Shown here in pieces: positions 1 through 64,000 of a stretch of 64,000 bases of DNA. A program made the translations under genes and the position numbers. The stretch spans positions 127,123-191,122 of IMG/VR virus record IMGVR_UViG_3300042868_010004. One strand, 5' to 3'. The DNA is from a virus. The notes beneath the pieces were generated by a model. It was given only the letters and a program-made list of their open reading frames with translations, had not been told where the DNA came from and ran no database searches. The stretch's first letter is position 1; each line of letters starts with the position of its first letter.

Positions 1-527
1 TGAATAAATATTATCTTTATTTTCGTTACCTCTTTCGCCATAAATTTTATGTAGCGCGTGAGTGTTTTAAGTTCGGCCTTTATTGGCGCGGTCTTAAACA
101 TGATTGGTCCAAATTCCTACCATGCGAACTGTTCCCTTACGTGGAATCCTTTTATGGAATTGGAACTTATTCGGACTCCTATGAACAAGCCTATATTAGA
201 TATTTGTCGCGTGAACACTCCTATACTTTGCCTTTTGAGAAAACCAAGGCCGGGGTTAAAGTAGCATTTAATCGGGCTTGGTTACACCATCAACATTTGA
301 ATTCCCACCACTGGCAACATTGGATTCTTCGAGAGGATTCCGGGGATACAAAGATTCTCGAAATGTCAATAAATGACGCCAAGGAAATGTATTGTGATTG
401 GGTCGGGGCTGGGCTCGCAATCACCGGGAAGTTGGATATAGAGACTTGGTATGGGAAGAATAAAGAGAAGATCCTGCTTCATCCGAACACACGTAAATTC
501 GTAGAGCAATTAATCTATAAAAACTAA
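1..527 (+). CDS. DUF5662-like HD-domain protein (5' ATG cut by window edge)
   Basis: Frame open from nt 3 (NKYYLYFRYLFRHK..KHDWSKF) into ORF 141..527; motifs HDxSK, AWLHHQHLNSHHWQHW, EMYCDWVGA. Confidence 0.7.
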   Translation, partial: NKYYLYFRYLFRHKFYVARECFKFGLYWRGLKHDWSKFLPCELFPYVESFYGIGTYSDSYEQAYIRYLSREHSYTLPFEKTKAGVKVAFNRAWLHHQHLNSHHWQHWILREDSGDTKILEMSINDAKEMYCDWVGAGLAITGKLDIETWYGKNKEKILLHPNTRKFVEQLIYKN

Positions 528-528
528 T

Positions 529-816
529 ATGATCGGTGGAACAATCATTCAGACGGAAGAAATACCTAAGTCCGGAAAGCTCCGGCTGGACATCGTAACG
601 GATCAATACAAAGACAAGCACTCCGTCTTTGTTGAATTGAACGATGCCGCCCGCTGCATTCAGGAAGATGACTCTGCCTTCTGGCACGAAGATCGAGACG
701 GCGGTACTGTCTTTTGGTCGCCCAAACTTCGGACGTTCCATGACTATCCACTGAAGAAGATCGGGAAGAGCTTTCAGACGGAGAAGGCGGATAAGAAGGA
801 GCTGGTCGGAAAATGA
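529..816 (+). CDS. hypothetical protein
   Basis: Packed + strand ORF, no motif recognised. Confidence 0.65.
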   Translation: MIGGTIIQTEEIPKSGKLRLDIVTDQYKDKHSVFVELNDAARCIQEDDSAFWHEDRDGGTVFWSPKLRTFHDYPLKKIGKSFQTEKADKKELVGK

Positions 817-1175
817 AACTCTACGTAGTCCGAAACAAACAGGGAAAGTTTTTCCGAGCGGTCGGAATGGGCGGATATGGCAAGAATTGGGAAGACTCTT
901 TAGATAAGGCCAAATTCTATGCCAAGATCGGGCAGGCCAAGTCTCGTGTCACTTATTTCTTCAAGTCCGATCCGTCTTTTGGTTGCCCGGATATTCTTGA
1001 ATTCGAATTGGACATTCAGAGGGCGAAGGTTTTGGACATGGCGGAATTGACCACGAAATCCATCCAAAAGATTGAAAAGAAGAAAATCAACCGGGAGCTG
1101 TATTGGCGGGAACAGGAGAAAAAGTGCTTGACAGAAGAGCAAGAAAGAATCAGACTTAGACTGAAGTCTCTATGA
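813..1175 (+). CDS. hypothetical protein
   Basis: ATGA overlap with upstream gene. Confidence 0.7.
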   Translation: MKLYVVRNKQGKFFRAVGMGGYGKNWEDSLDKAKFYAKIGQAKSRVTYFFKSDPSFGCPDILEFELDIQRAKVLDMAELTTKSIQKIEKKKINRELYWREQEKKCLTEEQERIRLRLKSL

Positions 1176-1408
1176 GTTCCGACCGTATCCCAACACTGGC
1201 AGAAAAAGTAAAGATGTATGAAGATTTCCTGCACAGAATCAGCCTATACTGTAATTGCGGGAACAACGAAGCAATCCGTAAGTTAGTTCAGAATGCGGAT
1301 GCGTTTTCCTATGCCCACCGAGTAGGAAATGGGGAATACTCCGATGAGGAACAAGATCGGATCGTGGCCGCGAAATTCTGGAAACTGCTTGACATAGAAG
1401 ACAGATAA
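1172..1408 (+). CDS. hypothetical protein
   Basis: ATGA overlap with upstream gene. Confidence 0.7.
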   Translation: MSSDRIPTLAEKVKMYEDFLHRISLYCNCGNNEAIRKLVQNADAFSYAHRVGNGEYSDEEQDRIVAAKFWKLLDIEDR

Positions 1409-1423
1409 GGCAGACTATCTGTT

Positions 1424-1624
1424 ATGACAAAGCATAAAAAACGCATTCTAAAAGAAATCAAAGAGGTGATTGAATCCTCTTTCCCCGATAGTCAACTCTA
1501 TTCTCAGGAGGAATTAACTCAGGCTTTCGCTGAGAAGATAATTGAATTGAAGGAAGAATTAGCTCGGGCTCGCGAAGATAGAGATTATTACCAAAATCAA
1601 TCCGAAATATGGAGTCCATCTTAA
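1424..1624 (+). CDS. hypothetical protein
   Basis: Packed + strand ORF. Confidence 0.6.
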   Translation: MTKHKKRILKEIKEVIESSFPDSQLYSQEELTQAFAEKIIELKEELARAREDRDYYQNQSEIWSPS

Positions 1625-1821
1625 AATTTACCCTACCCGAGGAATCCGAAGAACTTCAAGCGGCACTCAATGGGCAGAAATACCGAGCGGTTTTGATCTC
1701 GCTGGATTCCAAACTCAGACATCGGGTGAAATATGACGGGCTGAATTCAATTGATGTATCGGAGGTTCGGAAAATGATCTCAGAAGAGCTGGAGGAATAC
1801 AACCTAAGCATTTATGACTAA
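1609..1821 (+). CDS. hypothetical protein
   Basis: Packed + strand ORF. Confidence 0.65.
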   Translation: MESILKFTLPEESEELQAALNGQKYRAVLISLDSKLRHRVKYDGLNSIDVSEVRKMISEELEEYNLSIYD

Positions 1822-2038
1822 GAAATTACCGGTAGAATTTGAAAGTTTGGAGGACTTGCAAGATTACGTTAAGAAAATCCGCCCGCTGACGGAACAGGAG
1901 AAGGCGTTTCAAAAAGTCCGGCTCCGAAATCCGATTGTCGCGCGGATGTTGGCTTATGGGGCGAGTCTGGAAGAGATTATTGTTGCGTTGGACAAAGAGA
2001 ATGACCGGCTAATGCTGCATTTGTATCTCAAATCGTAA
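1814..2038 (+). CDS. hypothetical protein
   Basis: Packed + strand ORF. Confidence 0.6.
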   Translation: MTKKLPVEFESLEDLQDYVKKIRPLTEQEKAFQKVRLRNPIVARMLAYGASLEEIIVALDKENDRLMLHLYLKS

Positions 2039-2058
2039 GAGTTTCGAGGATTAAAAGC

Positions 2059-2574
2059 ATGAACAAAATTCGCTATTATACGGGGGTCGGATCGCGTCAG
2101 ACACCTTTGCCCGTTTTGGAAAAAATGAAAGAGATAGCTAAATTTCTCGCCAAGAAAGGCTGGACTTTGCGTTCCGGAGGAGCTTCGGGCGCGGACTACG
2201 ACGGTTTCGAAGTTGGTTGTGACGAGGCCGGAGGCAAGAAGGAAATTTATCTACCGTGGAAAGGATTTAATAATAACCCGAGTCAACTCCTATGGCCGCA
2301 AGCTGCTTGGAAGATTGCCGAGGAAATACATCCGGCGTGGGACCGATGCAGTGTTAATGCGAAATGTATGCACAGTCGAAATGTCTGCCAGTGTTTGGGC
2401 TATGTTTTGAATACGCCTTCGGACTTTTTAATTTGCTGGACGGAGAACGGAGAGGAGAAAGGCGGGACCGCGACTGCGATTCGGCTCGCCCGAAAATACA
2501 AGATTAAAATATTTAACCTCGGAGAGGAGAAGGCTCTTGACAGGTTCCGTAAATTCTGCAAAAAGAACGCATGA
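2059..2574 (+). CDS. SLOG-superfamily (DprA/Smf-like) phage protein
   Basis: YTGVGSR, LRSGGASGAD, FLICWT, GGTATAIRLA motifs. Confidence 0.75.
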   Translation: MNKIRYYTGVGSRQTPLPVLEKMKEIAKFLAKKGWTLRSGGASGADYDGFEVGCDEAGGKKEIYLPWKGFNNNPSQLLWPQAAWKIAEEIHPAWDRCSVNAKCMHSRNVCQCLGYVLNTPSDFLICWTENGEEKGGTATAIRLARKYKIKIFNLGEEKALDRFRKFCKKNA

Positions 2575-2882
2575 TGAAAATCAAAAAAGAGATGGTGAAA
2601 TTTAGTGACTATGAAGACCACGAGCTAATTGCTCAGAACGGTCTTTATGAGGATAGTCCGAACAAGGTTTCCTCAATGGAGGAAGGTTTGGCCGAAATAT
2701 CCAAGACAATTCTTTCACCCTACTTCCTAGAAAGAGTCCGTGATTATTTGACCGAGCACGAGAAAATTCATTATACCCTGACTTTCGTTAAGAAGAAAAA
2801 TGGGACGCGCAGCATTGTATTTGATTTTGAGCCGCACATACCTAGAAAAATTGTCAGAACCTATTACAATCTACCCGAATGA
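2571..2882 (+). CDS. hypothetical protein
   Basis: ATGA overlap. Confidence 0.65.
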   Translation: MMKIKKEMVKFSDYEDHELIAQNGLYEDSPNKVSSMEEGLAEISKTILSPYFLERVRDYLTEHEKIHYTLTFVKKKNGTRSIVFDFEPHIPRKIVRTYYNLPE

Positions 2883-3292
2883 AAAACCGACCAATCAAAT
2901 TCCGAGTCTGGAACAAAAAGACGAACGAGTGGGTTCACGGTCCGCACAAAGAGCCCTGTTTGGACGGAGTGAATCTCTTCGGGGAAACCATCCTTCTCGG
3001 CGCATTCATGCCGGTCAGACTGGAGGAGTTAAATGATTGTATTGCCGTTCAATATACAGGCTTGAAAGATATTCACGGGGCAGAATTATTCGAAGGTGAT
3101 ATTTGCAAATACGAGGGAGACGACGGTAAATCATTCGACGGTGCGGTCATCGACTTCTTTTGGGGCTCCTTCCGTCTGAACGGAGATTACATTGATAGCT
3201 TCATTGAGAATGAACATGCGGCGGCGAAAGGCTCGACCTCGCTTGAAAAGATTGGGAATGCGTTTGAGAATCCAGAATTGATGAAATTTTAA
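2879..3292 (+). CDS. YopX-family protein
   Basis: IKFRVW, QYTGLKDIHGAELFEGDI, IGNAFENPEL. Confidence 0.9.
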   Translation: MKNRPIKFRVWNKKTNEWVHGPHKEPCLDGVNLFGETILLGAFMPVRLEELNDCIAVQYTGLKDIHGAELFEGDICKYEGDDGKSFDGAVIDFFWGSFRLNGDYIDSFIENEHAAAKGSTSLEKIGNAFENPELMKF

Positions 3293-3296
3293 TTTT

Positions 3297-3542
3297 ATGA
3301 AATCAAGAGAAATAAAACCCGGAACAGTCTTCCGTATAATTGACCGAGGCACCGGAAAAGCGCAAGGCTCTTACAGTCGCGCCTGTTGTGATGAATATGA
3401 TTTTGAATCCGCCCAAGAAGCCCGATATGCCAATTGTCACGGTATCTTTCAGTACAAGTCAAAATATAAAATAGCTAAATATCAGGTTATATATAAATTG
3501 GTAGAAGACGATGTAGACACAGATCAAAAAACAAAACTATGA
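3297..3542 (+). CDS. hypothetical protein
   Basis: Packed + strand ORF. Confidence 0.65.
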   Translation: MKSREIKPGTVFRIIDRGTGKAQGSYSRACCDEYDFESAQEARYANCHGIFQYKSKYKIAKYQVIYKLVEDDVDTDQKTKL

Positions 3543-3907
3543 TTCCGGCACTGACAAATTACACAAAGAACGGCTTTTATTATCAATTAGTCGAACGGCA
3601 AGGCGATTGGGCGATCTTCCGGCAATCAAGTAAGAAGGATTCAACAACCCCTCTTGACGTGGGTATGGCGTGGGAAGTATTCAAGATTAAGGTCAGTAAG
3701 GGCGGCGACATGAAGGTTAAAGACAAAGATGGGAATCCTCTGATAATTCATTGCGAGCCAAAGGAATGCCCGCCGGGGGATGAAATGTTCGGTTCGAACG
3801 GGTGGTCCTGCCATACTCTGGCGCGCGCCCGCGAGAAAATGGCTGAACGAATGGCAGCGGAACAGGAGCGGGAAGAAGAGAAGAATAGAAGGAGCAAGAC
3901 TGAATAA
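3539..3907 (+). CDS. hypothetical protein
   Basis: ATGA overlap. Confidence 0.7.
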   Translation: MIPALTNYTKNGFYYQLVERQGDWAIFRQSSKKDSTTPLDVGMAWEVFKIKVSKGGDMKVKDKDGNPLIIHCEPKECPPGDEMFGSNGWSCHTLARAREKMAERMAAEQEREEEKNRRSKTE

Positions 3908-3940
3908 CAAAAACTGATAGTCAGTATAAGAATATCTAAT

Positions 3941-4444
3941 ATGCGTGAACCAAAAAAGGGTGAAATTGTCAGACTGAAAAACGATCCGAACAAAACCTAC
4001 AAGGTCTTGGATTATTGCCTAGGTCTTGTCAGTCTGAGAGAGAATGTCCTTCGATCCCGGAACAAGACAGAAGTCAGCCTGAGTGAAATAGAATACACGG
4101 AGGCGGAGAAGGTCTGTTTGACGATGCCGGAGAAGAAAGCGATCCTTCGAAGGTTAGTCGAAGAGAAGACACTTAAGGAGAATTTTCAGAGGGAGATGAT
4201 TCTTCTGTGCAAGATGTGGAAACGCCTGCCACACAGAGAGTTCTGGCTGGAAGGTTTCTGCCCAGCTCTGAAGGTTAATTCAATGACTTACTGGTTTAAT
4301 CGGCAGGAAGTTGAGGATTTGTATAAGAAATGGGCAGTAAATCTTGAAAGCAAACGGGAGGAGATTGTTTTAGAAAAAGAGAAGATTGGGAAGGATATTA
4401 TCGTTCAGAAGCGAGCAAGGAACCTTTTAGAATTGTTGAAATAA
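3941..4444 (+). CDS. hypothetical protein
   Basis: Packed + strand ORF, 167 aa. Confidence 0.7.
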   Translation: MREPKKGEIVRLKNDPNKTYKVLDYCLGLVSLRENVLRSRNKTEVSLSEIEYTEAEKVCLTMPEKKAILRRLVEEKTLKENFQREMILLCKMWKRLPHREFWLEGFCPALKVNSMTYWFNRQEVEDLYKKWAVNLESKREEIVLEKEKIGKDIIVQKRARNLLELLK

Positions 4445-4448
4445 ATTT

Positions 4449-4982
4449 ATGGAAAACTTAAATCAGTCAGAAATTAAACCATTTATCATGCCCGAACATG
4501 ATTGTTTTTGGTGTGGAGAGAAAACCCGGTCGATGCATTGGGCCTGTGAACGATGCGGGCCGCTGAAAGAAGAGGGATATGCGCGGGCGCGGGAAGCGGG
4601 AGAGAATAATTATGGACAAGTCATCAATCGCGTTTTTGACGTTTTAAAAGAAAATGGTGTCGGGATTGACTTGACAAAAACAACAAAACAAAACACTATA
4701 CAACCCATGCCCACTCCAACTAAACTCGCACGGAATCCCAAATACAGAAAGAAAAGTAAATCCGTCTTCCAGAAGGCTCGCCAGACCTCGGACCTCTTCT
4801 GGAAACGCAAGTTAATGCAGGTTTTGGAAGTTTTTCACGATCAGGAACTTCACTGGCATAAAGAGTTGTGGTCGGATTACGGTATTTCCGATGCCGAAGC
4901 GCGCGTGATTGAAAAGGCGTTCTCTGTCCAGAAGGCTTGGCGGGCTCGCGGACGGAATGATAAGGTCGGAGAGGTAGATTGA
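4449..4982 (+). CDS. hypothetical protein (N-terminal CxxC-CxxC; probable internal start at 4707)
   Basis: CFWC..CERC; internal promoter 4671-4699 then ATG 4707. Confidence 0.6.
   Translation: MENLNQSEIKPFIMPEHDCFWCGEKTRSMHWACERCGPLKEEGYARAREAGENNYGQVINRVFDVLKENGVGIDLTKTTKQNTIQPMPTPTKLARNPKYRKKSKSVFQKARQTSDLFWKRKLMQVLEVFHDQELHWHKELWSDYGISDAEARVIEKAFSVQKAWRARGRNDKVGEVD
4671..4699 (+). promoter_or_regulatory. sigma70-like promoter, leaderless start at 4707
   Basis: TTGACA-N17-CACTAT, ATG 7 nt later. Confidence 0.55.
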
Positions 4983-5371
4983 AAAGAAGGACAAACAATA
5001 TGGAGAAGTCAAAATATAATTCAAAAAACGAGTCTGGCGAGGATTTATATACCCTAAGCACACATCTTTTTGTTGCAGAGGGGGCGGTGAACGTAAGTAA
5101 GAATGTAAACAAGATTGAATGGCGGGCAGGCGAGGACGAGGAATACATGAAGTTTTGCCGCGAGCAATACGGAAGAGAGGAAAAGCCGGAACCTTTTCAA
5201 ATTCAACCGCTTCGCTTTGAAGGGACTCCCGCTAATTTGCTCAATAGTCTTTTTGTGAATGCGGCATTTATTCTGGCGACGGCGGAGGCAAATAAAAACG
5301 GCGAAGACGTGACGGAAATTTTCGAGAAACTAAAAACAGATTTTTTACACAAACTAACTAATAATCAATAA
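4979..5371 (+). CDS. hypothetical protein
   Basis: Packed ORF upstream of recA (TTG 4979 or ATG 4999). Confidence 0.65.
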   Translation: MKRRTNNMEKSKYNSKNESGEDLYTLSTHLFVAEGAVNVSKNVNKIEWRAGEDEEYMKFCREQYGREEKPEPFQIQPLRFEGTPANLLNSLFVNAAFILATAEANKNGEDVTEIFEKLKTDFLHKLTNNQ

Positions 5372-5384
5372 TTTATAAAATATC

Positions 5385-6512
5385 ATGGCACGACCAAAAA
5401 AAGATACGGGGAATGATGGGGAAGAGAATGTTTCGGGCTCCGAGTCCAAAAACGTTCTGAACGTCCTATTTAAGGCAAATAAGACGGACCACTATAACTT
5501 TGAAGACGAAATTCATTATACGGTTCCCTCCTCCAGTATGATTCTAAATGCTCGTTTGAAAGGCGGTATTCCTCCGGGCGTTATCCGGCTGACGGGCGCG
5601 ACTTCCGGAGGAAAATCGAGTGTTGCTCTCGACTTTATGAAAAACTTTCTCAAAGAGTCTTCTGACAAGGAGTTGCGCCGAGGGGTTTATTTTCGTTGCG
5701 AGGGTCGCTTATCCCCTGAAATCAAAGCTCGCTCTGGTGTAAAGTTTGTTAATTCTATTGATGAATGGGAGAACGGAACATGTCTCATTGTCGATAGTAA
5801 CGTATTTGAATTTGTTTTTGATATCGTTCGCCAGCTTATTGTCAAAAACGAGGAAAAATACAAGTTCATATTCTGTATTGATAGCGTAGATATGATGGCA
5901 AAGCGGGCCGATCTTGAAAAGACTTTGGACGAGGCGGCGACTGTTGCCGGTGGCGCTCTTATTACCAGTGTATTCCTTAAGAAAGTGTCCACGGCACTAA
6001 CTAAGCGTGGGCATATCGCTATTTTTATCTCTCAGGTGCGGGAAACGGTTAATATCAACCCTTACGCCAAGACCCCTCCAAAACAGGGTGGTGCATCAGG
6101 TGGGCACGCTCTTGAACATGCGGCCCAGACAGTGCTGGAATTTTTACCTCGTTATAATGATGATATTATCCGAGAGAATGACGAAAAGAATGGGCGACCT
6201 ATCGGGCATTATGCCAAGTGCAAGATCGTTAAGGATAACTCTGAGGGATATTTGACAGAAGTTCGTTATCCCATTATCTATGGCCGGACCAATGGTTCTT
6301 CTGTATGGCGCGAACGAGAGGTCTTGGATCTTCTTCAGATGTTTAACCTGATTACCCGAGCTGGAGCTTGGTATTATCTTGATGATGCTGTTAAGAAGGA
6401 GCTATCTGAAAAGAACCTCCCCTTTGATGAAAAGTATCAGGGTATTGGCGGTGTAAACGCTTGGCTAGAGCAGAACCCAGAGGTCGTCAACCATTTCGCC
6501 TCCAAATTTTAA
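5385..6512 (+). CDS. recA: RecA/UvsX-like recombinase
   Basis: Walker A GATSGGKS, Walker B IDSVD, ISQVR, GGHALEH, GAWY. Confidence 0.92.
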   Translation: MARPKKDTGNDGEENVSGSESKNVLNVLFKANKTDHYNFEDEIHYTVPSSSMILNARLKGGIPPGVIRLTGATSGGKSSVALDFMKNFLKESSDKELRRGVYFRCEGRLSPEIKARSGVKFVNSIDEWENGTCLIVDSNVFEFVFDIVRQLIVKNEEKYKFIFCIDSVDMMAKRADLEKTLDEAATVAGGALITSVFLKKVSTALTKRGHIAIFISQVRETVNINPYAKTPPKQGGASGGHALEHAAQTVLEFLPRYNDDIIRENDEKNGRPIGHYAKCKIVKDNSEGYLTEVRYPIIYGRTNGSSVWREREVLDLLQMFNLITRAGAWYYLDDAVKKELSEKNLPFDEKYQGIGGVNAWLEQNPEVVNHFASKF

Positions 6513-6928
6513 TGAAGTGGTTTATTAAATCTGGCAAGTCCGTTAATCTGAATCCCTCAAGGTATAAAATTGATTGGAAAAGGAAGGTTAGCGGACCCCA
6601 GCTTGCCGTTAAAAATTTTCTTTTCAAATACTGGAAACATGATTTGGTTTTAGAGGAGATGGTCATCCCTAAGACGGGTGGCAAGCGATTTGATTTGGTT
6701 AATCTTACGACCAAGACTATTATTGAGGTTAGTCCAATATCGGTTCACCTCAAATACAATGAGTTCATGCACGGATCGGAAGATGGATATCTAAAAAAGT
6801 TAAAGTCAGATTATGACAAAATGCTCGTGGCCGAATTAAACAAATTTAAGTTTATCGAATTACACGACAACGAGATAAATAATCTTTCAAAAGAAATGCT
6901 TAAGGAGAAGTTCGGACTTGACCTCTAA
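6512..6928 (+). CDS. Vsr/DUF559-like PD-(D/E)xK endonuclease
   Basis: ATG 6512 overlaps recA stop; EEMVIP..RFDL..IIEV..VH..SDYDK. Confidence 0.6.
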   Translation: MKWFIKSGKSVNLNPSRYKIDWKRKVSGPQLAVKNFLFKYWKHDLVLEEMVIPKTGGKRFDLVNLTTKTIIEVSPISVHLKYNEFMHGSEDGYLKKLKSDYDKMLVAELNKFKFIELHDNEINNLSKEMLKEKFGLDL

Positions 6929-7991
6929 GAAGCCTATAAAAATGGGGATAGACGATCACGTCAGAGCGATAGCTTTGATCAAAGCAGGCTGGTTATGTCA
7001 GGGTATCGCCGCCGAGTTTGATTGTTCTTGGCCTGTCATTTCTAGAATCGCGGCCAAATATGATTTGAAATTTTCACAATATAAAAAAGAATTTTCTTAC
7101 AGACAAGAACAAGAAATTGTAAGAGATTATTTGGACGGGGAATCACTTGAATCACTTTTCTCTAAGAATAAAACGGGGACAGAAAACATTAAAAGGGTTC
7201 TGGAAAAATACGAAATTCCGCTAAGAGATAATAAGATAAGCGAAGAAAAAAAGAACGAAGTCCAATATCTATATGAGGAAACGGATTTAGATATAACAAA
7301 CATAGAAAAACAGACGAAAGTTGGATATACCTCTATTTTAAAATTAGCAAAAAAAAGAGGATGGGCAAGAAAAATCTGGAAAAGAAAATTCTTCAAAGAT
7401 GTTTGGGCCTTTGATCTTACTAAAGAAGAGGTTGAAAAGAAGTTAAACGAAGTAAGAAAAAAGCAATCGGAAAATTCTTCTGGTGAGAACAACCCGATGT
7501 ATGGAAAACCCACTCCGAACGGGGCGGGCAACGGATGGAAGGGCCGATACAAGGGACGATATTTTAGGAGCCTCCAAGAAGCATCGTTCATGATAGAAAA
7601 AGATGATGCTGGGATTGCTTTTGAAAACGGGGAAACTATGACGATCCCTTACGAATTTATGGGCCGGAAGAGAACCTACCGACCAGACTTTATTATCGGT
7701 GATACTGTTTATGAATTGAAGCCGAAAAAATTAATGAAGTCTGCTGTTATTTTGGCGAAAAAAGAAGCGGCAGAAAAATATTTGGCAGACAAGGGAATGA
7801 AATATGTATTGATGGAGCAAAAATACGATTTCAACAAGATAAAGGTTGCGGTGGCTCTCAAACATATTATCCTTGCCGCAGATTACATGGATCGTCTTCT
7901 TTACAGAATCTTTACGGAGGGTGGTATGCTTGTAGATACAACTTATGAAACTTTTAAAAAAGCAAGGGAAAGCAGAAGGAATGAAAAATGA
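6918..7991 (+). mobile_element. free-standing homing endonuclease, NUMOD3 + TnsA-like PD-(D/E)xK domain
   Basis: HTH repeats, GENNPMYGK (NUMOD3), YFRSLQEA..IPYEF..TYRPDFII..ELKP; AT-rich. Confidence 0.7.
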
Positions 7992-9007
7992 TTAATTTCG
8001 GCCCCGACTTCAAACACAAGCAGCCTCTTTCCGCGTCGAAAATCAAAACGCTAACCCATTGTAGCGCTCGCTATTACGCAAGTTACATTCTGAAGCTTCC
8101 CGACAAGGGCAATTCGGGCAGTCAGAAGGGCGATGTCACGCATCGAATCCTAGAATTACTCTGCCAGAAACGCCGGAAGCCCCTTGTTGACCGTATCCGC
8201 GCATTTCAGTCTTGTCGCCCCGTCCGACAGATTTGGTATCTTGTAAAGAAGTATTCCGCCGAGCATAAAATTTTTGATGAAGCGGAATATGATATGATTA
8301 ACAAGTTTATTCTGACCGCCCTGAATACAGAATTTTTCGGCCCCGATGGTGACGTTGAAATCATAATTGAAAAGCCGTTTGATTTTGAAGTAATCCGAGA
8401 AGGCGTTTCCTACCGAGCTAGGGGTTTTATTGACAAGCTAATCTTCACCTCCCTCCCCAATCGTAAAAAAAGTGTAAAAATAGTAGATTATAAGTCTTCA
8501 AAAAAGAAATTTTCGAAACAGGAGGTCGATGACAACATCCAATCCCAGCTCTATGAGCGTGCGGTTCGATATATGTATCCCGATTGCGAAGTCACAACTA
8601 TTGATTTCCTGTTCTTGGCCTTCCCGCAAAATCCAAAAATGGAGTTCCCTGTATTGGGCGAGGATGTAATGAATGGACTGGAAACTTATCTTACGCATGT
8701 TCAGCAAATCGTGGATAATTTTTCAGAGAAGAATGTTGGGGATAATCTTGGGATTCAGAAATACGAAACGAAAGGCTTGTGCGGCCCGGCTAAGAGCGGC
8801 TGGATCTGTCCAAGCCAACGTCCGTTTGATTACTGGGTAATAACAACTTCTGAAAATCCCTCTGAGATTGTCCTGTCCGCCTTCACCGAAGATGAACTAA
8901 CCCCCAAACTCAAATCGGGCCAAAAGATTGAAAAACGCTCGTATGGCGGCTGTATTTGGTTCTACCGAGAGGATGGAACGCCCCGAACTCTGAAACAGGA
9001 TTACTAA
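7988..9007 (+). CDS. Cas4/AddB-like PD-(D/E)xK exonuclease
   Basis: LSASKI..C, G..H, EKPF, RGFIDKL, IVDYKS, QLY, three C-terminal Cys. Confidence 0.85.
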   Translation: MINFGPDFKHKQPLSASKIKTLTHCSARYYASYILKLPDKGNSGSQKGDVTHRILELLCQKRRKPLVDRIRAFQSCRPVRQIWYLVKKYSAEHKIFDEAEYDMINKFILTALNTEFFGPDGDVEIIIEKPFDFEVIREGVSYRARGFIDKLIFTSLPNRKKSVKIVDYKSSKKKFSKQEVDDNIQSQLYERAVRYMYPDCEVTTIDFLFLAFPQNPKMEFPVLGEDVMNGLETYLTHVQQIVDNFSEKNVGDNLGIQKYETKGLCGPAKSGWICPSQRPFDYWVITTSENPSEIVLSAFTEDELTPKLKSGQKIEKRSYGGCIWFYREDGTPRTLKQDY

Positions 9008-9024
9008 TCAATCAAACCCGCCAC

Positions 9025-9345
9025 ATGAAAACTATATTTTATCAAGAAGCTGAGTTAATTCTGAATACCCGTCTAGACCGCCGAATGAAATGCTTTCATG
9101 AGGATACCCAAGATGCCTTCCAGACATTTGGCGGCGGTCCAATTTATACCTACGGGGAATGGACTCAAGAATGTTCAGGCTGCACGGAATCTTATATGGG
9201 CCAGTATTATACCGGCCAGCCCGGCAAAGGCATAGGTTGTTCTGAGTGCGGGTATACTGGAAAGCGCCGACAGGGTTGGTGGGCTCCGGTTTGTGTTAAG
9301 GCAAAAGAACGCCCCAATCTTCCCCTGATTGTCCCATCGGTGTAA
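9025..9345 (+). CDS. hypothetical protein with CxxC pairs
   Basis: ATG 9025 within ORF 8956..9345; CSGC, CSEC. Confidence 0.6.
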   Translation: MKTIFYQEAELILNTRLDRRMKCFHEDTQDAFQTFGGGPIYTYGEWTQECSGCTESYMGQYYTGQPGKGIGCSECGYTGKRRQGWWAPVCVKAKERPNLPLIVPSV

Positions 9346-9367
9346 TCCCCTGTAAATACACTTTGTC

Positions 9368-9508
9368 ATGAAAAAACATAAAAATAAGAACCGAGAAAAC
9401 AAACAGAAAGACAAAGCGAAAGCCATGAAGGCCCGCAAGGCCAAATTCTTCCCTATCCCCTTCGTTGATCTGACCAAACTCCGTTCCCCAATTAGCAGAT
9501 TTGAGTAA
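9368..9508 (+). CDS. small basic protein (46 aa)
   Basis: Manual translation MKKHKNKNRENKQKDKAKAMKARK..FE*. Confidence 0.45.
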   Translation: MKKHKNKNRENKQKDKAKAMKARKAKFFPIPFVDLTKLRSPISRFE

Positions 9509-9533
9509 GTTTAATTCCGTCCTTCATTCTGCC

Positions 9534-9561
9534 TTGACAAGTCCACCAAAAGACAAATCAT
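9534..9561 (+). promoter_or_regulatory. sigma70-like promoter
   Basis: TTGACA-N16-AATCAT upstream of 9599. Confidence 0.5.
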
Positions 9562-9598
9562 CCAAACAATCAATAAGCCATCCGGCCTTTCATCCTTT

Positions 9599-11293
9599 AT
9601 GAGTCAAAAACAAACCCAGACAAATCAGTCGGCAGAGCATTATATTAGAGAGTTTGCGAAAAATAATTCAGCCTCAGAGACTCGAAAGGAGATTGGAAAA
9701 TTCTTCGGTTTGAAGAAGACGGCTAGAAATAATAAGTTCCGCAAGATGTTCGGGCGGATTGATTGGGGCTCAGAAGGTTGCGTTTCGTGCTCGGGAGAGG
9801 TTCAGATTGGTGGGGGCGAGGATAAGATTTATACAATGGAAGATAAAACAAATAGCATGTCCGAACTTACACTTCAAGAGAGTAAAGAATTGTTAAAATT
9901 TGAACTAGTTGAATCACATAAAACCTTTGAAGATTATTGTAAGGAGCGGTGGGGGATTAGCCGGGGAGAGGCTTACCGCCAAATTGGAGCGGCCTCCGTG
10001 GTTGAAGACTTAGCGAAGGGGCAAAATATCATCCTTCCGACCGCTATTTCACAAACCCGCGCTTTGCAAAAATTGAAAACTCCCGAAGAGCGCCGGAAAG
10101 CATGGGAGAAGGCGGGTAAAATTTCTAATGGGGCTGTTACGGCTGAAGTTGTCGAAAAGGTGGTGGAGGGGGTTCTGAAAAACGAAGGAAAACCCGCAAG
10201 TGGCTCTGGGGTAAAGGGTTCGGCGGCTCCGAAAGTTGATATTAAAGGAGATAAGGCGACGGTGGAAACGAAAGGAACGGAAGGTATTGAGACACTTCAA
10301 GATTTAGTCGCTTACTGCAATATTGATTTGGATGTATGGGAATGCACTTCTTTCCGCCATTCAACTTGGGATGGGAAAATTGGCGTTAGGGCCGAATTTG
10401 TTCGCATTAAGGGTAAGCAGGAGTTCGCGGACATTTTGAAGACTTTTATTGAGAAAGCCGCCGCTCACTCTCCACAAGAATTCATTTACAAGAAACCAAA
10501 TGCTGAGGCCGACTCTTTTTATATTTTGTCAATTGTTGACCCACATTTTGGAAAACTTGCAGAATCACAAAGCACTGGGTATGAGGACTATAAGATTGAA
10601 ATTGCAAAGGATTATTATCGGAAAACCGTTGATGATTTGCTGAATGGTGCTGACTTAAATCGAGTGAAGAAGATTGGTCTTATTGTAGCCAGTGACGCAA
10701 TCCATATTGAAAACGAAAGAATGGAAACCTCTAGTGGAACACGAATTGATGGTGATTCTCGTTGGCACAAAATTTTTGATGATACCTGTTCTTTAATGGT
10801 TGAGACCGTGGAGCGTCTTGCGGCCCAGTTCGAGGTTGAGGTTATCGTCATTCCGGGCAATCATAGTCGCCTAACGGAATACGCAATGGGGGCATATATT
10901 AAGAGTTATTTCCGAAAGCATGAAAACGTAAGCGTCGATAACCGCCCACTTCCCCGAAAATACTTCTCATATGGAAAGACTTTAGTGGGAATATGTCACG
11001 GTGACGGCGTGCGGAAGTTAGAAGATCTAGGGGCCGTTCTTTTCCGAGAGAATTTAGAAACCCTTTCTAATCATAAGCATTTTTATTATCTAAGTGGCCA
11101 TCGCCATCGCTTCGGTTCCGTAATTGATGATCGCGGGGTTCGCATCTTTGTATCTGGCGCTATTTGCCCCCCTGATAAATGGCACAGCGAGGGAAATATG
11201 ACCGGGGCCGTTCAGTCAGCGGAGGGCTATATGTTTAGCGCGGAAAATGGACTTTCCCAAATCGTATTTAGTAAACCGCTTAACAAAAAATAA
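9599..11293 (+). CDS. calcineurin-like metallophosphoesterase with inserted helical domain
   Basis: DPHFG, SDAIH, IPGNHS, CHGD, SGHRH; insert aa ~80-195 with TFEDYCKERWG. Confidence 0.8.
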   Translation: MSQKQTQTNQSAEHYIREFAKNNSASETRKEIGKFFGLKKTARNNKFRKMFGRIDWGSEGCVSCSGEVQIGGGEDKIYTMEDKTNSMSELTLQESKELLKFELVESHKTFEDYCKERWGISRGEAYRQIGAASVVEDLAKGQNIILPTAISQTRALQKLKTPEERRKAWEKAGKISNGAVTAEVVEKVVEGVLKNEGKPASGSGVKGSAAPKVDIKGDKATVETKGTEGIETLQDLVAYCNIDLDVWECTSFRHSTWDGKIGVRAEFVRIKGKQEFADILKTFIEKAAAHSPQEFIYKKPNAEADSFYILSIVDPHFGKLAESQSTGYEDYKIEIAKDYYRKTVDDLLNGADLNRVKKIGLIVASDAIHIENERMETSSGTRIDGDSRWHKIFDDTCSLMVETVERLAAQFEVEVIVIPGNHSRLTEYAMGAYIKSYFRKHENVSVDNRPLPRKYFSYGKTLVGICHGDGVRKLEDLGAVLFRENLETLSNHKHFYYLSGHRHRFGSVIDDRGVRIFVSGAICPPDKWHSEGNMTGAVQSAEGYMFSAENGLSQIVFSKPLNKK

Positions 11294-11300
11294 TAATCTT

Positions 11301-12017
11301 ATGTCTAAACTAGTAATTATCACATCAAAAATCGAAGATTCCGCGCGGAATTATTTTGCAGATTGCCCCGTTGAAGTCGGGAGCACGCATGTAGTTCTTC
11401 CTATCGGGTTTTTATCAAAATTTATTGAAAGTCAGGAATTGGATAAAGAGATCGAAATTCGTTACATCAATCCAAACCCAGCGGATAAAGTCAATGCCTG
11501 TCTGACGGAAATTAAAAACGCTCTCGGGGGCTCGTCCGAAGAAATCGAAAAAATCACAGCCGCAATTAACAAATTTGCCAGCGAGGTTTTGGAGAGTAAC
11601 AAAATTCTAGAGGGTTTTTCAGGCATTCGGGCCAAGTTCTTTGTCACCGAGAAGGAATTGGAAGAAGCCATCCGGCGAGTCGGTTCATCTGCCGAAGAGG
11701 CCGGGGTTAGCTTTGACGAACTAATTTCCCTCGTGGAGGAGGCACAGAAGATTAGCGCTCGCGGCGGCGCAATCATCGGGAACGCCTTGAAAACAATCTT
11801 CACCCGACTTCAGAGAGAAGATGTTCAGAAGGAATTATGTTGGCTCGGTATTAAGGTCGCCAAGGGGAATCGGACCGGGGCGGTTGAGATTTTAAAAGAT
11901 CTGGCGATTAAGTTTGATTCTCTGGAAGAAAAAGACCAGCAGAATATTCTTGAATTGCTTGGCGGGGTATTTCAGATGAGTATCTTAAAGGCTATTCTGG
12001 TCGGTATTAAATCTTAA
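11301..12017 (+). CDS. stand-alone TP901-type tape-measure core-domain protein
   Basis: AIRRVGSSAEEAGVSFDEL..ARGGAIIGNALKTIFTRLQ..LGI..EILKDLA. Confidence 0.65.
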   Translation: MSKLVIITSKIEDSARNYFADCPVEVGSTHVVLPIGFLSKFIESQELDKEIEIRYINPNPADKVNACLTEIKNALGGSSEEIEKITAAINKFASEVLESNKILEGFSGIRAKFFVTEKELEEAIRRVGSSAEEAGVSFDELISLVEEAQKISARGGAIIGNALKTIFTRLQREDVQKELCWLGIKVAKGNRTGAVEILKDLAIKFDSLEEKDQQNILELLGGVFQMSILKAILVGIKS

Positions 12018-12025
12018 ATTAATTT

Positions 12026-12223
12026 ATGTCAAACACAAATCAAAACAAAGACAAACTCAGTCAAGCCAATCAAGGTATCGACAAAGCCCAAGACGAAGCC
12101 AAGGCAATTCAGTCCCAAGGCATTAAGTCATACCTATTTGAACGGAAAGTCAGTATGAAACTCGTCTGGTTCCTATCGAGCCTCGCAGGTGCATTCCTTG
12201 CGGGCGTTATTCTGGCTTGGTGA
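12026..12223 (+). CDS. small membrane protein
   Basis: C-terminal hydrophobic helix LVWFLSSLAGAFLAGVILAW. Confidence 0.65.
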   Translation: MSNTNQNKDKLSQANQGIDKAQDEAKAIQSQGIKSYLFERKVSMKLVWFLSSLAGAFLAGVILAW

Positions 12224-12239
12224 TTCGGAGATTAGCACG

Positions 12240-12277
12240 AAACCGCTCGCTGGCTAATAACCTTCGGGCGGTTTTTC
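12240..12277 (+). terminator. Rho-independent terminator
   Basis: AAACCGCTCG / CGGGCGGTTT stem followed by T-run. Confidence 0.55.
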
Positions 12278-12278
12278 G

Positions 12279-12306
12279 TTGACAGATACCAAGAAAACAG
12301 CATCAT
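12279..12306 (+). promoter_or_regulatory. sigma70-like promoter for dnaB
   Basis: TTGACA-N16-CATCAT. Confidence 0.55.
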
Positions 12307-12323
12307 GAAACAGTAAATCATAT

Positions 12324-13871
12324 ATGGCATCAAAATCCCTTTTTTCAGTTGAAATTGAACAGTCAATCCTTGCAATTCTCTTACAATACCCCGAATCCTA
12401 TGTAGAAATCCCCTTCATCAACTCAAAAGATTTCTCTCGGCAGAACTCCCCGATCTTCGCCGTTATATCAAACATTGTTGAGAATAAGGGTCGCCCGGAT
12501 GAAATTGTGGTAGCCGAAAAACTGAAATCCCTCGGGATTACATTGGAGGGGCTTGAGGTGGGTGATTTCTGCTCTGCATTGAAAATCCGCCCTGTCGATA
12601 AACGGAATATTTTGGATTTGGCTAAAGCCTTAAAGAAGAAAACTCTCATCCGAACCATCCACGAGAACGCAATCAAAGTTCAGAAGGAGGTTTTGGAAAA
12701 TGAGGATAAATCGGCGAAGGAATTGGTTGGAATCGCGGATAAGTATTTGGGAGAATCTTTAATTAGCATTACCCAGAATGAGCGTGAGGCGAAGAACCTT
12801 CTGGAAGAACTTCCTTCCGTGATTGAAGAAATGGGCAATCCGGAAAATATCAGTGATTTTATCAACATGCCGTATAAAACATGGAATGATATTATCGGGC
12901 CACTTCGTCCGGGACAGATTTACATGTGGGCGGCTCGACAAGGATCAAAAAAATCTACTTTACTCCTTGATATTACGCGAGATATAGCAGCGGCCAATCC
13001 AGACAAGGAAGATATGGCTGTATTATTTTTAGATTCCGAGATGACAATTAATGACGCCATCGTTCGTTATGTTGCGGGAAATATTGGTTGTCCACCATTC
13101 TTGATGGATTCTAAGAAATGGAAATTTTCGAAAGAGTGGGCTCCCAAAATTAATGAGGAGGTTCGGCGCATTCAAAACTTAAAACATAAGAATATTTGGT
13201 TTGAACCCATCGGGAATATGGGAATGTCAGAGGTTGAGAAATTTGTCAAACGATGGAAATTGACTAAGTGCGGTCGTTCACGTTCTTCTGTTATCGTATA
13301 TGATTATTTCAAGTTGAATAACAACGACAAGAAAGAGCTTAATTCAAAAGAGGGAGAGCACAGTCAGTCCTACCAGAAGATCGAAATAATTAAAGATCTT
13401 TGTGACTGGACAACCTCCCCGCTTCTTTCTGCTCTACAACAAAATCGTTCTGGTGATATTCTTAGTAAAGATGGTCCGGACGATTCCTCGGCATCGAATT
13501 CCCTCAGTGATAGGATCGGATGGTTGGTTGCAGTTCTGGCTATTCTTCGTGGGCGCACTCCTGATGAAATGCTGAATGATTCAACTCCGGAGATGAAAGC
13601 CCCGTCAAATAAAATGATTTTTCAGAAGACTCGCTACCTGTGGGAACATGGTCCAGCGTTTTTGAATTACATTAGGGTTGGCAAGGGTAAAGACGTTAAA
13701 TATACCCCGAACTTCATGAATTTCGATATTACCAACTTCAAAGTGACCGATTGCGGCACGCAGGACCAATGGCTTATTAAGACGGGTCAGCAGGCCGTAA
13801 AAATCAATAAAGCAGTTAGCGAATCGAAACTTATTAAGGAGGCGGATAAGGGTGAAGAACCTGCATTTTGA
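12324..13871 (+). CDS. dnaB: DnaB-like replicative helicase
   Basis: N-terminal EIEQSILAILL; AARQGSKKST (variant Walker A), FLDSEM, VYDYFK, ALQQNR. Confidence 0.9.
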   Translation: MASKSLFSVEIEQSILAILLQYPESYVEIPFINSKDFSRQNSPIFAVISNIVENKGRPDEIVVAEKLKSLGITLEGLEVGDFCSALKIRPVDKRNILDLAKALKKKTLIRTIHENAIKVQKEVLENEDKSAKELVGIADKYLGESLISITQNEREAKNLLEELPSVIEEMGNPENISDFINMPYKTWNDIIGPLRPGQIYMWAARQGSKKSTLLLDITRDIAAANPDKEDMAVLFLDSEMTINDAIVRYVAGNIGCPPFLMDSKKWKFSKEWAPKINEEVRRIQNLKHKNIWFEPIGNMGMSEVEKFVKRWKLTKCGRSRSSVIVYDYFKLNNNDKKELNSKEGEHSQSYQKIEIIKDLCDWTTSPLLSALQQNRSGDILSKDGPDDSSASNSLSDRIGWLVAVLAILRGRTPDEMLNDSTPEMKAPSNKMIFQKTRYLWEHGPAFLNYIRVGKGKDVKYTPNFMNFDITNFKVTDCGTQDQWLIKTGQQAVKINKAVSESKLIKEADKGEEPAF

Positions 13872-13969
13872 TGAATGTCATTGATTTAGATAAAATATTC
13901 TATCTCGGGATTCAAGCTATTGTTTTTAGCGACAATATTACAAATTTCAATAAATCTATTCACTTCTAA
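13871..13969 (+). pseudogene. truncated 5' stub of the primase gene
   Basis: ATG overlaps dnaB TGA; MNVIDLDKI vs primase MNKIDLEKL (21/27 nt identical to 15157-15183). Confidence 0.55.
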
Positions 13970-14953
13970 CTCCTGCTTCATTCTATTAATATCCCAAATA
14001 CATAATACAACATTGTCTTTCACATATCCCTTTCCTGAGTCAATTCTGTCTATACTCAAAACATTTTTATGGTTTGGTTTCCACGATAATAACTCACCGG
14101 AATAAAAACAAAAACCTTTCTGTTTTTTGAAGATTTGTAACATATACTCTAAATCTATATTAAAATCCCAATTCATTTTCAAACATCGACTCTTACCAAA
14201 TTTAATTTTCTGTTTCAACATTTGCTCTAGTATTAATCTTTTGTTTTTATTTTCATTTTTTCGATCTAGAATTTTTTTATATTTATAAGTGATTTTAAGT
14301 TTTTCGCATCTATGGATAATGGAAATGTCACTTCGGATGAGAGTTTTGGAGATTTCATCAATATCAATATTATTATCGAGCATATCAATCAATAGGCGGT
14401 CTTCCTCTTCACACCAAGACCGGCCACCCTTGGGGTTTCTAAACCCATATTGCCGACATATATATTCCACGGTCTCTAGGGGCAACTCCGTTTTGATGCT
14501 TATAATCTTTTTTGTAAATTTTTTATTTTCTAACATGTTTTTAATGTCAGATAAAAGGCTATCGGAATATTTTCTGGAGGAAATAGAACTAGTCTGATAT
14601 CCCTTGTCCGAGCCATTGAACTCTGATTTTCTGACTAGCCCGAGTTTTTTTGAGACACCCTCTGCTTCATAAGTGGTAAGCCCTAATTTAGACCCAATTT
14701 CTGACATTGGTAAATTCTCGAAAAATAAATTTCTAAATTTTAAAACAAATGAATCTTCAAATGTTACCCCTTTTTTGAATTTATATTTCTTTCTGATCCC
14801 TATTTTGCCCTTTCTTGCGTCTATGGCGGGGCGCGTAGTCCCCATCTCGACAGCAATTTCAAATACCCCCTTGCCTTTTTCGCACAGAGATATAAGTTTT
14901 TCATCCAGTTCCTTTGTCCACTTAATTTTTGGTAGATTTGATGTGTTTTTCAT
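13886..14953 (-). CDS. HNH-like (His-Me finger) homing endonuclease with Myb-like repeats
   Basis: WTKELDEKL, WCEEEDRLL; FNIDLEY..KQKGFCFYSG..SIDRIDSGKGY; likely ATG 14953. Confidence 0.8.
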   Translation of the reverse strand: MKNTSNLPKIKWTKELDEKLISLCEKGKGVFEIAVEMGTTRPAIDARKGKIGIRKKYKFKKGVTFEDSFVLKFRNLFFENLPMSEIGSKLGLTTYEAEGVSKKLGLVRKSEFNGSDKGYQTSSISSRKYSDSLLSDIKNMLENKKFTKKIISIKTELPLETVEYICRQYGFRNPKGGRSWCEEEDRLLIDMLDNNIDIDEISKTLIRSDISIIHRCEKLKITYKYKKILDRKNENKNKRLILEQMLKQKIKFGKSRCLKMNWDFNIDLEYMLQIFKKQKGFCFYSGELLSWKPNHKNVLSIDRIDSGKGYVKDNVVLCIWDINRMKQELEVNRFIEICNIVAKNNSLNPEIEYFI

Positions 14954-15074
14954 ATTGTTCAGTAATCCCGTTTGAAATAATAGTAACAAGCTTAAGGCCG
15001 CTTAACTTAGCGATCTCTCTTAGCTTGGCGTCTGTTTCTGGCTTTAACTCCAAATTTAATCTTTTGATGCTCAT
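14922..15074 (-). CDS. ribbon-helix-helix (CopG/Arc-like) protein, 50 aa
   Basis: Manual translation MSIKRLNLELKPETDAKLREIAKLSGLKLVTIISNGITEQYEKHIKSTKN*; overlaps HNH start. Confidence 0.7.
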   Translation of the reverse strand: MSIKRLNLELKPETDAKLREIAKLSGLKLVTIISNGITEQYEKHIKSTKN

Positions 15075-15156
15075 ACTACACCAGTTTACACCAAATCATT
15101 CAAGCGGAGAAAAATTATCTTGCTGTTCCTCGAAAATTTAGAAAAATCCCACGTAA

Positions 15157-16068
15157 ATGAATAAGATTGATTTGGAAAAATTAGAAAACAAAGTAACCCA
15201 ATCGGACGGTTCTTGGGTTTGTTTTTGTCCTGCGTGTGGAGAAGAGGGGCGTAATTTACGGTCTAAGAATCACTTGCGCGTTTGGCCCGACTTGCGTTTC
15301 AATTGTGTCGTTAGCACGGGGGACCGCCAGCACAACTCAAGAATTCTCCAATTAGTCGGAACCGAATCGGACGGAATACTGACTCATTATACCGCCCGAA
15401 CTGAAGAGCCCAAAATTAAACAACCCGCGACTTGGCCGCTATCCATTCTCGACAAGCTGATTTTTGATTATTCCTATTTCGAATCCCGAGGAATCAGTGC
15501 GGAGACTCAAAAGCATTTCCGAATGGGCGTGGCGAGCAGTGGGCAGTTGAATGGCCGGGCGATTCTCCCTATTTTATCCCCGCAGAAAGATAAAATTATC
15601 GGGTTCACGGGCCGACTCATAAATTATACTAAATGGCACAAGGAAAACAAGATACCCAAATGGAAACATCTCAATCCGTCCGGCAGTTTCCTGCTTGTTG
15701 GTGATGAATTTTCTATTCGCGAATCCCGAACAATCCTCATAACGGAAGGCCCAGCAGACATTCTAGCACTATATGAAGCCGGAATACGGAATACAATCTG
15801 CTTATTCGGAACGACAATCAGTTCAAAGCAACTTGGTTTTCTAATTAAGAGCAATCCATTAAAAATTGTAATTGGATTGAATAACGAACCCGGAAATAAA
15901 AATATTGGCGGGATCGCTGCCGAAAAGCTCCGGAAGACTCTTTTGAATTATTTCTCGGAAGAAAGGATAATTATTGCGCTCCCGAAGGCTAAGGACTACA
16001 ATGACTGGCTTTTGGAAAAAAATGGAAAATCAGAGCTTGACGAATACCGAAAAACATGGCTTCCTTGA
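15157..16068 (+). CDS. dnaG: DnaG-like DNA primase
   Basis: Zn finger CPAC..H..C; YFESRGI, IIGFTGR, KWKH, TOPRIM ITEGPADILAL, KDYND. Confidence 0.88.
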   Translation: MNKIDLEKLENKVTQSDGSWVCFCPACGEEGRNLRSKNHLRVWPDLRFNCVVSTGDRQHNSRILQLVGTESDGILTHYTARTEEPKIKQPATWPLSILDKLIFDYSYFESRGISAETQKHFRMGVASSGQLNGRAILPILSPQKDKIIGFTGRLINYTKWHKENKIPKWKHLNPSGSFLLVGDEFSIRESRTILITEGPADILALYEAGIRNTICLFGTTISSKQLGFLIKSNPLKIVIGLNNEPGNKNIGGIAAEKLRKTLLNYFSEERIIIALPKAKDYNDWLLEKNGKSELDEYRKTWLP

Positions 16069-16072
16069 TTGT

Positions 16073-16336
16073 ATGGAAAACGAACACCAGCCCAACATCC
16101 CAATTCTGAAAACCCACGTCTATTTTCAGAACCGCGTCTTCTTCGTTTCAACGATTGAACGAACATACGATACCTACGCAGGCTCCTCTCGGGGAAATGA
16201 GACTATGGCATGGGAGGTCGATCCTAAGACTCTGGCCAGAGGGGCTTGGTTGTATCAAGGCGGCGGGCCGAATGACCATTTTGATGTTTGCCGACAATTG
16301 GTTCTAAGTGGGGAAATTAAGGAAAAGGATGAATAA
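16073..16336 (+). CDS. hypothetical protein
   Basis: ATG 16073 within ORF 15974..16336. Confidence 0.6.
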   Translation: MENEHQPNIPILKTHVYFQNRVFFVSTIERTYDTYAGSSRGNETMAWEVDPKTLARGAWLYQGGGPNDHFDVCRQLVLSGEIKEKDE

Positions 16337-16511
16337 AGAAATAGAACTTTTCCCCGGACAGAAAGACAAGACAAAACCTCTGTTCAAAACAAAAAAAGAA
16401 TATCGGGAGTGGTGTGATCATTTTTGTGAAAAAGTCGCCCCGCAATTAGAAGAACTGAGAATTAAAAGAATGAAATCCGAGCGGGAATCACTAATCAGAA
16501 TTGTAGATTGA
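16329..16511 (+). CDS. hypothetical protein
   Basis: Packed + strand ORF. Confidence 0.55.
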   Translation: MNKEIELFPGQKDKTKPLFKTKKEYREWCDHFCEKVAPQLEELRIKRMKSERESLIRIVD

Positions 16512-16972
16512 AAATAAAACCAACAGATATGATCGACCAAATACCAGAATCAATTCGGAAAATTATTAAGAATCTGAGGGGACAGGACGGCAGATGCACG
16601 AATTTACCGATCTTCTGCGTTCAGAAGAAAGAGCGGACTTACGGATTTGATCCCCATTGGTCCGACGAGTTCATTTGGATGGACAGAAGTGAAGAGGTAT
16701 ATGATGAAGACTTGCTTGCCGTTCTAAATAAAAAAGACGAAATGCATGACGATATTGACTACCGATTTTACAAATGCTATTACCGGGACACTTGGCTTTC
16801 CGTCCAACCATTCCTAACCGAAGTCGGCGCGCAAGCATACATTGACTGCAATGCACACAATCTTGGCGGGAAGGAGAACTGTCGGATCTATGTTGAGTCC
16901 GGCTGGCGGAATGCTGAATGGCAAGAAATTCGATCTTTCCTCTTGACTCTGGACGCTAAAGCAACAGACTGA
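16508..16972 (+). CDS. Ead/Ea22-associated-type phage protein
   Basis: TNLPIFCVQKKERTYG..FLTEVGAQAYI..HNL..RIYVESGWRNAEW, recalled motif. Confidence 0.5.
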   Translation: MKIKPTDMIDQIPESIRKIIKNLRGQDGRCTNLPIFCVQKKERTYGFDPHWSDEFIWMDRSEEVYDEDLLAVLNKKDEMHDDIDYRFYKCYYRDTWLSVQPFLTEVGAQAYIDCNAHNLGGKENCRIYVESGWRNAEWQEIRSFLLTLDAKATD

Positions 16973-16991
16973 ACTCGCATAAACCCTCATT

Positions 16992-17327
16992 ATGAAAACC
17001 TCCTACCAACCCACCCTTGAACTAACCCCCGAACAGAAAACCGCAATTCGTTTGCGTTATCCCAAGGTCGATCTTGATGAAATACCTTATGTCGGAACTC
17101 TGAGGTCTCTGGATTGCTCGTTCGATCACGAATTCGGCACGCAGAAAAAGATTGAGTTTGCCATTGATTGGTTGGAAGTAGGATTTGACACTCTGGAGGG
17201 CATTAATCCACATACGCATTTCACTCTGATTGATCGTTCGGTGGAGTTGAGTCAAGCCTTGTTTGTCTTAACGGAGAGCCAGAAGGAATTGGTGATTCGG
17301 AACCTAATGTTGACGACCGTTGATTAA
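16992..17327 (+). CDS. hypothetical protein
   Basis: Packed + strand ORF. Confidence 0.65.
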   Translation: MKTSYQPTLELTPEQKTAIRLRYPKVDLDEIPYVGTLRSLDCSFDHEFGTQKKIEFAIDWLEVGFDTLEGINPHTHFTLIDRSVELSQALFVLTESQKELVIRNLMLTTVD

Positions 17328-17331
17328 ATTT

Positions 17332-17580
17332 ATGACAAAAAGTGACCTATGGGCGGAAATTAGTAAGAAGAATCCGGGTTTTAACTCCGAGGGGAATGTA
17401 ACGCTGAGTGCAAAAGGTTTGCGGAAGATGTTTGATCTAGCCTATGGCAAGGGATTCGATCAAGGGAAAGCTGTCTCGGCGGCTTTGAACGATCTTGCAA
17501 AAAGCGCAAACGGATTTGACGCAGGCGGAATGAATGAAATGAATGCTTTCAAGGATATTTTCGGAGGGCTCGGAAAATGA
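17332..17580 (+). CDS. hypothetical protein
   Basis: Packed + strand ORF. Confidence 0.65.
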   Translation: MTKSDLWAEISKKNPGFNSEGNVTLSAKGLRKMFDLAYGKGFDQGKAVSAALNDLAKSANGFDAGGMNEMNAFKDIFGGLGK

Positions 17581-17783
17581 TTAAAGTTCAACAAGAGGGC
17601 TGCCCAGTTTACTTCAAGCAAACCGATGACGGGGTTTTGGTTTCGGCCCATACTGATTTGGGCGAATTTTATACTTCGATTCATCTGTATAACTGGTCCC
17701 CTGCCGAACTCCGATATGTCGCGGAGGCATTAGAAGAAGCACGGGCGAATGGCGGGCGACTCATAATGGAAATTAAATCTTAA
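17577..17783 (+). CDS. hypothetical protein
   Basis: ATGA overlap. Confidence 0.6.
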   Translation: MIKVQQEGCPVYFKQTDDGVLVSAHTDLGEFYTSIHLYNWSPAELRYVAEALEEARANGGRLIMEIKS

Positions 17784-17789
17784 AAAATC

Positions 17790-18131
17790 ATGAAAGAACA
17801 AATTAAATATCCAATTACAGTTTATTCGGTCGATGAGACTCATTCTTACGGGGCCGACAAGCGGGGCGCGATATCGTCCATAGTCTTTGAATCAGAACCG
17901 GATAATTCAAAAAATCACCATTTTGATAGTCTTTATCATCGAATTAATGGTGATTATTTTTATGAGTGCTATTCTTATTATGACGGTATGACAGAAACGA
18001 AGTATTATCTCAATCCGAACAAGGCAAAGGCTCGGGCCAAAGAATTGACTGAAAAGGCATTGGCGGCGGCTAGGGAATGTGTGGAGAAACTTGAGAAACA
18101 ATTAAAAGACATTGGGGGGTTTGGGGGATGA
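17790..18131 (+). CDS. hypothetical protein
   Basis: Packed + strand ORF. Confidence 0.65.
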   Translation: MKEQIKYPITVYSVDETHSYGADKRGAISSIVFESEPDNSKNHHFDSLYHRINGDYFYECYSYYDGMTETKYYLNPNKAKARAKELTEKALAAARECVEKLEKQLKDIGGFGG

Positions 18132-18439
18132 ATAAGCAGAAAAACAAAATTCGGTCAGTCTTCTTTGTTGAGATCCGCCGACGAACAAAAAACGGTTCCG
18201 AGAATGAGTGTTTGCGACAGAATTTCGGCGGGTTTTCAACCATTCGGAAGGCCCAAAAATACATTCAGAAGGAAGGGCGGCAGATTGTTCGGGATTTTGC
18301 TCGCGGACATGCAAGAAAGGATTTGTTCTTTGCGGTTCTCCGCATGGAGGTTGATTGTCCCGGCTGGGAGTGGCCGATGGCGGAAATTGCTCTTGACCTG
18401 AACGGGAAAGAAACTTATTGGTTTCGGGCTAAAAAATGA
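18128..18439 (+). CDS. hypothetical protein
   Basis: ATGA overlaps both ends. Confidence 0.65.
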   Translation: MNKQKNKIRSVFFVEIRRRTKNGSENECLRQNFGGFSTIRKAQKYIQKEGRQIVRDFARGHARKDLFFAVLRMEVDCPGWEWPMAEIALDLNGKETYWFRAKK

Positions 18440-18726
18440 AAAAACAAAATAAATCTATCCGTTCATCCAATTGGGCTCGCCGACTGAAAAGAAGTCTCGG
18501 GCAAGGATCGGCGTATGAGGAAGGAATACAGATTGCGGAAAAGCTGCTTTCGGGCGAAATTCCGTCCGTCTTCCTGAATCATAATGATGAGAATGGCGAA
18601 TGGATGTGGTCAATTCAGCCTTTTGTTACTTTTGGGAATTTGGGAGAGTATTGGTTGGATGCCAAGAAAACCAAGAAAGAGGCCGAGCAGGTTTGCCGGG
18701 AGATGGGGTGGAAGATCAAAAAATGA
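18436..18726 (+). CDS. hypothetical protein
   Basis: ATGA overlaps both ends. Confidence 0.65.
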   Translation: MKKQNKSIRSSNWARRLKRSLGQGSAYEEGIQIAEKLLSGEIPSVFLNHNDENGEWMWSIQPFVTFGNLGEYWLDAKKTKKEAEQVCREMGWKIKK

Positions 18727-19100
18727 AATCTGAACAATATTTCTCTATAAAAGAAGGCGACGTAGTAACATTTGATGTTTTAACTTGGGATGAGGGTTAT
18801 GAATTTGGAGCGCCATGCCTAATGCTCTCACCGGTTATCCGAGAAAACAGCGATTCCCATGCGGAAGCAATGATTGAGGACATTTGCATTGATTTAGTCT
18901 GTCAAGACAAGATCGTCCAGAATAACGAATCCGATCAAATTGAATGGCGCGGTTGGAATCTCAAATATCTCAGGTGGAAATTTAACGAGGCTTTAGCCGG
19001 GAAGAAGTTCCCCAAAATGAATTATCAGGCGACCCGGAAAAAAGTTAAGTTTATCAAAGATAAAAGGGGAGAATTGATTTGGGAGGATATCTCGGAATGA
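18723..19100 (+). CDS. hypothetical protein
   Basis: ATG 18723 within ORF 18600..19100. Confidence 0.65.
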   Translation: MKSEQYFSIKEGDVVTFDVLTWDEGYEFGAPCLMLSPVIRENSDSHAEAMIEDICIDLVCQDKIVQNNESDQIEWRGWNLKYLRWKFNEALAGKKFPKMNYQATRKKVKFIKDKRGELIWEDISE

Positions 19101-19732
19101 AAAACGGAAGAAAACAAAATAAGACCATGACAGATAAGGAGCGGATTTTTGCCAATATCATCAATCAGCTATCATTCACCCAAATGCTCTGTCATGGTGG
19201 TGATGGCTACCGTTCTGAAACCTATCGGGACGGGCGGGGTCGAGAGTATGTCCATTTCGCCAATTCCGAAAAGCCAGTTGTTGGCGATTTGGTTCTGGCC
19301 AAGACAGGTTTTGTCTCTGAATGGAAAATCGGTTTCTATCACCAAGAGCTGTGTGATGGTGCGGTCATCCGAGAGATTGGAACGGGCCGACTCTGTAATT
19401 ATACAAATGAGAGTTTCGTCCCGATTCGCGGGATGAGCAGAATTGATTTGCTGGAAGGCGAGGAATATCAATTCTATCGGAGGGTGCTGTTGGCGTTTGG
19501 CAAGGGTCGGGAATACAATTATAGATTCTCAAATATTGTTTTCCATGAGGGCGGCTTGGTTAGCGTTTTCGTTCGGGAAGCGTTTGGTGGATTCCGGAGA
19601 GATTGCGAATCTATTCCGTTTGAAATCAAGTTTGAGTGGAATAAAAAGATGACCGTTAAGAGAATTTTGGAGGTTCTGAGAGAGGGCGGGTATGGGACGA
19701 AAGAGTTTGAGACGAAGGAGATTGAAAAATGA
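19097..19732 (+). CDS. hypothetical protein
   Basis: ATGA overlaps, 211 aa. Confidence 0.7.
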   Translation: MKNGRKQNKTMTDKERIFANIINQLSFTQMLCHGGDGYRSETYRDGRGREYVHFANSEKPVVGDLVLAKTGFVSEWKIGFYHQELCDGAVIREIGTGRLCNYTNESFVPIRGMSRIDLLEGEEYQFYRRVLLAFGKGREYNYRFSNIVFHEGGLVSVFVREAFGGFRRDCESIPFEIKFEWNKKMTVKRILEVLREGGYGTKEFETKEIEK

Positions 19733-20010
19733 AAGAAGAATACCGACTAGCCTATTTTGAATTAAAGAAAATCCTTGAAAATCCACTATCCACGGAAGAA
19801 GAATCTGATTTTGCTCAGGAAGCCATGGACAGATATTATAATACCTTTGACGGGTGGAAGTCGGCAGGGAGCTGTATCCAGAAGGGGGAGAAGGCAATTA
19901 AAGATGGCAACAGAGCCATTTTTCATTCCTCCCAGTTAAAACCGAATGATGGACAGTTGGAATACTGCATGAGGGATGAACTACTTGGGACTAATCATTT
20001 TGGAATTTAA
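19729..20010 (+). CDS. hypothetical protein
   Basis: ATGA overlap. Confidence 0.6.
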   Translation: MKEEYRLAYFELKKILENPLSTEEESDFAQEAMDRYYNTFDGWKSAGSCIQKGEKAIKDGNRAIFHSSQLKPNDGQLEYCMRDELLGTNHFGI

Positions 20011-20019
20011 TGCAATTTT

Positions 20020-20232
20020 ATGAAATTAACCGTATCAACAATAGTCGATCAGCGAACCGGACAAGACCAATACCAGTCCATTCAATACTCGAAAGTCATT
20101 GACGGCGGGGAAACAATTTACAAGATGCTGTGTTGGGCAACGAATGTCCATAAAAAGCACAGTATACACAAGCTGCCTGATGATTGGCTCGCCGACATTT
20201 GGGATATTCGGATTGGGAAGGTGGAGGATTGA
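20020..20232 (+). CDS. hypothetical protein
   Basis: Packed + strand ORF. Confidence 0.55.
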   Translation: MKLTVSTIVDQRTGQDQYQSIQYSKVIDGGETIYKMLCWATNVHKKHSIHKLPDDWLADIWDIRIGKVED

Positions 20233-20255
20233 GTGGGGACTGAAAACTTAATTAA

Positions 20256-21029
20256 ATGATTGATAATAAAAATATTACAGCGATATGGTATTCTGATTCA
20301 TCTCAACGCGCGATTAATGTGTGGTGGCCCGAGAAGGATTGCGCGCCTGATGGACCTCAGTCAATTGTCAGTCTGGCGAAAAAGGCAGGACTTAAGGAGG
20401 TGTATTTTGTGTCAACCCGTTTTTACGATATGATTGCGGCTTGGAAACTCTGCGAGGAGAACGACTTACAGTTGATTTTCGGGCTTGAAATGTGGGTGTG
20501 TAGCAATCCAGAAGACCATACCGAGGCGTCTATTGCGGACGAGTCCAAGGTAATTGTTTTTATGCGGAATGGTGACGGATATAAAGACCTGATAAAATTG
20601 TATTCTAAAGTTTATACGAACATAAAGAATAAATATTATAAATTCAGGGGCTCTTATAATATTCTGAAAGAGCACTGGACCGATAATCTTTTATTGTCCG
20701 TTCCATTCTTCGATTCGTTTCTGGCGAGGAATACTCTGAATTTCGGCAGTGCGATTGTTCCCGATTTTCCAACCCGCCCGATTTTCATGCAGGAGGTTAA
20801 TTCTGGTCTTCCGTTTGAACCCCTTATTAATGAAGCTCTTATGAATTTTACAAAGGGGGAATACGAAATTATGAAAACTAAGACGATTTACTATCCGGAT
20901 TATTCTGATAGTAAGGCATGGACGGTATTTAGAACCATTAAGGAGCGCAGTAGCTTTAATAAGCCCCAACTTGATTATTGCTGTTCAGAGAACTTTTGCC
21001 TGTCTGACTATTTGGAGGTAGCAAAATGA
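20256..21029 (+). CDS. stand-alone PHP domain of DNA polymerase III alpha (degenerate)
   Basis: SIVSLAKKAGLK..LIFGLEMW..VIVFMRNGDGYKDLIKL; metal-binding His absent. Confidence 0.75.
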   Translation: MIDNKNITAIWYSDSSQRAINVWWPEKDCAPDGPQSIVSLAKKAGLKEVYFVSTRFYDMIAAWKLCEENDLQLIFGLEMWVCSNPEDHTEASIADESKVIVFMRNGDGYKDLIKLYSKVYTNIKNKYYKFRGSYNILKEHWTDNLLLSVPFFDSFLARNTLNFGSAIVPDFPTRPIFMQEVNSGLPFEPLINEALMNFTKGEYEIMKTKTIYYPDYSDSKAWTVFRTIKERSSFNKPQLDYCCSENFCLSDYLEVAK

Positions 21030-21682
21030 TAGGATCAGACTTGCTTCGATATAAGAAAGATCAGCTTTTTGTATGCCCCGACATGGAGGCTAGTGGACTT
21101 AACCTTATTCATACGCTGCCATTTCAAATTGGTTATGTTACTTTTACTTTAGAAAAAAATCTAACCAAGCAGAGTCGTTATATTTGGTGGCCGCAGTTAC
21201 GTATGAGTGCGGACGCTGCTCGAATTACCCGATTTGATTATAATTTTTATAAAGAAAGGGCAGAAGACCCGAAGAAAGTATTGGAAGAGTTTGAAGATAT
21301 TCTCTACTCAAAATCTTATAAGTGTGTATCCCAGAACTGGTTAGGGTATGATTCCATGATTGTTAATGCTTGGCGGCGGGCACTCGGATTAAAACCCCGA
21401 TACGATTACCTCTACCAACCCTTTAAAGTTTACGATACTTTATGTTTGTCGCGGGCGATTAAAAAGGGTATTAAACCTGACGCAAGTTCTTCAAATGCTT
21501 TTCTGGCATGGAGTTACAAAATGCAGAGTATACATCAGAAGGGTTTAAAATGTTCTCTAGGGGCCATGGGCAAAGAGTTGGGGGTAGAATTTGATGCTGG
21601 GAATCTGCACGAGGCACTATCCGATGTTTTATTGAATGTTGAGGTTTTCAGAAAGCAGATCTGGCAGTTGGAATTGGTTTGA
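21026..21682 (+). CDS. DEDDh 3'-5' exonuclease (Pol III epsilon-like)
   Basis: DMEASGL, QNWLGYD, YDTL, HEALSD. Confidence 0.85.
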   Translation: MIGSDLLRYKKDQLFVCPDMEASGLNLIHTLPFQIGYVTFTLEKNLTKQSRYIWWPQLRMSADAARITRFDYNFYKERAEDPKKVLEEFEDILYSKSYKCVSQNWLGYDSMIVNAWRRALGLKPRYDYLYQPFKVYDTLCLSRAIKKGIKPDASSSNAFLAWSYKMQSIHQKGLKCSLGAMGKELGVEFDAGNLHEALSDVLLNVEVFRKQIWQLELV

Positions 21683-21707
21683 CAAGATAAAGGAAATCGG
21701 TTAATAA
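21679..21707 (+). promoter_or_regulatory. sigma70-like promoter
   Basis: TTGACA-N17-TAATAA. Confidence 0.45.
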
Positions 21708-21744
21708 GTAGAATCATAAAATTATAAAGATGGAGAATATTTAG

Positions 21745-23421
21745 ATGAGTGATATTTGGGATGGGGTTGAAATAAGTGTCAAGCAGGACGTTTCATCAGG
21801 AAGAGGTTCTTCTTGGTCTAAAGAAGATGAGAAATTCCTAAGAGATAACCATGATCTTCTTGGTAGAAAAGAATGCGCCAAAAAACTAGGGAGAACATTT
21901 TCGGCAGTTTGCTGTAAAGCTAAAAAGATGGGGTTAAACGTTGATACGAAAATAGATCAAGGGATTGTAGATTTTCTAAAAGAGAATTATTCCAAATTAG
22001 GTCCAGCTAAATGTGCCGAAATCTTGGGAATGCCTAAAAATAAAGTATATTCAATTGCTACATCCAGAAAAATACATGGTGGAAGAAACTTTGAATGGCA
22101 TGACTATGAAATTCAATATTTGAAAGACAACGTTTATAAAAAGAGTCTATATGAGATATCTTCCTTCTTACAAAGAACACAAAGTAGTATAAAAAATAAA
22201 CTTCACAAATTAGATATTTTAGAGGATAGAAAATGGAAAGATGAAGAAAATATTTTATTTAAAGAAATTTATAGTAAAAAAACTCTAGATGAATTGGTTG
22301 ATATCTTTAAAAGGACAAAATCCTCCTTACAGGGTCATGCATTCAAATTAGGAATTACTGATAAGAATAAAAATTGGTCTGATGAGGATGATTCGTTACT
22401 TAAAAAAATTTACCCAACTAAAGAAACTGGTTTTTGTGCAATTTTACTAAAAACAACACAAAGAGCAGTTGCTTCTAGAGCGTTTACACTAGGATTAGAA
22501 AAAGGTAAAATTGTTTACGAGCAGGATGATATGAAATCATGCTCAAAATGTAAACAATATATACCAATTAATAGCTATTTATTCCAAAATTCTAAGAATT
22601 TATATTCAGCGGCCTGCAAAGAATGTCAAAATAAAAAAGCTAAAAATAGGGGAATTACTTTCCCCCCAGAACAAGAGACAGAAATAAAAAGATTATTCTC
22701 TCTGGGTATGGGATCACCCGAAATCGCCGAAACGACAAAATTTAGTGGTAGATCTAAAATATCTCAGTTTTTAAAACAAAATGGACTCAGAAGGACATCG
22801 GCTTTTCGCTTCAAACAGAAATTTAAAGACAGAGTTGGTAAAAAATTTAATTTGTTAACCGTTTTAGACAGACATGTTGATGATAAGGGAAGGACTTCGT
22901 ATACTTGTTTATGCGATTGCGGGAACACAGCAGTGATCAAAGGAGACGGCGTTTTCTCTGGAAAAACCAGAAGTTGTGGTTGTCTTTTATCCAGAAAGGG
23001 TATTGATAACCCGAACTGGGGAGGTGCCGGGGAGATATCGGGTCAAGTATTTTCTTCAATTAGGGGTGGTGCGGCATCTAGAAATTTAGAATTTAATATA
23101 AGTGTCGAATATATTTGGGATTTATTTCTAAAACAAAATAGAAAATGTGCCATCTCTGGATTAGATTTATGTTTCGCTATAAATGACCAAGAAAAAACAG
23201 CCTCATTAGATAGAATTGATTCTAACCTTGGATATACCCAACAAAATATTCAATGGGTTCATAAATATGTGAATTTTCTCAAACGCGAAATACACGATAT
23301 TGATTTTTTTACTATTGTAAAACATGTTTATGAGTTTAAAAAATTGAATGAATATAGCCCAAGCGATTTATTAGAAGCGTTTAAACAAAGCCCCTATTTT
23401 TCTAGATTTAATAATGAATAA
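21745..23421 (+). mobile_element. free-standing HNH-like homing endonuclease with Myb-like repeats
   Basis: 4 W(S/H/K)xxE repeats, CSKC..CKEC, CLCDCGN..RSCGC, FNISVEY..KCAISG..SLDRIDSNLGY; AT-rich. Confidence 0.8.
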
Positions 23422-25999
23422 TTTCACTTCCAATTTCTCTAAATATACCATTGAAAATTATGGTTACATTCGCCTGCCCGAGATCCGAATTACCGATGAA
23501 CAGAAGAAAAATCTAAATCTTCCCGATGATGTTTCCAATCTAGAATTTTGCCGCGCACTCGCTAGACAAGGCTGGAAAGAGCGCTGCAAACATGTTAAGA
23601 AAGAAGATTATCCTAAGTATAAAGAACGCATTGAATACGAACTCGAAATTCTAAACGAGTTGGGATTCATTGATTACATGTTACTTGTTTGGATGGTTAT
23701 CAATAAAGCTCGTGAGTTAGGGGTTTTTATTGATTACGGGCGCGGATCAATCGGTGGCTGTTGTATTGCTTGGTTGTTGAAAATTACTGGGTTCCCCGTC
23801 GATCCAATTCGTCACGGCCTCTTCTTTGAACGCTTTGTAAGCAGGGCTCGTAATGGCAAGAAGATGATCGACGGTAAGTTGTTCTTAAAGGGTGACTTAC
23901 TGGCCGACGCAGACGTTAACCTAGGTAATGGCAGGGATTTACTAGTTGCTTGGCTCAAGGAAATTTATCCTAATTGTGTATCTAAGATTTCCAATATCTC
24001 TACATTTACCACTAAGATTCTCCTCAAGGACGTTTACAAATCTTTAGAAGAAGTTAACGAGGATGAGGCCCGTCGTGTGGCTGATATGATTGAAGTCCGA
24101 TTCGGGGTCGCTCAATCTATTGATGAAGCATATAAGGAAAGTAAGGAATTCAAACAGTGGGCGGATGAACACCCCGACACCGTTTCTGTTTGCAAAAGAC
24201 TATGCGAAACCATGCGCGGCACATCCAGTCACGCTTCCGGTTATCTCGTATCCTTTTATGAATTAACTGATTTGATCCCAATTGAGATTAATAAAGAGGG
24301 TGATATTGTCAGCTCGTATGATATGAAAATCGTCAGCAATTTTGCGACGAAATTAGACCTTCTTTCCCTCACCACAAATGCAATTATTAAACGAGTCGCC
24401 GATATTATCCCCGAGAAGATTGATGAGATTAATCTAGATGATGATCCATTTATTTATGAGAAATTTCAGGATAGTAAACTCCTACCTTATGGTCTTTATC
24501 AAATTTCGGCTGATTGCGCATATGGAGTAACAGAAGCGATTAAACCTAAAAATGTTAATGAGTTGAGTGACATTAATGCGCTGGCCCGGCCCGGAAGTTT
24601 GAGTTATGTAAATTCCTACAAAAACAATAATGCGGAGGCTGTTCATAAAGTATTCGAACCCATTCTATCCCAAACCCGTAATGTTCCGCTTTATCAAGAG
24701 CAGTTAATGAAAATGTCGGTGGCCATTGGATTTACAAATGAGGAAGCAGAGGTGATTCGTAAAATTGTAGGTAAGAAGGACTTGCAAAAAGTAAAGGAAT
24801 GGGAAAAGAAAATTTATGATAAGTGCGAGGAAAAGGGGTTTGATAAAACTGTAGCCGACGCGATTTGGAAGCTTCTAAACGAGTCAGCTTCGTATTCATT
24901 CAACAAGGCGCATTCTATCTCGACATCCTATCTATCCGCATTAACGGTATATTTGAAATATAAATATCCCTTGGAATGGTATTGGTCTTGTCTCGTTGGA
25001 ACAAAAGATTTGGCTAACCCCTTAGAAGAAATTACTGCGATTCAAAAAGAACTAGAAATTTTCGGTATTAAACTACTCCCTCCAGATATTATTAAGAGTG
25101 AGTATGATTATACCATGGAGAATGGGGGTATTCGAACGGGATTAAGCAGTGTTCGAAATCTTTCGGATGCCAATCTAGAGCGGTTAAAGTCTTTCAGGGC
25201 GACTGTTACTAATAAATTCGATCTCTTCCTAAGTATTCAGAATGCAAAGTTACCGCTAGGTGTTGTATCCTCTCTTATTCTAAGTGGCGGGTTCGACAGT
25301 GTTTCTAATTCAGGAAGAAATAAAACGTTACTCGATTTCGAAATATGGAATGAGCTGACACCCAGAGAATTACCCATCATTAACAATCTCGGCTCTCGCT
25401 TCAATTTTGACTTAATTGAGATTCTGAAACGGGCCTCCACCGACCTGAAGGACGAAAAAGGCAAACCGCTGATTAAAGAATCCCGCCTGAATACCCTCCG
25501 AACCAAGACTAAACCGTATATTTTAAAGTTCAAATATAATGAACGCTTCAGCGACCTAACGACTTATTTGGCCGAAAATCATTACCTCGGCTTCTCCTAC
25601 TCTCACACTCTGAAAGGCATTTACAGCAAACATATAAACAACCTTCTGAGCTTAAAAGAACTCCGAACCGCCCCGGACAGAAAGGAAAATTACATCTCCG
25701 TAGTTCAGATCGGAGAGGTCGAGAAGAGAACCAGTCGGAATAAAAAAGAGTATGTCCGGTATACTCTGAAAGACGATTCAGACAGTTTGACCGTTATGGA
25801 TTTCCAACTTGACAATCGGGGCGGAAAGAAGTTTTCTGAAGATATGATTTGCGTCTTTCATGTCTCAAAAAAGAAAACTGAAACTGGGGATTTCTTATAT
25901 TTTGTCTCTGACATCGTGGAGCAAGAAGTCCCGACCGTCTTGAAAACGAGTGTTGTGAGGAAAGAACTGGAAGACAAGCAAAGCAAGGAAAATAAATAA
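23414..25999 (+). CDS. dnaE: DNA polymerase III alpha (DnaE) core lacking PHP domain
   Basis: ERIEYEL..GFIDYML, GRGSIGG, FFERF, ADADV, SSHASG, KLDLL, LYQEQLM, YSFNKAH, C-terminal OB fold. Confidence 0.92.
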   Translation: MNNFTSNFSKYTIENYGYIRLPEIRITDEQKKNLNLPDDVSNLEFCRALARQGWKERCKHVKKEDYPKYKERIEYELEILNELGFIDYMLLVWMVINKARELGVFIDYGRGSIGGCCIAWLLKITGFPVDPIRHGLFFERFVSRARNGKKMIDGKLFLKGDLLADADVNLGNGRDLLVAWLKEIYPNCVSKISNISTFTTKILLKDVYKSLEEVNEDEARRVADMIEVRFGVAQSIDEAYKESKEFKQWADEHPDTVSVCKRLCETMRGTSSHASGYLVSFYELTDLIPIEINKEGDIVSSYDMKIVSNFATKLDLLSLTTNAIIKRVADIIPEKIDEINLDDDPFIYEKFQDSKLLPYGLYQISADCAYGVTEAIKPKNVNELSDINALARPGSLSYVNSYKNNNAEAVHKVFEPILSQTRNVPLYQEQLMKMSVAIGFTNEEAEVIRKIVGKKDLQKVKEWEKKIYDKCEEKGFDKTVADAIWKLLNESASYSFNKAHSISTSYLSALTVYLKYKYPLEWYWSCLVGTKDLANPLEEITAIQKELEIFGIKLLPPDIIKSEYDYTMENGGIRTGLSSVRNLSDANLERLKSFRATVTNKFDLFLSIQNAKLPLGVVSSLILSGGFDSVSNSGRNKTLLDFEIWNELTPRELPIINNLGSRFNFDLIEILKRASTDLKDEKGKPLIKESRLNTLRTKTKPYILKFKYNERFSDLTTYLAENHYLGFSYSHTLKGIYSKHINNLLSLKELRTAPDRKENYISVVQIGEVEKRTSRNKKEYVRYTLKDDSDSLTVMDFQLDNRGGKKFSEDMICVFHVSKKKTETGDFLYFVSDIVEQEVPTVLKTSVVRKELEDKQSKENK

Positions 26000-26002
26000 A
26001 TC

Positions 26003-26524
26003 ATGAGTGATAACCCGTTGTATAGTGATGTTAAAATTGATGGAAAGCCCTATCAGAAGGGCGACTACGCCAAATATGCCGTTTGGAACGATAAGGAAAT
26101 TAAAGGTTTCTTTGGTGAGAACCGATGGCTTTCTAATTTTTGGCCCGTAAATATTTTTGGCTTTCCATCGGTTGAAAACGCATATATGGCGGCGAAGATC
26201 GTTCTGGGCGACAGAGAGTATTTTAAGACCTGTTCCCCGACCGAGGCTAAGAAGAATTGGAGGAAGTTCAAACTTAAAGACGCCGCCCCGTCTGATTGGG
26301 ATGCGCGAAAATTTGATGTTATGAGTCGGTGTATTTTCGAGAAGTTTTTGGTAGATTTGGAATTACGCTCAAAATTGCTGAATACTAGAGACAAATATTT
26401 GGAGGAGTTAAATTTTTGGGGTGATACTTACTGGGGCGTAGATATTAAAAAGGGTGGGAAAAATAATCTTGGGAAAATACTTATGGGGGTCAGAGACTTC
26501 TGGAAGAATCAAAATAAGGTTTGA
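26003..26524 (+). CDS. NADAR (YbiA-like) protein
   Basis: WLSNFW, SVENAYMAAK, EKF..LRSKLL, ELNFWGDTYWG..GKNNLGKILMGVR. Confidence 0.9.
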   Translation: MSDNPLYSDVKIDGKPYQKGDYAKYAVWNDKEIKGFFGENRWLSNFWPVNIFGFPSVENAYMAAKIVLGDREYFKTCSPTEAKKNWRKFKLKDAAPSDWDARKFDVMSRCIFEKFLVDLELRSKLLNTRDKYLEELNFWGDTYWGVDIKKGGKNNLGKILMGVRDFWKNQNKV

Positions 26525-26550
26525 CAACTATGAGCGAATGCGAATAACTT
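26521..26550 (+). promoter_or_regulatory. sigma70-like promoter
   Basis: TTGACA-N18-TAACTT. Confidence 0.4.
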
Positions 26551-26578
26551 TCCGCCCGAGCGGAGCGAGTAAGGAAAT

Positions 26579-26752
26579 ATGAGAAATCCCAAAATAATTC
26601 ACCACAGAGACGGAACGCGCACTCTCATTTATACTGTCTCCCGCCTGACAAAGCCTTGGGCCTTCAAAGGAGCAGAATCTGCCATTCGTGCTTTGGCTGG
26701 GGATGCCATCAGAAAGACGGATAAAATTAAGATCAAAGGGAGTAAGTCATGA
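26579..26752 (+). CDS. hypothetical protein (57 aa)
   Basis: Manual translation MRNPKIIHHRDG..KGSKS*, ATGA overlap downstream. Confidence 0.5.
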   Translation: MRNPKIIHHRDGTRTLIYTVSRLTKPWAFKGAESAIRALAGDAIRKTDKIKIKGSKS

Positions 26753-26949
26753 AGAACCCGTATGTTTTAGGCCGAGAGGCCCAAGATAGGGACATTCCGG
26801 ACAATCTGAACCCCTACTGGAATGCATGGGAAAGAAAACAGAGGTATTCTTGGTCTTCCGGGTGGTTCGACCGAGATATGAAAATTTGGCGGCAATTCGG
26901 CTTAAAGTTTGACGAGTATGAGAAAATACGGCAGAAGATTGTCAAATAA
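26749..26949 (+). CDS. hypothetical protein
   Basis: Packed + strand ORF. Confidence 0.6.
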   Translation: MKNPYVLGREAQDRDIPDNLNPYWNAWERKQRYSWSSGWFDRDMKIWRQFGLKFDEYEKIRQKIVK

Positions 26950-26952
26950 CTT

Positions 26953-27198
26953 ATGATTGTCAAAATCCGAAATACAAAACCGTCTTGGCAAAAGCATGTC
27001 GGGACTTGGGTTGAACTCTTTGAGGAAAATTCCGATTGGGACGGCTCGCCGGAATTTATTCGTGCATATGTTGTTAAAATAACGGAGAAAGGCGTGTGGT
27101 TTAGCAGGCAGGAAGACTGGGCGAATGATAATATCTACTGGGTCGCATTTAAGAAAATAAAGGGCTATTGGAAATACGAAGGGGACTCTTCCGTATGA
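26953..27198 (+). CDS. hypothetical protein
   Basis: Packed + strand ORF. Confidence 0.6.
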   Translation: MIVKIRNTKPSWQKHVGTWVELFEENSDWDGSPEFIRAYVVKITEKGVWFSRQEDWANDNIYWVAFKKIKGYWKYEGDSSV

Positions 27199-27428
27199 AA
27201 TTCATTCATAGAGGTTGCAGTATTGATGTTCACCGGGAGAAATCCCTCGGAGGTTGGTCGGAAGTGTATTGGTCACTATTTAGTCCGAACGGTTATGAAA
27301 TCACCTCTGGTTTCGGCGGCGGGACAGTTCGAGAAATGGTCAGAGAAATGAGGGAAACCGCTGATGTTTTTCTTGACAAGTTCGAGGGAAATTCTCAGTC
27401 TTGGGATGTCTATCTAAGAGAAGGGTGA
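27195..27428 (+). CDS. hypothetical protein
   Basis: ATGA overlap. Confidence 0.6.
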   Translation: MKFIHRGCSIDVHREKSLGGWSEVYWSLFSPNGYEITSGFGGGTVREMVREMRETADVFLDKFEGNSQSWDVYLREG

Positions 27429-27431
27429 AAA

Positions 27432-27716
27432 ATGAAAGAAAAGCTAAACAAAAAATACTTCGAACTCATCTGTCATATTGAAAAACACTTAACCGAAGAG
27501 GATTCCGAGAGTTTTGCCGCATTTCTCTCGGAAATCTCCGCCCTTGAGACTCCGACTTCAACCCCGCGCTCCACTGAAATTCCGAAGGAGGTCCGAATTG
27601 GTGATGAATTTGAGGAATTTAAGCGATTTTTGGAATTATCCGAGAAGATGAGAATACCGCCGCCAGATAGTGACAATACCGTCTATGGCCCGCCCCCGTT
27701 TGGTTTTGATCGTTAA
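27432..27716 (+). CDS. hypothetical protein
   Basis: Packed + strand ORF. Confidence 0.6.
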   Translation: MKEKLNKKYFELICHIEKHLTEEDSESFAAFLSEISALETPTSTPRSTEIPKEVRIGDEFEEFKRFLELSEKMRIPPPDSDNTVYGPPPFGFDR

Positions 27717-27727
27717 AAAATAAAATT

Positions 27728-28090
27728 ATGAATAAGAATAGAGAAATTAAATTACGAGTTTGGTGTGTTCTAAATGGAATCGGAAGATTTTATACCCTCG
27801 CATTGGAAGAATATGGATCGTTCAATTTCGACATTCTTGATGACAAGCCCGTCTTTCAGGAGTGGACCGGGTTGAAAGATCGGAAAGGCAAAGAAATTTA
27901 TGAGGGCGATATCGTGAATACAAACGGCGGGAATCATGTAATCGAATGGCGCGGGGCGGGCTTTGCTTGCACTTGGAGCGATTACAATCTGGATTCCTGT
28001 TGGTTCATGGGTGGCGGGCCGGTTGTCGTCGGGAATATTTTTGAGAATGCGGAATTGGCAGACAGAGCACGGAAGGGGCCGACTAAATAA
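27728..28090 (+). CDS. YopX-family protein
   Basis: REIKLRVW, EWTGLKDRKGKEIYEGDIV, VVGNIFENAEL. Confidence 0.9.
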   Translation: MNKNREIKLRVWCVLNGIGRFYTLALEEYGSFNFDILDDKPVFQEWTGLKDRKGKEIYEGDIVNTNGGNHVIEWRGAGFACTWSDYNLDSCWFMGGGPVVVGNIFENAELADRARKGPTK

Positions 28091-28106
28091 TTTAAAATCA
28101 TTCGTT

Positions 28107-28385
28107 ATGAAATTAGAAGACCTACAAGAAATCTGTTGTTTTAAAAACCATTCTTTCTACCGTATTCCAGGCAGAAAAGATTTGACGTTTGTAAAACTCC
28201 CTGAAGGTGAGGATATATTAAGGGTTAAAATTTTTAATTATTTGAAGTCCGAAGGCTTTATGGATGGAATAGATAGGAAACTTTTTGGCGGGAGGGGGCA
28301 TGTTTTAGGTTTTAAATTTGAAAAACTTTCCGAAGTCTGGAAATACGAAAAGGACAAGCGGGATGATTTTCCGACTATTTTATGA
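28107..28385 (+). CDS. hypothetical protein
   Basis: ATG 28107 within ORF 27963..28385. Confidence 0.55.
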   Translation: MKLEDLQEICCFKNHSFYRIPGRKDLTFVKLPEGEDILRVKIFNYLKSEGFMDGIDRKLFGGRGHVLGFKFEKLSEVWKYEKDKRDDFPTIL

Positions 28386-28693
28386 ATTATAAAGAAGATA
28401 AGACGGAGATTAAGAGCATGAAAGAATATGTAGAACCGCTGGAAGTGAAAGTTACCAAAATCGGTAAGAAATGGCACTGCCGTCTTTTCAAGCTTGGAAA
28501 ACTCTTTGATGAATCCTCTTGTGAACAGCGGTCGGATATCAGTCGTTGCTGCCGAGATATGCTCCGATGGTATGACAAAATGGGGAATGAACCCTATTCG
28601 AAATGGGCTGATTGGTCACGGCATAATAATGAAGAGGGCTATCGACAGAACTATATGGAAACAGGTAAAATTGTAAATCATATCAAATCATGA
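28382..28693 (+). CDS. hypothetical protein
   Basis: ATGA overlaps. Confidence 0.65.
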   Translation: MNYKEDKTEIKSMKEYVEPLEVKVTKIGKKWHCRLFKLGKLFDESSCEQRSDISRCCRDMLRWYDKMGNEPYSKWADWSRHNNEEGYRQNYMETGKIVNHIKS

Positions 28694-28941
28694 GCAGACT
28701 AAAAGAAATACAGAAATTGTTAGTTTCGGATGATTCTGTCTATCGGTTGGCGAAATACCTTTGTAACGATCCGGACAGCCGCCGATTGGAAGTTTTCGGG
28801 AATCAGGTCTGGTTAATTAATCAGAAGAAGGGGCGGTCGGGCGCGATCCGAACTTGCATTTGGTCCCCGCAATTTGACGAACCGAGTATCCCGGAATATG
28901 ATTCTGAATTCGGAGAGGATTTAAGAGTATTTAAGAGATAA
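28690..28941 (+). CDS. hypothetical protein
   Basis: ATGA overlap. Confidence 0.6.
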   Translation: MSRLKEIQKLLVSDDSVYRLAKYLCNDPDSRRLEVFGNQVWLINQKKGRSGAIRTCIWSPQFDEPSIPEYDSEFGEDLRVFKR

Positions 28942-28945
28942 AATT

Positions 28946-29140
28946 ATGAAAAAATATACCAAATATTTTACACCTAAAAAAATTGCCGCTGGATTTATTT
29001 TTGTCGGAGGTTTTATTTCGGCAATGCATTTCTGGCAGGTGAGAGTAGAACAGGTAGGTCTTCTTGATTATCTTATCGGACTGGTAATTTATGCCCTATG
29101 TTCTGGCGTTTCGAAAGCAATGTCGGAGGACAAGGATTGA
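28946..29140 (+). CDS. small two-helix membrane protein
   Basis: Two hydrophobic segments. Confidence 0.65.
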   Translation: MKKYTKYFTPKKIAAGFIFVGGFISAMHFWQVRVEQVGLLDYLIGLVIYALCSGVSKAMSEDKD

Positions 29141-29616
29141 TTCCGGTATTCCAAAAAGTAGTCGATCCGGGTAAAGGTGATTGTTGGCGGTGCTGCATTG
29201 CGTCAATTTTAGAATTGAATGTGGATTGTGTTCCGAACTTCGTAGGTGAGTCCGACCACTCAAAAGGCATTCTAGCCGAAGATTTGGTTCGTAAGTGGCT
29301 GAAAGACAGAGGACTATTCCTTTTAGAGATATTCCTTTGGAATGATCGTCCTTGGGATCACGTTCTGAATTGGATTCACCTTGACGGCTCGTTCTGCATT
29401 ATGTCCGTCCCTTCTCAGAAGTATCCAAAAGGCACCCATGCAGTCGTTGGGCAATTTCAGAAGGTCAAGGGCAGCACAGAGTTGGTAATCGTCCACGACC
29501 CCAACCCCGGAAACGCTCCGTATGGAGAGGTCAACCCGTCCCGCATTCAGTTCATTCTACCCTTCTTCCCCTCCGTACGGCCTGTCTTAACGAGAAATTC
29601 CCAAGATTGTCCTTGA
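29137..29616 (+). CDS. putative papain-fold (C39-like) protein
   Basis: TTGA overlap start; GDCWRCCIASILEL, THAVVG, VHDPNP. Confidence 0.5.
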   Translation: MIPVFQKVVDPGKGDCWRCCIASILELNVDCVPNFVGESDHSKGILAEDLVRKWLKDRGLFLLEIFLWNDRPWDHVLNWIHLDGSFCIMSVPSQKYPKGTHAVVGQFQKVKGSTELVIVHDPNPGNAPYGEVNPSRIQFILPFFPSVRPVLTRNSQDCP

Positions 29617-29641
29617 CCGCCCAACCAAAACTTCAGAACAT
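29613..29641 (+). promoter_or_regulatory. sigma70-like promoter, leaderless start at 29648
   Basis: TTGACC-N17-GAACAT, ATG 6 nt later. Confidence 0.55.
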
Positions 29642-29647
29642 TCCCCC

Positions 29648-30355
29648 ATGCGCAAATCAGACAAACCACTACAAACCGAGCCCAAGAAGCTAGCCAAGCC
29701 CGTCCTGACCTGTTATTCGAACATCCTAGAGAACATCCTGAATCTGGAACTCACTGGCCTACTAACCCCGGAGCGTTTGGAGGAAGTCAAGAAAGTTCTG
29801 TCCGATGACGCCTTCATTCCAGCTCGTCTGGATGGTGGCCGGGAAATTCCGGGCTGGTTTGCCAATAAATACACGGGCAATCTATTCAATGAGTGGTGTT
29901 CGACCCAGAAGTCCTTTCGGAATAAAGAGGTTTTGAATCAGCTCCTAACTGAGGCCGAAATCATTGTAATTAATGGTTTGGCTAATGAAGTTTGGTCCGA
30001 GCAGAAAGACGCCGAACGCTTTCAGAAGGCGGAGAAGGTCTTGGCGGACAATTGGACGGGTCGAGTTTTCTGGAGTGATGAGTTTTACGAAGATGTCGAT
30101 AGTTTTCTAGATCGGACGGAAGAAGAAAATACTCCCGACTTTATTTGGGCCGTGGACGAATCCGAGCCGGTTCTGCAACTTGATGCCGATTATATCGTGG
30201 AGAACGATACAGAGGACCGCGCCTATGAAGACTTTTCAATCTCCGATCTATCTGGATTTGAAGAGTTTCAGAATGCCGTTCAGAAGTTCAACGAGCAGAA
30301 TAAGGATGTAATTGTTTTCCGTCCAAGCTATAAAGTCGCTATTCTCTTAAAATGA
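29648..30355 (+). CDS. hypothetical acidic protein
   Basis: 235-aa ORF. Confidence 0.7.
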   Translation: MRKSDKPLQTEPKKLAKPVLTCYSNILENILNLELTGLLTPERLEEVKKVLSDDAFIPARLDGGREIPGWFANKYTGNLFNEWCSTQKSFRNKEVLNQLLTEAEIIVINGLANEVWSEQKDAERFQKAEKVLADNWTGRVFWSDEFYEDVDSFLDRTEEENTPDFIWAVDESEPVLQLDADYIVENDTEDRAYEDFSISDLSGFEEFQNAVQKFNEQNKDVIVFRPSYKVAILLK

Positions 30356-30684
30356 GCCACTTATTTATATACGCCCAGTTTGAGGACGGTTCCGTCTTCC
30401 ATCTCAAAGACGCGAAAATTAGATACCATCCAAACCAAATTTTAGTAAATCATATCGGTGCAGACCCTTATGTTGGAATATCTAAATCGGACCGCCTAAC
30501 CTTTCCTTTCCTATTGGACCCCAAATACAAATGCTTACCGGGGCAGGAGCAATATACGCTGACTTTTCAAAATCTACTTAATGGGAAATTTGTAGACGAG
30601 CCGTTTTATGTTGGCGATATTGAATTCCACCTAGTAAGCTATAGCGAGGATGGTTATAATGTGGCAGCAGGAAAGAAAAAATAA
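30352..30684 (+). CDS. hypothetical protein
   Basis: ATGA overlap. Confidence 0.65.
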   Translation: MSHLFIYAQFEDGSVFHLKDAKIRYHPNQILVNHIGADPYVGISKSDRLTFPFLLDPKYKCLPGQEQYTLTFQNLLNGKFVDEPFYVGDIEFHLVSYSEDGYNVAAGKKK

Positions 30685-30691
30685 TTCCGAC

Positions 30692-31108
30692 ATGCGAACT
30701 GTAAATATAGACGGGCATAATTTAGAAGTTCATACCTTTGACGATAAGACCCAGCCGAATCAAGATGTTCTCCGCTTGGGTAATTTAGGCCGCTTTAACG
30801 AGGTCGCTACGAATACCGACATTAAACTTGCACGAATTTGCGAGGTAAGTTCGACCCGCATCAAGACTTGGGAAGTCAGCCCTTGGTTGGTTGCCGCTTT
30901 TGAAGATCACAAACACTGGAATCGAAAAGCGACCGTCTCCAGTTTTTTAAACTCTGTCCAGAAGAATGCAAAGGCGTGGGCTCTGGCGAAAGACTTGTTT
31001 GTCATCCGCCTCCTATCTGACAAACCGGCGGAGAAAATTGATGGAGTTCGCGGGAAGAGTTCGGCGGGGATTTATTATGATGACTTAGGACTGTTTGAAG
31101 AGAAATAA
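30692..31108 (+). CDS. hypothetical protein
   Basis: ATG 30692 within ORF 30650..31108. Confidence 0.65.
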   Translation: MRTVNIDGHNLEVHTFDDKTQPNQDVLRLGNLGRFNEVATNTDIKLARICEVSSTRIKTWEVSPWLVAAFEDHKHWNRKATVSSFLNSVQKNAKAWALAKDLFVIRLLSDKPAEKIDGVRGKSSAGIYYDDLGLFEEK

Positions 31109-31121
31109 AAAATAAAACACT

Positions 31122-31328
31122 ATGGATTCAAAAACATATACAGAACGACTTGATGAAGAACTGGCTGAGATTTTCGCCGAATGCGATGATGAATGCGAGA
31201 ATGGGAATTACCATCACCTGATCGGTCTGGCGGAAAGCATTTTTGATGAGGTTTGGCCTTATGTTCCGCTCGGTGATCGCATTACGGTCGCCAAGGCAAT
31301 TTCAGAGAAGATTCAGAATTCATTCTAA
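31122..31328 (+). CDS. hypothetical protein
   Basis: Packed + strand ORF. Confidence 0.6.
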   Translation: MDSKTYTERLDEELAEIFAECDDECENGNYHHLIGLAESIFDEVWPYVPLGDRITVAKAISEKIQNSF

Positions 31329-31340
31329 AAACCCAATTTC

Positions 31341-31787
31341 ATGTCCCATCAATCCCTACCGAACAGTTTAAATATCGCCGAACCCGCCCTTCTATCATCC
31401 CATAATCGAATAATTCAATCCTTCACTCAGAATAATATCCCCTTCGAAGCCGAATACAATCAGGAATTCGACCCGGATTTCAGCTCGACCGTCTTCTATA
31501 CAATTCAGACCAATGACAAACGCTGCGGCTTCATCAGTTGTCCTAACGGGAGATTTGCCGGGGCGATCATCAAAGGAGAACGCATTCGATATTTGCAAAA
31601 AGAGGGGTTTGACATGGAGGAGTCGCTGGACTCTGAACCGGTCTTCGCAAAAGCCCCTTGTGTCATGGCGTTTGTTAGTATGTTGGCTGTTGACTTACTC
31701 GGGAAACTGGAGTTTGATTGCGACCTGATTGAGGAGTTTGATGAGACGACCAAAGATAGAAAAACGAAGAAAAAGAAAACTAAATAA
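31341..31787 (+). CDS. hypothetical protein, paralogue of 31799..32185
   Basis: LNIAEP..SEPVFAKAPCVMAFV..LIEEFD. Confidence 0.75.
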   Translation: MSHQSLPNSLNIAEPALLSSHNRIIQSFTQNNIPFEAEYNQEFDPDFSSTVFYTIQTNDKRCGFISCPNGRFAGAIIKGERIRYLQKEGFDMEESLDSEPVFAKAPCVMAFVSMLAVDLLGKLEFDCDLIEEFDETTKDRKTKKKKTK

Positions 31788-31798
31788 AAATCCCTAAA

Positions 31799-32185
31799 AT
31801 GAATAATCCTCTCAACATTGTCGAACCGAGCCTTCTGGCTCTCCATCAAAAAGTCGAGCAAACCCTCAATCTGAATGGCATTCAATTCACCGCTACGTAT
31901 TACAGGGAGGAAGATCCCAAATTTAACTCTTCCGTTCGTTATCACACGGAAATCCCCTTTAGAGTTGGCTTCATCGTTTCGAACAAGGGGGAATTCGGTG
32001 GGGCTGTTGTGAAAAGCTATAAAGGAAATAAAGATGGTAGTTCCGAGCCCGTCTTTGCATCCGCTTCCTGTGTTATGGCCTTCGTCGGGATGTTTGCCAT
32101 TGACAAAATTAAGGAATTGAAATTCGGAGATGAATTGATTAAAGAGTTTGACGCACTAAATAAAAATGACAAAAGCAAAAAATAA
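31799..32185 (+). CDS. hypothetical protein, paralogue of 31341..31787
   Basis: LNIVEP..SEPVFASASCVMAFV..LIKEFD. Confidence 0.75.
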   Translation: MNNPLNIVEPSLLALHQKVEQTLNLNGIQFTATYYREEDPKFNSSVRYHTEIPFRVGFIVSNKGEFGGAVVKSYKGNKDGSSEPVFASASCVMAFVGMFAIDKIKELKFGDELIKEFDALNKNDKSKK

Positions 32186-32411
32186 TACAAGCAAGACAAA
32201 GGCCGCTAAGACAATTAAGCCTGCCAAGAAAGTTCGGATTTGGTGGTTAAAACGGGAAGGTTGCGGTTACTGGACTGATAATCCCCCTGACTGGATCGGG
32301 GAATTTCAGGCAATGGCGGATGGAGATGTCTTTACGATTGAGCGTAAGGAACTCAGCCAGAGGGAGTTCAACAAACTGGCGAAAAATTCTGGCGAGTTTG
32401 ATGGTTGGTAA
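32166..32411 (+). CDS. hypothetical protein
   Basis: Packed + strand ORF. Confidence 0.6.
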   Translation: MTKAKNNTSKTKAAKTIKPAKKVRIWWLKREGCGYWTDNPPDWIGEFQAMADGDVFTIERKELSQREFNKLAKNSGEFDGW

Positions 32412-32426
32412 AACAATTTCTGAATT

Positions 32427-32663
32427 ATGATTGACAAAATTAAACACACAAAGGCAGAATACATTGAATCCGGCTCATATCAGGGCGGCGAGGAAGAGGC
32501 TTGGGATATCGGAGTTCGTTCAGGGGATGATTGCGTAGTTATGAAAGAAGCTGAATTTCAGAAGATCGAACTGATTTTCCGGCTGATTGAGAACGATGAT
32601 TCGGGCGATTTTGAATTTATTAAGCATCAGATTGGAAAGATTCTAACGGGGGAAAACGCGTGA
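32427..32663 (+). CDS. hypothetical protein
   Basis: Packed + strand ORF. Confidence 0.6.
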   Translation: MIDKIKHTKAEYIESGSYQGGEEEAWDIGVRSGDDCVVMKEAEFQKIELIFRLIENDDSGDFEFIKHQIGKILTGENA

Positions 32664-32971
32664 AAATGGCCAAAGCCAACTTCTCAGAATGGCAAAATTT
32701 AATGGATTTTGCTAATGAATACGAGGAAATGACTCGTCCATTCAGCCTCAAGCCTCCGTCCGATGCCGAACTTGGCGCGCTGATCCGGAAATTCAACCCC
32801 CAGTTCTTCCGAACGGTTTTCGGTTATGCAACTCTGGTTGACAATTTCTGTGATTCCAAATCGGATACTCTAGCGGTTGAACCGAAATTAGCTAAACTAA
32901 TGGAGGACAATCAATTTAAGATTGAGGGCGGGAATTATTTCAAGACAGAAGGGGATGCTGGCAATGAGTAA
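32660..32971 (+). CDS. hypothetical protein
   Basis: GTGA overlap. Confidence 0.65.
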   Translation: MKMAKANFSEWQNLMDFANEYEEMTRPFSLKPPSDAELGALIRKFNPQFFRTVFGYATLVDNFCDSKSDTLAVEPKLAKLMEDNQFKIEGGNYFKTEGDAGNE

Positions 32972-33509
32972 AGAACAGTGTAATAAATATCTGCATCCCC
33001 AAGGAAAAGACGGACCACGGGCTTGTCAGGTCTGCAATCTCGGTCCTTGCAAATTCCAGTCGTTCGGCGATCCGCCTCCTCTGGTTATTATAGTTGATTT
33101 CTTTAAACCCTCCGGCAAATGGTATGCGGGCGGGGAAGTCAAACTTAGTCCGGATACGTGGCCGCATTCACCTGACCTAAAACAGCAAATTGTCGATAAT
33201 CAAAAGGCTTTGCAAGACGGTTGGCAAGGGAATTATATCGTGGTGACGGATTATAACCCTGACAAGTCCGACAGGTTCTTCAAGTCGGTCTATCAGCCGG
33301 AGGAGTTTATGTTTGTCAGTAAGACCAAAAGTAAAGAAAAGAAGACGGCGGCGGAATGGCTGAACGAGCCAGAATTTTCTGACTTGATTCTTCTTGACAA
33401 TTGGCCGGTAAACACCGAATATAGCAGGGAGGAGTTCGAAGAGAAACTTCTGGCAAGCCGGGTTCAAGTTTCTAGTCAGAAGTTAAAACAAATGATTCAG
33501 TCTAAATAA
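32964..33509 (+). CDS. hypothetical protein
   Basis: ATG 32964 within ORF 32922..33509. Confidence 0.65.
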   Translation: MSKEQCNKYLHPQGKDGPRACQVCNLGPCKFQSFGDPPPLVIIVDFFKPSGKWYAGGEVKLSPDTWPHSPDLKQQIVDNQKALQDGWQGNYIVVTDYNPDKSDRFFKSVYQPEEFMFVSKTKSKEKKTAAEWLNEPEFSDLILLDNWPVNTEYSREEFEEKLLASRVQVSSQKLKQMIQSK

Positions 33510-33525
33510 TTTCATTCATTCATAT

Positions 33526-34122
33526 ATGCCTAAGGTAAAAATTCTCGTTAAGAAAGTTGAAGGACTAAAACTACCCGTTAAGGCAAATGATCTCGATGCC
33601 GCCTATGATGTTTTCTCTACATCTGGACCGAAAATTATCGGGACGGAAGTCGGAGGTGGTATTTATTCCGAGATTGATTATATTGAATATGGGACGAATC
33701 TTTTTGTCGCTCCGCAAACAACCGAGGAGGAGTTTGATATGAGGGGTTATACTTATTTAGATATTAATGATTGGTGGTTACAAGGACTACCCCGTTCAAG
33801 TATCAGTAAATACAATTTAATTCTTGCGAACTCTTGTCCTACAATAGATTGTGGGTTTAGGGGAGAGATCCGGATTCGTATGAAATATATTGTGCAGCCA
33901 TCAGATTTAGTTCTTCGACCTTATGCCTACGCTAATGAAACTCATTGGGAAGTTATGGGGGCGCGGGTCAATCTTGATAAATGCTACAAGGTCGGGGATC
34001 GCGTCTGCCAACTTCGCCCGGTGAAAAACATTGATATTGATTGGATTGAGGTTGACGAATTAGAGGAAACGGACAGAAATGAGGGCGGCTTCGGATCGTC
34101 TGGCGGGAATTCGGCAAAATAA
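33526..34122 (+). CDS. dut: trimeric dUTPase
   Basis: AAYDV, PRSSISK, TIDCGFRGEI, DRVCQL, RNEGGFGSSG. Confidence 0.92.
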   Translation: MPKVKILVKKVEGLKLPVKANDLDAAYDVFSTSGPKIIGTEVGGGIYSEIDYIEYGTNLFVAPQTTEEEFDMRGYTYLDINDWWLQGLPRSSISKYNLILANSCPTIDCGFRGEIRIRMKYIVQPSDLVLRPYAYANETHWEVMGARVNLDKCYKVGDRVCQLRPVKNIDIDWIEVDELEETDRNEGGFGSSGGNSAK

Positions 34123-34127
34123 AAAAC

Positions 34128-34394
34128 ATGAGCAAGACTCCAAAGGATAAATTTTCACCCGGACAATACTGGTTTGCAATCCAGAAGGAGGATGGGCAAG
34201 GCGTCCGCCATCAGATTGTTGAGCATAATAGGGAGGATGACCCGGAAAATCAGGGTGGGGTGCCGACTGAGCCCGAAATTATAACTTGGTCCGACCCGAC
34301 TGCAAATGGAGGGCATACATGGAGGGGGCCGAAGGAAGAGTTTGAGAAGCGGTTTAAATGGATTGGGTTTGATAAGAAAACAGGAGATAAATAA
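34128..34394 (+). CDS. hypothetical protein
   Basis: Packed + strand ORF. Confidence 0.6.
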   Translation: MSKTPKDKFSPGQYWFAIQKEDGQGVRHQIVEHNREDDPENQGGVPTEPEIITWSDPTANGGHTWRGPKEEFEKRFKWIGFDKKTGDK

Positions 34395-34982
34395 TTGATG
34401 AATAAAAAGTTGCACATTTTTCAAGACCTCGACGGGTGCCTAGCAGACTTCTGTAATGCCGCGATGAAAGCTCTCGGCGTGACAAAATATACAATCCCCC
34501 CGAATGAGCCAAATATGGAGAAGTGGCCGGGTGTAAATTGCACCACGAAAGAATTCTGGCTGGCAATTGATAAGACAGAGGAAGACTTCTGGGTCGGGAT
34601 TGAGAAGTTCCCCCATTCGGACCCAATCATGAAAATGCTTCATACCTATGGGGACGTTTTTTTTCTCACGAGCCCATCGCGGAATCCGAAATGTCTGTCC
34701 GGGAAAGCCATGTGGATTAAAAAGCACTATCCCCGCATGGTCAGAAATGTAGTTTATACTCCTGCGAAATATCTTTGTGCCAATTCGCATTCTATACTTT
34801 TAGACGACACGAGCGCGAAAATAAAGAAGTTCGCCGAACATGGGGGTTGGACAATCATGTGGCCGCAACCTTATAATGAAGCATGGGCGGATTTTCAACC
34901 GTATAAGGGGAATTATCAGGAGTATATTCGGGTGAAGCTGGAAGAAATCAAAAGCAAGATTCAACAAGACTATCAGGCATGA
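34395..34982 (+). CDS. HAD-family 5'(3')-deoxyribonucleotidase
   Basis: DLDGCLADF, FLTSP, GKAMW, ILLDD, QPYN. Confidence 0.88.
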   Translation: MMNKKLHIFQDLDGCLADFCNAAMKALGVTKYTIPPNEPNMEKWPGVNCTTKEFWLAIDKTEEDFWVGIEKFPHSDPIMKMLHTYGDVFFLTSPSRNPKCLSGKAMWIKKHYPRMVRNVVYTPAKYLCANSHSILLDDTSAKIKKFAEHGGWTIMWPQPYNEAWADFQPYKGNYQEYIRVKLEEIKSKIQQDYQA

Positions 34983-35128
34983 CTAATACTAATCCAACCA
35001 CAATCAATGTTTTCTGTCTTTGGAAGAATAGCGAACCGCATATTCAGAGGACGTTATACCAGCTAGATAATCTTCTGGCTTTACCGAATTTTAAATTCAA
35101 CCTGTTTTTAGTTTGGCATTGCGCCTAA
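34979..35128 (+). pseudogene. truncated 5' stub of the glycosyltransferase gene
   Basis: ATGA overlap with nucleotidase; INVFCLWKNSEPHIQRTLYQLDNLLALPNFKF is 22/32 identical to aa 6-37 of ORF 36080..36973. Confidence 0.85.
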
Positions 35129-35888
35129 GATCATCCCCTCCTAAATTTCTCCATCCCTTTACCTTTTTTATTTTGTCTTTTGAAAGCGCCCATATACTAG
35201 ACGCTTCAACACCTATTTCTTCGGCAAATTTTTTCAGGCTGCTTCCTTCTCTTATTTCTCCTGACTCGAAAATAAATCGAAAAATAGCCCCCTTTTCTTT
35301 TGGCGGGTTATCCGGATTTGTCCAGCCCTTATATCGCGGTATCTTTCCGGTTGAAACTGCGTATAAACCGCTAGTGTCGAAATTTGGAAGATTTTCCCGA
35401 CAAAATTTCCTTAAATTAGATCCTTCAATAATTTCCCCCGATGGGGATTTCAACCTAAAATTTTTAGCCAAATGATTTTGATTATAAAGCGTTTGTCTAA
35501 TTTTTGTTTTTGTATCTTCCCTCACTTTTCGCCCCTTTGTTTTGTCTCCTATCCTTCTTCGCGTTTCTTCTGAAAAGATTCGGTTCCCTTTTCCGCCTGT
35601 GTCTAAATTATACCCCCTAGGGGACAGGCTCTTATATAGTGTTATGAAGGTTTGCTCTAAATGATTTAGTTTTTCGGGCGAGTCTGTTTCCCATATAATT
35701 TCTTTTTTTAGTCTATTTTTGCCACCATTTTTAATAATAGATTTTATAATCATACCACTCCCTACATACCAATGATCTTTTTGCGGCAATCTTTTGGTCA
35801 TTCTTTGCCCAATGTAAATTTTACCGTTTTTAGTATCAGTCGTTTTATAGATGTAAAAATACTTTGGCGCGACATACTTTCTACTCAT
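35097..35888 (-). CDS. GIY-YIG homing endonuclease with NUMOD3
   Basis: YIYKT..KIYIGQ, YVGSG, EQTFI, GYNL, FSEETRRRIG, two C-terminal DNA-binding repeats. Confidence 0.9.
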   Translation of the reverse strand: MSRKYVAPKYFYIYKTTDTKNGKIYIGQRMTKRLPQKDHWYVGSGMIIKSIIKNGGKNRLKKEIIWETDSPEKLNHLEQTFITLYKSLSPRGYNLDTGGKGNRIFSEETRRRIGDKTKGRKVREDTKTKIRQTLYNQNHLAKNFRLKSPSGEIIEGSNLRKFCRENLPNFDTSGLYAVSTGKIPRYKGWTNPDNPPKEKGAIFRFIFESGEIREGSSLKKFAEEIGVEASSIWALSKDKIKKVKGWRNLGGDDLRRNAKLKTG

Positions 35889-36025
35889 TTTACCCCCTCT
35901 ACAATCAAAGCCCTTTTGATGACTTCTGCCATGCTGATTCCTTGCTCCTTAGCTTTCGCCTTTAAAGACTCCTTTTGGGAGTCTGTTAGAAAAACCTCGA
36001 TTTTTTGCTTGCCTTTTAGTTTCAT
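35885..36025 (-). CDS. ribbon-helix-helix (CopG-like) protein, 46 aa
   Basis: Manual translation MKLKGKQKIEVFLTDSQKESLKAKAKEQGISMAEVIKRALIVEGVK*; ATGA overlap with GIY-YIG. Confidence 0.8.
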   Translation of the reverse strand: MKLKGKQKIEVFLTDSQKESLKAKAKEQGISMAEVIKRALIVEGVK

Positions 36026-36079
36026 ACATGTAAGGATACACGGGGAATGCAGGAAAGAGAAAACAGAAAAGACAATTTT

Positions 36080-36973
36080 ATGACAAAAACAGTAATCAAT
36101 ACTTATTTACTCTGGAAAAATAGCGAGAATCATATTCAGCGGACTCTCTATCAGTTGGAAAATTTAATGAAATTGGAGGATTTTCAGTTCCAATTTTTCA
36201 TGTACGGCAACGATCACGCGGACCTAACGAATGAAATTCTTGAACAGTGGAAGGCAAGCCATCCAGAAGTATTGATTGTCAATCAGTATGAGGAATTGGG
36301 TGCGCCTTCATTTGGTTCGGTTCAATCAACAATCAGAACCTCGCTTATTGCCCACTACCGGAATAAATGCAAGAGAATGGGTCTGAATTATGATTCTCGC
36401 GCGTCTCTTGTGATCGACACTGACATTGAATGGACGAGCGATGACTTTTTATCCCTGTATAACAATCTAGTCATTCTCCCTTTGTGTGTCGGAGTTATCT
36501 CTAGCACTATTCAGTCGAATATTCCGGACTGGACGGAAAACATAGATCCGTTCAGTCAATATGATTTATTTCCATTCAGAGATAAACTTGGCAATCCGGG
36601 ATGTTATTTCAGTCGGACCCCGTTCTATCTGGAAGAGGACCGCCAGAAGTTTTTGGCCGGGGAGCCTGTGGAGATAGCGAGCGGATTCGGCTCAATGGCG
36701 CTATACGATTCTAAGACATATAATGATTGTCAGTATTCTGGTTCGTTCAATAGTGAGCATATCGCGCTATCTTATCAAATTCGTCAATTCGGAAAACTTT
36801 ACGTTGACCCCAAGGCGGTCCCTTCGACCACGATAGATCTGTCATCTGTCAATCTGGATGCCTGCCGTCAAATCGGGGCCGACAATTTTAAGAGAATGAA
36901 GGAAGTCAATCGGCTTCACAATTGGGCTTTGGCGGAGAAGTATGAATTTGAATTTAGAGCGAAAAACGCTTGA
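36080..36973 (+). CDS. GT-A fold glycosyltransferase (GT2/Anp1-like)
   Basis: IAHYRNKC, DxD motif VIDTDIEW, YDLFPFRD, SGFGSMALY, SEH. Confidence 0.7.
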   Translation: MTKTVINTYLLWKNSENHIQRTLYQLENLMKLEDFQFQFFMYGNDHADLTNEILEQWKASHPEVLIVNQYEELGAPSFGSVQSTIRTSLIAHYRNKCKRMGLNYDSRASLVIDTDIEWTSDDFLSLYNNLVILPLCVGVISSTIQSNIPDWTENIDPFSQYDLFPFRDKLGNPGCYFSRTPFYLEEDRQKFLAGEPVEIASGFGSMALYDSKTYNDCQYSGSFNSEHIALSYQIRQFGKLYVDPKAVPSTTIDLSSVNLDACRQIGADNFKRMKEVNRLHNWALAEKYEFEFRAKNA

Positions 36974-36997
36974 CTTGGGTTCGAAAACCTAGAAAAT
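36970..36997 (+). promoter_or_regulatory. sigma70-like promoter
   Basis: TTGACT-N16-GAAAAT. Confidence 0.5.
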
Positions 36998-37044
36998 GAA
37001 TTTCCGTTAGAGTATTAAACAACAAAAACAAAAAAATAAATATT

Positions 37045-37401
37045 ATGTCTAAAATTAATGAAATGCAAAAACACGAAGAGCAAGAGTTTGTTCGCGGGCA
37101 TGTAGATCAATCTCTTCGCATGCTAGCCTACGAATCTTTGTTCCGAAGCAAGGGTCATGGAAAGCATAGTGACGCAGAGGTGGATTCTCTGACGGGTCAT
37201 TATAAAGATCTCCTTTCAAACCGTGACAAGCCGTTTATTGAACTGTGTCTTTATTTTGAAAAGGAAGATATTGAAAAGATGGGGAAAGAGTATCTGGGTG
37301 AACTTGATCTAGTGGAGGCCACAATCAGGGCTAGCTCGTCTCCCGAAAAAATGGCCGCTTTTATCACTCTTTTTGGTGGCGGAACCGTAAATTACTCTTG
37401 A
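37045..37401 (+). CDS. hypothetical protein, distant paralogue of 42928..43293
   Basis: EEQE..Y.DL..N..ELCLYFEKEDI. Confidence 0.7.
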   Translation: MSKINEMQKHEEQEFVRGHVDQSLRMLAYESLFRSKGHGKHSDAEVDSLTGHYKDLLSNRDKPFIELCLYFEKEDIEKMGKEYLGELDLVEATIRASSSPEKMAAFITLFGGGTVNYS

Positions 37402-37426
37402 CCTCCTAGTCAAATTCCGCCAACCT
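37398..37426 (+). promoter_or_regulatory. sigma70-like promoter with no downstream ORF
   Basis: TTGACC-N17-CAACCT. Confidence 0.5.
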
Positions 37427-37432
37427 CTTCTC

Positions 37433-37543
37433 TGTTAGGTTAGTTCTTGCTCATATTAGTTTCGTTTGATTTATATTTGGTGCTAGGCCCCAAGGGGAAA
37501 GAGGGAGTTGTTAACCCACTTTCAATTACCCTTGGGGCTTTTT
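37433..37543 (+). ncRNA. candidate ~110-nt small RNA
   Basis: Lies between promoter 37398-37426 and long hairpin + T-run; no ATG. Confidence 0.35.
37485..37543 (+). terminator. long terminator-like hairpin
   Basis: AGGCCCCAAGGG / CCCTTGGGGCTT 12-bp stem, inner GAAAG/CTTTC, then TTTTT. Confidence 0.65.
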
Positions 37544-37566
37544 CCGCCCAAAAATAGAGACAAGAC

Positions 37567-37595
37567 TTGACAAAATCAGAAAACTTCTTATCAAT
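37567..37595 (+). promoter_or_regulatory. sigma70-like promoter for helicase
   Basis: TTGACA with imperfect -10 (TATCAAT). Confidence 0.4.
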
Positions 37596-37622
37596 TCAGT
37601 CCGAAAACAATCGTTCCGTCTA

Positions 37623-39551
37623 ATGAACCAACCGAAACCACTCTGGCAACTTGCATACAAATATCCAGTCAATCTCGCCGATTATCTCTCTCGCCCAAAG
37701 GAGGAATTGCATGACCCGTTTCTCTGGCAAAAGGAGTTCGAAGAGATTGTTTCCGACCGACTGACTTCCCTGACTGCCTCCACGGGCGCGGGCAAATCCT
37801 TTGCGGCCAAAATCGCGGCGCTGAACTGGGTAAAGACCCCATGTCGGAAGGCTATTATTGTCGTCCCCCAGTTACAGATTGGCCAAGAATTTCTCTCGGG
37901 GAATATCAAACTTTCGGACGGCTCAATTGAATATTTTACCTCGCAGAATCTTTGCGGGAAGACAACGGACGGGACAATCAATCAATTGTTGGATTTCATT
38001 TCGAATAAGAATCCAGAGTTGACCCCCGAACTTCGCATTATGGTTTGCTGCGCCCCGACTATCGCGAAAGCCTTTCAAAGGAATCCGAAAAAGAAGATTT
38101 GGTCCGGGATCAAACTAATTATTGACGAGGCCCACCATGTTTCAACCGGGGAAGACACGCGCGGGAATATGAATCCGAATGGACTTGGGGAAGTTTTTCT
38201 CTCCGTTCTGAAAAATCCCACGAATAGCACCCTTCTGGTTACGGCCACTCATTTCCGAACTGATGAATTGTCAATCATTCCGCAAGAATACATTAAATCC
38301 TTCCGTCATTTTGAAGTGCCGTTCTACCGCGTTCAGGAGGAATGCCGCTTTTGGAATAAGCAGATCAGTTTTGAATATGCGGTTTATAAAACAAATTTCT
38401 GGGACGCCCTGAAAGTCAGTTTCAATCCCAACTTGAAGACAATTATCTTCCTCCATCCGAAAATCTCCGTTTCGGGCGCGACATTTAAGGCGAATCAAGT
38501 CCGATTGGCTTTAGAATCCTTGGGGGAGATTGTCCGGGAGGATCGAGAGAATGGCTGTGTGATCGTGAAGAACGGGCAGAAGGAATTGATCGTGGCTGAC
38601 TTAGTAACTCAGAAACGCCAGAATAATGCCCGCGCCTTCATTACGAAAGTATCCAAAGAGGAGAAAACCTTCCGTGTGGATGTAATTCTTGCCTTAAATA
38701 TGTTTAAGGAGGGAAGTGATTACCCGCCATTGCAGCATTGCATTATCCATGATATCCGTAATTCTTATGGTGACATCATTCAAATGAGCGGACGGGTCAC
38801 TCGGGATTATACGGAGAAGACTTATTGTAAAGTCACCATGCTTCTGCCTAATGATTTGAGTATTACCGATGATGACGCCGCTGAAAAGTTGAATAATCAC
38901 CTTAAACTTATTGTTGGCTCTATGAGTCTCTCTAATTATTTCAAACCGATGTTCTTACGGGTGAAGAAGGAGCGGGTGAAAACGGATAATTCTGACCGAA
39001 CTTCTTACAATCCTCTTTCAATCCTTGGGGATGAGATCAAACAGAACGAGTTTAAGACAGATGCAATTAAACGATTCACCTCCTTAACTTTGGATAACCC
39101 CGAGGCGAAAAATTCTTATGAGGTCCGTTTGGGTCTTATGAATCAAGCAGTTAGGGAAGTTGGCGGGGTGCCGGATGGAATGGTGGCGGAAATCGCGGAG
39201 GATATCTTGACAGAGTGCGCGTTGATGATTAAGGCCCGCGATGGGGTGGTTGAGTTGGACGAAATTGACCATGAGTTTTTAAAAAGGGTTGACACCAGCG
39301 ATTTCATCTATCAATTTGTTACCGACTTGATGGGGCCGGTGGATATGAAATTATACAGGGATAAGATTGTTTATATGATGGGGATTAAAACGAATGATGA
39401 ATTTATGTATAATTGTTGGAAGATTTGGATTACGGCAAAGAAGAAAGGTCTGATTGCGGAATTGCCGGAGGGGGTGACGGAGGAGAAGATGATTAATTGG
39501 GTTCATAGGGCGAAAGCAGAGGGAAAAAAAGAAGGATATATCAAAGAATAG
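37623..39551 (+). CDS. SF2 DExH helicase/ATPase (type III restriction Res-like)
   Basis: TASTGAGKS, IVVPQ, IIDEAHH, VTATH, NMFKEGSD, QMSGRVTR. Confidence 0.88.
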   Translation: MNQPKPLWQLAYKYPVNLADYLSRPKEELHDPFLWQKEFEEIVSDRLTSLTASTGAGKSFAAKIAALNWVKTPCRKAIIVVPQLQIGQEFLSGNIKLSDGSIEYFTSQNLCGKTTDGTINQLLDFISNKNPELTPELRIMVCCAPTIAKAFQRNPKKKIWSGIKLIIDEAHHVSTGEDTRGNMNPNGLGEVFLSVLKNPTNSTLLVTATHFRTDELSIIPQEYIKSFRHFEVPFYRVQEECRFWNKQISFEYAVYKTNFWDALKVSFNPNLKTIIFLHPKISVSGATFKANQVRLALESLGEIVREDRENGCVIVKNGQKELIVADLVTQKRQNNARAFITKVSKEEKTFRVDVILALNMFKEGSDYPPLQHCIIHDIRNSYGDIIQMSGRVTRDYTEKTYCKVTMLLPNDLSITDDDAAEKLNNHLKLIVGSMSLSNYFKPMFLRVKKERVKTDNSDRTSYNPLSILGDEIKQNEFKTDAIKRFTSLTLDNPEAKNSYEVRLGLMNQAVREVGGVPDGMVAEIAEDILTECALMIKARDGVVELDEIDHEFLKRVDTSDFIYQFVTDLMGPVDMKLYRDKIVYMMGIKTNDEFMYNCWKIWITAKKKGLIAELPEGVTEEKMINWVHRAKAEGKKEGYIKE

Positions 39552-39556
39552 TCATT

Positions 39557-41071
39557 ATGGATTTGGAAATTTTAAAGAAACTTGACAAAGACCCAGATTG
39601 GGAATGGAGCGATCCTCGCCCCAAGAATAATACGAGACTAACAGAAGACCTAATAAAAAGCTGGGCGGAAGATTATCGGAGAATAAATGGGCGATATCCC
39701 GTTCTCAGTAGTTCTTCGGAGGTTATTCCCCCTGAGTATTTATTAAATTGGCGATCCATAAACGCATGTCTGATGCAAAAGTTAAGAGGTCTTACATTTG
39801 GAGGGTCTCTTTTTAAACTTTTACACCCAGAGCACAAAGGAAGAACACTTGAAGAGTATTTAAAATTAATTAAAGAAAACAAAATAAAAAACCAGAAACA
39901 TTGGTGCGAATTCCAATCCGATAATAATTATGACGGTTTGGGCTTTGTTCAAACCCCCTATACAAAACTTAATATATCTTCTAAAGAATGGGCTGAGATG
40001 GCTTTTGGTAAGGCCGTTAGAGGATATAGCGATTTATCTGTTAGAGATATTGTCGATTGGGCCAATGTTTTCAAGAGCAAACACGGGAGATATCCGCACC
40101 AAAGAGATTTGGACACGTCAATGATCCCTGAAAATTTTGGTATAAAAAAATGGGGACAAGTCGATCATTGCTTGCGAAAGGGCCACAGGGGCTTGCCAAA
40201 TGGTAAGAGCTTGGTTTATCTTTTTCGCCCTTCCCCGCTAGAGGGGGATAATTTTATTAACGAAATTAAACAGGTAGCTCTAAGTTTTTTTAAAAAAAAC
40301 AAAAAATTACCAAGTGTTACGGAAGACTTATCCCTCTCAGACGGTATAACTCAATGGAGAAGTGTCAGTCAGTATCTAAAACAGGGGCTTAGAGATACGA
40401 AGAGATTTAATTACAAAGGACTTAAAGATTTTTACAAGAAAGAATTAAGTGTTTGCGGCCAAGAAGCCGTGGAGGGAATTGTTAAACCTCCGCTTTGCCC
40501 TCTCTCGCTGAAAGAGTCTATAAAAAAATATATCGAAAAAGAAAAGAAGAGACCTTGGGCGCATAGTGATTTTTGTCATTCCGATGGAACAAGCTCAAGA
40601 AATATTGATAAATATCTTAGAGATGGGTTGCGTGGATTTTTGGGTGGGTCATCTTTGTCTAAACTAGTTGACGAAGTGGAGCTAGAAATGGAAAACAACA
40701 ACGAACTTCCCATTGGATATGCCACCAAGAAAAGCAAAATTTTATCCATTAGCGAAATAAAAAAAGAGTTAAAAGAATATATAATTCTGAACAAGCGCAA
40801 CGTAGAAAACTCTTCGTCAGATTTTGTTTTAAACGGCACAACAACCTCTCAGATAAAATGGGCGCTTCAGGAGGGGTTGCGAGGGCTTTCAAAGGGAGGT
40901 TCGCTCTCTAAACTCTCCAAAGAAGTAGAAGAAGAAATGCGTCAAGCCGGTGAATTACCCGAAGGGTATCAATCCGGGCGTCGGGCTCCGGCGAAGGTTT
41001 CTAAAAAGCCAGAGAAGACCCTTGACAAGTCTCTGAAAGAGGTTAATGATATATTAGAAAGTTTGAAATAA
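39557..41071 (+). CDS. repeat-domain (helicase-associated-like) protein A
   Basis: 5 copies of I..W...Y...G..P..W..I..L..GLRGL..GSSL plus one INT_rpt-like unit. Confidence 0.7.
   Translation: MDLEILKKLDKDPDWEWSDPRPKNNTRLTEDLIKSWAEDYRRINGRYPVLSSSSEVIPPEYLLNWRSINACLMQKLRGLTFGGSLFKLLHPEHKGRTLEEYLKLIKENKIKNQKHWCEFQSDNNYDGLGFVQTPYTKLNISSKEWAEMAFGKAVRGYSDLSVRDIVDWANVFKSKHGRYPHQRDLDTSMIPENFGIKKWGQVDHCLRKGHRGLPNGKSLVYLFRPSPLEGDNFINEIKQVALSFFKKNKKLPSVTEDLSLSDGITQWRSVSQYLKQGLRDTKRFNYKGLKDFYKKELSVCGQEAVEGIVKPPLCPLSLKESIKKYIEKEKKRPWAHSDFCHSDGTSSRNIDKYLRDGLRGFLGGSSLSKLVDEVELEMENNNELPIGYATKKSKILSISEIKKELKEYIILNKRNVENSSSDFVLNGTTTSQIKWALQEGLRGLSKGGSLSKLSKEVEEEMRQAGELPEGYQSGRRAPAKVSKKPEKTLDKSLKEVNDILESLK
41022..41050 (+). 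promoter_or_regulatory. sigma70-like promoter
   Basis: TTGACA-N17-AATGAT in 3' end of ORF. Confidence 0.5.
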
Positions 41072-41083
41072 AAGATAAAAACT

Positions 41084-41416
41084 ATGACAAGACAAGAAGA
41101 CTACATTCGGATATTAAAAGGCGAAATCAACAAAGAGGGTGACGAACAATTAATTTTTGAGTTAACGGAACAAGGTTTTATGACCGCCGTTTTTACTCAC
41201 GATGGCCATGGACAAGTAAATCATGTTATTATGCCCAAAAATACGATGAAGGGTTATTTGTATTTACATGAAGTCGAAAATTCAAATAAATGGATCTGTA
41301 AATACAAGGATTTCGCCTTGGTCTTGTTTGGCGCGTTCGTTCCTCTTTTGATCGTTGGCGCTAGCAAATTTGCGGCTTTTTGCTTCCGTGCCTTAAATGA
41401 ATACTTCAATTCTTGA
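41084..41416 (+). CDS. small protein with C-terminal TM helix
   Basis: KGYLYL wHTH-like end then ALVLFGAFVPLLIVGA. Confidence 0.65.
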   Translation: MTRQEDYIRILKGEINKEGDEQLIFELTEQGFMTAVFTHDGHGQVNHVIMPKNTMKGYLYLHEVENSNKWICKYKDFALVLFGAFVPLLIVGASKFAAFCFRALNEYFNS

Positions 41417-42299
41417 ACAGCTAGACCGTGACCCTAATTGGGAATGGAGCAATGTTAATTCCGATTTAAATTTAAACGAGGATTTAATTAAATCATGGGC
41501 GCAAGAATATAAAGCAAAACATGGGAAATACCCATCTTCGCTATCCAAAGAAGTGGAAATGATTCCCGATTGCTTTAAAATTAGAGGATGGAGAGCGCTG
41601 GACTCCTCTTTGAGGGTAGGCGGACGCGGTTTATCTGGAGGGTCATCTTTAGTTTTTCTTTTAGGGGGAAATAGAGTCAAGCAGAAAAACCTTTTGGTAG
41701 GAGAAGAATTAGTTCAAGAATTAAAGAAAAGTCTTTTGAATTTTAAAGAAAAAGAGGGCAAATTCCCTTCTCGATATTTAAGCGGCTCATTTTTGTCTGA
41801 TGGGTCAACACTAAAATCAATTGATCGAGCTTTTCAGCGGAGAAATAGGGGTTTGGATAAGATCGGGTGCAAAACCCTCTCGGACTTCATGAGAAAAGAA
41901 TTTGGCGAAGGGCCGACAGGAATTATCTTGAAGATTGATGATGTAAAAAAGGAGATTAGGGAATACATTCGGATTGGAAAAGAAAGATTGACGAGAAATT
42001 CTGTCGATTTTGCTTTATTTGACGGAACAAGCGCGGAAAATCTTAGGGGTTTGTTGAAATCTGGTTCGCGCGGCCTCCCCAAAGGCTCTTCCCTATCTAA
42101 ACTAGTAGATGAGGTAGAATCCGAAATGCGCCAAGCGGGCGAACTCCCCGAGGGTTATGTCGGAAAAGGAGAGAAAAAGGAGAAAACCGCCAGAAAGACA
42201 GATTCCTCTCTTGACAAAAAGGAGGAAAAGACGCAGACTGATTTCAGTCAACTGATAGAGTCGGTCTATGAAACATTGGGCTCTATAAATAACAGCTAA
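41397..42299 (+). CDS. repeat-domain protein B, paralogue of 39557..41071
   Basis: LEQLDRDPNWEWS start, 3 repeats, shared EMRQAGELPEGY tail. Confidence 0.75.
   Translation: MNTSILEQLDRDPNWEWSNVNSDLNLNEDLIKSWAQEYKAKHGKYPSSLSKEVEMIPDCFKIRGWRALDSSLRVGGRGLSGGSSLVFLLGGNRVKQKNLLVGEELVQELKKSLLNFKEKEGKFPSRYLSGSFLSDGSTLKSIDRAFQRRNRGLDKIGCKTLSDFMRKEFGEGPTGIILKIDDVKKEIREYIRIGKERLTRNSVDFALFDGTSAENLRGLLKSGSRGLPKGSSLSKLVDEVESEMRQAGELPEGYVGKGEKKEKTARKTDSSLDKKEEKTQTDFSQLIESVYETLGSINNS
42211..42239 (+). promoter_or_regulatory. sigma70-like promoter
   Basis: TTGACA-N17-CAGACT. Confidence 0.5.
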
Positions 42300-42312
42300 A
42301 ACAAACATTATT

Positions 42313-42882
42313 ATGTATTCCGATCATTTTGGGCCCGCCCTAATCAGTAACTTAAATTCATTATACAGACAATCACCCTCGGAATACCAAGAGCGAATCA
42401 ATGGTTTAATTGATCTGGCCAAACAGATGAATTTTAGATTCTGTCGTGTTGAAAACATTAGCAATGCCGATAAAAAATATGTTTCCGATTACGTTCTATC
42501 CCTTGGCTATAAATTTCGGATTCTGCCTGATGAAAATCAAGGTTATGTAGCCCTAGAAATATCCATTAAAACGCAAAACAAAATAAATCCTATGTATTCT
42601 GCACGAGAAGCCCGAATTAACTCATTAAAGGTCAAAAAGTTAAAGCGCCAACCTATCTTCGTAGATGGAGATGAAAGCCCCACTTTTGAATCTTCTGTCC
42701 AGAGGATTGCGGAACGTATCAATCAAGCGGTTCAGAATGGGGATGACTCCGTTCAACTCGGGCCGATTCAGGATAGACTGTATGACGGTATTACACGACA
42801 TATCGCCGGTTATGGATATAAGGTAGTCGGCATGTCTAGCCGCACTCTGATTGAAGTCTCTTGGCATTCAGCGGAAATTTAA
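42313..42882 (+). CDS. hypothetical protein with two similar halves
   Basis: MYS..LGYKF / MYS..YGYKV; second ATG 42592. Confidence 0.65.
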   Translation: MYSDHFGPALISNLNSLYRQSPSEYQERINGLIDLAKQMNFRFCRVENISNADKKYVSDYVLSLGYKFRILPDENQGYVALEISIKTQNKINPMYSAREARINSLKVKKLKRQPIFVDGDESPTFESSVQRIAERINQAVQNGDDSVQLGPIQDRLYDGITRHIAGYGYKVVGMSSRTLIEVSWHSAEI

Positions 42883-42927
42883 TTTTCTTTTAAATTTCGT
42901 TAGTAAACACAAAACAAATAAAATATT

Positions 42928-43293
42928 ATGCAATTAAACAATCAAATGTCAAAAAAAGAAAAGCACCAAAACGTTCTTCTGGAAGAACAAGAGCGAGAAT
43001 CACTAATTGAGGCAGTTGAATCTCTTTACAGTATTATGGCCAAATCTGCATTAGGGCCTGACGCAGATGAGGTGAAAATTATCTCGAAGGTTAATGATTA
43101 TCGGGGCCTCTACCTAAACCAATCTCTGGTTGACCTGACTTTGTATTTCTCTCGCGAGGATTTAGCGCCTTTTCAGGATGATTTAAATCATATCGAGCTT
43201 TGTCGCCTCATTGGTTATCTCTGCCAAGACCCAGATCGAACAAAGGTATTTCTTTCCTTTTTGGCTGAACTAAAGAAGGATCGCCGGTCTTAA
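42928..43293 (+). CDS. hypothetical protein, distant paralogue of 37045..37401
   Basis: EEQE..YRGL..N..DLTLYFSREDL. Confidence 0.7.
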   Translation: MQLNNQMSKKEKHQNVLLEEQERESLIEAVESLYSIMAKSALGPDADEVKIISKVNDYRGLYLNQSLVDLTLYFSREDLAPFQDDLNHIELCRLIGYLCQDPDRTKVFLSFLAELKKDRRS

Positions 43294-43316
43294 TCCTCTG
43301 TAATTATTTTCCGTTT

Positions 43317-43922
43317 TTGATCTTCTCCACCACAGAAAAACAACTCTCTCGGTATGAGACTATTATTAGTCCGTATCGGGAGTTTTTCGGGCGGAGCCTT
43401 CCTGCTGAAAAGCAATACTGGACTCTATCTGCCCAATGTTCGGAAGACGGAGGACTAATTTCAGAAAGTGAATTCAATCAAATTCTAGAAGAGGGGCTAA
43501 TTCAGCCAGATCAATTCCACGGGGTTGATACCGACAGAGAGGCCGTTATCCAGAATAAGAAGATCGGTTTCGGCAATTTCCACCATGGCGATATTTATTC
43601 TGTCATGGCAAATTTCCGAGGGCTGAATCCCGGAGTTGTGAATCTAGACTTACTCCGAACTTTTGAGACAGAGAAAGAACTAATCAAAAAGATGTTCCTA
43701 CTTCTATCCGGCTATACGGATTTCATCTTCAATATCAACGTATTGTTTTCCTCTCACAGAGTTTCCTATAGAGATCCGCAAGATATTCTCCGCGTTCTGG
43801 GTTCCGACCCTGATTTTTACAGAACTTTTACAAAGTATGATTGGGGCAGGCATTTGGTCGTTTATCCTTATAAGGGGATCGGCCCAAGGACAAAAATGGT
43901 CAGTCTGACTTTTCGGAAATAA
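43317..43922 (+). CDS. class I SAM-dependent methyltransferase-like protein
   Basis: TTG start; FHGVDTD, FHHGDI, VVNLD, terminal Y.G..T.M..F; motif I degenerate. Confidence 0.5.
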   Translation: MIFSTTEKQLSRYETIISPYREFFGRSLPAEKQYWTLSAQCSEDGGLISESEFNQILEEGLIQPDQFHGVDTDREAVIQNKKIGFGNFHHGDIYSVMANFRGLNPGVVNLDLLRTFETEKELIKKMFLLLSGYTDFIFNINVLFSSHRVSYRDPQDILRVLGSDPDFYRTFTKYDWGRHLVVYPYKGIGPRTKMVSLTFRK

Positions 43923-43941
43923 AAAACAAACAACAAAAACT

Positions 43942-44298
43942 ATGAATATACCAGAAAATTATTTTAACGAAAAATTAGTTTTAACAAGAAGCTTTTGCAT
44001 TGATTGGGATGAATATTTTGAGGAGGGCGAAAATATGAAAATTAGAGACGTATTCTCTCCGCGAGAGTTTAATTTTTCAGCCCGAGACAATGGTATTATG
44101 GTGCGGCTTAACGGAGTAAAAGTTTGTTCCGATTTTGGAGAAAATAAAAAAGAGTCGTTTTTCCCTTATCGCTGTTTTACTCCCCTTAGTCTGCTGAAGG
44201 GAATTAGCGCACAGACGAAGGAAAAATACGGAAGTTTCCCGACCTTAAAAGACAAAGGAAAAATTGGATATACCCAAAAAGCAAGAGGTGTATCTTGA
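43942..44298 (+). CDS. hypothetical protein
   Basis: Packed + strand ORF. Confidence 0.6.
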   Translation: MNIPENYFNEKLVLTRSFCIDWDEYFEEGENMKIRDVFSPREFNFSARDNGIMVRLNGVKVCSDFGENKKESFFPYRCFTPLSLLKGISAQTKEKYGSFPTLKDKGKIGYTQKARGVS

Positions 44299-44333
44299 CC
44301 AATTCGCCCTAACCTGATTGAATACCTTTTGAA

Positions 44334-44882
44334 ATGAATATCTTTTACCTTGATTCTTGCCCGGAAAAATCCGCCCGAATGCAAAATAACCGACATGCGT
44401 CTCGTATGCCGCTTGAGTCAGCCGGACTGCTTCTTTATGCCTTCCCAGACGGCGGCACGCCCTTTGATAATTCTCACAAGCGCGCCCATTACCGGCACCC
44501 AGCTTCAATTTTCACTCGTAATTCGCGGGAAAACTTTGAATGGGTATTAGAGCATTTTCGCGTTCAGCTAGACGAATATAAAATCCGGTATAAGCGCGAC
44601 CATGATTCAACCAAATATCTGAATTGGATTCAAAGTAACTATCCGTCTATTAGTTTCCCTAATACTGGCCTGACACCATTCGCCCGCTGTTTTGGCCCGT
44701 TCAAGGAAGAGTTAGATCGGACGGAGCCGGACACTATTCAAGCCTATCAAAAATTCTACATTTTGGATAAATTTACTTTCAGCCGATGGCCGAGTCTGGA
44801 AAAGATTGCGCCGTTTTGGCCAGAAAAATCTGAGAAATTCGTTGACAAGAACTTCAAAAACGGGCAATATGCAAAACGATAA
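44334..44882 (+). CDS. pyrimidine-dimer DNA glycosylase / endonuclease V-like
   Basis: MNIFYLD..HASRMPLESAGLL, HPASIF..NFEW, PFARCF, AYQKFY. Confidence 0.75.
   Translation: MNIFYLDSCPEKSARMQNNRHASRMPLESAGLLLYAFPDGGTPFDNSHKRAHYRHPASIFTRNSRENFEWVLEHFRVQLDEYKIRYKRDHDSTKYLNWIQSNYPSISFPNTGLTPFARCFGPFKEELDRTEPDTIQAYQKFYILDKFTFSRWPSLEKIAPFWPEKSEKFVDKNFKNGQYAKR
44842..44870 (+). promoter_or_regulatory. sigma70-like promoter
   Basis: TTGACA-N17-CAATAT. Confidence 0.55.
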
Positions 44883-44885
44883 GAT

Positions 44886-45188
44886 ATGAAAACCTACCAA
44901 AGAGCCAGTCAATCCTTCCCCGGCCTGAAAGCCGAGACGGAATTCAATCGAAAGTATAATTCGGCAAGTGCTGTCTTAAAGCGGATTGCTTTTAATTTCT
45001 CCGTCGTTTTTGCCCTGCCCGCCTTAGCTTTACTGATCAGTCCATACAGCAAAGCCACCGCGTCCGCCTTCTGTTATATCTGGTTCGGCGTGATTGTTTT
45101 CGGAATGCTTGTCTGCCGCCCTCCGGCGAATTATAATTCATATTCGGATTGGTTTGCGGATAGAAAGAATTGGTTTCAGAAATACTAA
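44886..45188 (+). CDS. membrane protein
   Basis: Two hydrophobic helices. Confidence 0.65.
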   Translation: MKTYQRASQSFPGLKAETEFNRKYNSASAVLKRIAFNFSVVFALPALALLISPYSKATASAFCYIWFGVIVFGMLVCRPPANYNSYSDWFADRKNWFQKY

Positions 45189-45202
45189 AATAAATACTCA
45201 TC

Positions 45203-46186
45203 ATGGAAACTAAAAAGAAACTCGCATTATCTGGACCTTATGCCGTTCAGACAATCAACGTCTGTGAAACCAAACACGGAATTTCAATTCTGAAGTTCGC
45301 CGGGGAAACCTATGGGAATAACCTCTTCCGCCCGAATACTAAATACCGACTGAATGATATTGAATTTTCCGTCCCCGAGGATAAAACCCAGTATCAATTC
45401 TCGGACAAAGTTAAGTCTGTCCAACAGCAAACCGAGAAAGTCTTCCTGATTGGGTATAAGAATGCGGAGACTGGGCACACCCTTTCTATTGAGGAATACG
45501 AGACAGAGAAGAACAACTTACTCTCCAAGAAGATAATTGACCCGGATGACGAAGATTTTACGGTTTGGCTGACTCTTGCCGACCGACAGAATTATGAAGC
45601 GTTCATTAAGTCTTGGGAGCAAGTCAGAGAGACTGAGATTGAATGGATTGATTTCAAGCTAGAATATTTTCAAATCACCCATTCGGATTATGAGGAGATT
45701 GTCCCGCTCTGGCAAATCGGCAAGCCGGTAGACAATCCGATGTGTCAATACAACCCCACTCCGGCCAAATGGTTTTCGGAGATTGCGAATGAACTGGGTT
45801 TTCAGAATGTCGGGGATGTAGATTATTCGGCCACGAAGGGATTTAAGTATTCATTCAGTAGTCACGGCGATTTACAATATGTAAAGATGAATGGGGCATA
45901 TCTTTACGGCTCAAATTCAAACGAGTGGAAGTTTTGGTCAAAGACTGATACCTATGAAAATTGTATTGCCGCCCTGAAAACGGATAAGGCCAGAATTCGC
46001 GCGAAGATTTCCCAACAGAAGCGTATTTTAGAGGAGTCCGGGTTGACAAAGAATGAAAGGGCGGAGGTTCTGGGTGAGCTGAAGAGTATTCAGGGTCGCC
46101 TTTCGGAAATTTCCGCCAAGGAAAAGAGTCGGACGGATCTTAATACGATTCGGAATAAAGTTCGGGAATTGATTGAAAAACTATGA
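45203..46186 (+). CDS. hypothetical protein with C-terminal coiled coil
   Basis: 327-aa ORF. Confidence 0.75.
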   Translation: METKKKLALSGPYAVQTINVCETKHGISILKFAGETYGNNLFRPNTKYRLNDIEFSVPEDKTQYQFSDKVKSVQQQTEKVFLIGYKNAETGHTLSIEEYETEKNNLLSKKIIDPDDEDFTVWLTLADRQNYEAFIKSWEQVRETEIEWIDFKLEYFQITHSDYEEIVPLWQIGKPVDNPMCQYNPTPAKWFSEIANELGFQNVGDVDYSATKGFKYSFSSHGDLQYVKMNGAYLYGSNSNEWKFWSKTDTYENCIAALKTDKARIRAKISQQKRILEESGLTKNERAEVLGELKSIQGRLSEISAKEKSRTDLNTIRNKVRELIEKL

Positions 46187-46368
46187 AACCAAACAAAGAA
46201 CAGATTGAAGCTCTGATTAACGACGGAAAATACGACGCGGCAGCAGTTGAATTTGCTGACCTGCATGGGATTCCAGCAAGTGAAGTCGCCTTGTTTGTCT
46301 CCCTGATAATCTCAAAAGAGCGCGCCGAAACTGAATTCGCCTACAAGGATATTGCCGAATTTGAATAA
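46183..46368 (+). CDS. hypothetical protein
   Basis: ATGA overlap. Confidence 0.55.
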   Translation: MKPNKEQIEALINDGKYDAAAVEFADLHGIPASEVALFVSLIISKERAETEFAYKDIAEFE

Positions 46369-46449
46369 ATTGTCGGGTATGAGACAAATAATGTCTTCCA
46401 AGATGGTTGGCGTATGGCGCGGACAAAAATGAAGCTTTTCCGATAATTT

Positions 46450-46695
46450 ATGAAAAATCAATCTAATCAATGGCCGCAGGCAGGTGAGAAAGTCATATTC
46501 AAGGGTTGTCCAGCGATGTATTACCCGCATTTCTTGAATATGCAAACCTTCTGCAAAGACAATCTGACTGTCGGGAAGGAATACGAGTTAAGCAGAGTTG
46601 AAATTCATTCATCATGGGTTTCTGTCTGGCTCGTTGGCTTCAAGGATGTCTTTCTGAATTGGTCTTTCTTCCGCCATGCCGACAAACCAGAATAA
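46450..46695 (+). CDS. hypothetical protein
   Basis: Packed + strand ORF. Confidence 0.6.
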   Translation: MKNQSNQWPQAGEKVIFKGCPAMYYPHFLNMQTFCKDNLTVGKEYELSRVEIHSSWVSVWLVGFKDVFLNWSFFRHADKPE

Positions 46696-46966
46696 ATCTC
46701 CGAATAAACTCTTGGTTGACTATCTGATCCATTCATACATTTACTATTCGAAAGGTACCTCCCTGATAACCGATTTTGAATTTGATTCAATCGCGCATCA
46801 ACTTCGAGATGTTTTTGATCGGGTCGATCATCCGCACAAAAGACTTGTAAATTTGGATTCCTTAAAAGTCACAACATCAGCTTTTTATATCACGGAAGAT
46901 CAATATCCGGGCATTGTTAAATCGGTGGCCGAAAAATTAATTAAGAAAGAAATAAAATTATGCTGA
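46676..46966 (+). CDS. stand-alone LigA domain Ia-like protein
   Basis: YLIHSYIYY..SLITDFEFD.IAHQL resembles LigA H.Y.YY..I.D.EYD.L. Confidence 0.6.
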   Translation: MPTNQNKSPNKLLVDYLIHSYIYYSKGTSLITDFEFDSIAHQLRDVFDRVDHPHKRLVNLDSLKVTTSAFYITEDQYPGIVKSVAEKLIKKEIKLC

Positions 46967-47223
46967 AATGGATTAAAAAACTATTTGAGCCTTCCGAGAC
47001 CAACATCTGGAAGACGGTCAAGACAGAGTATTTGCGTGAGGAGATTGATTGGGGGAATTGCCCCCAACAAATTCAGACTATGTATGTCTTTGCCGTGACC
47101 GAGTTCTGTCTGCTAACCGGGAAGACCCGGATGTTTGAAAAGAGAGATTTCTTCCCGCCGAAAGAATTTGACATCTTGGAGCAAACCCGTCAGAGTTTTA
47201 TTTTTAATCAAGCTAAAACATGA
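46960..47223 (+). CDS. hypothetical protein
   Basis: Packed + strand ORF. Confidence 0.6.
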   Translation: MLKWIKKLFEPSETNIWKTVKTEYLREEIDWGNCPQQIQTMYVFAVTEFCLLTGKTRMFEKRDFFPPKEFDILEQTRQSFIFNQAKT

Positions 47224-47495
47224 ACGACAAACAATTAAAAGAAATCCATATTGACATCATTGAGGATGGTTATGGCGCGAAAATGCACCGGAGTTATTAC
47301 TACCAAGGAGTCCGCCTAAAAACTCATGATGGCGGTGACTTAACTCATGCTCAAATTTCAAAAATGGGAATTGGCCGGGTCGTCAGTCTTGTTTTTGAAG
47401 CTGGTAAAAGAAAGAGGGCGATTGAAATTGCAAGTCTTTTGCATGATGGCTTTCAGATTAAACAAGGGGAGGGTATTTGTTATGATGAAGAGTGA
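47220..47495 (+). CDS. hypothetical protein
   Basis: ATGA overlap. Confidence 0.6.
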   Translation: MNDKQLKEIHIDIIEDGYGAKMHRSYYYQGVRLKTHDGGDLTHAQISKMGIGRVVSLVFEAGKRKRAIEIASLLHDGFQIKQGEGICYDEE

Positions 47496-47958
47496 AATAA
47501 AATCTGTTCCGTTATTTTTTCGCGTCTGGGACAAAGCATTAAGCAGATGGGTAGAGGAATACCAGTGCGGCACCCACGCAATGACAGAGACTTATATAAG
47601 TCTGTCAGGCGATGTCGTTAAATTCTCCGCCGGTTTCCCGGAATGGGACAAAAAAACTCTTTGGGGGAAGGAAAGTGACAGTTGTTTTTGTAACGGTCGT
47701 TGGTGGGCGGAGAAAAACCGTTATGAGGTTTGCCGAGGGACGGGTTTGTTTTATAAGAGTGGGGACGAAGCTTTCGAGGGCGACATTGTAAATACCATGC
47801 CCGCAAGATATAAAATTACATACAAGGCTGGCGCGTTTTATTGTGAATGGGTAGAAGGGCTGAACTCCGGCAAAGACATTCTGCTTGCAAATTTGATCGA
47901 ACACGCGATTTACATTGGGAATATTTTTGAAACGCCCGAAAAGTTAAAAGTTATTTGA
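47482..47958 (+). CDS. YopX-family protein
   Basis: FFRVWDK, TGLFYKSGDEAFEGDIV, IGNIFETPEKL. Confidence 0.85.
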   Translation: MMKSEIKSVPLFFRVWDKALSRWVEEYQCGTHAMTETYISLSGDVVKFSAGFPEWDKKTLWGKESDSCFCNGRWWAEKNRYEVCRGTGLFYKSGDEAFEGDIVNTMPARYKITYKAGAFYCEWVEGLNSGKDILLANLIEHAIYIGNIFETPEKLKVI

Positions 47959-47987
47959 TTGACAAAACCGAGAGAAAACGGCAAATT
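47959..47987 (+). promoter_or_regulatory. sigma70-like promoter, leaderless start at 47995
   Basis: TTGACA-N17-CAAATT, ATG 7 nt later. Confidence 0.6.
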
Positions 47988-47994
47988 CCCCCTT

Positions 47995-48312
47995 ATGAAT
48001 ACCGAAGAAATTATCAACCAAGCAATCCGACAACAGAAAGATAAATATCCCGGCGAAACCCTCTGGCTCTTACAGAAGAAATCCGGGAAAGATAATGCAA
48101 GCTTGCCGTCTGACCACTGGGTTATCGGGTTCGGGCAGGAACCAACGGAGGGAGAACGGATTGTTATACTTCGTCTCGCCAATAAGGAATATCCAGAGGG
48201 GCGGCATGGATGGTTTGAATCAACGCCGGTTCGATCTATGACCCGGAATGACGAGGCTGACTTTTGGGTGATTCAGACAGAGAATTCGGAATACAAATTG
48301 GAGAAACTATGA
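47995..48312 (+). CDS. hypothetical protein
   Basis: ATG 47995; WFESTPV..TENSEYKLEKL. Confidence 0.65.
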   Translation: MNTEEIINQAIRQQKDKYPGETLWLLQKKSGKDNASLPSDHWVIGFGQEPTEGERIVILRLANKEYPEGRHGWFESTPVRSMTRNDEADFWVIQTENSEYKLEKL

Positions 48313-48692
48313 ACATAACAAAAGACGGAAAGATCGAAATTGACATCTCAGATTGGCTTGACCATCTAACAGAAAAAAAGAAGCTAGAGTTGATTGAAAC
48401 GCTGTCCTGCCAAGAGGATATCATCAAACATGTTGCCGACCAGATCTTGACCGGATGGACGGAAAATGCATTTCATGGATTGACCGGGTTTGGTATTGAA
48501 CCGCGAACGGCTTTAGAATTGGCCCGGCAGAGGGTAGTCGAATTAGCCCCGGAGGTTGCCCAGACAGAGATTGACCGGTTGAAGAGATTTGCTAAAAATC
48601 AGGAAGAGATCGCTAAAAAATACGAGGAAAAGTATTTCGCCCTGTATGAGGCTTGGCCGAATGGATATATAAAACCAGCGAAGGGATTTTAA
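48309..48692 (+). CDS. hypothetical protein
   Basis: ATGA overlap. Confidence 0.65.
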   Translation: MNITKDGKIEIDISDWLDHLTEKKKLELIETLSCQEDIIKHVADQILTGWTENAFHGLTGFGIEPRTALELARQRVVELAPEVAQTEIDRLKRFAKNQEEIAKKYEEKYFALYEAWPNGYIKPAKGF

Positions 48693-48694
48693 TC

Positions 48695-49015
48695 ATGAAA
48701 AACCAATACAAAGACCTATTCGGAAAAGAAATTAAGGTCGGCGACTTCATCACTTATGCTGCCAATGACGGAAGATGCGGAGTTCTGAGAGTGGGGCAGG
48801 TTACGAAACTGACCGAGGCTAAAAATGATTACGAGGATGACATTCAACTAAAAATTCGAGTGAAATCAGCCCGTTATGGGTATCTTGATTGGGATGAGGA
48901 GAATGAAAATATTTACGGATGGACCCGCCAAAAAGATGTCACCCTTGGCTTCCTTGATCGACTAATTGTTGTTGACAATCTGCCGGAAGAAGTTCGGAAT
49001 GTATTGAAAGACTAA
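48695..49015 (+). CDS. hypothetical protein (KDxxGxEIKVGD-type)
   Basis: KDLFGKEIKVGDFITY. Confidence 0.65.
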   Translation: MKNQYKDLFGKEIKVGDFITYAANDGRCGVLRVGQVTKLTEAKNDYEDDIQLKIRVKSARYGYLDWDEENENIYGWTRQKDVTLGFLDRLIVVDNLPEEVRNVLKD

Positions 49016-49028
49016 AAATATTTTAATT

Positions 49029-50447
49029 ATGAGCAAACTAACTGTAAAAGCCAAAAATACCAACTATTGCGCCCGCCTAATCCGCCTTCCCGCGCCGCGA
49101 GCCCATTCTAACGCAAATAAATTGCTTTGTGTGTCTGTGCTCGGCAATAATGTAATCACGGGGTTGAACGCCACCGAAGGAGCGCCCTACGTTTTCTTCC
49201 CGCTCGAAAGTTCAATCAACACGGAATATCTTACTCACTCTAATTCGTTGGACGACCCCTCGTTGAATCGAGACAAGAAAACCAAGGGTTTCTTTTCGCC
49301 TAAACATGGCCGGGTTAAGGCTTTGTCGCTTAGGTCGGAGAGATCGGAAGGTTACGCTGCGCCCGCTCACACTATTGAGGAGTGGTCTGGTTATAAATTC
49401 AAGGAAGATGACTTCGATAAGGATTTTGACCATATCGGAGATGTAAAGCTGTGCGAGAAATATATTAATCGTGATGCGCTCCGAAAACAAAATCAGGCCG
49501 AAAATCGAGCGAAGAAGGGCGGAAAAGTTAAGCGCGAAAGTAGATTGGTCGAGAATCAATTTCGTTTGAGTCCTGATTACAAACAATTGAAGCGCGAAAT
49601 TGTTACCCTTAAACCTGACGACTGGATTGAAATTACTTCTAAGTGGCACGGCGCGAATGGGGTTATTTCAAGAGTTTTAACCAAACGAAAACTATCTGTC
49701 GCCGATAAAATCGCAAAGTTTTTTGGCGCGCAAGTTATTGAATCGCAATACGATCTGGTTTACGCGTCAAGGCGCGTAATTAAGAATGAGTTCGCCGATC
49801 AAAAGTCAGGCAGCTTTTACGACTCAAACATTTGGGAAATTGTTGCGAATAAATACAAGGATGCACTTCAGGACGGAATCACCTTAATTGGTGAGGTCGT
49901 GGGTTATACTCCTACGGGAACGCCTATTCAGAGTATGAAGGGCAAGGCTTACGATTACGGCTGTGAGGTTGGGAAATGTGATTTTATCGTATTTCGAATT
50001 AATTATACCAATCCATCAGGGAAGGTTTTTGAATTTTCTTTCCAGCAGGTTATGGATTATTGTAAGAAATACGGGCTCAAGCATGTTCCGGTATATTTTA
50101 TCGGACAGGCGAAAGAACTGTATTATAATCTTTATTTAAAACATGAATATTCTCATAATAATTCCGCTTTCGCCGATTGTGGAATTGAACCCGACGAGCA
50201 AATTGATGGGCGCGGCTGGCGTGATAAGTTTTTACAGTTGCTGGTCAAAGAATATTTGGAGAAAGACGATATTTATTGTAAGACTAAAGGTTTGGCGGAT
50301 GAAGGAATTGTTCTGTCTCGCCGAGTTGATGTGTTTGAAGGGCTTAAATTAAAATCTTTTAAATTTCTTCAAGGGGAAACTCAAGAGGCTGATGACGGAA
50401 AGGTTGATATGGAAACACAAGAATCAGTAGAAACACCGAATGAATAA
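49029..50447 (+). CDS. RNA ligase (Rnl2/DRB0094-like)
   Basis: N-terminal OB-like domain; motif I TSKWHGAN, LIGEVVG, FIVFRI, DEGIVL, LKLKS. Confidence 0.85.
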   Translation: MSKLTVKAKNTNYCARLIRLPAPRAHSNANKLLCVSVLGNNVITGLNATEGAPYVFFPLESSINTEYLTHSNSLDDPSLNRDKKTKGFFSPKHGRVKALSLRSERSEGYAAPAHTIEEWSGYKFKEDDFDKDFDHIGDVKLCEKYINRDALRKQNQAENRAKKGGKVKRESRLVENQFRLSPDYKQLKREIVTLKPDDWIEITSKWHGANGVISRVLTKRKLSVADKIAKFFGAQVIESQYDLVYASRRVIKNEFADQKSGSFYDSNIWEIVANKYKDALQDGITLIGEVVGYTPTGTPIQSMKGKAYDYGCEVGKCDFIVFRINYTNPSGKVFEFSFQQVMDYCKKYGLKHVPVYFIGQAKELYYNLYLKHEYSHNNSAFADCGIEPDEQIDGRGWRDKFLQLLVKEYLEKDDIYCKTKGLADEGIVLSRRVDVFEGLKLKSFKFLQGETQEADDGKVDMETQESVETPNE

Positions 50448-50904
50448 AAAACAAATCATAATGACCATCGGGTGCTCCGGCTCCGGCAAGTCCACTTGGG
50501 CGCGGAAATTCCTAGAACAGAACCCCGATTATATCTATTTAAATGCGGATACCATGCGGTTATGCATGACCGGAGATGAATCAAATCAAGATCGGAATCA
50601 TCAAGTATTCCAAACTTTAGAGAACATGGTCGGTTATTTCATGATTCTCGGGAAAAATCTGATCATAGATTGCACAAACTATAATCGTAAAAACCGCTTG
50701 ATTTGGAACAGGCTGGCGACTGCGCATGATTATCAGAAAACTTGGGTTGTCTTTCAGACAAGTTTGGAACAATGCATTCGGAACAATGAGAAGCGGGAGC
50801 GCCGTGTTCCTGTTGATGTAATCCGTCGCCAGCATGAAAATCTGTCTTTACCGCTTGACGAGGGTGGGGAAATTCAGTATGTTGATTGGGAAAACCATGC
50901 TTAA
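50440..50904 (+). CDS. polynucleotide kinase (AAA_33 P-loop)
   Basis: GCSGSGKST, NADTMR, IIDCTN, CIRNNEKRER.VP. Confidence 0.85.
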   Translation: MNKKQIIMTIGCSGSGKSTWARKFLEQNPDYIYLNADTMRLCMTGDESNQDRNHQVFQTLENMVGYFMILGKNLIIDCTNYNRKNRLIWNRLATAHDYQKTWVVFQTSLEQCIRNNEKRERRVPVDVIRRQHENLSLPLDEGGEIQYVDWENHA

Positions 50905-51550
50905 ACCACTAAAGTTCAAAGGGGATGAGTCTAAGTTCTTCTATATCAGTGATTTCCATCACCATCATGATCGGGATTTCATCTGGGGAAAAAGAGAATT
51001 TAAGTCAGTAGAGGAATCTGATGCTACTCTGATCCAACGATGGAATGAAACTTGTGATGAAGAATCTATCGTATTCCACCTTGGGGATTTCATTTTCAGC
51101 GATGGCACAGGCGAAAAATTCTACAAACTGATTGAACGGCTGAGATTTAAAGAACTGAACCTTCTTTTGGGAAATCACGTATCAGGTCAGAGACAGGCTT
51201 ACCAAAAGCAGATGAAGGAGCAGTTTGGTGAGGTAGATTTCGAAGTCTATCCTCTGTCTTTCATTCATCAAGGGAAAAAGATCACATTTCTACCTCAGTA
51301 TGTCGAAATGTATGTTAATTCAACGGAGATTGTCTGTTGTCACTATCCGATTATTTCTCATAACGGGTTGAGTAAGAGGGCTTTACATTTTTGCGGACAC
51401 TCGCACGGCGGCTGCGAAATTACTAATAAAGACACGGGCAAAGGCTTTCGTTTGGATGTTGGGGTTGAATCTTTTGGAAGGCCGATTAGTCTGAAAGAAG
51501 CAAAAAATTATCTGAAAGACCGAACGATTGATACGGTTGACCACCACTAA
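50897..51550 (+). CDS. calcineurin-like metallophosphoesterase
   Basis: ISDFHHHH, HLGDF, LGNH, CHYP, GHSHG, DVGV. Confidence 0.88.
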   Translation: MLKPLKFKGDESKFFYISDFHHHHDRDFIWGKREFKSVEESDATLIQRWNETCDEESIVFHLGDFIFSDGTGEKFYKLIERLRFKELNLLLGNHVSGQRQAYQKQMKEQFGEVDFEVYPLSFIHQGKKITFLPQYVEMYVNSTEIVCCHYPIISHNGLSKRALHFCGHSHGGCEITNKDTGKGFRLDVGVESFGRPISLKEAKNYLKDRTIDTVDHH

Positions 51551-51553
51551 TTT

Positions 51554-51823
51554 ATGAAAATCTACAAAGAAATCAAAGTCGATTTAAGTAAATACATCAA
51601 TAAGGTTCGCGATCCGGAAATGGATTATACAGAGTCCGAGCGGGCTAAACTTAATATTCTGTATGTGGATTTTGAAGAAGGTGAGTTTGAATCCGCTATG
51701 AAATACGCCGCCGGTTGGTCTCGGGAAGAGCTGGAATGCATTCCCCAAGAAATTTGGGAGATTTTGGTTGACGTGAACATGGGGCAGACATACAAGACAG
51801 AGGAAGATTTTAAGGCAGATTAA
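51554..51823 (+). CDS. hypothetical protein
   Basis: Packed + strand ORF. Confidence 0.6.
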   Translation: MKIYKEIKVDLSKYINKVRDPEMDYTESERAKLNILYVDFEEGEFESAMKYAAGWSREELECIPQEIWEILVDVNMGQTYKTEEDFKAD

Positions 51824-51826
51824 TTT

Positions 51827-52060
51827 ATGAAAACTAATACCGATTATTCAAAATGGATAGGCATGAAGGTTTCAAAAACGGGCTCTACTCGCAAAAATCG
51901 AGAACCAAAACCCTTTAAGTCTGGGCTTAAAATAAACACTATTAAGAATTTGTGTGAAAACCCAAATACCGGAAAGCCAGCGTTTTCATTTTTCGAAGAC
52001 GATTCCGTTGTTGATTGTCATGTTTGCGAATTGATTACCAATGAAAAACCACTCAAATGA
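51827..52060 (+). CDS. hypothetical protein
   Basis: KPFKSGLKINT..NP..F.EDDSVV. Confidence 0.65.
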   Translation: MKTNTDYSKWIGMKVSKTGSTRKNREPKPFKSGLKINTIKNLCENPNTGKPAFSFFEDDSVVDCHVCELITNEKPLK

Positions 52061-52235
52061 AACTATCCGTCTGATTTACTGGGCGGCGGTCTGGGCCGGG
52101 CGATTCTTCCGGACGGTATTCCACATTTGCTATCGTCCCGCTTATCGGAAATTCAAACTAAGACAATCAGAAAGAAAATCTCGCCGATTCTACCCGGAAC
52201 CTCTTGACTTTACGGATTCTTCCATGTTTCATTAG
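52041..52235 (+). CDS. hypothetical protein
   Basis: Packed + strand ORF. Confidence 0.4.
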   Translation: MKNHSNETIRLIYWAAVWAGRFFRTVFHICYRPAYRKFKLRQSERKSRRFYPEPLDFTDSSMFH

Positions 52236-52255
52236 GCGGAAATTCACCGAAATTT

Positions 52256-52468
52256 ATGACAACCCACGAATTAATTGAACAGTTAGAGGGTAGCGCCGCC
52301 GATCTAAACAGCGGAGTATATCACGAATTTGCCAAAGATATGCATTTAGCTGCCATCGCCCTTCGTAAATATGTTACGGCAATGGACGCGATATACAGCC
52401 ATAACGAAGCAGCCCGAGCAGCAGTAATTCAGCACTTTGGAATTCATCACGCGATAACTTTGAAATAA
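52256..52468 (+). CDS. hypothetical protein
   Basis: Packed + strand ORF. Confidence 0.6.
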   Translation: MTTHELIEQLEGSAADLNSGVYHEFAKDMHLAAIALRKYVTAMDAIYSHNEAARAAVIQHFGIHHAITLK

Positions 52469-52469
52469 T

Positions 52470-52590
52470 ATGAGTATTCAATCACAAAAGCCCACCGTTC
52501 AGAAAATTGACGATGCTATTGTTAGCCGCCACCCCGCATTCGGCATGATCCGATTCGGGTGAACGGGCCAAGGAAATGTCCGCTGATGGT
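52470..52590 (+). pseudogene. truncated 5' gene fragment
   Basis: MSIQSQKP..HPAFGMIRFG*TGQGNVR* with in-frame stops. Confidence 0.45.
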
Positions 52591-52620
52591 ATTTGCCATT
52601 TAAGTATATAAAAGAATAGA

Positions 52621-53295
52621 ATGCCTCAAAAAAGATTACCACAAAATTTTCCTCAAGAAATTATTGATTTTGTATTAAAAAATCATGAAAAGATGACTTA
52701 TAGAGAAATGGCGTCCATTTTTGGATTTACATTAAACGCATTCAAAACGTATGGGAGATTTATATTGAAAGGTAAAAAATCTCTTAAGTTTACAGAGCAA
52801 GAGATTGTTGAAAAGTTAAAAGATAGACCCTATTTATCTATTGATTATTCAACATACAAGTCCTCTGGGGAAAAATGTAGATTTATTGATTCCGATTTCG
52901 GCGATTTTTGGATGTCTTTGGAGAGCTTACTAAAGACGAAAGGGCACCTTAAAAGAAAAAGGGCGATAGCTAAATCTTCAGAGGTGATGTTTAAACGAGT
53001 CAAGGCAATTCAAAATGATTTGGATAGAAAAGTAGGACACAAAAAATTAAGACTTGTCCCAGAGAGTTTTGTTAGCATTCTTGATTATGCAAACTTTGTT
53101 GATGCCGATTACGGAGAATGTCGGCTGTGCGTTTCCTCCGTCTTGTATGGGGCTTCAATGCATAAAAAAAGAAAGGCCGAAAATAGAATTCGCTCCTCAT
53201 TAGAACCCATTAAGAAAAGAATTTTTGATATGTATGGAGATTTATTGGATAGAGGGCTAGTGGTTAGCCCAGCAATCATAAAAATCGCAAACTAA
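52621..53295 (+). mobile_element. truncated homing-endonuclease-like ORF (no nuclease domain visible)
   Basis: AT-rich; repeats FIDSDFGDFW / FVDADYGECR; third repeat breaks off. Confidence 0.5.
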
Positions 53296-53317
53296 GAATA
53301 TTTTACAATATTTTTAG

Positions 53318-53503
53318 GAACCATTTGAGAATACAGCGGATGAGTCAGCGGAGGATAAGTTTTTTGAGTGTGGCGATCCAGCGGAAGGAGAGGTTATCCC
53401 GAAACTCCGAAAGTTTGATAAGGAAGGCTATCAGAGGTATGATGCCCGGATTCGGAATGGCTTGATTTTGTTCGGGAAATATTTCAGATCACTTTGGGAT
53501 TAA
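53318..53503 (+). pseudogene. start-less 3' gene fragment
   Basis: Open frame after TAG ending RIRNGLILFGKYFRSLWD*. Confidence 0.55.
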
Positions 53504-53524
53504 ATCATTGAAAGATAATAACTT

Positions 53525-53686
53525 ATGAACGAAAACGAAATTACAAAATTTCTAAGAGAAAATCTCACCGTTGAATTTAACGAGGCGTGGGGCTGGGGCG
53601 GAAGGTTAGAAAGAAAGCTAACTTTCAAAACAAAAGAAGAGGTTATTACCGAGTGCTATCTTCCAACTATTCCGAACCATGACTAA
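53525..53686 (+). CDS. hypothetical protein (53 aa)
   Basis: Manual translation MNENEITKFLRENL..NHD*. Confidence 0.5.
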   Translation: MNENEITKFLRENLTVEFNEAWGWGGRLERKLTFKTKEEVITECYLPTIPNHD

Positions 53687-53945
53687 GATAGAGATACTTT
53701 CCGTCTTAGAGAAAATCATTCAAGATTGCTTCAACGTTTGGGATGTCGTGTTGACTAACTCTTCCCGTCTTTCCGACTTTGAGCCAGACGAACTCGACCT
53801 AATCTTATTTCTGACTGAAATTGATTTTGAATTCAATCTTGACTTAGAAGAGGAATTCCCTGATCTTGCTTGCACTCCGATTGGGGATATTATGGAATAT
53901 ATTTATCAGAATCAGAAAACAAACCAGCCACCCATTCATGAATAA
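53679..53945 (+). CDS. acyl carrier protein-like, lacking the phosphopantetheine Ser
   Basis: KII..V..TN..D..DELD..EF..DIMEYI aligns with ACP; DSLD replaced by DELD. Confidence 0.65.
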   Translation: MTKIEILSVLEKIIQDCFNVWDVVLTNSSRLSDFEPDELDLILFLTEIDFEFNLDLEEEFPDLACTPIGDIMEYIYQNQKTNQPPIHE

Positions 53946-53959
53946 ATTCTCGGGTTTAC

Positions 53960-54328
53960 TTGTGTCATTTTATGAATAAAATCTATCTAATCCAATTTGA
54001 TAATGGCGAGTCTTGGGAAGACAGACATGTTTCCGATATTTGTGCCTGTCTAAATAAAATCCAAGCTGAAAGTCTCGTTAAAGAACTCAGCGATTGGATC
54101 GAAAAGGCCCGGTCGGAAATGCCCGCCTGTTATTATGATTCTCCGGAATATAAAGACGGAGTTCTGACCGATGAACAGATGGAGCGGCATGAGGCCGAAC
54201 AACGGAAGTGGTTTGACAGCTTGTGTCCGCCTTATGGCTTCAATCAGGTCCGATCTGCAATTAGTGAGTTCGGGCAGCATTCCGGTTGGGTTAGCATGAA
54301 AGAAGTCGATCTTTTCGAGAAATTATGA
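53960..54328 (+). CDS. hypothetical protein
   Basis: Packed + strand ORF. Confidence 0.6.
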   Translation: MCHFMNKIYLIQFDNGESWEDRHVSDICACLNKIQAESLVKELSDWIEKARSEMPACYYDSPEYKDGVLTDEQMERHEAEQRKWFDSLCPPYGFNQVRSAISEFGQHSGWVSMKEVDLFEKL

Positions 54329-54777
54329 AATTGAAATACACACCAGATAGAATTACAGAACTCCATGATGGGCAAATCTTTTGCTACGGGGCGAATCGTG
54401 CAGGCAGACACGGAGCCGGAGCCGCGAAATTGGCCCTTCAGAAGTTCGGCGCGCAATACGGGAAGGTCGGCTTGGTCGGGCAATCCTATGGGCTTTGCAC
54501 GAAAGACGAAAATATTAGGACGCTGCCTTTGCATGAAATTAAAGCGGAGATTAAGGAATTTATGCAGATCGCCGAAAATAATCCTCAATGGGACTTTTTA
54601 ATGACCGAGATTGGTTGCGGCCTCGCAAATTATTCCGCTTCAGATATTGCCCCACTCTTTTGTAATTTTAATAGGCCGATTAATGTATTTTTCCCTAAGT
54701 CTTTTGAGGATTATTGGGCAGAAAATGGTTTCGGTTATTTCAATGTGAAAAATTACGGAGAAGATCATGCTGACTAA
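54325..54777 (+). CDS. macrodomain-like phage protein (A1S_2505 family)
   Basis: IFCYGAN.AGRHGAGAAK, GQSYGLCTK, TEIGCGLA, IAPLF. Confidence 0.75.
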   Translation: MKLKYTPDRITELHDGQIFCYGANRAGRHGAGAAKLALQKFGAQYGKVGLVGQSYGLCTKDENIRTLPLHEIKAEIKEFMQIAENNPQWDFLMTEIGCGLANYSASDIAPLFCNFNRPINVFFPKSFEDYWAENGFGYFNVKNYGEDHAD

Positions 54778-54967
54778 TATCTTTGTCCTCCTTCCAATCT
54801 GGTTCGCCCTCGGTGCCTTCGCTGGGCTCTGGTCAGTCGGATTTCGCTTTCGGAAAGTCGCCGAACAGCCATTTCTGTTTTCGGCCCTCTGTTGTTTCGG
54901 CCCGCTGGTTTTCCTTCTGATTCTGCTTGACAGTTGGACAGGGAAAGATACAAACAATGGGAATTAA
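54767..54967 (+). CDS. small membrane protein
   Basis: Two hydrophobic helices. Confidence 0.6.
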   Translation: MLTNIFVLLPIWFALGAFAGLWSVGFRFRKVAEQPFLFSALCCFGPLVFLLILLDSWTGKDTNNGN

Positions 54968-54986
54968 GACAAAATAAGACAAAAAC

Positions 54987-55190
54987 ATGAAGACTGAAAT
55001 TAAAATTCAAAAACAACAAAAAATCACCCTGAAGGCAGAAATCGCCGAGCAGAACGAAGAGATCATTCTGAAGGACTGTGAGGATAATTCGGATTATGTT
55101 GAGATTTCTAACGAGACCAATGAGCCCACCGTTATTCATAAAGATATGATTGATTCCGTCATCCGGGCTTTGGCGAAATTTAACCCCTGA
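54987..55190 (+). CDS. hypothetical protein
   Basis: Packed + strand ORF. Confidence 0.6.
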   Translation: MKTEIKIQKQQKITLKAEIAEQNEEIILKDCEDNSDYVEISNETNEPTVIHKDMIDSVIRALAKFNP

Positions 55191-55193
55191 AAA

Positions 55194-56039
55194 ATGAGCA
55201 AACCCACCACAATCACATTTCAATCCGAACACATCCCAGTTCTGATGGCGGCTCTTGAATCATATTCCCGCGCCCGAATGGGACAATTTAAACACTGGTT
55301 CGAAGAGACTTTTGGCTGGAAGTATGATTGGGATACCGGTTCAGACATTGAAACATTCATCCGCCTCCGCACGATTGAACAACATTTAGAAAAGAAGCAT
55401 GGAAAGGAAGCTGTCAAAAAAAGTAGGGAAATTTATTGCGGCGGAACCATGAGCAGCATAAGTAACGAGGGCTATCTCCAATGTTATTCAAATTTTATTC
55501 GGAGTTACCCTCAGACAGATGATGAGCCTTTTCCCCGCGAAATAAATGCTTCTTGGGGCATCCTTCAAACGGATCGCGTCGGGGACGGGCAGATCGCTTA
55601 TGAAATCTATCAAACTCTCCGGCAATACAATGCTGTCACTCAGAATGGCGGGCTGTTCGATCATTATACATCAACGCGAGATCCCCTGAATTATTCCGGG
55701 ACAGCCTTGCCGGAAATACATGGTTTTGAAAAACATAAGGATTACAGGCTGAACCAGACCGAATCACGGAAGCTATCTGTTCTGTGTCAGGCCGGAAACT
55801 ATGAAAAGGCTTGGGAATATATTAATAAGACGTTGAGGCCGAAATATAAGATTCCTCGCGGGGAATCCATGACAATCCGCTTTAATGAGACTCCGACGAA
55901 ATATATGCATGTCACTGGAGAGGTCCGAGAAGGGATTGACCCGACTAGTTATTATCTTCGTGTTTATAAACCACAGAAAGAAGATAAGGCGGAAATTCCG
56001 CAAGAAAAAGCCTTGACTGAATCTCCGAAATCTGTCTGA
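55194..56039 (+). CDS. hypothetical protein
   Basis: 281-aa ORF. Confidence 0.7.
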   Translation: MSKPTTITFQSEHIPVLMAALESYSRARMGQFKHWFEETFGWKYDWDTGSDIETFIRLRTIEQHLEKKHGKEAVKKSREIYCGGTMSSISNEGYLQCYSNFIRSYPQTDDEPFPREINASWGILQTDRVGDGQIAYEIYQTLRQYNAVTQNGGLFDHYTSTRDPLNYSGTALPEIHGFEKHKDYRLNQTESRKLSVLCQAGNYEKAWEYINKTLRPKYKIPRGESMTIRFNETPTKYMHVTGEVREGIDPTSYYLRVYKPQKEDKAEIPQEKALTESPKSV

Positions 56040-56063
56040 ATTTGTCTTAATTTGAAAAACCAG

Positions 56064-56231
56064 ATGGCAGAATTGAATGACTTGCTTCAAGTTGCCCGAG
56101 CAAACGGAATGACTCGGGAGAAGATTCGCCGGGAATTCCCCAAATGGGATCAGAATGAGAAAAATCAATTTTTGGATAGTCTTCGTTGGGAGATTATACA
56201 AACTACAAACAAAAATAATCATTCAGATTGA
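56064..56231 (+). CDS. hypothetical protein (55 aa)
   Basis: Manual translation MAELNDLLQVARANG..NHSD*. Confidence 0.45.
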   Translation: MAELNDLLQVARANGMTREKIRREFPKWDQNEKNQFLDSLRWEIIQTTNKNNHSD

Positions 56232-56244
56232 TAAAAATAAAAAC

Positions 56245-56514
56245 ATGAGCGAAATTACAATTCTTAAATTTTCAAGTTCGTGGTGTGGGCCGTGTAAAAA
56301 GCTTCAAACCTATCTACCAGAAGTAGTTGCCGAAACCGGTGTTTGCGTTCATTCTTATGATGCCGACGAACATGAAAAGAAGTTTGAGGAGTTTGGAGTT
56401 CGCGCCGTTCCCACCTTGATTTTCCTGAAAAAAGATCTTGAAATCGGGCGGAAAACCGGATTGATTCCGAGGGAAGAACTTATCCGACTGATCGGATTGT
56501 ATCGGAAGGACTAA
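56245..56514 (+). CDS. trxA: thioredoxin
   Basis: FSSSWCGPCK, VRAVPTLIF. Confidence 0.9.
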   Translation: MSEITILKFSSSWCGPCKKLQTYLPEVVAETGVCVHSYDADEHEKKFEEFGVRAVPTLIFLKKDLEIGRKTGLIPREELIRLIGLYRKD

Positions 56515-56517
56515 AAT

Positions 56518-56745
56518 ATGAAACAAAGCGAAATAATAACCACGAATATTGGTTGCGGGGCAGTAACTATCATGGAGTGTTCTAATGATACCTCCGAACA
56601 GAAGATCCCCAGTCTAACCATTCTTCAGCCTGCATATCAAAATCCAGACAATGGTTTCATTACTCCGGCACACAGCATGGAGCTAGGAAGCATTGCGACC
56701 AATCAGCTCTATCAATTTTTGAAAAAATATTATGAAGAAAGCTAA
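56518..56745 (+). CDS. hypothetical protein
   Basis: Packed + strand ORF. Confidence 0.55.
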   Translation: MKQSEIITTNIGCGAVTIMECSNDTSEQKIPSLTILQPAYQNPDNGFITPAHSMELGSIATNQLYQFLKKYYEES

Positions 56746-57010
56746 ACCAAATCAAGTCCGACCGGGCGACCTCCGTGTTTGGAATATTATCAACGTCCCG
56801 AATGAACCGGTTCGTTATCCCGTTAAGGATGTAGGTCATGGCGCTCGCCTGATTGAAGCCTTGGCGGATTCACAACTGCTTGACAAAACCATTGAGTCAA
56901 ATGTCTTTGGATTGGAGATTTATGAAGATGGTGAATGGCTGGAATGGGAGTCGGAGGATGGGGATGATATTCAAGCTTGGGCGGAAAATAATTTGGAAAG
57001 CAGAGACTAA
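56732..57010 (+). CDS. hypothetical protein
   Basis: LRVWNI..SNVFGLE..W.EWE; resembles small phage exclusion-type proteins (weak). Confidence 0.6.
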   Translation: MKKAKPNQVRPGDLRVWNIINVPNEPVRYPVKDVGHGARLIEALADSQLLDKTIESNVFGLEIYEDGEWLEWESEDGDDIQAWAENNLESRD

Positions 57011-57034
57011 GATAAACAATTAAACAAAATTAAT

Positions 57035-57271
57035 ATGAATCAGAAAGATCAAAATAAAAAACTAACAGAGTTCAAAGCGGAATACAGTCGCCTTCTGCTC
57101 AAAATGCAGGATATTGAAAATGAAGCCCTTGAACTTTTGGGTCACAGCCCAGAGAATGACATCGCTTGGCATGTCTTAATTGATTATTTGAACGGGAACT
57201 GCTCGCTGAAAGACCTTCGAGCGGATATCAAAGAATGGACAGCGGAAGCAATGTTGCATCAGAAGAAGTAA
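57035..57271 (+). CDS. hypothetical protein
   Basis: Packed + strand ORF. Confidence 0.6.
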   Translation: MNQKDQNKKLTEFKAEYSRLLLKMQDIENEALELLGHSPENDIAWHVLIDYLNGNCSLKDLRADIKEWTAEAMLHQKK

Positions 57272-57309
57272 TCAGAATTAATACAAACACTTAAAAATAA
57301 AAAAATAAC

Positions 57310-57783
57310 ATGGCTGTTAATAAAATCGACATTGACGAAATCATTTCCGTCATTCACTCTAATGTGAAAGATCCCGAGATCAAGAAAAATCTGATTGAGG
57401 ATATCAAGAAGATTCAGGCTGAAAAGGAAGCCGAAAAAGAAGAGGAGAAGGCTGATAACCCAAAGACGAAAAACAAACATGTTTTCTTTGTCCGAACGGA
57501 TGAAACTGGTAAGGCCGCTCCGGCTGGCTTCCTTATGAAAGTTCCTTCTGAGAGTCCAACTGCGGATATCCTGTCAAAGATTCAAACTGCGGCGGCTCAA
57601 CAAAACGACTCCAAGAATAAATCTGGCAGAGGCCGGAAGAGCAAGGGTGGGCGGATTGAGAAGTATTATGACTTCTTTTTCGGCAGTAAGCGCAAATATA
57701 GTAAGCCTTTGGGAATTAACCCCTTGCGCGAGCTTGTGGAAGTGATTGTTCTGCCCTCTGAAGAAATTGATTTCAGCAAGTAA
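57310..57783 (+). CDS. hypothetical protein
   Basis: 157-aa ORF. Confidence 0.7.
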   Translation: MAVNKIDIDEIISVIHSNVKDPEIKKNLIEDIKKIQAEKEAEKEEEKADNPKTKNKHVFFVRTDETGKAAPAGFLMKVPSESPTADILSKIQTAAAQQNDSKNKSGRGRKSKGGRIEKYYDFFFGSKRKYSKPLGINPLRELVEVIVLPSEEIDFSK

Positions 57784-57788
57784 TACAA

Positions 57789-58058
57789 ATGCAAACCATG
57801 AAATCATATTATCCCATGCCTGATTGTGAATTTGATATTGAAGGCGAAGATGTCTTTTCTGTCGAACGAGTAAAATCCTTGGAGAAAATCCGAATTTTCG
57901 GCAAGAACGAATATTCGGAGAAGACCGTGATTACATTTTACGAGAAAACGAACAAACAAAAATTGCAGACTTGGTATCTCGAATGCTCTCCGAACAAGCA
58001 TGCCGAATTTGTTAGTCGATTCCGCCGAAAGCTAGGGCGGGAATTCACCGCGAATTAA
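57789..58058 (+). CDS. hypothetical protein
   Basis: Packed + strand ORF. Confidence 0.6.
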   Translation: MQTMKSYYPMPDCEFDIEGEDVFSVERVKSLEKIRIFGKNEYSEKTVITFYEKTNKQKLQTWYLECSPNKHAEFVSRFRRKLGREFTAN

Positions 58059-58081
58059 ACTCAGTAATTCCAAAAAAATCC

Positions 58082-58110
58082 TTGACCGCCAGCGTAGTCT
58101 ATCCTATGTT
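58082..58110 (+). promoter_or_regulatory. sigma70-like promoter
   Basis: TTGACC-N17-TATGTT. Confidence 0.55.
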
Positions 58111-58183
58111 GGTGGTTCAATTGCAAGCCAAAATATAAAATAATGAGCGTAGCGAATTACTTTTCGCCGCAAAGCAAGAAAAT

Positions 58184-58399
58184 ATGAAAACTCTGACATT
58201 CAACTTTGATGAACGGGCCACCGAATCTATCTCGGGTCTTAAAAAGACTCTCGGACTGAAAACCAATGAAGAGGTCATTACTCGCGCCCTTACCGTCCTC
58301 CATCTTTTGGTAGACCATGAATCTTTCGGCGGGACGATTAATCTAGTCGAAAAAAATAACGTTGATACTCTTAGTGTTTTCAATCTGAGCGGAGAATGA
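58184..58399 (+). CDS. ribbon-helix-helix DNA-binding protein
   Basis: LTFNF strand, helix, GLKTNEEVITRAL. Confidence 0.6.
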   Translation: MKTLTFNFDERATESISGLKKTLGLKTNEEVITRALTVLHLLVDHESFGGTINLVEKNNVDTLSVFNLSGE

Positions 58400-58406
58400 A
58401 AAATTT

Positions 58407-58715
58407 ATGTCCGATATTCTGAAAATCATCAACGATCTGACCGCCCGACTTTGGGCTAAATACGGGGATACCCTTAAAAAGAAATACTCTCAGGAAGAAA
58501 TCCACCTAACTTATTACGCAGGAGAGGTCTTACGACAGAATGGCTACGGATATAAAACTCTGCATGGGCAAACCTATTATACAGAAAAAGCAATGCACGC
58601 CGCCTTCATATCGGGGTTTCGGGTCGGCCTGAAAGAGGCTTATCATGATGCGAAAATTCAAAAGACGGCTTTGATTGATAAAATGATTGCGGAGTTGCAA
58701 AGCATGAAGGATTGA
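58407..58715 (+). CDS. hypothetical protein
   Basis: Packed + strand ORF. Confidence 0.6.
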   Translation: MSDILKIINDLTARLWAKYGDTLKKKYSQEEIHLTYYAGEVLRQNGYGYKTLHGQTYYTEKAMHAAFISGFRVGLKEAYHDAKIQKTALIDKMIAELQSMKD

Positions 58716-59218
58716 AATATATGAATAAGACTTACCAATACATCGCTGGATTACAGGAATCAACTGGGGAAATTATTTATTCCCGCGCTCGCCATGATTA
58801 CAGGCAGACTACAGATTCATCGTGCTTTGTCGATGGCGGATTGGACTATTTCCGTCACGGTTGGGACGCCACAAAAGGTCCGCCGTTGAAACAGGTCGTA
58901 ATTGAATTGGAAGTCAGTCCTGCTGCATTATATAATGACTGGAATAACCGGAAAGATAAGTTTGGAAAGACTCATATTTCCGAGGTCCGTATTGTCCCGC
59001 CGGAAGAATATGAGGACCGCCAATCTTTTGCATTTAAGAAAAAGTATTCTCAGTGGGGAACTCTCGGGAAGGACGGATTGGGTCCGCGCCGCCAAGTGAT
59101 GCTGTCTGAATGCCAATCAGATCATTTGCAAGCGATTCTTGATACCCAGAATGTCGGGCCGGAGGCTCGGGCGATCATACGGTCTATTCTGGCCGACCGA
59201 GGAATTAAAAGCGATTGA
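58712..59218 (+). CDS. conserved phage hypothetical protein
   Basis: YSRARHDY..VDGGLDY..WGTLGKDG..DHLQAIL. Confidence 0.7.
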   Translation: MKYMNKTYQYIAGLQESTGEIIYSRARHDYRQTTDSSCFVDGGLDYFRHGWDATKGPPLKQVVIELEVSPAALYNDWNNRKDKFGKTHISEVRIVPPEEYEDRQSFAFKKKYSQWGTLGKDGLGPRRQVMLSECQSDHLQAILDTQNVGPEARAIIRSILADRGIKSD

Positions 59219-59808
59219 AAACCATAAAGTTAGACTCCTACCCAGTTCTTATCTGTTCTGATCCTCACTGCCGCACGGATAAATTAGACCAGATCAAAAA
59301 TAAGCATCCCGAGATAACCAATCGGTTTATGCTCGGAGATCTTTTTAATTTTGTTGACGAGCTTGGGCGAATGACGAAAGAAGGGAATAAAGAGACGGGC
59401 GAATGGCTGAAACAAAATATCAACGATTGGAATTTCGTGACCGGAAATCACTGCATCGTCGTCTGTAAAAATTGGTGGCAATACGATCTCAGTCAGGAGG
59501 TTTACGATTTGGTCGCGGGGAAATTCAGTTTGCAATACAGGTTGGAAATTCAGGATAAGGCATACCTGCTTTTGCATTCCAAGCCGAAGTCTCTTTGGGA
59601 TTTCATTAATCCGGGGTATCAGTTTAGGGAATTAGAGGAGGATTTTCCGAATTATGAGGAGTTCACGGCGGCGATTGGCGGACATGTCCATAAAGAATTC
59701 CGCCACGTTTGGCCCGATTGTGATTTTCAGATTTGGCAGGTCGGAGCGGTTCGGGATGGCCGATACGGTATTCTGACAGAGAAGGGACTTGACTTTTGCG
59801 GAATCTGA
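59215..59808 (+). CDS. calcineurin-like metallophosphoesterase
   Basis: SDPH, LGDL, TGNH, LHS, GGHVH. Confidence 0.85.
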   Translation: MKTIKLDSYPVLICSDPHCRTDKLDQIKNKHPEITNRFMLGDLFNFVDELGRMTKEGNKETGEWLKQNINDWNFVTGNHCIVVCKNWWQYDLSQEVYDLVAGKFSLQYRLEIQDKAYLLLHSKPKSLWDFINPGYQFRELEEDFPNYEEFTAAIGGHVHKEFRHVWPDCDFQIWQVGAVRDGRYGILTEKGLDFCGI

Positions 59809-59816
59809 GACAATCT
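59789..59816 (+). promoter_or_regulatory. sigma70-like promoter with palindrome over -10
   Basis: TTGACT-N16-CAATCT; CTGAGA-caa-TCTCAG. Confidence 0.5.
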
Positions 59817-59829
59817 CAGGATCGAATTT

Positions 59830-60177
59830 ATGAAAACAAACAATCCAAATAAAATGTTCCGCGCTTTCACTCATTTAAGCCGTTCGTGGTATGGAGAAAC
59901 CTGTCTAGCCGGGCAGAAATATCTAGACGAGGTTATGTTCGGAATGTATGATGAAGATGGCGGGACAACCGGGGAAATGTCTGTGAAGTGGTATGACCTT
60001 GGAAGGAAAAGAACTCCAAGGCTGGAATGTTTTGATGACTCATGGGAAATTCTGTCTGGGATGAAGGATGTTTTGGATGAAATGGCCAAGGTCGATTCGG
60101 AAGATATTGCGCCGGAGAAATTTTGTAAGATTTTGCTGTCTTGCGGATTTAAAGACATGACGGAAGAAAAGCGTTAA
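59830..60177 (+). CDS. hypothetical protein
   Basis: Packed + strand ORF. Confidence 0.7.
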   Translation: MKTNNPNKMFRAFTHLSRSWYGETCLAGQKYLDEVMFGMYDEDGGTTGEMSVKWYDLGRKRTPRLECFDDSWEILSGMKDVLDEMAKVDSEDIAPEKFCKILLSCGFKDMTEEKR

Positions 60178-60188
60178 AAATAAAAAAC

Positions 60189-60752
60189 ATGAAAAAACAA
60201 ATTAAATTTTTGGCACTAGGATCAACCCGCATGTGTGGAAAAGATACTTTCTGCAAACTTCTGCAAGAAATAAATCCCAATATCAAAAGAGTTGCATTAG
60301 CTGATACCCTCAAATCTATTCTGGACGGGCCTTGTTTTAGGGTTTTCAACAAAAATATTTCAGCACTAACTCCCGAGCAGAAAGAAAAAATGCGCCCGTT
60401 AATGATTGAATTCGGTCGAATGGCGCGGAACGAAGATATTGATTTTTGGTGTAAGGAAATACAAGAGCAGATTGAAATTTATGATTCGGTGACAAATTAT
60501 AAGGATGCAATTTATTGTTTGACGGATTTAAGGTATAGTTCAGAATTTGCATTCTTTAAAAAAATCTATGGGGACAGCATGATTTTCATCAATATCACAA
60601 GAGATGGCGCGCCGGAACCAACATCGGAAGAACTTATCCATGGGCCGGAAGTCGCCAAACTTGCCGATCTGAATTTTCACTGGAAGACCGATCCGACTTT
60701 GGAATCATTACGCCCGCAGATCAAAGAGTTCTATGACAAGTATCTGAAATAA
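60189..60752 (+). CDS. deoxynucleoside monophosphate kinase-like
   Basis: GSTRMCGKDT, ALADTLK, R.LMIEFG..R..DIDFW, TDLRY..E. Confidence 0.8.
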   Translation: MKKQIKFLALGSTRMCGKDTFCKLLQEINPNIKRVALADTLKSILDGPCFRVFNKNISALTPEQKEKMRPLMIEFGRMARNEDIDFWCKEIQEQIEIYDSVTNYKDAIYCLTDLRYSSEFAFFKKIYGDSMIFINITRDGAPEPTSEELIHGPEVAKLADLNFHWKTDPTLESLRPQIKEFYDKYLK

Positions 60753-60762
60753 GACAAAAAAA

Positions 60763-60960
60763 ATGAAATATATTATACACTACCCAAGAGATTTGCATAA
60801 TTTTATTGACTGGGTGCAGAAAAACAGCAATAACGAAAGAAGGAAGTCTTTAATGATTCTTCTCGCCGAACACGAAAAAGAAAAAGACGAGGAAGAGAAA
60901 CAAAATATACGTCGGACTCTCATGGAGATTCTTGAAAACAAAAATATTTGGAGTCTGTAG
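60763..60960 (+). CDS. hypothetical protein
   Basis: Packed + strand ORF. Confidence 0.5.
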   Translation: MKYIIHYPRDLHNFIDWVQKNSNNERRKSLMILLAEHEKEKDEEEKQNIRRTLMEILENKNIWSL

Positions 60961-61000
60961 AACCATCAATAAATTTGTCGGGAATTTCCTACATTCTGTC

Positions 61001-61029
61001 TTGACTTGTCATGCGGATTCAGCCAATCT
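61001..61029 (+). promoter_or_regulatory. sigma70-like promoter
   Basis: TTGACT-N17-CAATCT. Confidence 0.55.
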
Positions 61030-61061
61030 GTCAGTCCAATCAAAAAAAACGACTCCAACCT

Positions 61062-61293
61062 ATGAAATTCATTAAACAATTTTTCACATTCCTCTGCAAG
61101 AAATTCGGTCCGCCTCCTATTGAGTCCGGTCAGATTTGGTATGACAGAGACGATATTAGTAATCCATTCAAAGATCCTCAAGAAGCAAAAGTTCTTGGGT
61201 ATAAGAATGGATGGGTTATATGTCCGAATTCTAAATAGGGCCGAAACGATGAAGGAATCTTCTTTCCGCTATCTTTACACAAACAAGAAATAA
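61062..61293 (+). pseudogene. probable frameshifted small gene
   Basis: Frame 1 ends KNGWVICPNSK* (61238); shifted frame continues YVRILNRAETMKESSFRYLYTNKK* (61293). Confidence 0.4.
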
Positions 61294-61301
61294 ATTTAGT
61301 C

Positions 61302-61820
61302 ATGCTCCCCGTTAAACAAGTTTTAGCCGAAATTTCATCCCTGCCGTATCACCGGCTGAATCAGACAAACATTTCAGAAATTAGCCTGAGTCCGAATGGT
61401 GATTTATTCTTTGTGACCTCCGAAGAAGAGGTCGAAGTTCTAAAAGGGAATTTGAAAGATAATGAGGAAATAATTAAAGGTTTGGAGAAGGAGAATACGG
61501 AGAAGGATCAGGAGCTTGGCAAACTAGAGGAGGAATTAGCCAAACTGGAAGAAGTAGTTGACAACATTAGGGATGGTGAATTATCTTTGGCGGATCTCTT
61601 GGTGGAAAAGCAAAAGACAGATGAACAAAACTTAGAATTCCGAAAAGCCCTTCAGGGTTGGAAATCCGAATTTGAAAAGCAGACCCGCGAATTGGAAAAA
61701 CTTCGGGCGCGGAAAGATAAGGCGAAGGTGCATCGCAGTCTTCATACGGGGAAGCTGATTGCTGAATTTGCCGGGAAGAAATATTATCTTGAAACCGAAA
61801 TTCCCGCCGAAAAGGCTTGA
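61302..61820 (+). CDS. coiled-coil protein
   Basis: Long E/K/L heptad stretch. Confidence 0.7.
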   Translation: MLPVKQVLAEISSLPYHRLNQTNISEISLSPNGDLFFVTSEEEVEVLKGNLKDNEEIIKGLEKENTEKDQELGKLEEELAKLEEVVDNIRDGELSLADLLVEKQKTDEQNLEFRKALQGWKSEFEKQTRELEKLRARKDKAKVHRSLHTGKLIAEFAGKKYYLETEIPAEKA

Positions 61821-61828
61821 AAAAAGAC

Positions 61829-61857
61829 TTGACGGCGGGCAATCCGTCTGACAAGTT
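61829..61857 (+). promoter_or_regulatory. sigma70-like promoter with internal palindrome
   Basis: TTGACG-N17-CAAGTT; GACGG-N8-CCGTC. Confidence 0.5.
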
Positions 61858-61896
61858 ATAAACCGAAAGAATAAAACAAGAAAAAACAACAAAAAC

Positions 61897-62292
61897 ATGA
61901 ATCAAACTAATCAACTAGAAGAAATTCTCCTCAAGAAAGAAATCGCCAATCTGAATGCCGAAATTACGAAAGGTATGGAGATTATTGGGAAGGCATTTAA
62001 GAAATACGGTCTAACGGCGGAAAAGAATGATGGTCGGGCCATTATTGTAACGCCGGATGAACTTAAGGAATTTCATGAATATGTCAATCATCTCAAGGTT
62101 GTAACCTCATATTATTATGGTGGAACTTGGTTCACCCCGTCTTATCCCACGATTAATTCCGACAATCCGCCCGCCTTTGTAAAGAAAGTTCTTGCAAAAC
62201 ATGCAGTTATGAATTTCATGGATCGAGTCGAGCAAATTGAAGAGGTCCGGAATATTGCCGAGCAAGCACTCAATCAGTCAAACAGCAATTAA
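61897..62292 (+). CDS. hypothetical protein
   Basis: Packed + strand ORF. Confidence 0.7.
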   Translation: MNQTNQLEEILLKKEIANLNAEITKGMEIIGKAFKKYGLTAEKNDGRAIIVTPDELKEFHEYVNHLKVVTSYYYGGTWFTPSYPTINSDNPPAFVKKVLAKHAVMNFMDRVEQIEEVRNIAEQALNQSNSN

Positions 62293-62300
62293 AACCCATT

Positions 62301-62546
62301 ATGAACCAAAATAATTTTACTAAAACTCTCCGAATCTTCTCGACCTACTCAGAAGTATTTTCGGTTCTGAATGCCTTATCTGAGGCTTTCCGCAAGCATT
62401 ATCGGAAGAATTCGGAAACGGATTTGGTATATTCTCAGTCCGGCGATCCGAAACATCCGGTGCATGCACTGGCAGTCTGGCATGACGGTTCGGATAAACA
62501 GGCCCGAGAGATTGAATATTATGCGGAGGCTTTGAATAAACTCTAA
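62301..62546 (+). CDS. hypothetical protein
   Basis: Packed + strand ORF. Confidence 0.6.
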   Translation: MNQNNFTKTLRIFSTYSEVFSVLNALSEAFRKHYRKNSETDLVYSQSGDPKHPVHALAVWHDGSDKQAREIEYYAEALNKL

Positions 62547-62550
62547 GGCA

Positions 62551-62594
62551 AAACAGTCTAAAGACAGTTTTAAGACAATTTCACGACAGATTCA
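62551..62594. repeat. four phased imperfect 11-bp direct repeats
   Basis: AAACAGTCTAA AGACAGTTTTA AGACAATTTCA CGACAGATTCA. Confidence 0.55.
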
Positions 62595-62627
62595 TAAAAA
62601 AAAACAAAACAACTCCGACTAAATACC

Positions 62628-62939
62628 ATGACAAATTACAATTCAAATAAGACAAATTCTAGTTCCGCTGCCCGGAAGACTTTCGCGCCGAATCAAAATC
62701 TGACGCTGAAAGAGCATCGACCCCTGCGCTGGCTCGTTCGCCAATTTTTTAACGAGAAAGAAGAGGATGGTCAAACCTACCAACATGAAGTAGTGACCGG
62801 ATATAATTCTAAACTGGAGAATTTCCCCGGCATGACCCCGATTCTCGCACAAGCATTGGATAGTATTCGCCGCTTTGGCGGGGAGCTATACGCTGATTAC
62901 GGGTCCGGTGAATATACTCTGGTCGAGAAATTCAATTAA
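62628..62939 (+). CDS. hypothetical protein
   Basis: Packed + strand ORF. Confidence 0.65.
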   Translation: MTNYNSNKTNSSSAARKTFAPNQNLTLKEHRPLRWLVRQFFNEKEEDGQTYQHEVVTGYNSKLENFPGMTPILAQALDSIRRFGGELYADYGSGEYTLVEKFN

Positions 62940-62948
62940 GATAAAAAC

Positions 62949-63152
62949 ATGAAAAAAGTAACGAAATATCAATCGGATAATGGAGTGGCTTATGATACCG
63001 CAAATGAGGCTATTTACGCTGACAAAGTATTTGAATTATCCGAACAGCTAAACAATTCTGATATTTATTGGCGGGAGACTGACCCCACCAAGATCGCCGA
63101 ACTCATTCTCTCTAAATATGATCTAGTCCCGAAAGTAAATCTCAAAGCCTGA
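62949..63152 (+). CDS. hypothetical protein
   Basis: Packed + strand ORF. Confidence 0.6.
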   Translation: MKKVTKYQSDNGVAYDTANEAIYADKVFELSEQLNNSDIYWRETDPTKIAELILSKYDLVPKVNLKA

Positions 63153-63156
63153 TTGT

Positions 63157-63399
63157 ATGCCTTCTCCTCTCGCCTCCTTCCCAACTCTGAAATTAGCCTC
63201 GACGGAACTAAATCGTGTCTTCACTCAGGTTGGAGAGGGGGCTGGGCTTGAGGGGAAAATCACTTTGGCCAAACACCAGATTCCCGCCGAAAAACCGAAA
63301 AAGTCAGTGACAGTTTTCGATATTTTGAATAAGGGATTGAGCAAGTCCGAAGAGCAAATGGTACGGAAAATTCTTCGGAATTCTGACAATTTTGCTTGA
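63157..63399 (+). CDS. hypothetical protein
   Basis: Packed + strand ORF. Confidence 0.55.
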   Translation: MPSPLASFPTLKLASTELNRVFTQVGEGAGLEGKITLAKHQIPAEKPKKSVTVFDILNKGLSKSEEQMVRKILRNSDNFA

Positions 63400-63424
63400 C
63401 CGTGCGCCTATTCCCATCCAGAAT
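63396..63424 (+). promoter_or_regulatory. sigma70-like promoter
   Basis: TTGACC-N17-CAGAAT. Confidence 0.55.
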
Positions 63425-63475
63425 CCTTTTCGTAGATTAAATACAAAATCAAAACAAAAAGCTATCAACTCCACC

Positions 63476-64000
63476 ATGAATAAAATCATTATCAAAACCC
63501 AAGCCGAATGGGACGCCTTGCCAAAATCTTTTGAGGAATTTACACATATTTATATTGAGTCTGTTCCTGATTTTTGGCTATCGGTTAATAACAAGATCGG
63601 TAATGCTCGCGTTGTAGCGCGGGAAAGTTCTCACGTTGAAGCGTGGGGAAGTTCTCACGTTGTAGCGTGGGAAAGTTCTCACGTTGAAGCGTGGGGAAGT
63701 TCTCACGTTGAAGCGTGGGGAAGTTCTCACGTTGAAGCGTGGGGAAGTTCTCACGTTGTAGCGCGGGAAAGTTCTCACGTTGTAGCGCGGGAAAGTTCTC
63801 ACGTTGTAGCGCGGGAAAGTTCTCACGTTGTAGCGCGGGAAAGTTCTCACGTTGTAGCGCGGGAAAGTTCTCACGTTGTAGCGCGGGGAAGTTCTCACGT
63901 TGAAGCGTGGGGAAGTTCTCACGTTGTAGCGTGGGAAAGTTCTCACGTTGAAGCGTGGGAAAGTTCTCACGTTGAAGCGTGGGGAAGTTCTCACGTTGAA
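63476..64000 (+). CDS. beta-helix-type 8-aa repeat protein (runs off window)
   Basis: MNKIIIKTQAEWDALP..NAR then V(V/E)A(R/W)(E/G)SSH repeats; no stop. Confidence 0.8.
   Translation, partial: MNKIIIKTQAEWDALPKSFEEFTHIYIESVPDFWLSVNNKIGNARVVARESSHVEAWGSSHVVAWESSHVEAWGSSHVEAWGSSHVEAWGSSHVVARESSHVVARESSHVVARESSHVVARESSHVVARESSHVVARGSSHVEAWGSSHVVAWESSHVEAWESSHVEAWGSSHVE
63611..64000 (+). repeat. 24-bp coding tandem repeat, 16 full units + partial
   Basis: GTTG(T/A)AGCG(C/T)GGG(A/G)AAGTTCTCAC. Confidence 0.95.

Follow-up and report, generated by a model that had tools for sequence, protein, structure and literature searches.

Fungal mitochondrial endonuclease elements are known to bring a replacement for one end of the gene that they enter, and the native end is left behind as a remnant (PMC3630166). 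The T4-type MobA element supplies a new start and a homologous segment that takes the place of the original one (bioRxiv 10.1101/2022.08.31.505936). Arc proteins, which have the ribbon-helix-helix (RHH) fold, were shown experimentally to repress the nuclease promoters of IS605 elements, and arc genes beside homing-endonuclease genes (HEGs) are mentioned in passing in the same work (bioRxiv 10.64898/2026.09.24.754181). A review covers one-sided homing through illegitimate junctions, the co-conversion of flanking sequence, the antisense gene segD and the autorepressor I-TevI (PMC2988022). Here, we describe two cassettes in a stretch of 64,000 nucleotides, called the window below, from the 191 kb genome of an uncultured phage from a lake. 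They are selfish nuclease cassettes located just inside the starts of working genes, and this layout is real and recurrent. The initial annotation had proposed a new class of mobile element. This was not borne out in view of the precedents in fungal mitochondria, T4 MobA and IS605 Arc; the cassettes are a variant of known homing-endonuclease behaviour and not a new element class, and the interpretation as a whole was supported in part.

Cassette 1 is located between the gene for a DnaB-type helicase (12324–13871; PF03796, PF00772, phrog_19 E 2.3e-33) and the working gene for a DnaG-type primase (15157–16068; phrog_47 E 2.2e-26, Toprim_2). Cassette 2 is located between the gene for an NT5C-type 5'-deoxynucleotidase (34395–34982; PF06941 E 9.8e-8, phrog_2643) and a working glycosyltransferase-like gene, GT, with eleven homologues, two of which have a weak CAP59_mtransfer match. 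All four genes are on the plus strand. GT ends at 36973, and its ATG at 36080 agrees with the starts of the homologues, with a further in-frame ATG upstream at 36047. From the ORF layout and the domain calls, the two cassettes are minus-strand operons of one architecture, in which an RHH gene of about 50 codons is followed by a modular nuclease gene: RHH1 (50 aa, probable RHH; 14922–15074) with the predicted nuclease 1 (13886–14953), and RHH2 (46 aa; 35885–36025) with nuclease 2 (35097–35888). The small gene overlaps the nuclease start in both, by 32 nt in cassette 1 and by ATGA in cassette 2. Each nuclease stop codon (13886–13888 and 35097–35099) falls within a stub of the downstream gene, and both ORFs terminate about three codons plus the stop into their stubs. 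The stubs are still joined to the stop of the upstream gene. The last base of the DnaB TGA (13869–13871) is the first base of the stub ATG (13871), and the nucleotidase gene and the GT stub share an ATGA overlap. The shared architecture, the nuclease stops inside the stubs and the coupling of the stubs to the upstream genes had been described in the initial annotation and were confirmed. It counted only these two as real minus-strand units, which is approximately correct: the greedy ORF set contained 115 plus-strand and 7 minus-strand ORFs, and a convincing family match was absent in the three that were scanned of the five other minus-strand ORFs. Its reading of both units as free-standing HEG cassettes is supported, and the two are independent of each other.

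The GT stub is a 49-codon ORF (34979–35128, plus strand), of which the first 43 codons, to nt ~35107, represent a true GT N-terminus. A tblastn search of the phage's own genome matched it to GT with an E value of 3.4e-12 and 57% identity across GT residues 13–54. The stub ends just short of Y-x-N-D-N/H, the motif that this family conserves best. In an alignment with eight homologues, all of the family-invariant residues were kept, and the 43 codons contained no frameshift or stop. The stub was identical to the phage's own GT at 23 of 36 residues and to the eight relatives at 24–28 of 36, and in the codon alignment its nucleotides were 65% identical to the own GT start and 71–74% to the relatives. 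Because all of the conserved residues are retained, the stub is a separate allele that diverged as a working gene; the two alignments thus agree with the earlier view that it is a distinct allele and no fresh duplication. Illegitimate insertion sites can generate partial duplications, and the stubs could accordingly be decayed tandem duplicates of the resident start, made at insertion with no foreign start imported. However, the GT stub is closer to the relatives than to the start beside it, and its intact frame with the conserved residues points to selected divergence in separate genomes and not to decay. On these comparisons the decayed-duplicate reading is disfavoured, and we regard it as very improbable.

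The primase stub (13871–13897, plus strand) consists of nine codons, MNVIDLDKI, and 21 of its 27 nt are identical to the primase start at 15157–15183. The binomial probability of such a match is ~4e-7 at the single position expected beforehand. Related primases begin with MNVIDIEKL, MSNVIDLDKL and MNVIDLEKL. Judged from the sequence, this stub is short but genuine. Its frame stays open to 13969, with the sequence beyond the stub unrelated to primase, and the stop of nuclease 1 falls in its codon 6. The same stub is carried by a related phage contig, L020, and five of the six differences between the two copies are synonymous in the stub frame. Two observations count against a homing cassette here: the stub spans only 27 nt, 12 of which double as code for the C-terminus of nuclease 1, and P0065, a third homologue, has the same C-terminal tail. 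A stub without a cassette was found in none of the relatives seen.

Empty alleles, which had been predicted, are present among the relatives, with stub-like N-termini. In L024, the DnaB stop is followed after 3 nt by the primase start, and in L009, L012 and L013 the NT5C stop is followed after 2 nt by the GT start. Ten more distant relatives have DnaB and then primase, or a small co-oriented ORF in between. Three further phage contigs, L020, L025 and L038, also have the primase-side cassette, each with a gene of the RHH1 family. In support of the initial annotation, the RHH-like gene and the nuclease thus occur together on the primase side at four diverged loci. In L025, the cassette occupies the same primase site; the RHH protein and a helix-turn-helix (HTH) module are kept (30% identity, E 2e-5), the nuclease domain is PD-(D/E)xK/TnsA-like instead, and the stub is absent. 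Replacement of the gene start had been presented as the mark of these elements. The L025 cassette shows that replacement is not obligatory in the primase-side family, and the stubs may thus be incidental scars. As for cassette 2, no relatives of it were found elsewhere, and in each of the six GT-bearing contigs of this phage that were retrieved it has an identical form, with no cassette-free variant seen among them; both results count against homing.

The identity to L020 changes at the stub. DnaB is 27–29% identical, whereas the stub, the cassette and the primase start are 70–82% identical, and the nucleotide identity jumps from ~40% to ~77% at 13868. The DnaB tail reads E-P-A-F in three of the four loci and Q-P-A-F in L025, a conservation that may reflect function. 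Binned identities indicated that the first ~62 codons of primase (15157–15342) have an ancestry different from that of the remainder, and the nearest relatives of residues 13–62 differ from those of the rest of the protein. GT is also mosaic in identity. By these comparisons, the starts of both genes are mosaic among the relatives, as gene conversion of the flanks of a neighbouring HEG would give.

These data bear on the possibility that start replacement is a built-in design and not a scar. The element would then consist of the nuclease, the RHH gene and a new start placed after codon n, the stub and the new start would serve as two homology arms in one gene, and the diverged start would be the immunity determinant. 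Such an element would be portable among phages with unrelated neighbours, intron-like without splicing. The identity step against L020 at the stub fits this design, as does the same layout of two unrelated nucleases in one genome, both ending at the same depth in their stubs. The mostly synonymous differences between the two primase stubs would be expected if stubs are sampled from working genes, and the end of the GT stub just ahead of the most conserved motif points in the same direction. On the other hand, the stub is missing from L025, where a cassette of this family occupies the same site, homologous repair would have to use a very short arm of 27 nt, the identity step lies at what is also an ordinary gene boundary, where the DnaB tail may be conserved for functional reasons, and there are two independent cases only. 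We regard the built-in design as possible but doubtful.

An AlphaFold2 model of nuclease 1 (phrog_3322 E 5.5e-21, phrog_1035, phrog_323) contained four HTH modules and a C-terminal HNH-fold (beta-beta-alpha-metal) domain, and its best Foldseek matches were Gme HNH, Cas9 HNH and PacI. Arg replaces the general-base His of HNH and Endo VII enzymes, and the motif SIDRxDS is invariant in eight homologues; from these two features, its activity is unproven. Nuclease 2 is a GIY-YIG homing endonuclease (phrog_314 E 3.7e-30, TIGR01453 E 1.2e-6, SegE_GIY-YIG E 0.0011) whose C-terminal part contains a module in two repeats that presumably bind DNA, and its homologues have GIY-YIG and NUMOD3 domains. Its nearest GIY-YIG homologue is inverted and has no called upstream RHH gene, which counts against the homing-cassette reading.

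Nuclease 1 and its L020 homologue share 70% identity (pN 0.20, pS 0.74), and RHH1 likewise diverged far less at non-synonymous than at synonymous sites (pN 0.23, pS 0.75), which supports the initial annotation. From this comparison with L020, the one measurable relative, both genes are under purifying selection. The synonymous sites are saturated, so cassette 1 is old at its locus. Such an age is compatible with repeated homing and equally with long residence or domestication. The pairs might be immobile, domesticated RHH-nuclease modules, for example cutting co-infecting relatives, or toxin-antitoxin-like pairs. This would account for the strong purification over saturated divergence and for retention at one locus in diverged phages; a small RHH gene overlapping the nuclease start is also the order of type II toxin-antitoxin operons, and RHH2 weakly matches the VapB, RelB and BrnA antitoxins. 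However, the RHH proteins are bare domains of 46–54 aa without a toxin-binding tail, and a nuclease domain with DNA-binding repeats is typical HEG architecture. Presence and absence vary in the relatives and the neighbouring starts are mosaic, as active homing predicts. We consider domestication unlikely.

RHH2 scored 23.4 bits with Pfam RHH_1, above the cut-off of 20.5 bits, and matched the Arc-like phrog_3180 (E 6e-6) and, in the PDB, VapB26 and CopG. RHH1 weakly matched the Arc-like PHROGs phrog_582 and phrog_876 (E 0.027–0.045), and its L025 homologue gave E 0.0045. The best fold matches of a low-confidence RHH1 model were nearly all RHH proteins, at non-significant E values of at least 0.5. 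Two GTGTA boxes, 10 nt apart (15077–15091, minus strand; −7 and −17 from the RHH1 ATG), form a candidate cassette promoter or operator, and this is the sole such tandem pair across the 191 kb genome. All four RHH1-family loci have a box at −17. RHH2 has a single box (36037–36041, minus strand; −16 from its ATG), and a near-identical string, CCGTGTATyCTTA, occurs there and upstream of the other GIY-YIG gene of the phage (genome 43512–44657). Overall, such boxes lie at a fixed distance upstream of all five RHH genes and of four genes in the 55–85 kb region. A sigma-70 promoter scan gave no signal above chance, which counts against the homing-cassette reading, and the replaced gene showed no promoter of the kind that the initial annotation had supposed. 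No terminator was predicted within either cassette, so the downstream gene is probably still transcribed by read-through from the upstream operon.

The RHH proteins could instead be accessory DNA-binding subunits that help the nuclease to find or distort its target, as TraY, NikA and MbeC, which are RHH proteins, assist relaxases. RHH2 weakly matches the NikA-like, MobA, MbpA and TraJ families, and RHH1 remains with the HTH module even where the catalytic domain is swapped. If the subunit were obligatory, every nuclease should have it, but co-oriented nucleases of the same families have no RHH gene (21745–23421 in the window, the second nuclease of L038, and the GIY-YIG genes of L012 and L013); a regulator would be needed only where an inverted gene must bring its own promoter. 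Repression is the typical role of bare RHH proteins this small, Arc and CopG among them, and Arc represses the IS605 promoters. The accessory role thus seems improbable.

Both loci are probably best explained by intronless homing in which a one-sided junction fell within the gene, with the RHH protein restraining the cassette promoter. The nuclease would cut the downstream gene of a cassette-free allele in its 5' part. The right end would be repaired from the cassette-bearing phage, with the donor's gene start, which may confer immunity, copied along with the cassette. In the founding event, the left end would have been joined inside the gene and not upstream of it, by one-sided, illegitimate repair, leaving the first 9 or 43 codons of the resident as a stub. 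Because the downstream gene would restart from the imported start, splicing would be unnecessary. Once formed, the arrangement would be inherited whole, and re-homing would be possible with the stub and upstream region on one side and the downstream gene on the other as flanking homology. The most likely role of the RHH protein is to repress the promoter of its own cassette, a GTGTA box of the late type suspected in this phage, and this would hold the inverted nuclease gene to low, timed expression.

The HEGs of intronless homing in T4-like phages (SegB, SegF, SegG and MobE) likewise encode GIY-YIG or HNH-type nucleases with DNA-binding modules, are optional genes between conserved ones, and spread by double-strand-break repair with co-conversion of flanks; their donor alleles are protected by sequence differences, and late promoters are known (PMC2988022). 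In contrast, the left junction here is inside the downstream gene, where a stub remains and the gene restarts from the imported start, and a separate RHH gene is the proposed regulator, whereas I-TevI represses its own promoter. Nuclease 1, which was matched by PHROG families annotated 'endonuclease VII', resembles F-CphI and the DHHRN (Endo VII-motif) enzymes in being free-standing and phage-encoded, with a beta-beta-alpha-metal domain at the C-terminus; the motif that defines these enzymes is DHDH, whereas nuclease 1 has D-R-x-D and lacks their invariant histidine (PMC6083498). The IS605 elements also contain an RHH-fold protein of ~50 aa inside a nuclease-reliant selfish element (bioRxiv 10.64898/2026.09.24.754181). 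Binding to and repression of the element's own promoter were shown for that Arc, and RHH1 and RHH2 would act similarly; IS605 is of the TnpA/TnpB type, and the comparison is one of fold and size, not of sequence kinship. The MobA element (mobA with the gene 60 bypass cassette) is an HNH endonuclease element within a phage gene that also has its own region homologous to the displaced target segment and a new downstream start (bioRxiv 10.1101/2022.08.31.505936). Unlike the present cassettes, it is co-oriented and without an RHH gene, it turns one topoisomerase gene into two functional subunit genes, with the target segment deleted and no dead stub, and its immunity comes from a 50-nt translational bypass insert. 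The fungal mORFs of the 'gene hybrids' (atp6 of Allomyces; atp6, atp9, cox2 and nad3 of Glomus) likewise combine an endonuclease ORF with a foreign, diverged gene end, with the native remnant beyond the insert and no need for splicing (PMC3630166, PMC4019555). The mORFs replace the 3' end and are in frame with the host gene, whereas in this phage the nuclease gene is inverted and has an RHH partner, and it is the 5' end that is replaced, for which a new translation start is required.

The source virus record (191,122 bp) is complete, with direct terminal repeats, and the window corresponds to its bases 127123-191122. In a greedy ORF set, 115 ORFs of the window lie on the plus strand and 7 on the minus strand. 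Among the minus-strand ORFs scanned, family matches were confined to two cassettes, both of which coincide with drops in G+C content and in GC skew. The first is located between a DnaB-type helicase gene (12324-13871, plus strand) and a primase gene. The final A of the helicase TGA doubles as the A of an ATG (13871), which opens a 27-nt plus-strand stub, i.e., the dead leftover start of the downstream gene (ATGAATGTCATTGATTTAGATAAAATA). Its nucleotides are identical to the primase start at 15157 at 21 of 27 positions, for which the chance is about 4e-7 at the single position expected beforehand. This stub is regarded as a true primase start, because its product, MNVIDLDKI, matches the N-termini of related primases (MNVIDIEKL, MSNVIDLDKL and MNVIDLEKL); the homology ends after codon 9. 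On the minus strand, the gene for nuclease 1 (13886-14953, 355 aa) has its stop codon within stub codon 6, and the ORF of RHH1, a candidate ribbon-helix-helix (RHH) protein (14922-15074, minus strand, 50 aa), lies upstream of it with a 32-nt overlap. The working primase gene begins at 15157 on the plus strand, 82 nt beyond the RHH1 ORF.

The second cassette separates an NT5C-type nucleotidase gene (34395-34982, plus strand) from a glycosyltransferase-like (GT) gene. The nucleotidase gene shares an ATGA overlap with a 49-codon ORF, of which the first 43 codons correspond to the N-terminal part of the GT; a tblastn search of the phage genome with the GT detects it at E 3.4e-12. In an alignment with eight homologues, this GT stub keeps all conserved positions (W-K-N-S, H, R-T, Q, D-N-L and F-x-F), and its end falls immediately before the family motif Y-x-N-D-N/H. 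A tandem duplication followed by decay was rejected as the origin of the GT stub on the basis of this conservation pattern. Nuclease 2 (35097-35888, minus strand, 263 aa) has its stop codon inside the stub, and its start overlaps by ATGA with the RHH2 gene (35885-36025, minus strand, 46 aa). The working GT gene starts at 36080 on the plus strand, with an ATG that agrees with the starts of its homologues. The stub homology and the nuclease stops inside the stubs confirm the two-cassette layout proposed in the initial annotation.

Nuclease 2 is a GIY-YIG homing endonuclease, with matches to phrog_314 (E 3.7e-30) and TIGR01453 'group I intron endonuclease' (E 1.2e-6) and with homologues that carry GIY-YIG and NUMOD3. 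Judged from its own sequence alone, it reads YIY-x9-YIG and then has an Arg, a Glu (in LEQTF) and an Asn (in GYNLD) near the positions where they are expected; its Pfam scores were below the cut-offs (PF19835, 19.7 against 25; PF01541, 12.5 against 22.6). Nuclease 1 consists of four helix-turn-helix (HTH) modules and a C-terminal domain, the tail of which is shared by the homologue P0065. This domain matched PHROGs named endonuclease, endonuclease VII and HNH endonuclease (E 1e-17 to 1e-21), and was modelled as a beta-beta-alpha-metal fold (pLDDT 83-93; strands 298-303 and 315-319, helix 320-328) with the Gme HNH, the Cas9 HNH domain and PacI as the best Foldseek matches (probability 0.94-1.00). 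At the end of the first strand, the His that serves as the HNH general base is replaced by Arg (S-I-D-R-x-D-S) in 8/8 aligned homologues. We regard the HNH-fold domain of nuclease 1 as conserved and its catalysis as putative. The DHHRN (Endo VII-motif) family of the F-CphI type has a central DHDH with an invariant first His and CX2-4C and CX2C flanks (PMC6083498). Membership of nuclease 1 in this family was rejected because Arg occupies the general-base position; the motif reads D-R-x-D, and the 8 homologues aligned show no conservation of the Cys pairs on either side. Residues 272-356 of nuclease 1 (window about 13886-14140) also matched PHROGs that are annotated as 'Srd anti-sigma factor', at E 1.7e-11, and as 'decoy of host sigma70', at E 1.6e-8, and therefore these anti-sigma and decoy families may be related to the nuclease 1-type domain. 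[quoted passage not shown]

A third HEG-like gene of the nuclease 1 family was observed at 21745-23421 on the plus strand (558 aa; phrog_323, E 1.4e-29; phrog_3322, E 4e-21). Its neighbours lie in the same orientation; the gene has a very low G+C content (32%) and overlaps the start of an 861-aa ORF (23414-25999). In the RHH_1 profile scan of the genome and in the ORF lists, no RHH gene was found with this nuclease, with the other GIY-YIG gene of the phage or with a further HNH-like match; the third nuclease also has no stub.

Relatives without the cassette were found for both loci. GT homologues are present in lake and other metagenomes, and in three contigs (L009, L012 and L013) the nucleotidase stop is separated from the GT start by 2 nt. 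At the primase locus, the IMG/VR contig L024 has 3 nt between the DnaB stop and the primase start, and in ten more distant phages primase comes after DnaB, directly or with a small co-oriented ORF in between. These directly adjacent gene pairs are the empty alleles that had been predicted. With L020, L025 and L038 as occupied contigs, the nucleases behave as optional genes between conserved genes, as is characteristic of HEGs. A stub without a cassette, the case that would have spoken against the proposal, was looked for and seen in none of the relatives. In two other contigs (L014 and L015), an unrelated 70-aa gene lies between NT5C and GT; it was considered as a stub or an RHH gene, and is neither.

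The gene order of L020 is the same as in the window, i.e., DnaB, stub, nuclease, 50-aa ORF and primase. Its nuclease is 70% identical to nuclease 1, and its small ORF is 70% identical to RHH1, with equal length and an equal 32-nt overlap. Between the window and L020, pS of the nuclease 1 and RHH1 genes is about 0.75 (saturated) and pN is 0.20-0.23; since pN is far below the saturated pS, both genes are real and under selection. L025 (IMGVR_UViG_3300037882_004127, region 3098-4431) also carries an inverted operon at the same site, with a 54-aa RHH1 homologue ahead of a 390-aa nuclease. This nuclease has an N-terminal HTH module homologous to nuclease 1 (30% identity, E 2e-5), and its catalytic domain is PD-(D/E)xK/TnsA-like in place of the HNH fold, which represents a domain swap at the DnaB-primase junction. 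No primase stub was found in L025, where the end of the nuclease gene lies within the last DnaB codons. In L038, a fourth RHH1 homologue precedes an HTH-type nuclease gene, inverted and upstream of primase; a second nuclease, located after primase, is co-oriented and has no RHH gene. Because L020, L025 and L038 all carry the operon, and L025 carries it without a stub, the RHH-nuclease operon is a recurrent module at the primase site, of which the stub is a non-obligatory part. Start replacement is accordingly optional in this cassette family.

At the GT locus, a co-oriented GIY-YIG nuclease gene was observed directly after GT, beside the empty nucleotidase-GT junction, in L012 (3768-4562) and L013 (2497-3315). 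Their C-terminal part is built of two repeats, as in nuclease 2 (23% identity, E 1e-11). Nucleases thus occur before GT in the second cassette and after it in these contigs, and GT therefore attracts homing endonucleases at both ends. A TnpB-like gene (OrfB_IS605, Cas12f1-like_TNB) lies two genes downstream of GT in L014 (5317-6534) and L015 (4502-5683). No match was obtained by blastn of both cassette regions against 50,697 phage records, by tblastn of RHH2 against the phage records, by IMG/VR scans with the single primase and GT proteins or with a GT alignment, or by an initial scan of metagenomes that used a short primase alignment as the query. GT was not found in the two related phage fragments searched.

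The gene starts beyond the cassettes are mosaic. The DnaB proteins of the phage and L020 are only 27-29% identical, and the nucleotide identity between the window and L020 rises from some 40% to some 77% where the DnaB gene ends in its stop codon and the stub starts. Primase residues 13-62 are 82% identical to L020, 70% to the homologue P0071 and 41% to the homologue P0070, and for residues 121-240 the identity is 72-78% with P0070 and 47-53% with P0071. Thus, the N-terminal 62 residues or so and the remainder have different nearest relatives. L025 and P0070 share the other type of primase N-terminus (82% identity) and diverge later in the protein, and the GT sequence is likewise mosaic among relatives. 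Such mosaic flanks are consistent with the co-conversion expected of HEGs, and the nuclease may be their cause. The GT stub has 65% nucleotide identity to the phage's own GT start and 71-74% to relatives, and the phage's own GT start is 70-73% identical to those same relatives, in a comparison of 36 codons that includes no close relatives. The stub is closer to these relatives than to the phage's own GT start, and therefore the two sequences are judged to have separate histories, which excludes a recent duplication. Separate histories would fit a working start imported together with the cassette, so that the import claimed initially seems right in substance. As a separate observation, the C-terminal tail of DnaB, E/K/Q-P-A-F (window 13840-13871; also in L020, L024 and L025), is kept although the remainder is only 27-31% identical; it may serve in an interaction, as a conserved C-terminal tail, or mark a recombination junction.

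RHH2 belongs to the RHH superfamily, as indicated by Pfam RHH_1 (23.4 bits against a cut-off of 20.5), phrog_3180 (E 6e-6) and PDB matches to VapB26 and CopG. RHH1 matched Arc-like PHROGs weakly, at E 0.0045-0.045 only, and showed no similarity to RHH2 by hhalign. The RHH1 model (pLDDT 64) is of low confidence and shows two to three helices behind an N-terminus without structure, and its Foldseek matches are nearly all RHH proteins, yet at E 0.5 or more. We lean towards RHH1 being an RHH protein. The proposed RHH partner is conserved: RHH1, a probable RHH protein, accompanies the nuclease in L020, L025 and L038. The reading as a type II toxin-antitoxin pair was rejected, as the RHH proteins are 46-54 aa long, a bare domain without a C-terminal toxin-binding extension; it is also opposed by the homing-endonuclease architecture of the partners, where a toxin of a known family would be expected.

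A GTGTA box is located 16-17 nt before the start codon in 5/5 RHH genes, and three of the four RHH1 loci have a second copy 10 nt closer to the ATG. In the window, GTGTA(A/T) boxes at 15077-15091 and 36037-36041 precede RHH1 and RHH2, respectively, with a fixed spacing to the ATG (15-18 nt overall). Four genes at 55-85 kb of the genome also have the box, 15-16 nt ahead of their starts, and the other GIY-YIG gene has it at 18 nt; the strings before this gene and before RHH2 are almost the same (CCGTGTATyCTTA). The other boxes in genome C1 lie near 44660, 55020, 57160, 82097 and 84085, and only 6 of 320 ORFs have a GTGTA(A/T) box within 25 nt of the start. A sigma-70 promoter scan of the cassettes gave nothing above chance. 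Judged from its spacing pattern, the GTGTA(A/T) box may act as a late promoter, as an RHH operator or in both roles. Arc, an RHH protein, was shown to autorepress in IS605 elements (bioRxiv 10.64898/2026.09.24.754181), and by analogy an RHH protein acting on the GTGTA region would repress its own expression. Co-oriented members of the same nuclease families have no RHH partner, which is consistent with this role. As a counter-case, the nearest GIY-YIG homologue is inverted, yet no RHH gene was called upstream of it.

Ordinary intronless homing is the best-supported account of these cassettes, with putative cleavage and homing by the nucleases. Double-strand-break repair with co-conversion of the flanking sequence would spread the cassette, and in the founding event the left junction would have fallen inside the target gene; one-sided, illegitimate repair is documented for T4 intron homing (PMC2988022). 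The downstream gene would probably be transcribed from upstream, so that only a new start is required. No terminator was predicted in either cassette by the terminator scan, and therefore read-through into the downstream gene is probably still possible. The inverted nuclease would need a promoter of its own, for which the GTGTA box is a candidate.

To our knowledge, free-standing HEGs have been regarded as restricted to the spaces between genes, since harmless insertion within a gene needs an intron or intein. The cassettes illustrate a third route in phages, in which a new gene start is brought in and the old one is abandoned. If this route is general, it explains why some ORFs look like a 'fragment' and why the 5' ends of phage replication genes are in some cases mosaic, and warns annotators that a short ORF joined to the stop codon of the upstream gene may be a relic. 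The stub end would then be a simple sequence signature, which may predict the cut site of an uncharacterised nuclease. The conserved RHH-nuclease pairing with a catalytic swap (HNH fold versus PD-(D/E)xK) also provides a compact natural system for the restraint of selfish nucleases. It is conceivable, though we consider it rather doubtful, that start-replacing homing cassettes constitute a distinct, widespread, intron- and intein-free way for HEGs to live in genes. The element would comprise a recoded gene start, a nuclease in inverted orientation and an RHH regulator expressed from a late-type promoter of its own, with both homology arms (the stub and the new start) within one target gene. 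If true, such an element could cross between phages with unrelated neighbouring genes, and catalytic domains would be exchangeable while the targeting and regulatory parts stay.

In the literature covered, which is incomplete, we found no description of an RHH-nuclease cassette that replaces a phage gene start, of an RHH gene paired with a free-standing HEG, or of 5'-stub layouts in phages. The novelty suggested initially was overstated, as fungal mitochondrial mORFs, the MobA element and Arc repressors are precedents. The preprint on Arc mentions arc genes beside homing endonucleases, without follow-up (bioRxiv 10.64898/2026.09.24.754181). In T4-like phages, the MobA element brings a new start and a homologous region as replacement, but it splits the gene and makes use of translational bypass (bioRxiv 10.1101/2022.08.31.505936). 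The new start and the replacement region are common to MobA and the phage cassettes, whereas only MobA splits the gene and depends on the bypass. Fungal mORFs bring along a foreign copy of the 3' end of a gene, and the native end stays behind as a remnant (PMC3630166; PMC4019555). The phage cassettes resemble these gene hybrids in combining an endonuclease ORF, an imported diverged gene end and a native remnant, but the end concerned is the 5' end, as in a mirror image, which is shown for GT and, over a short stretch only, for primase.
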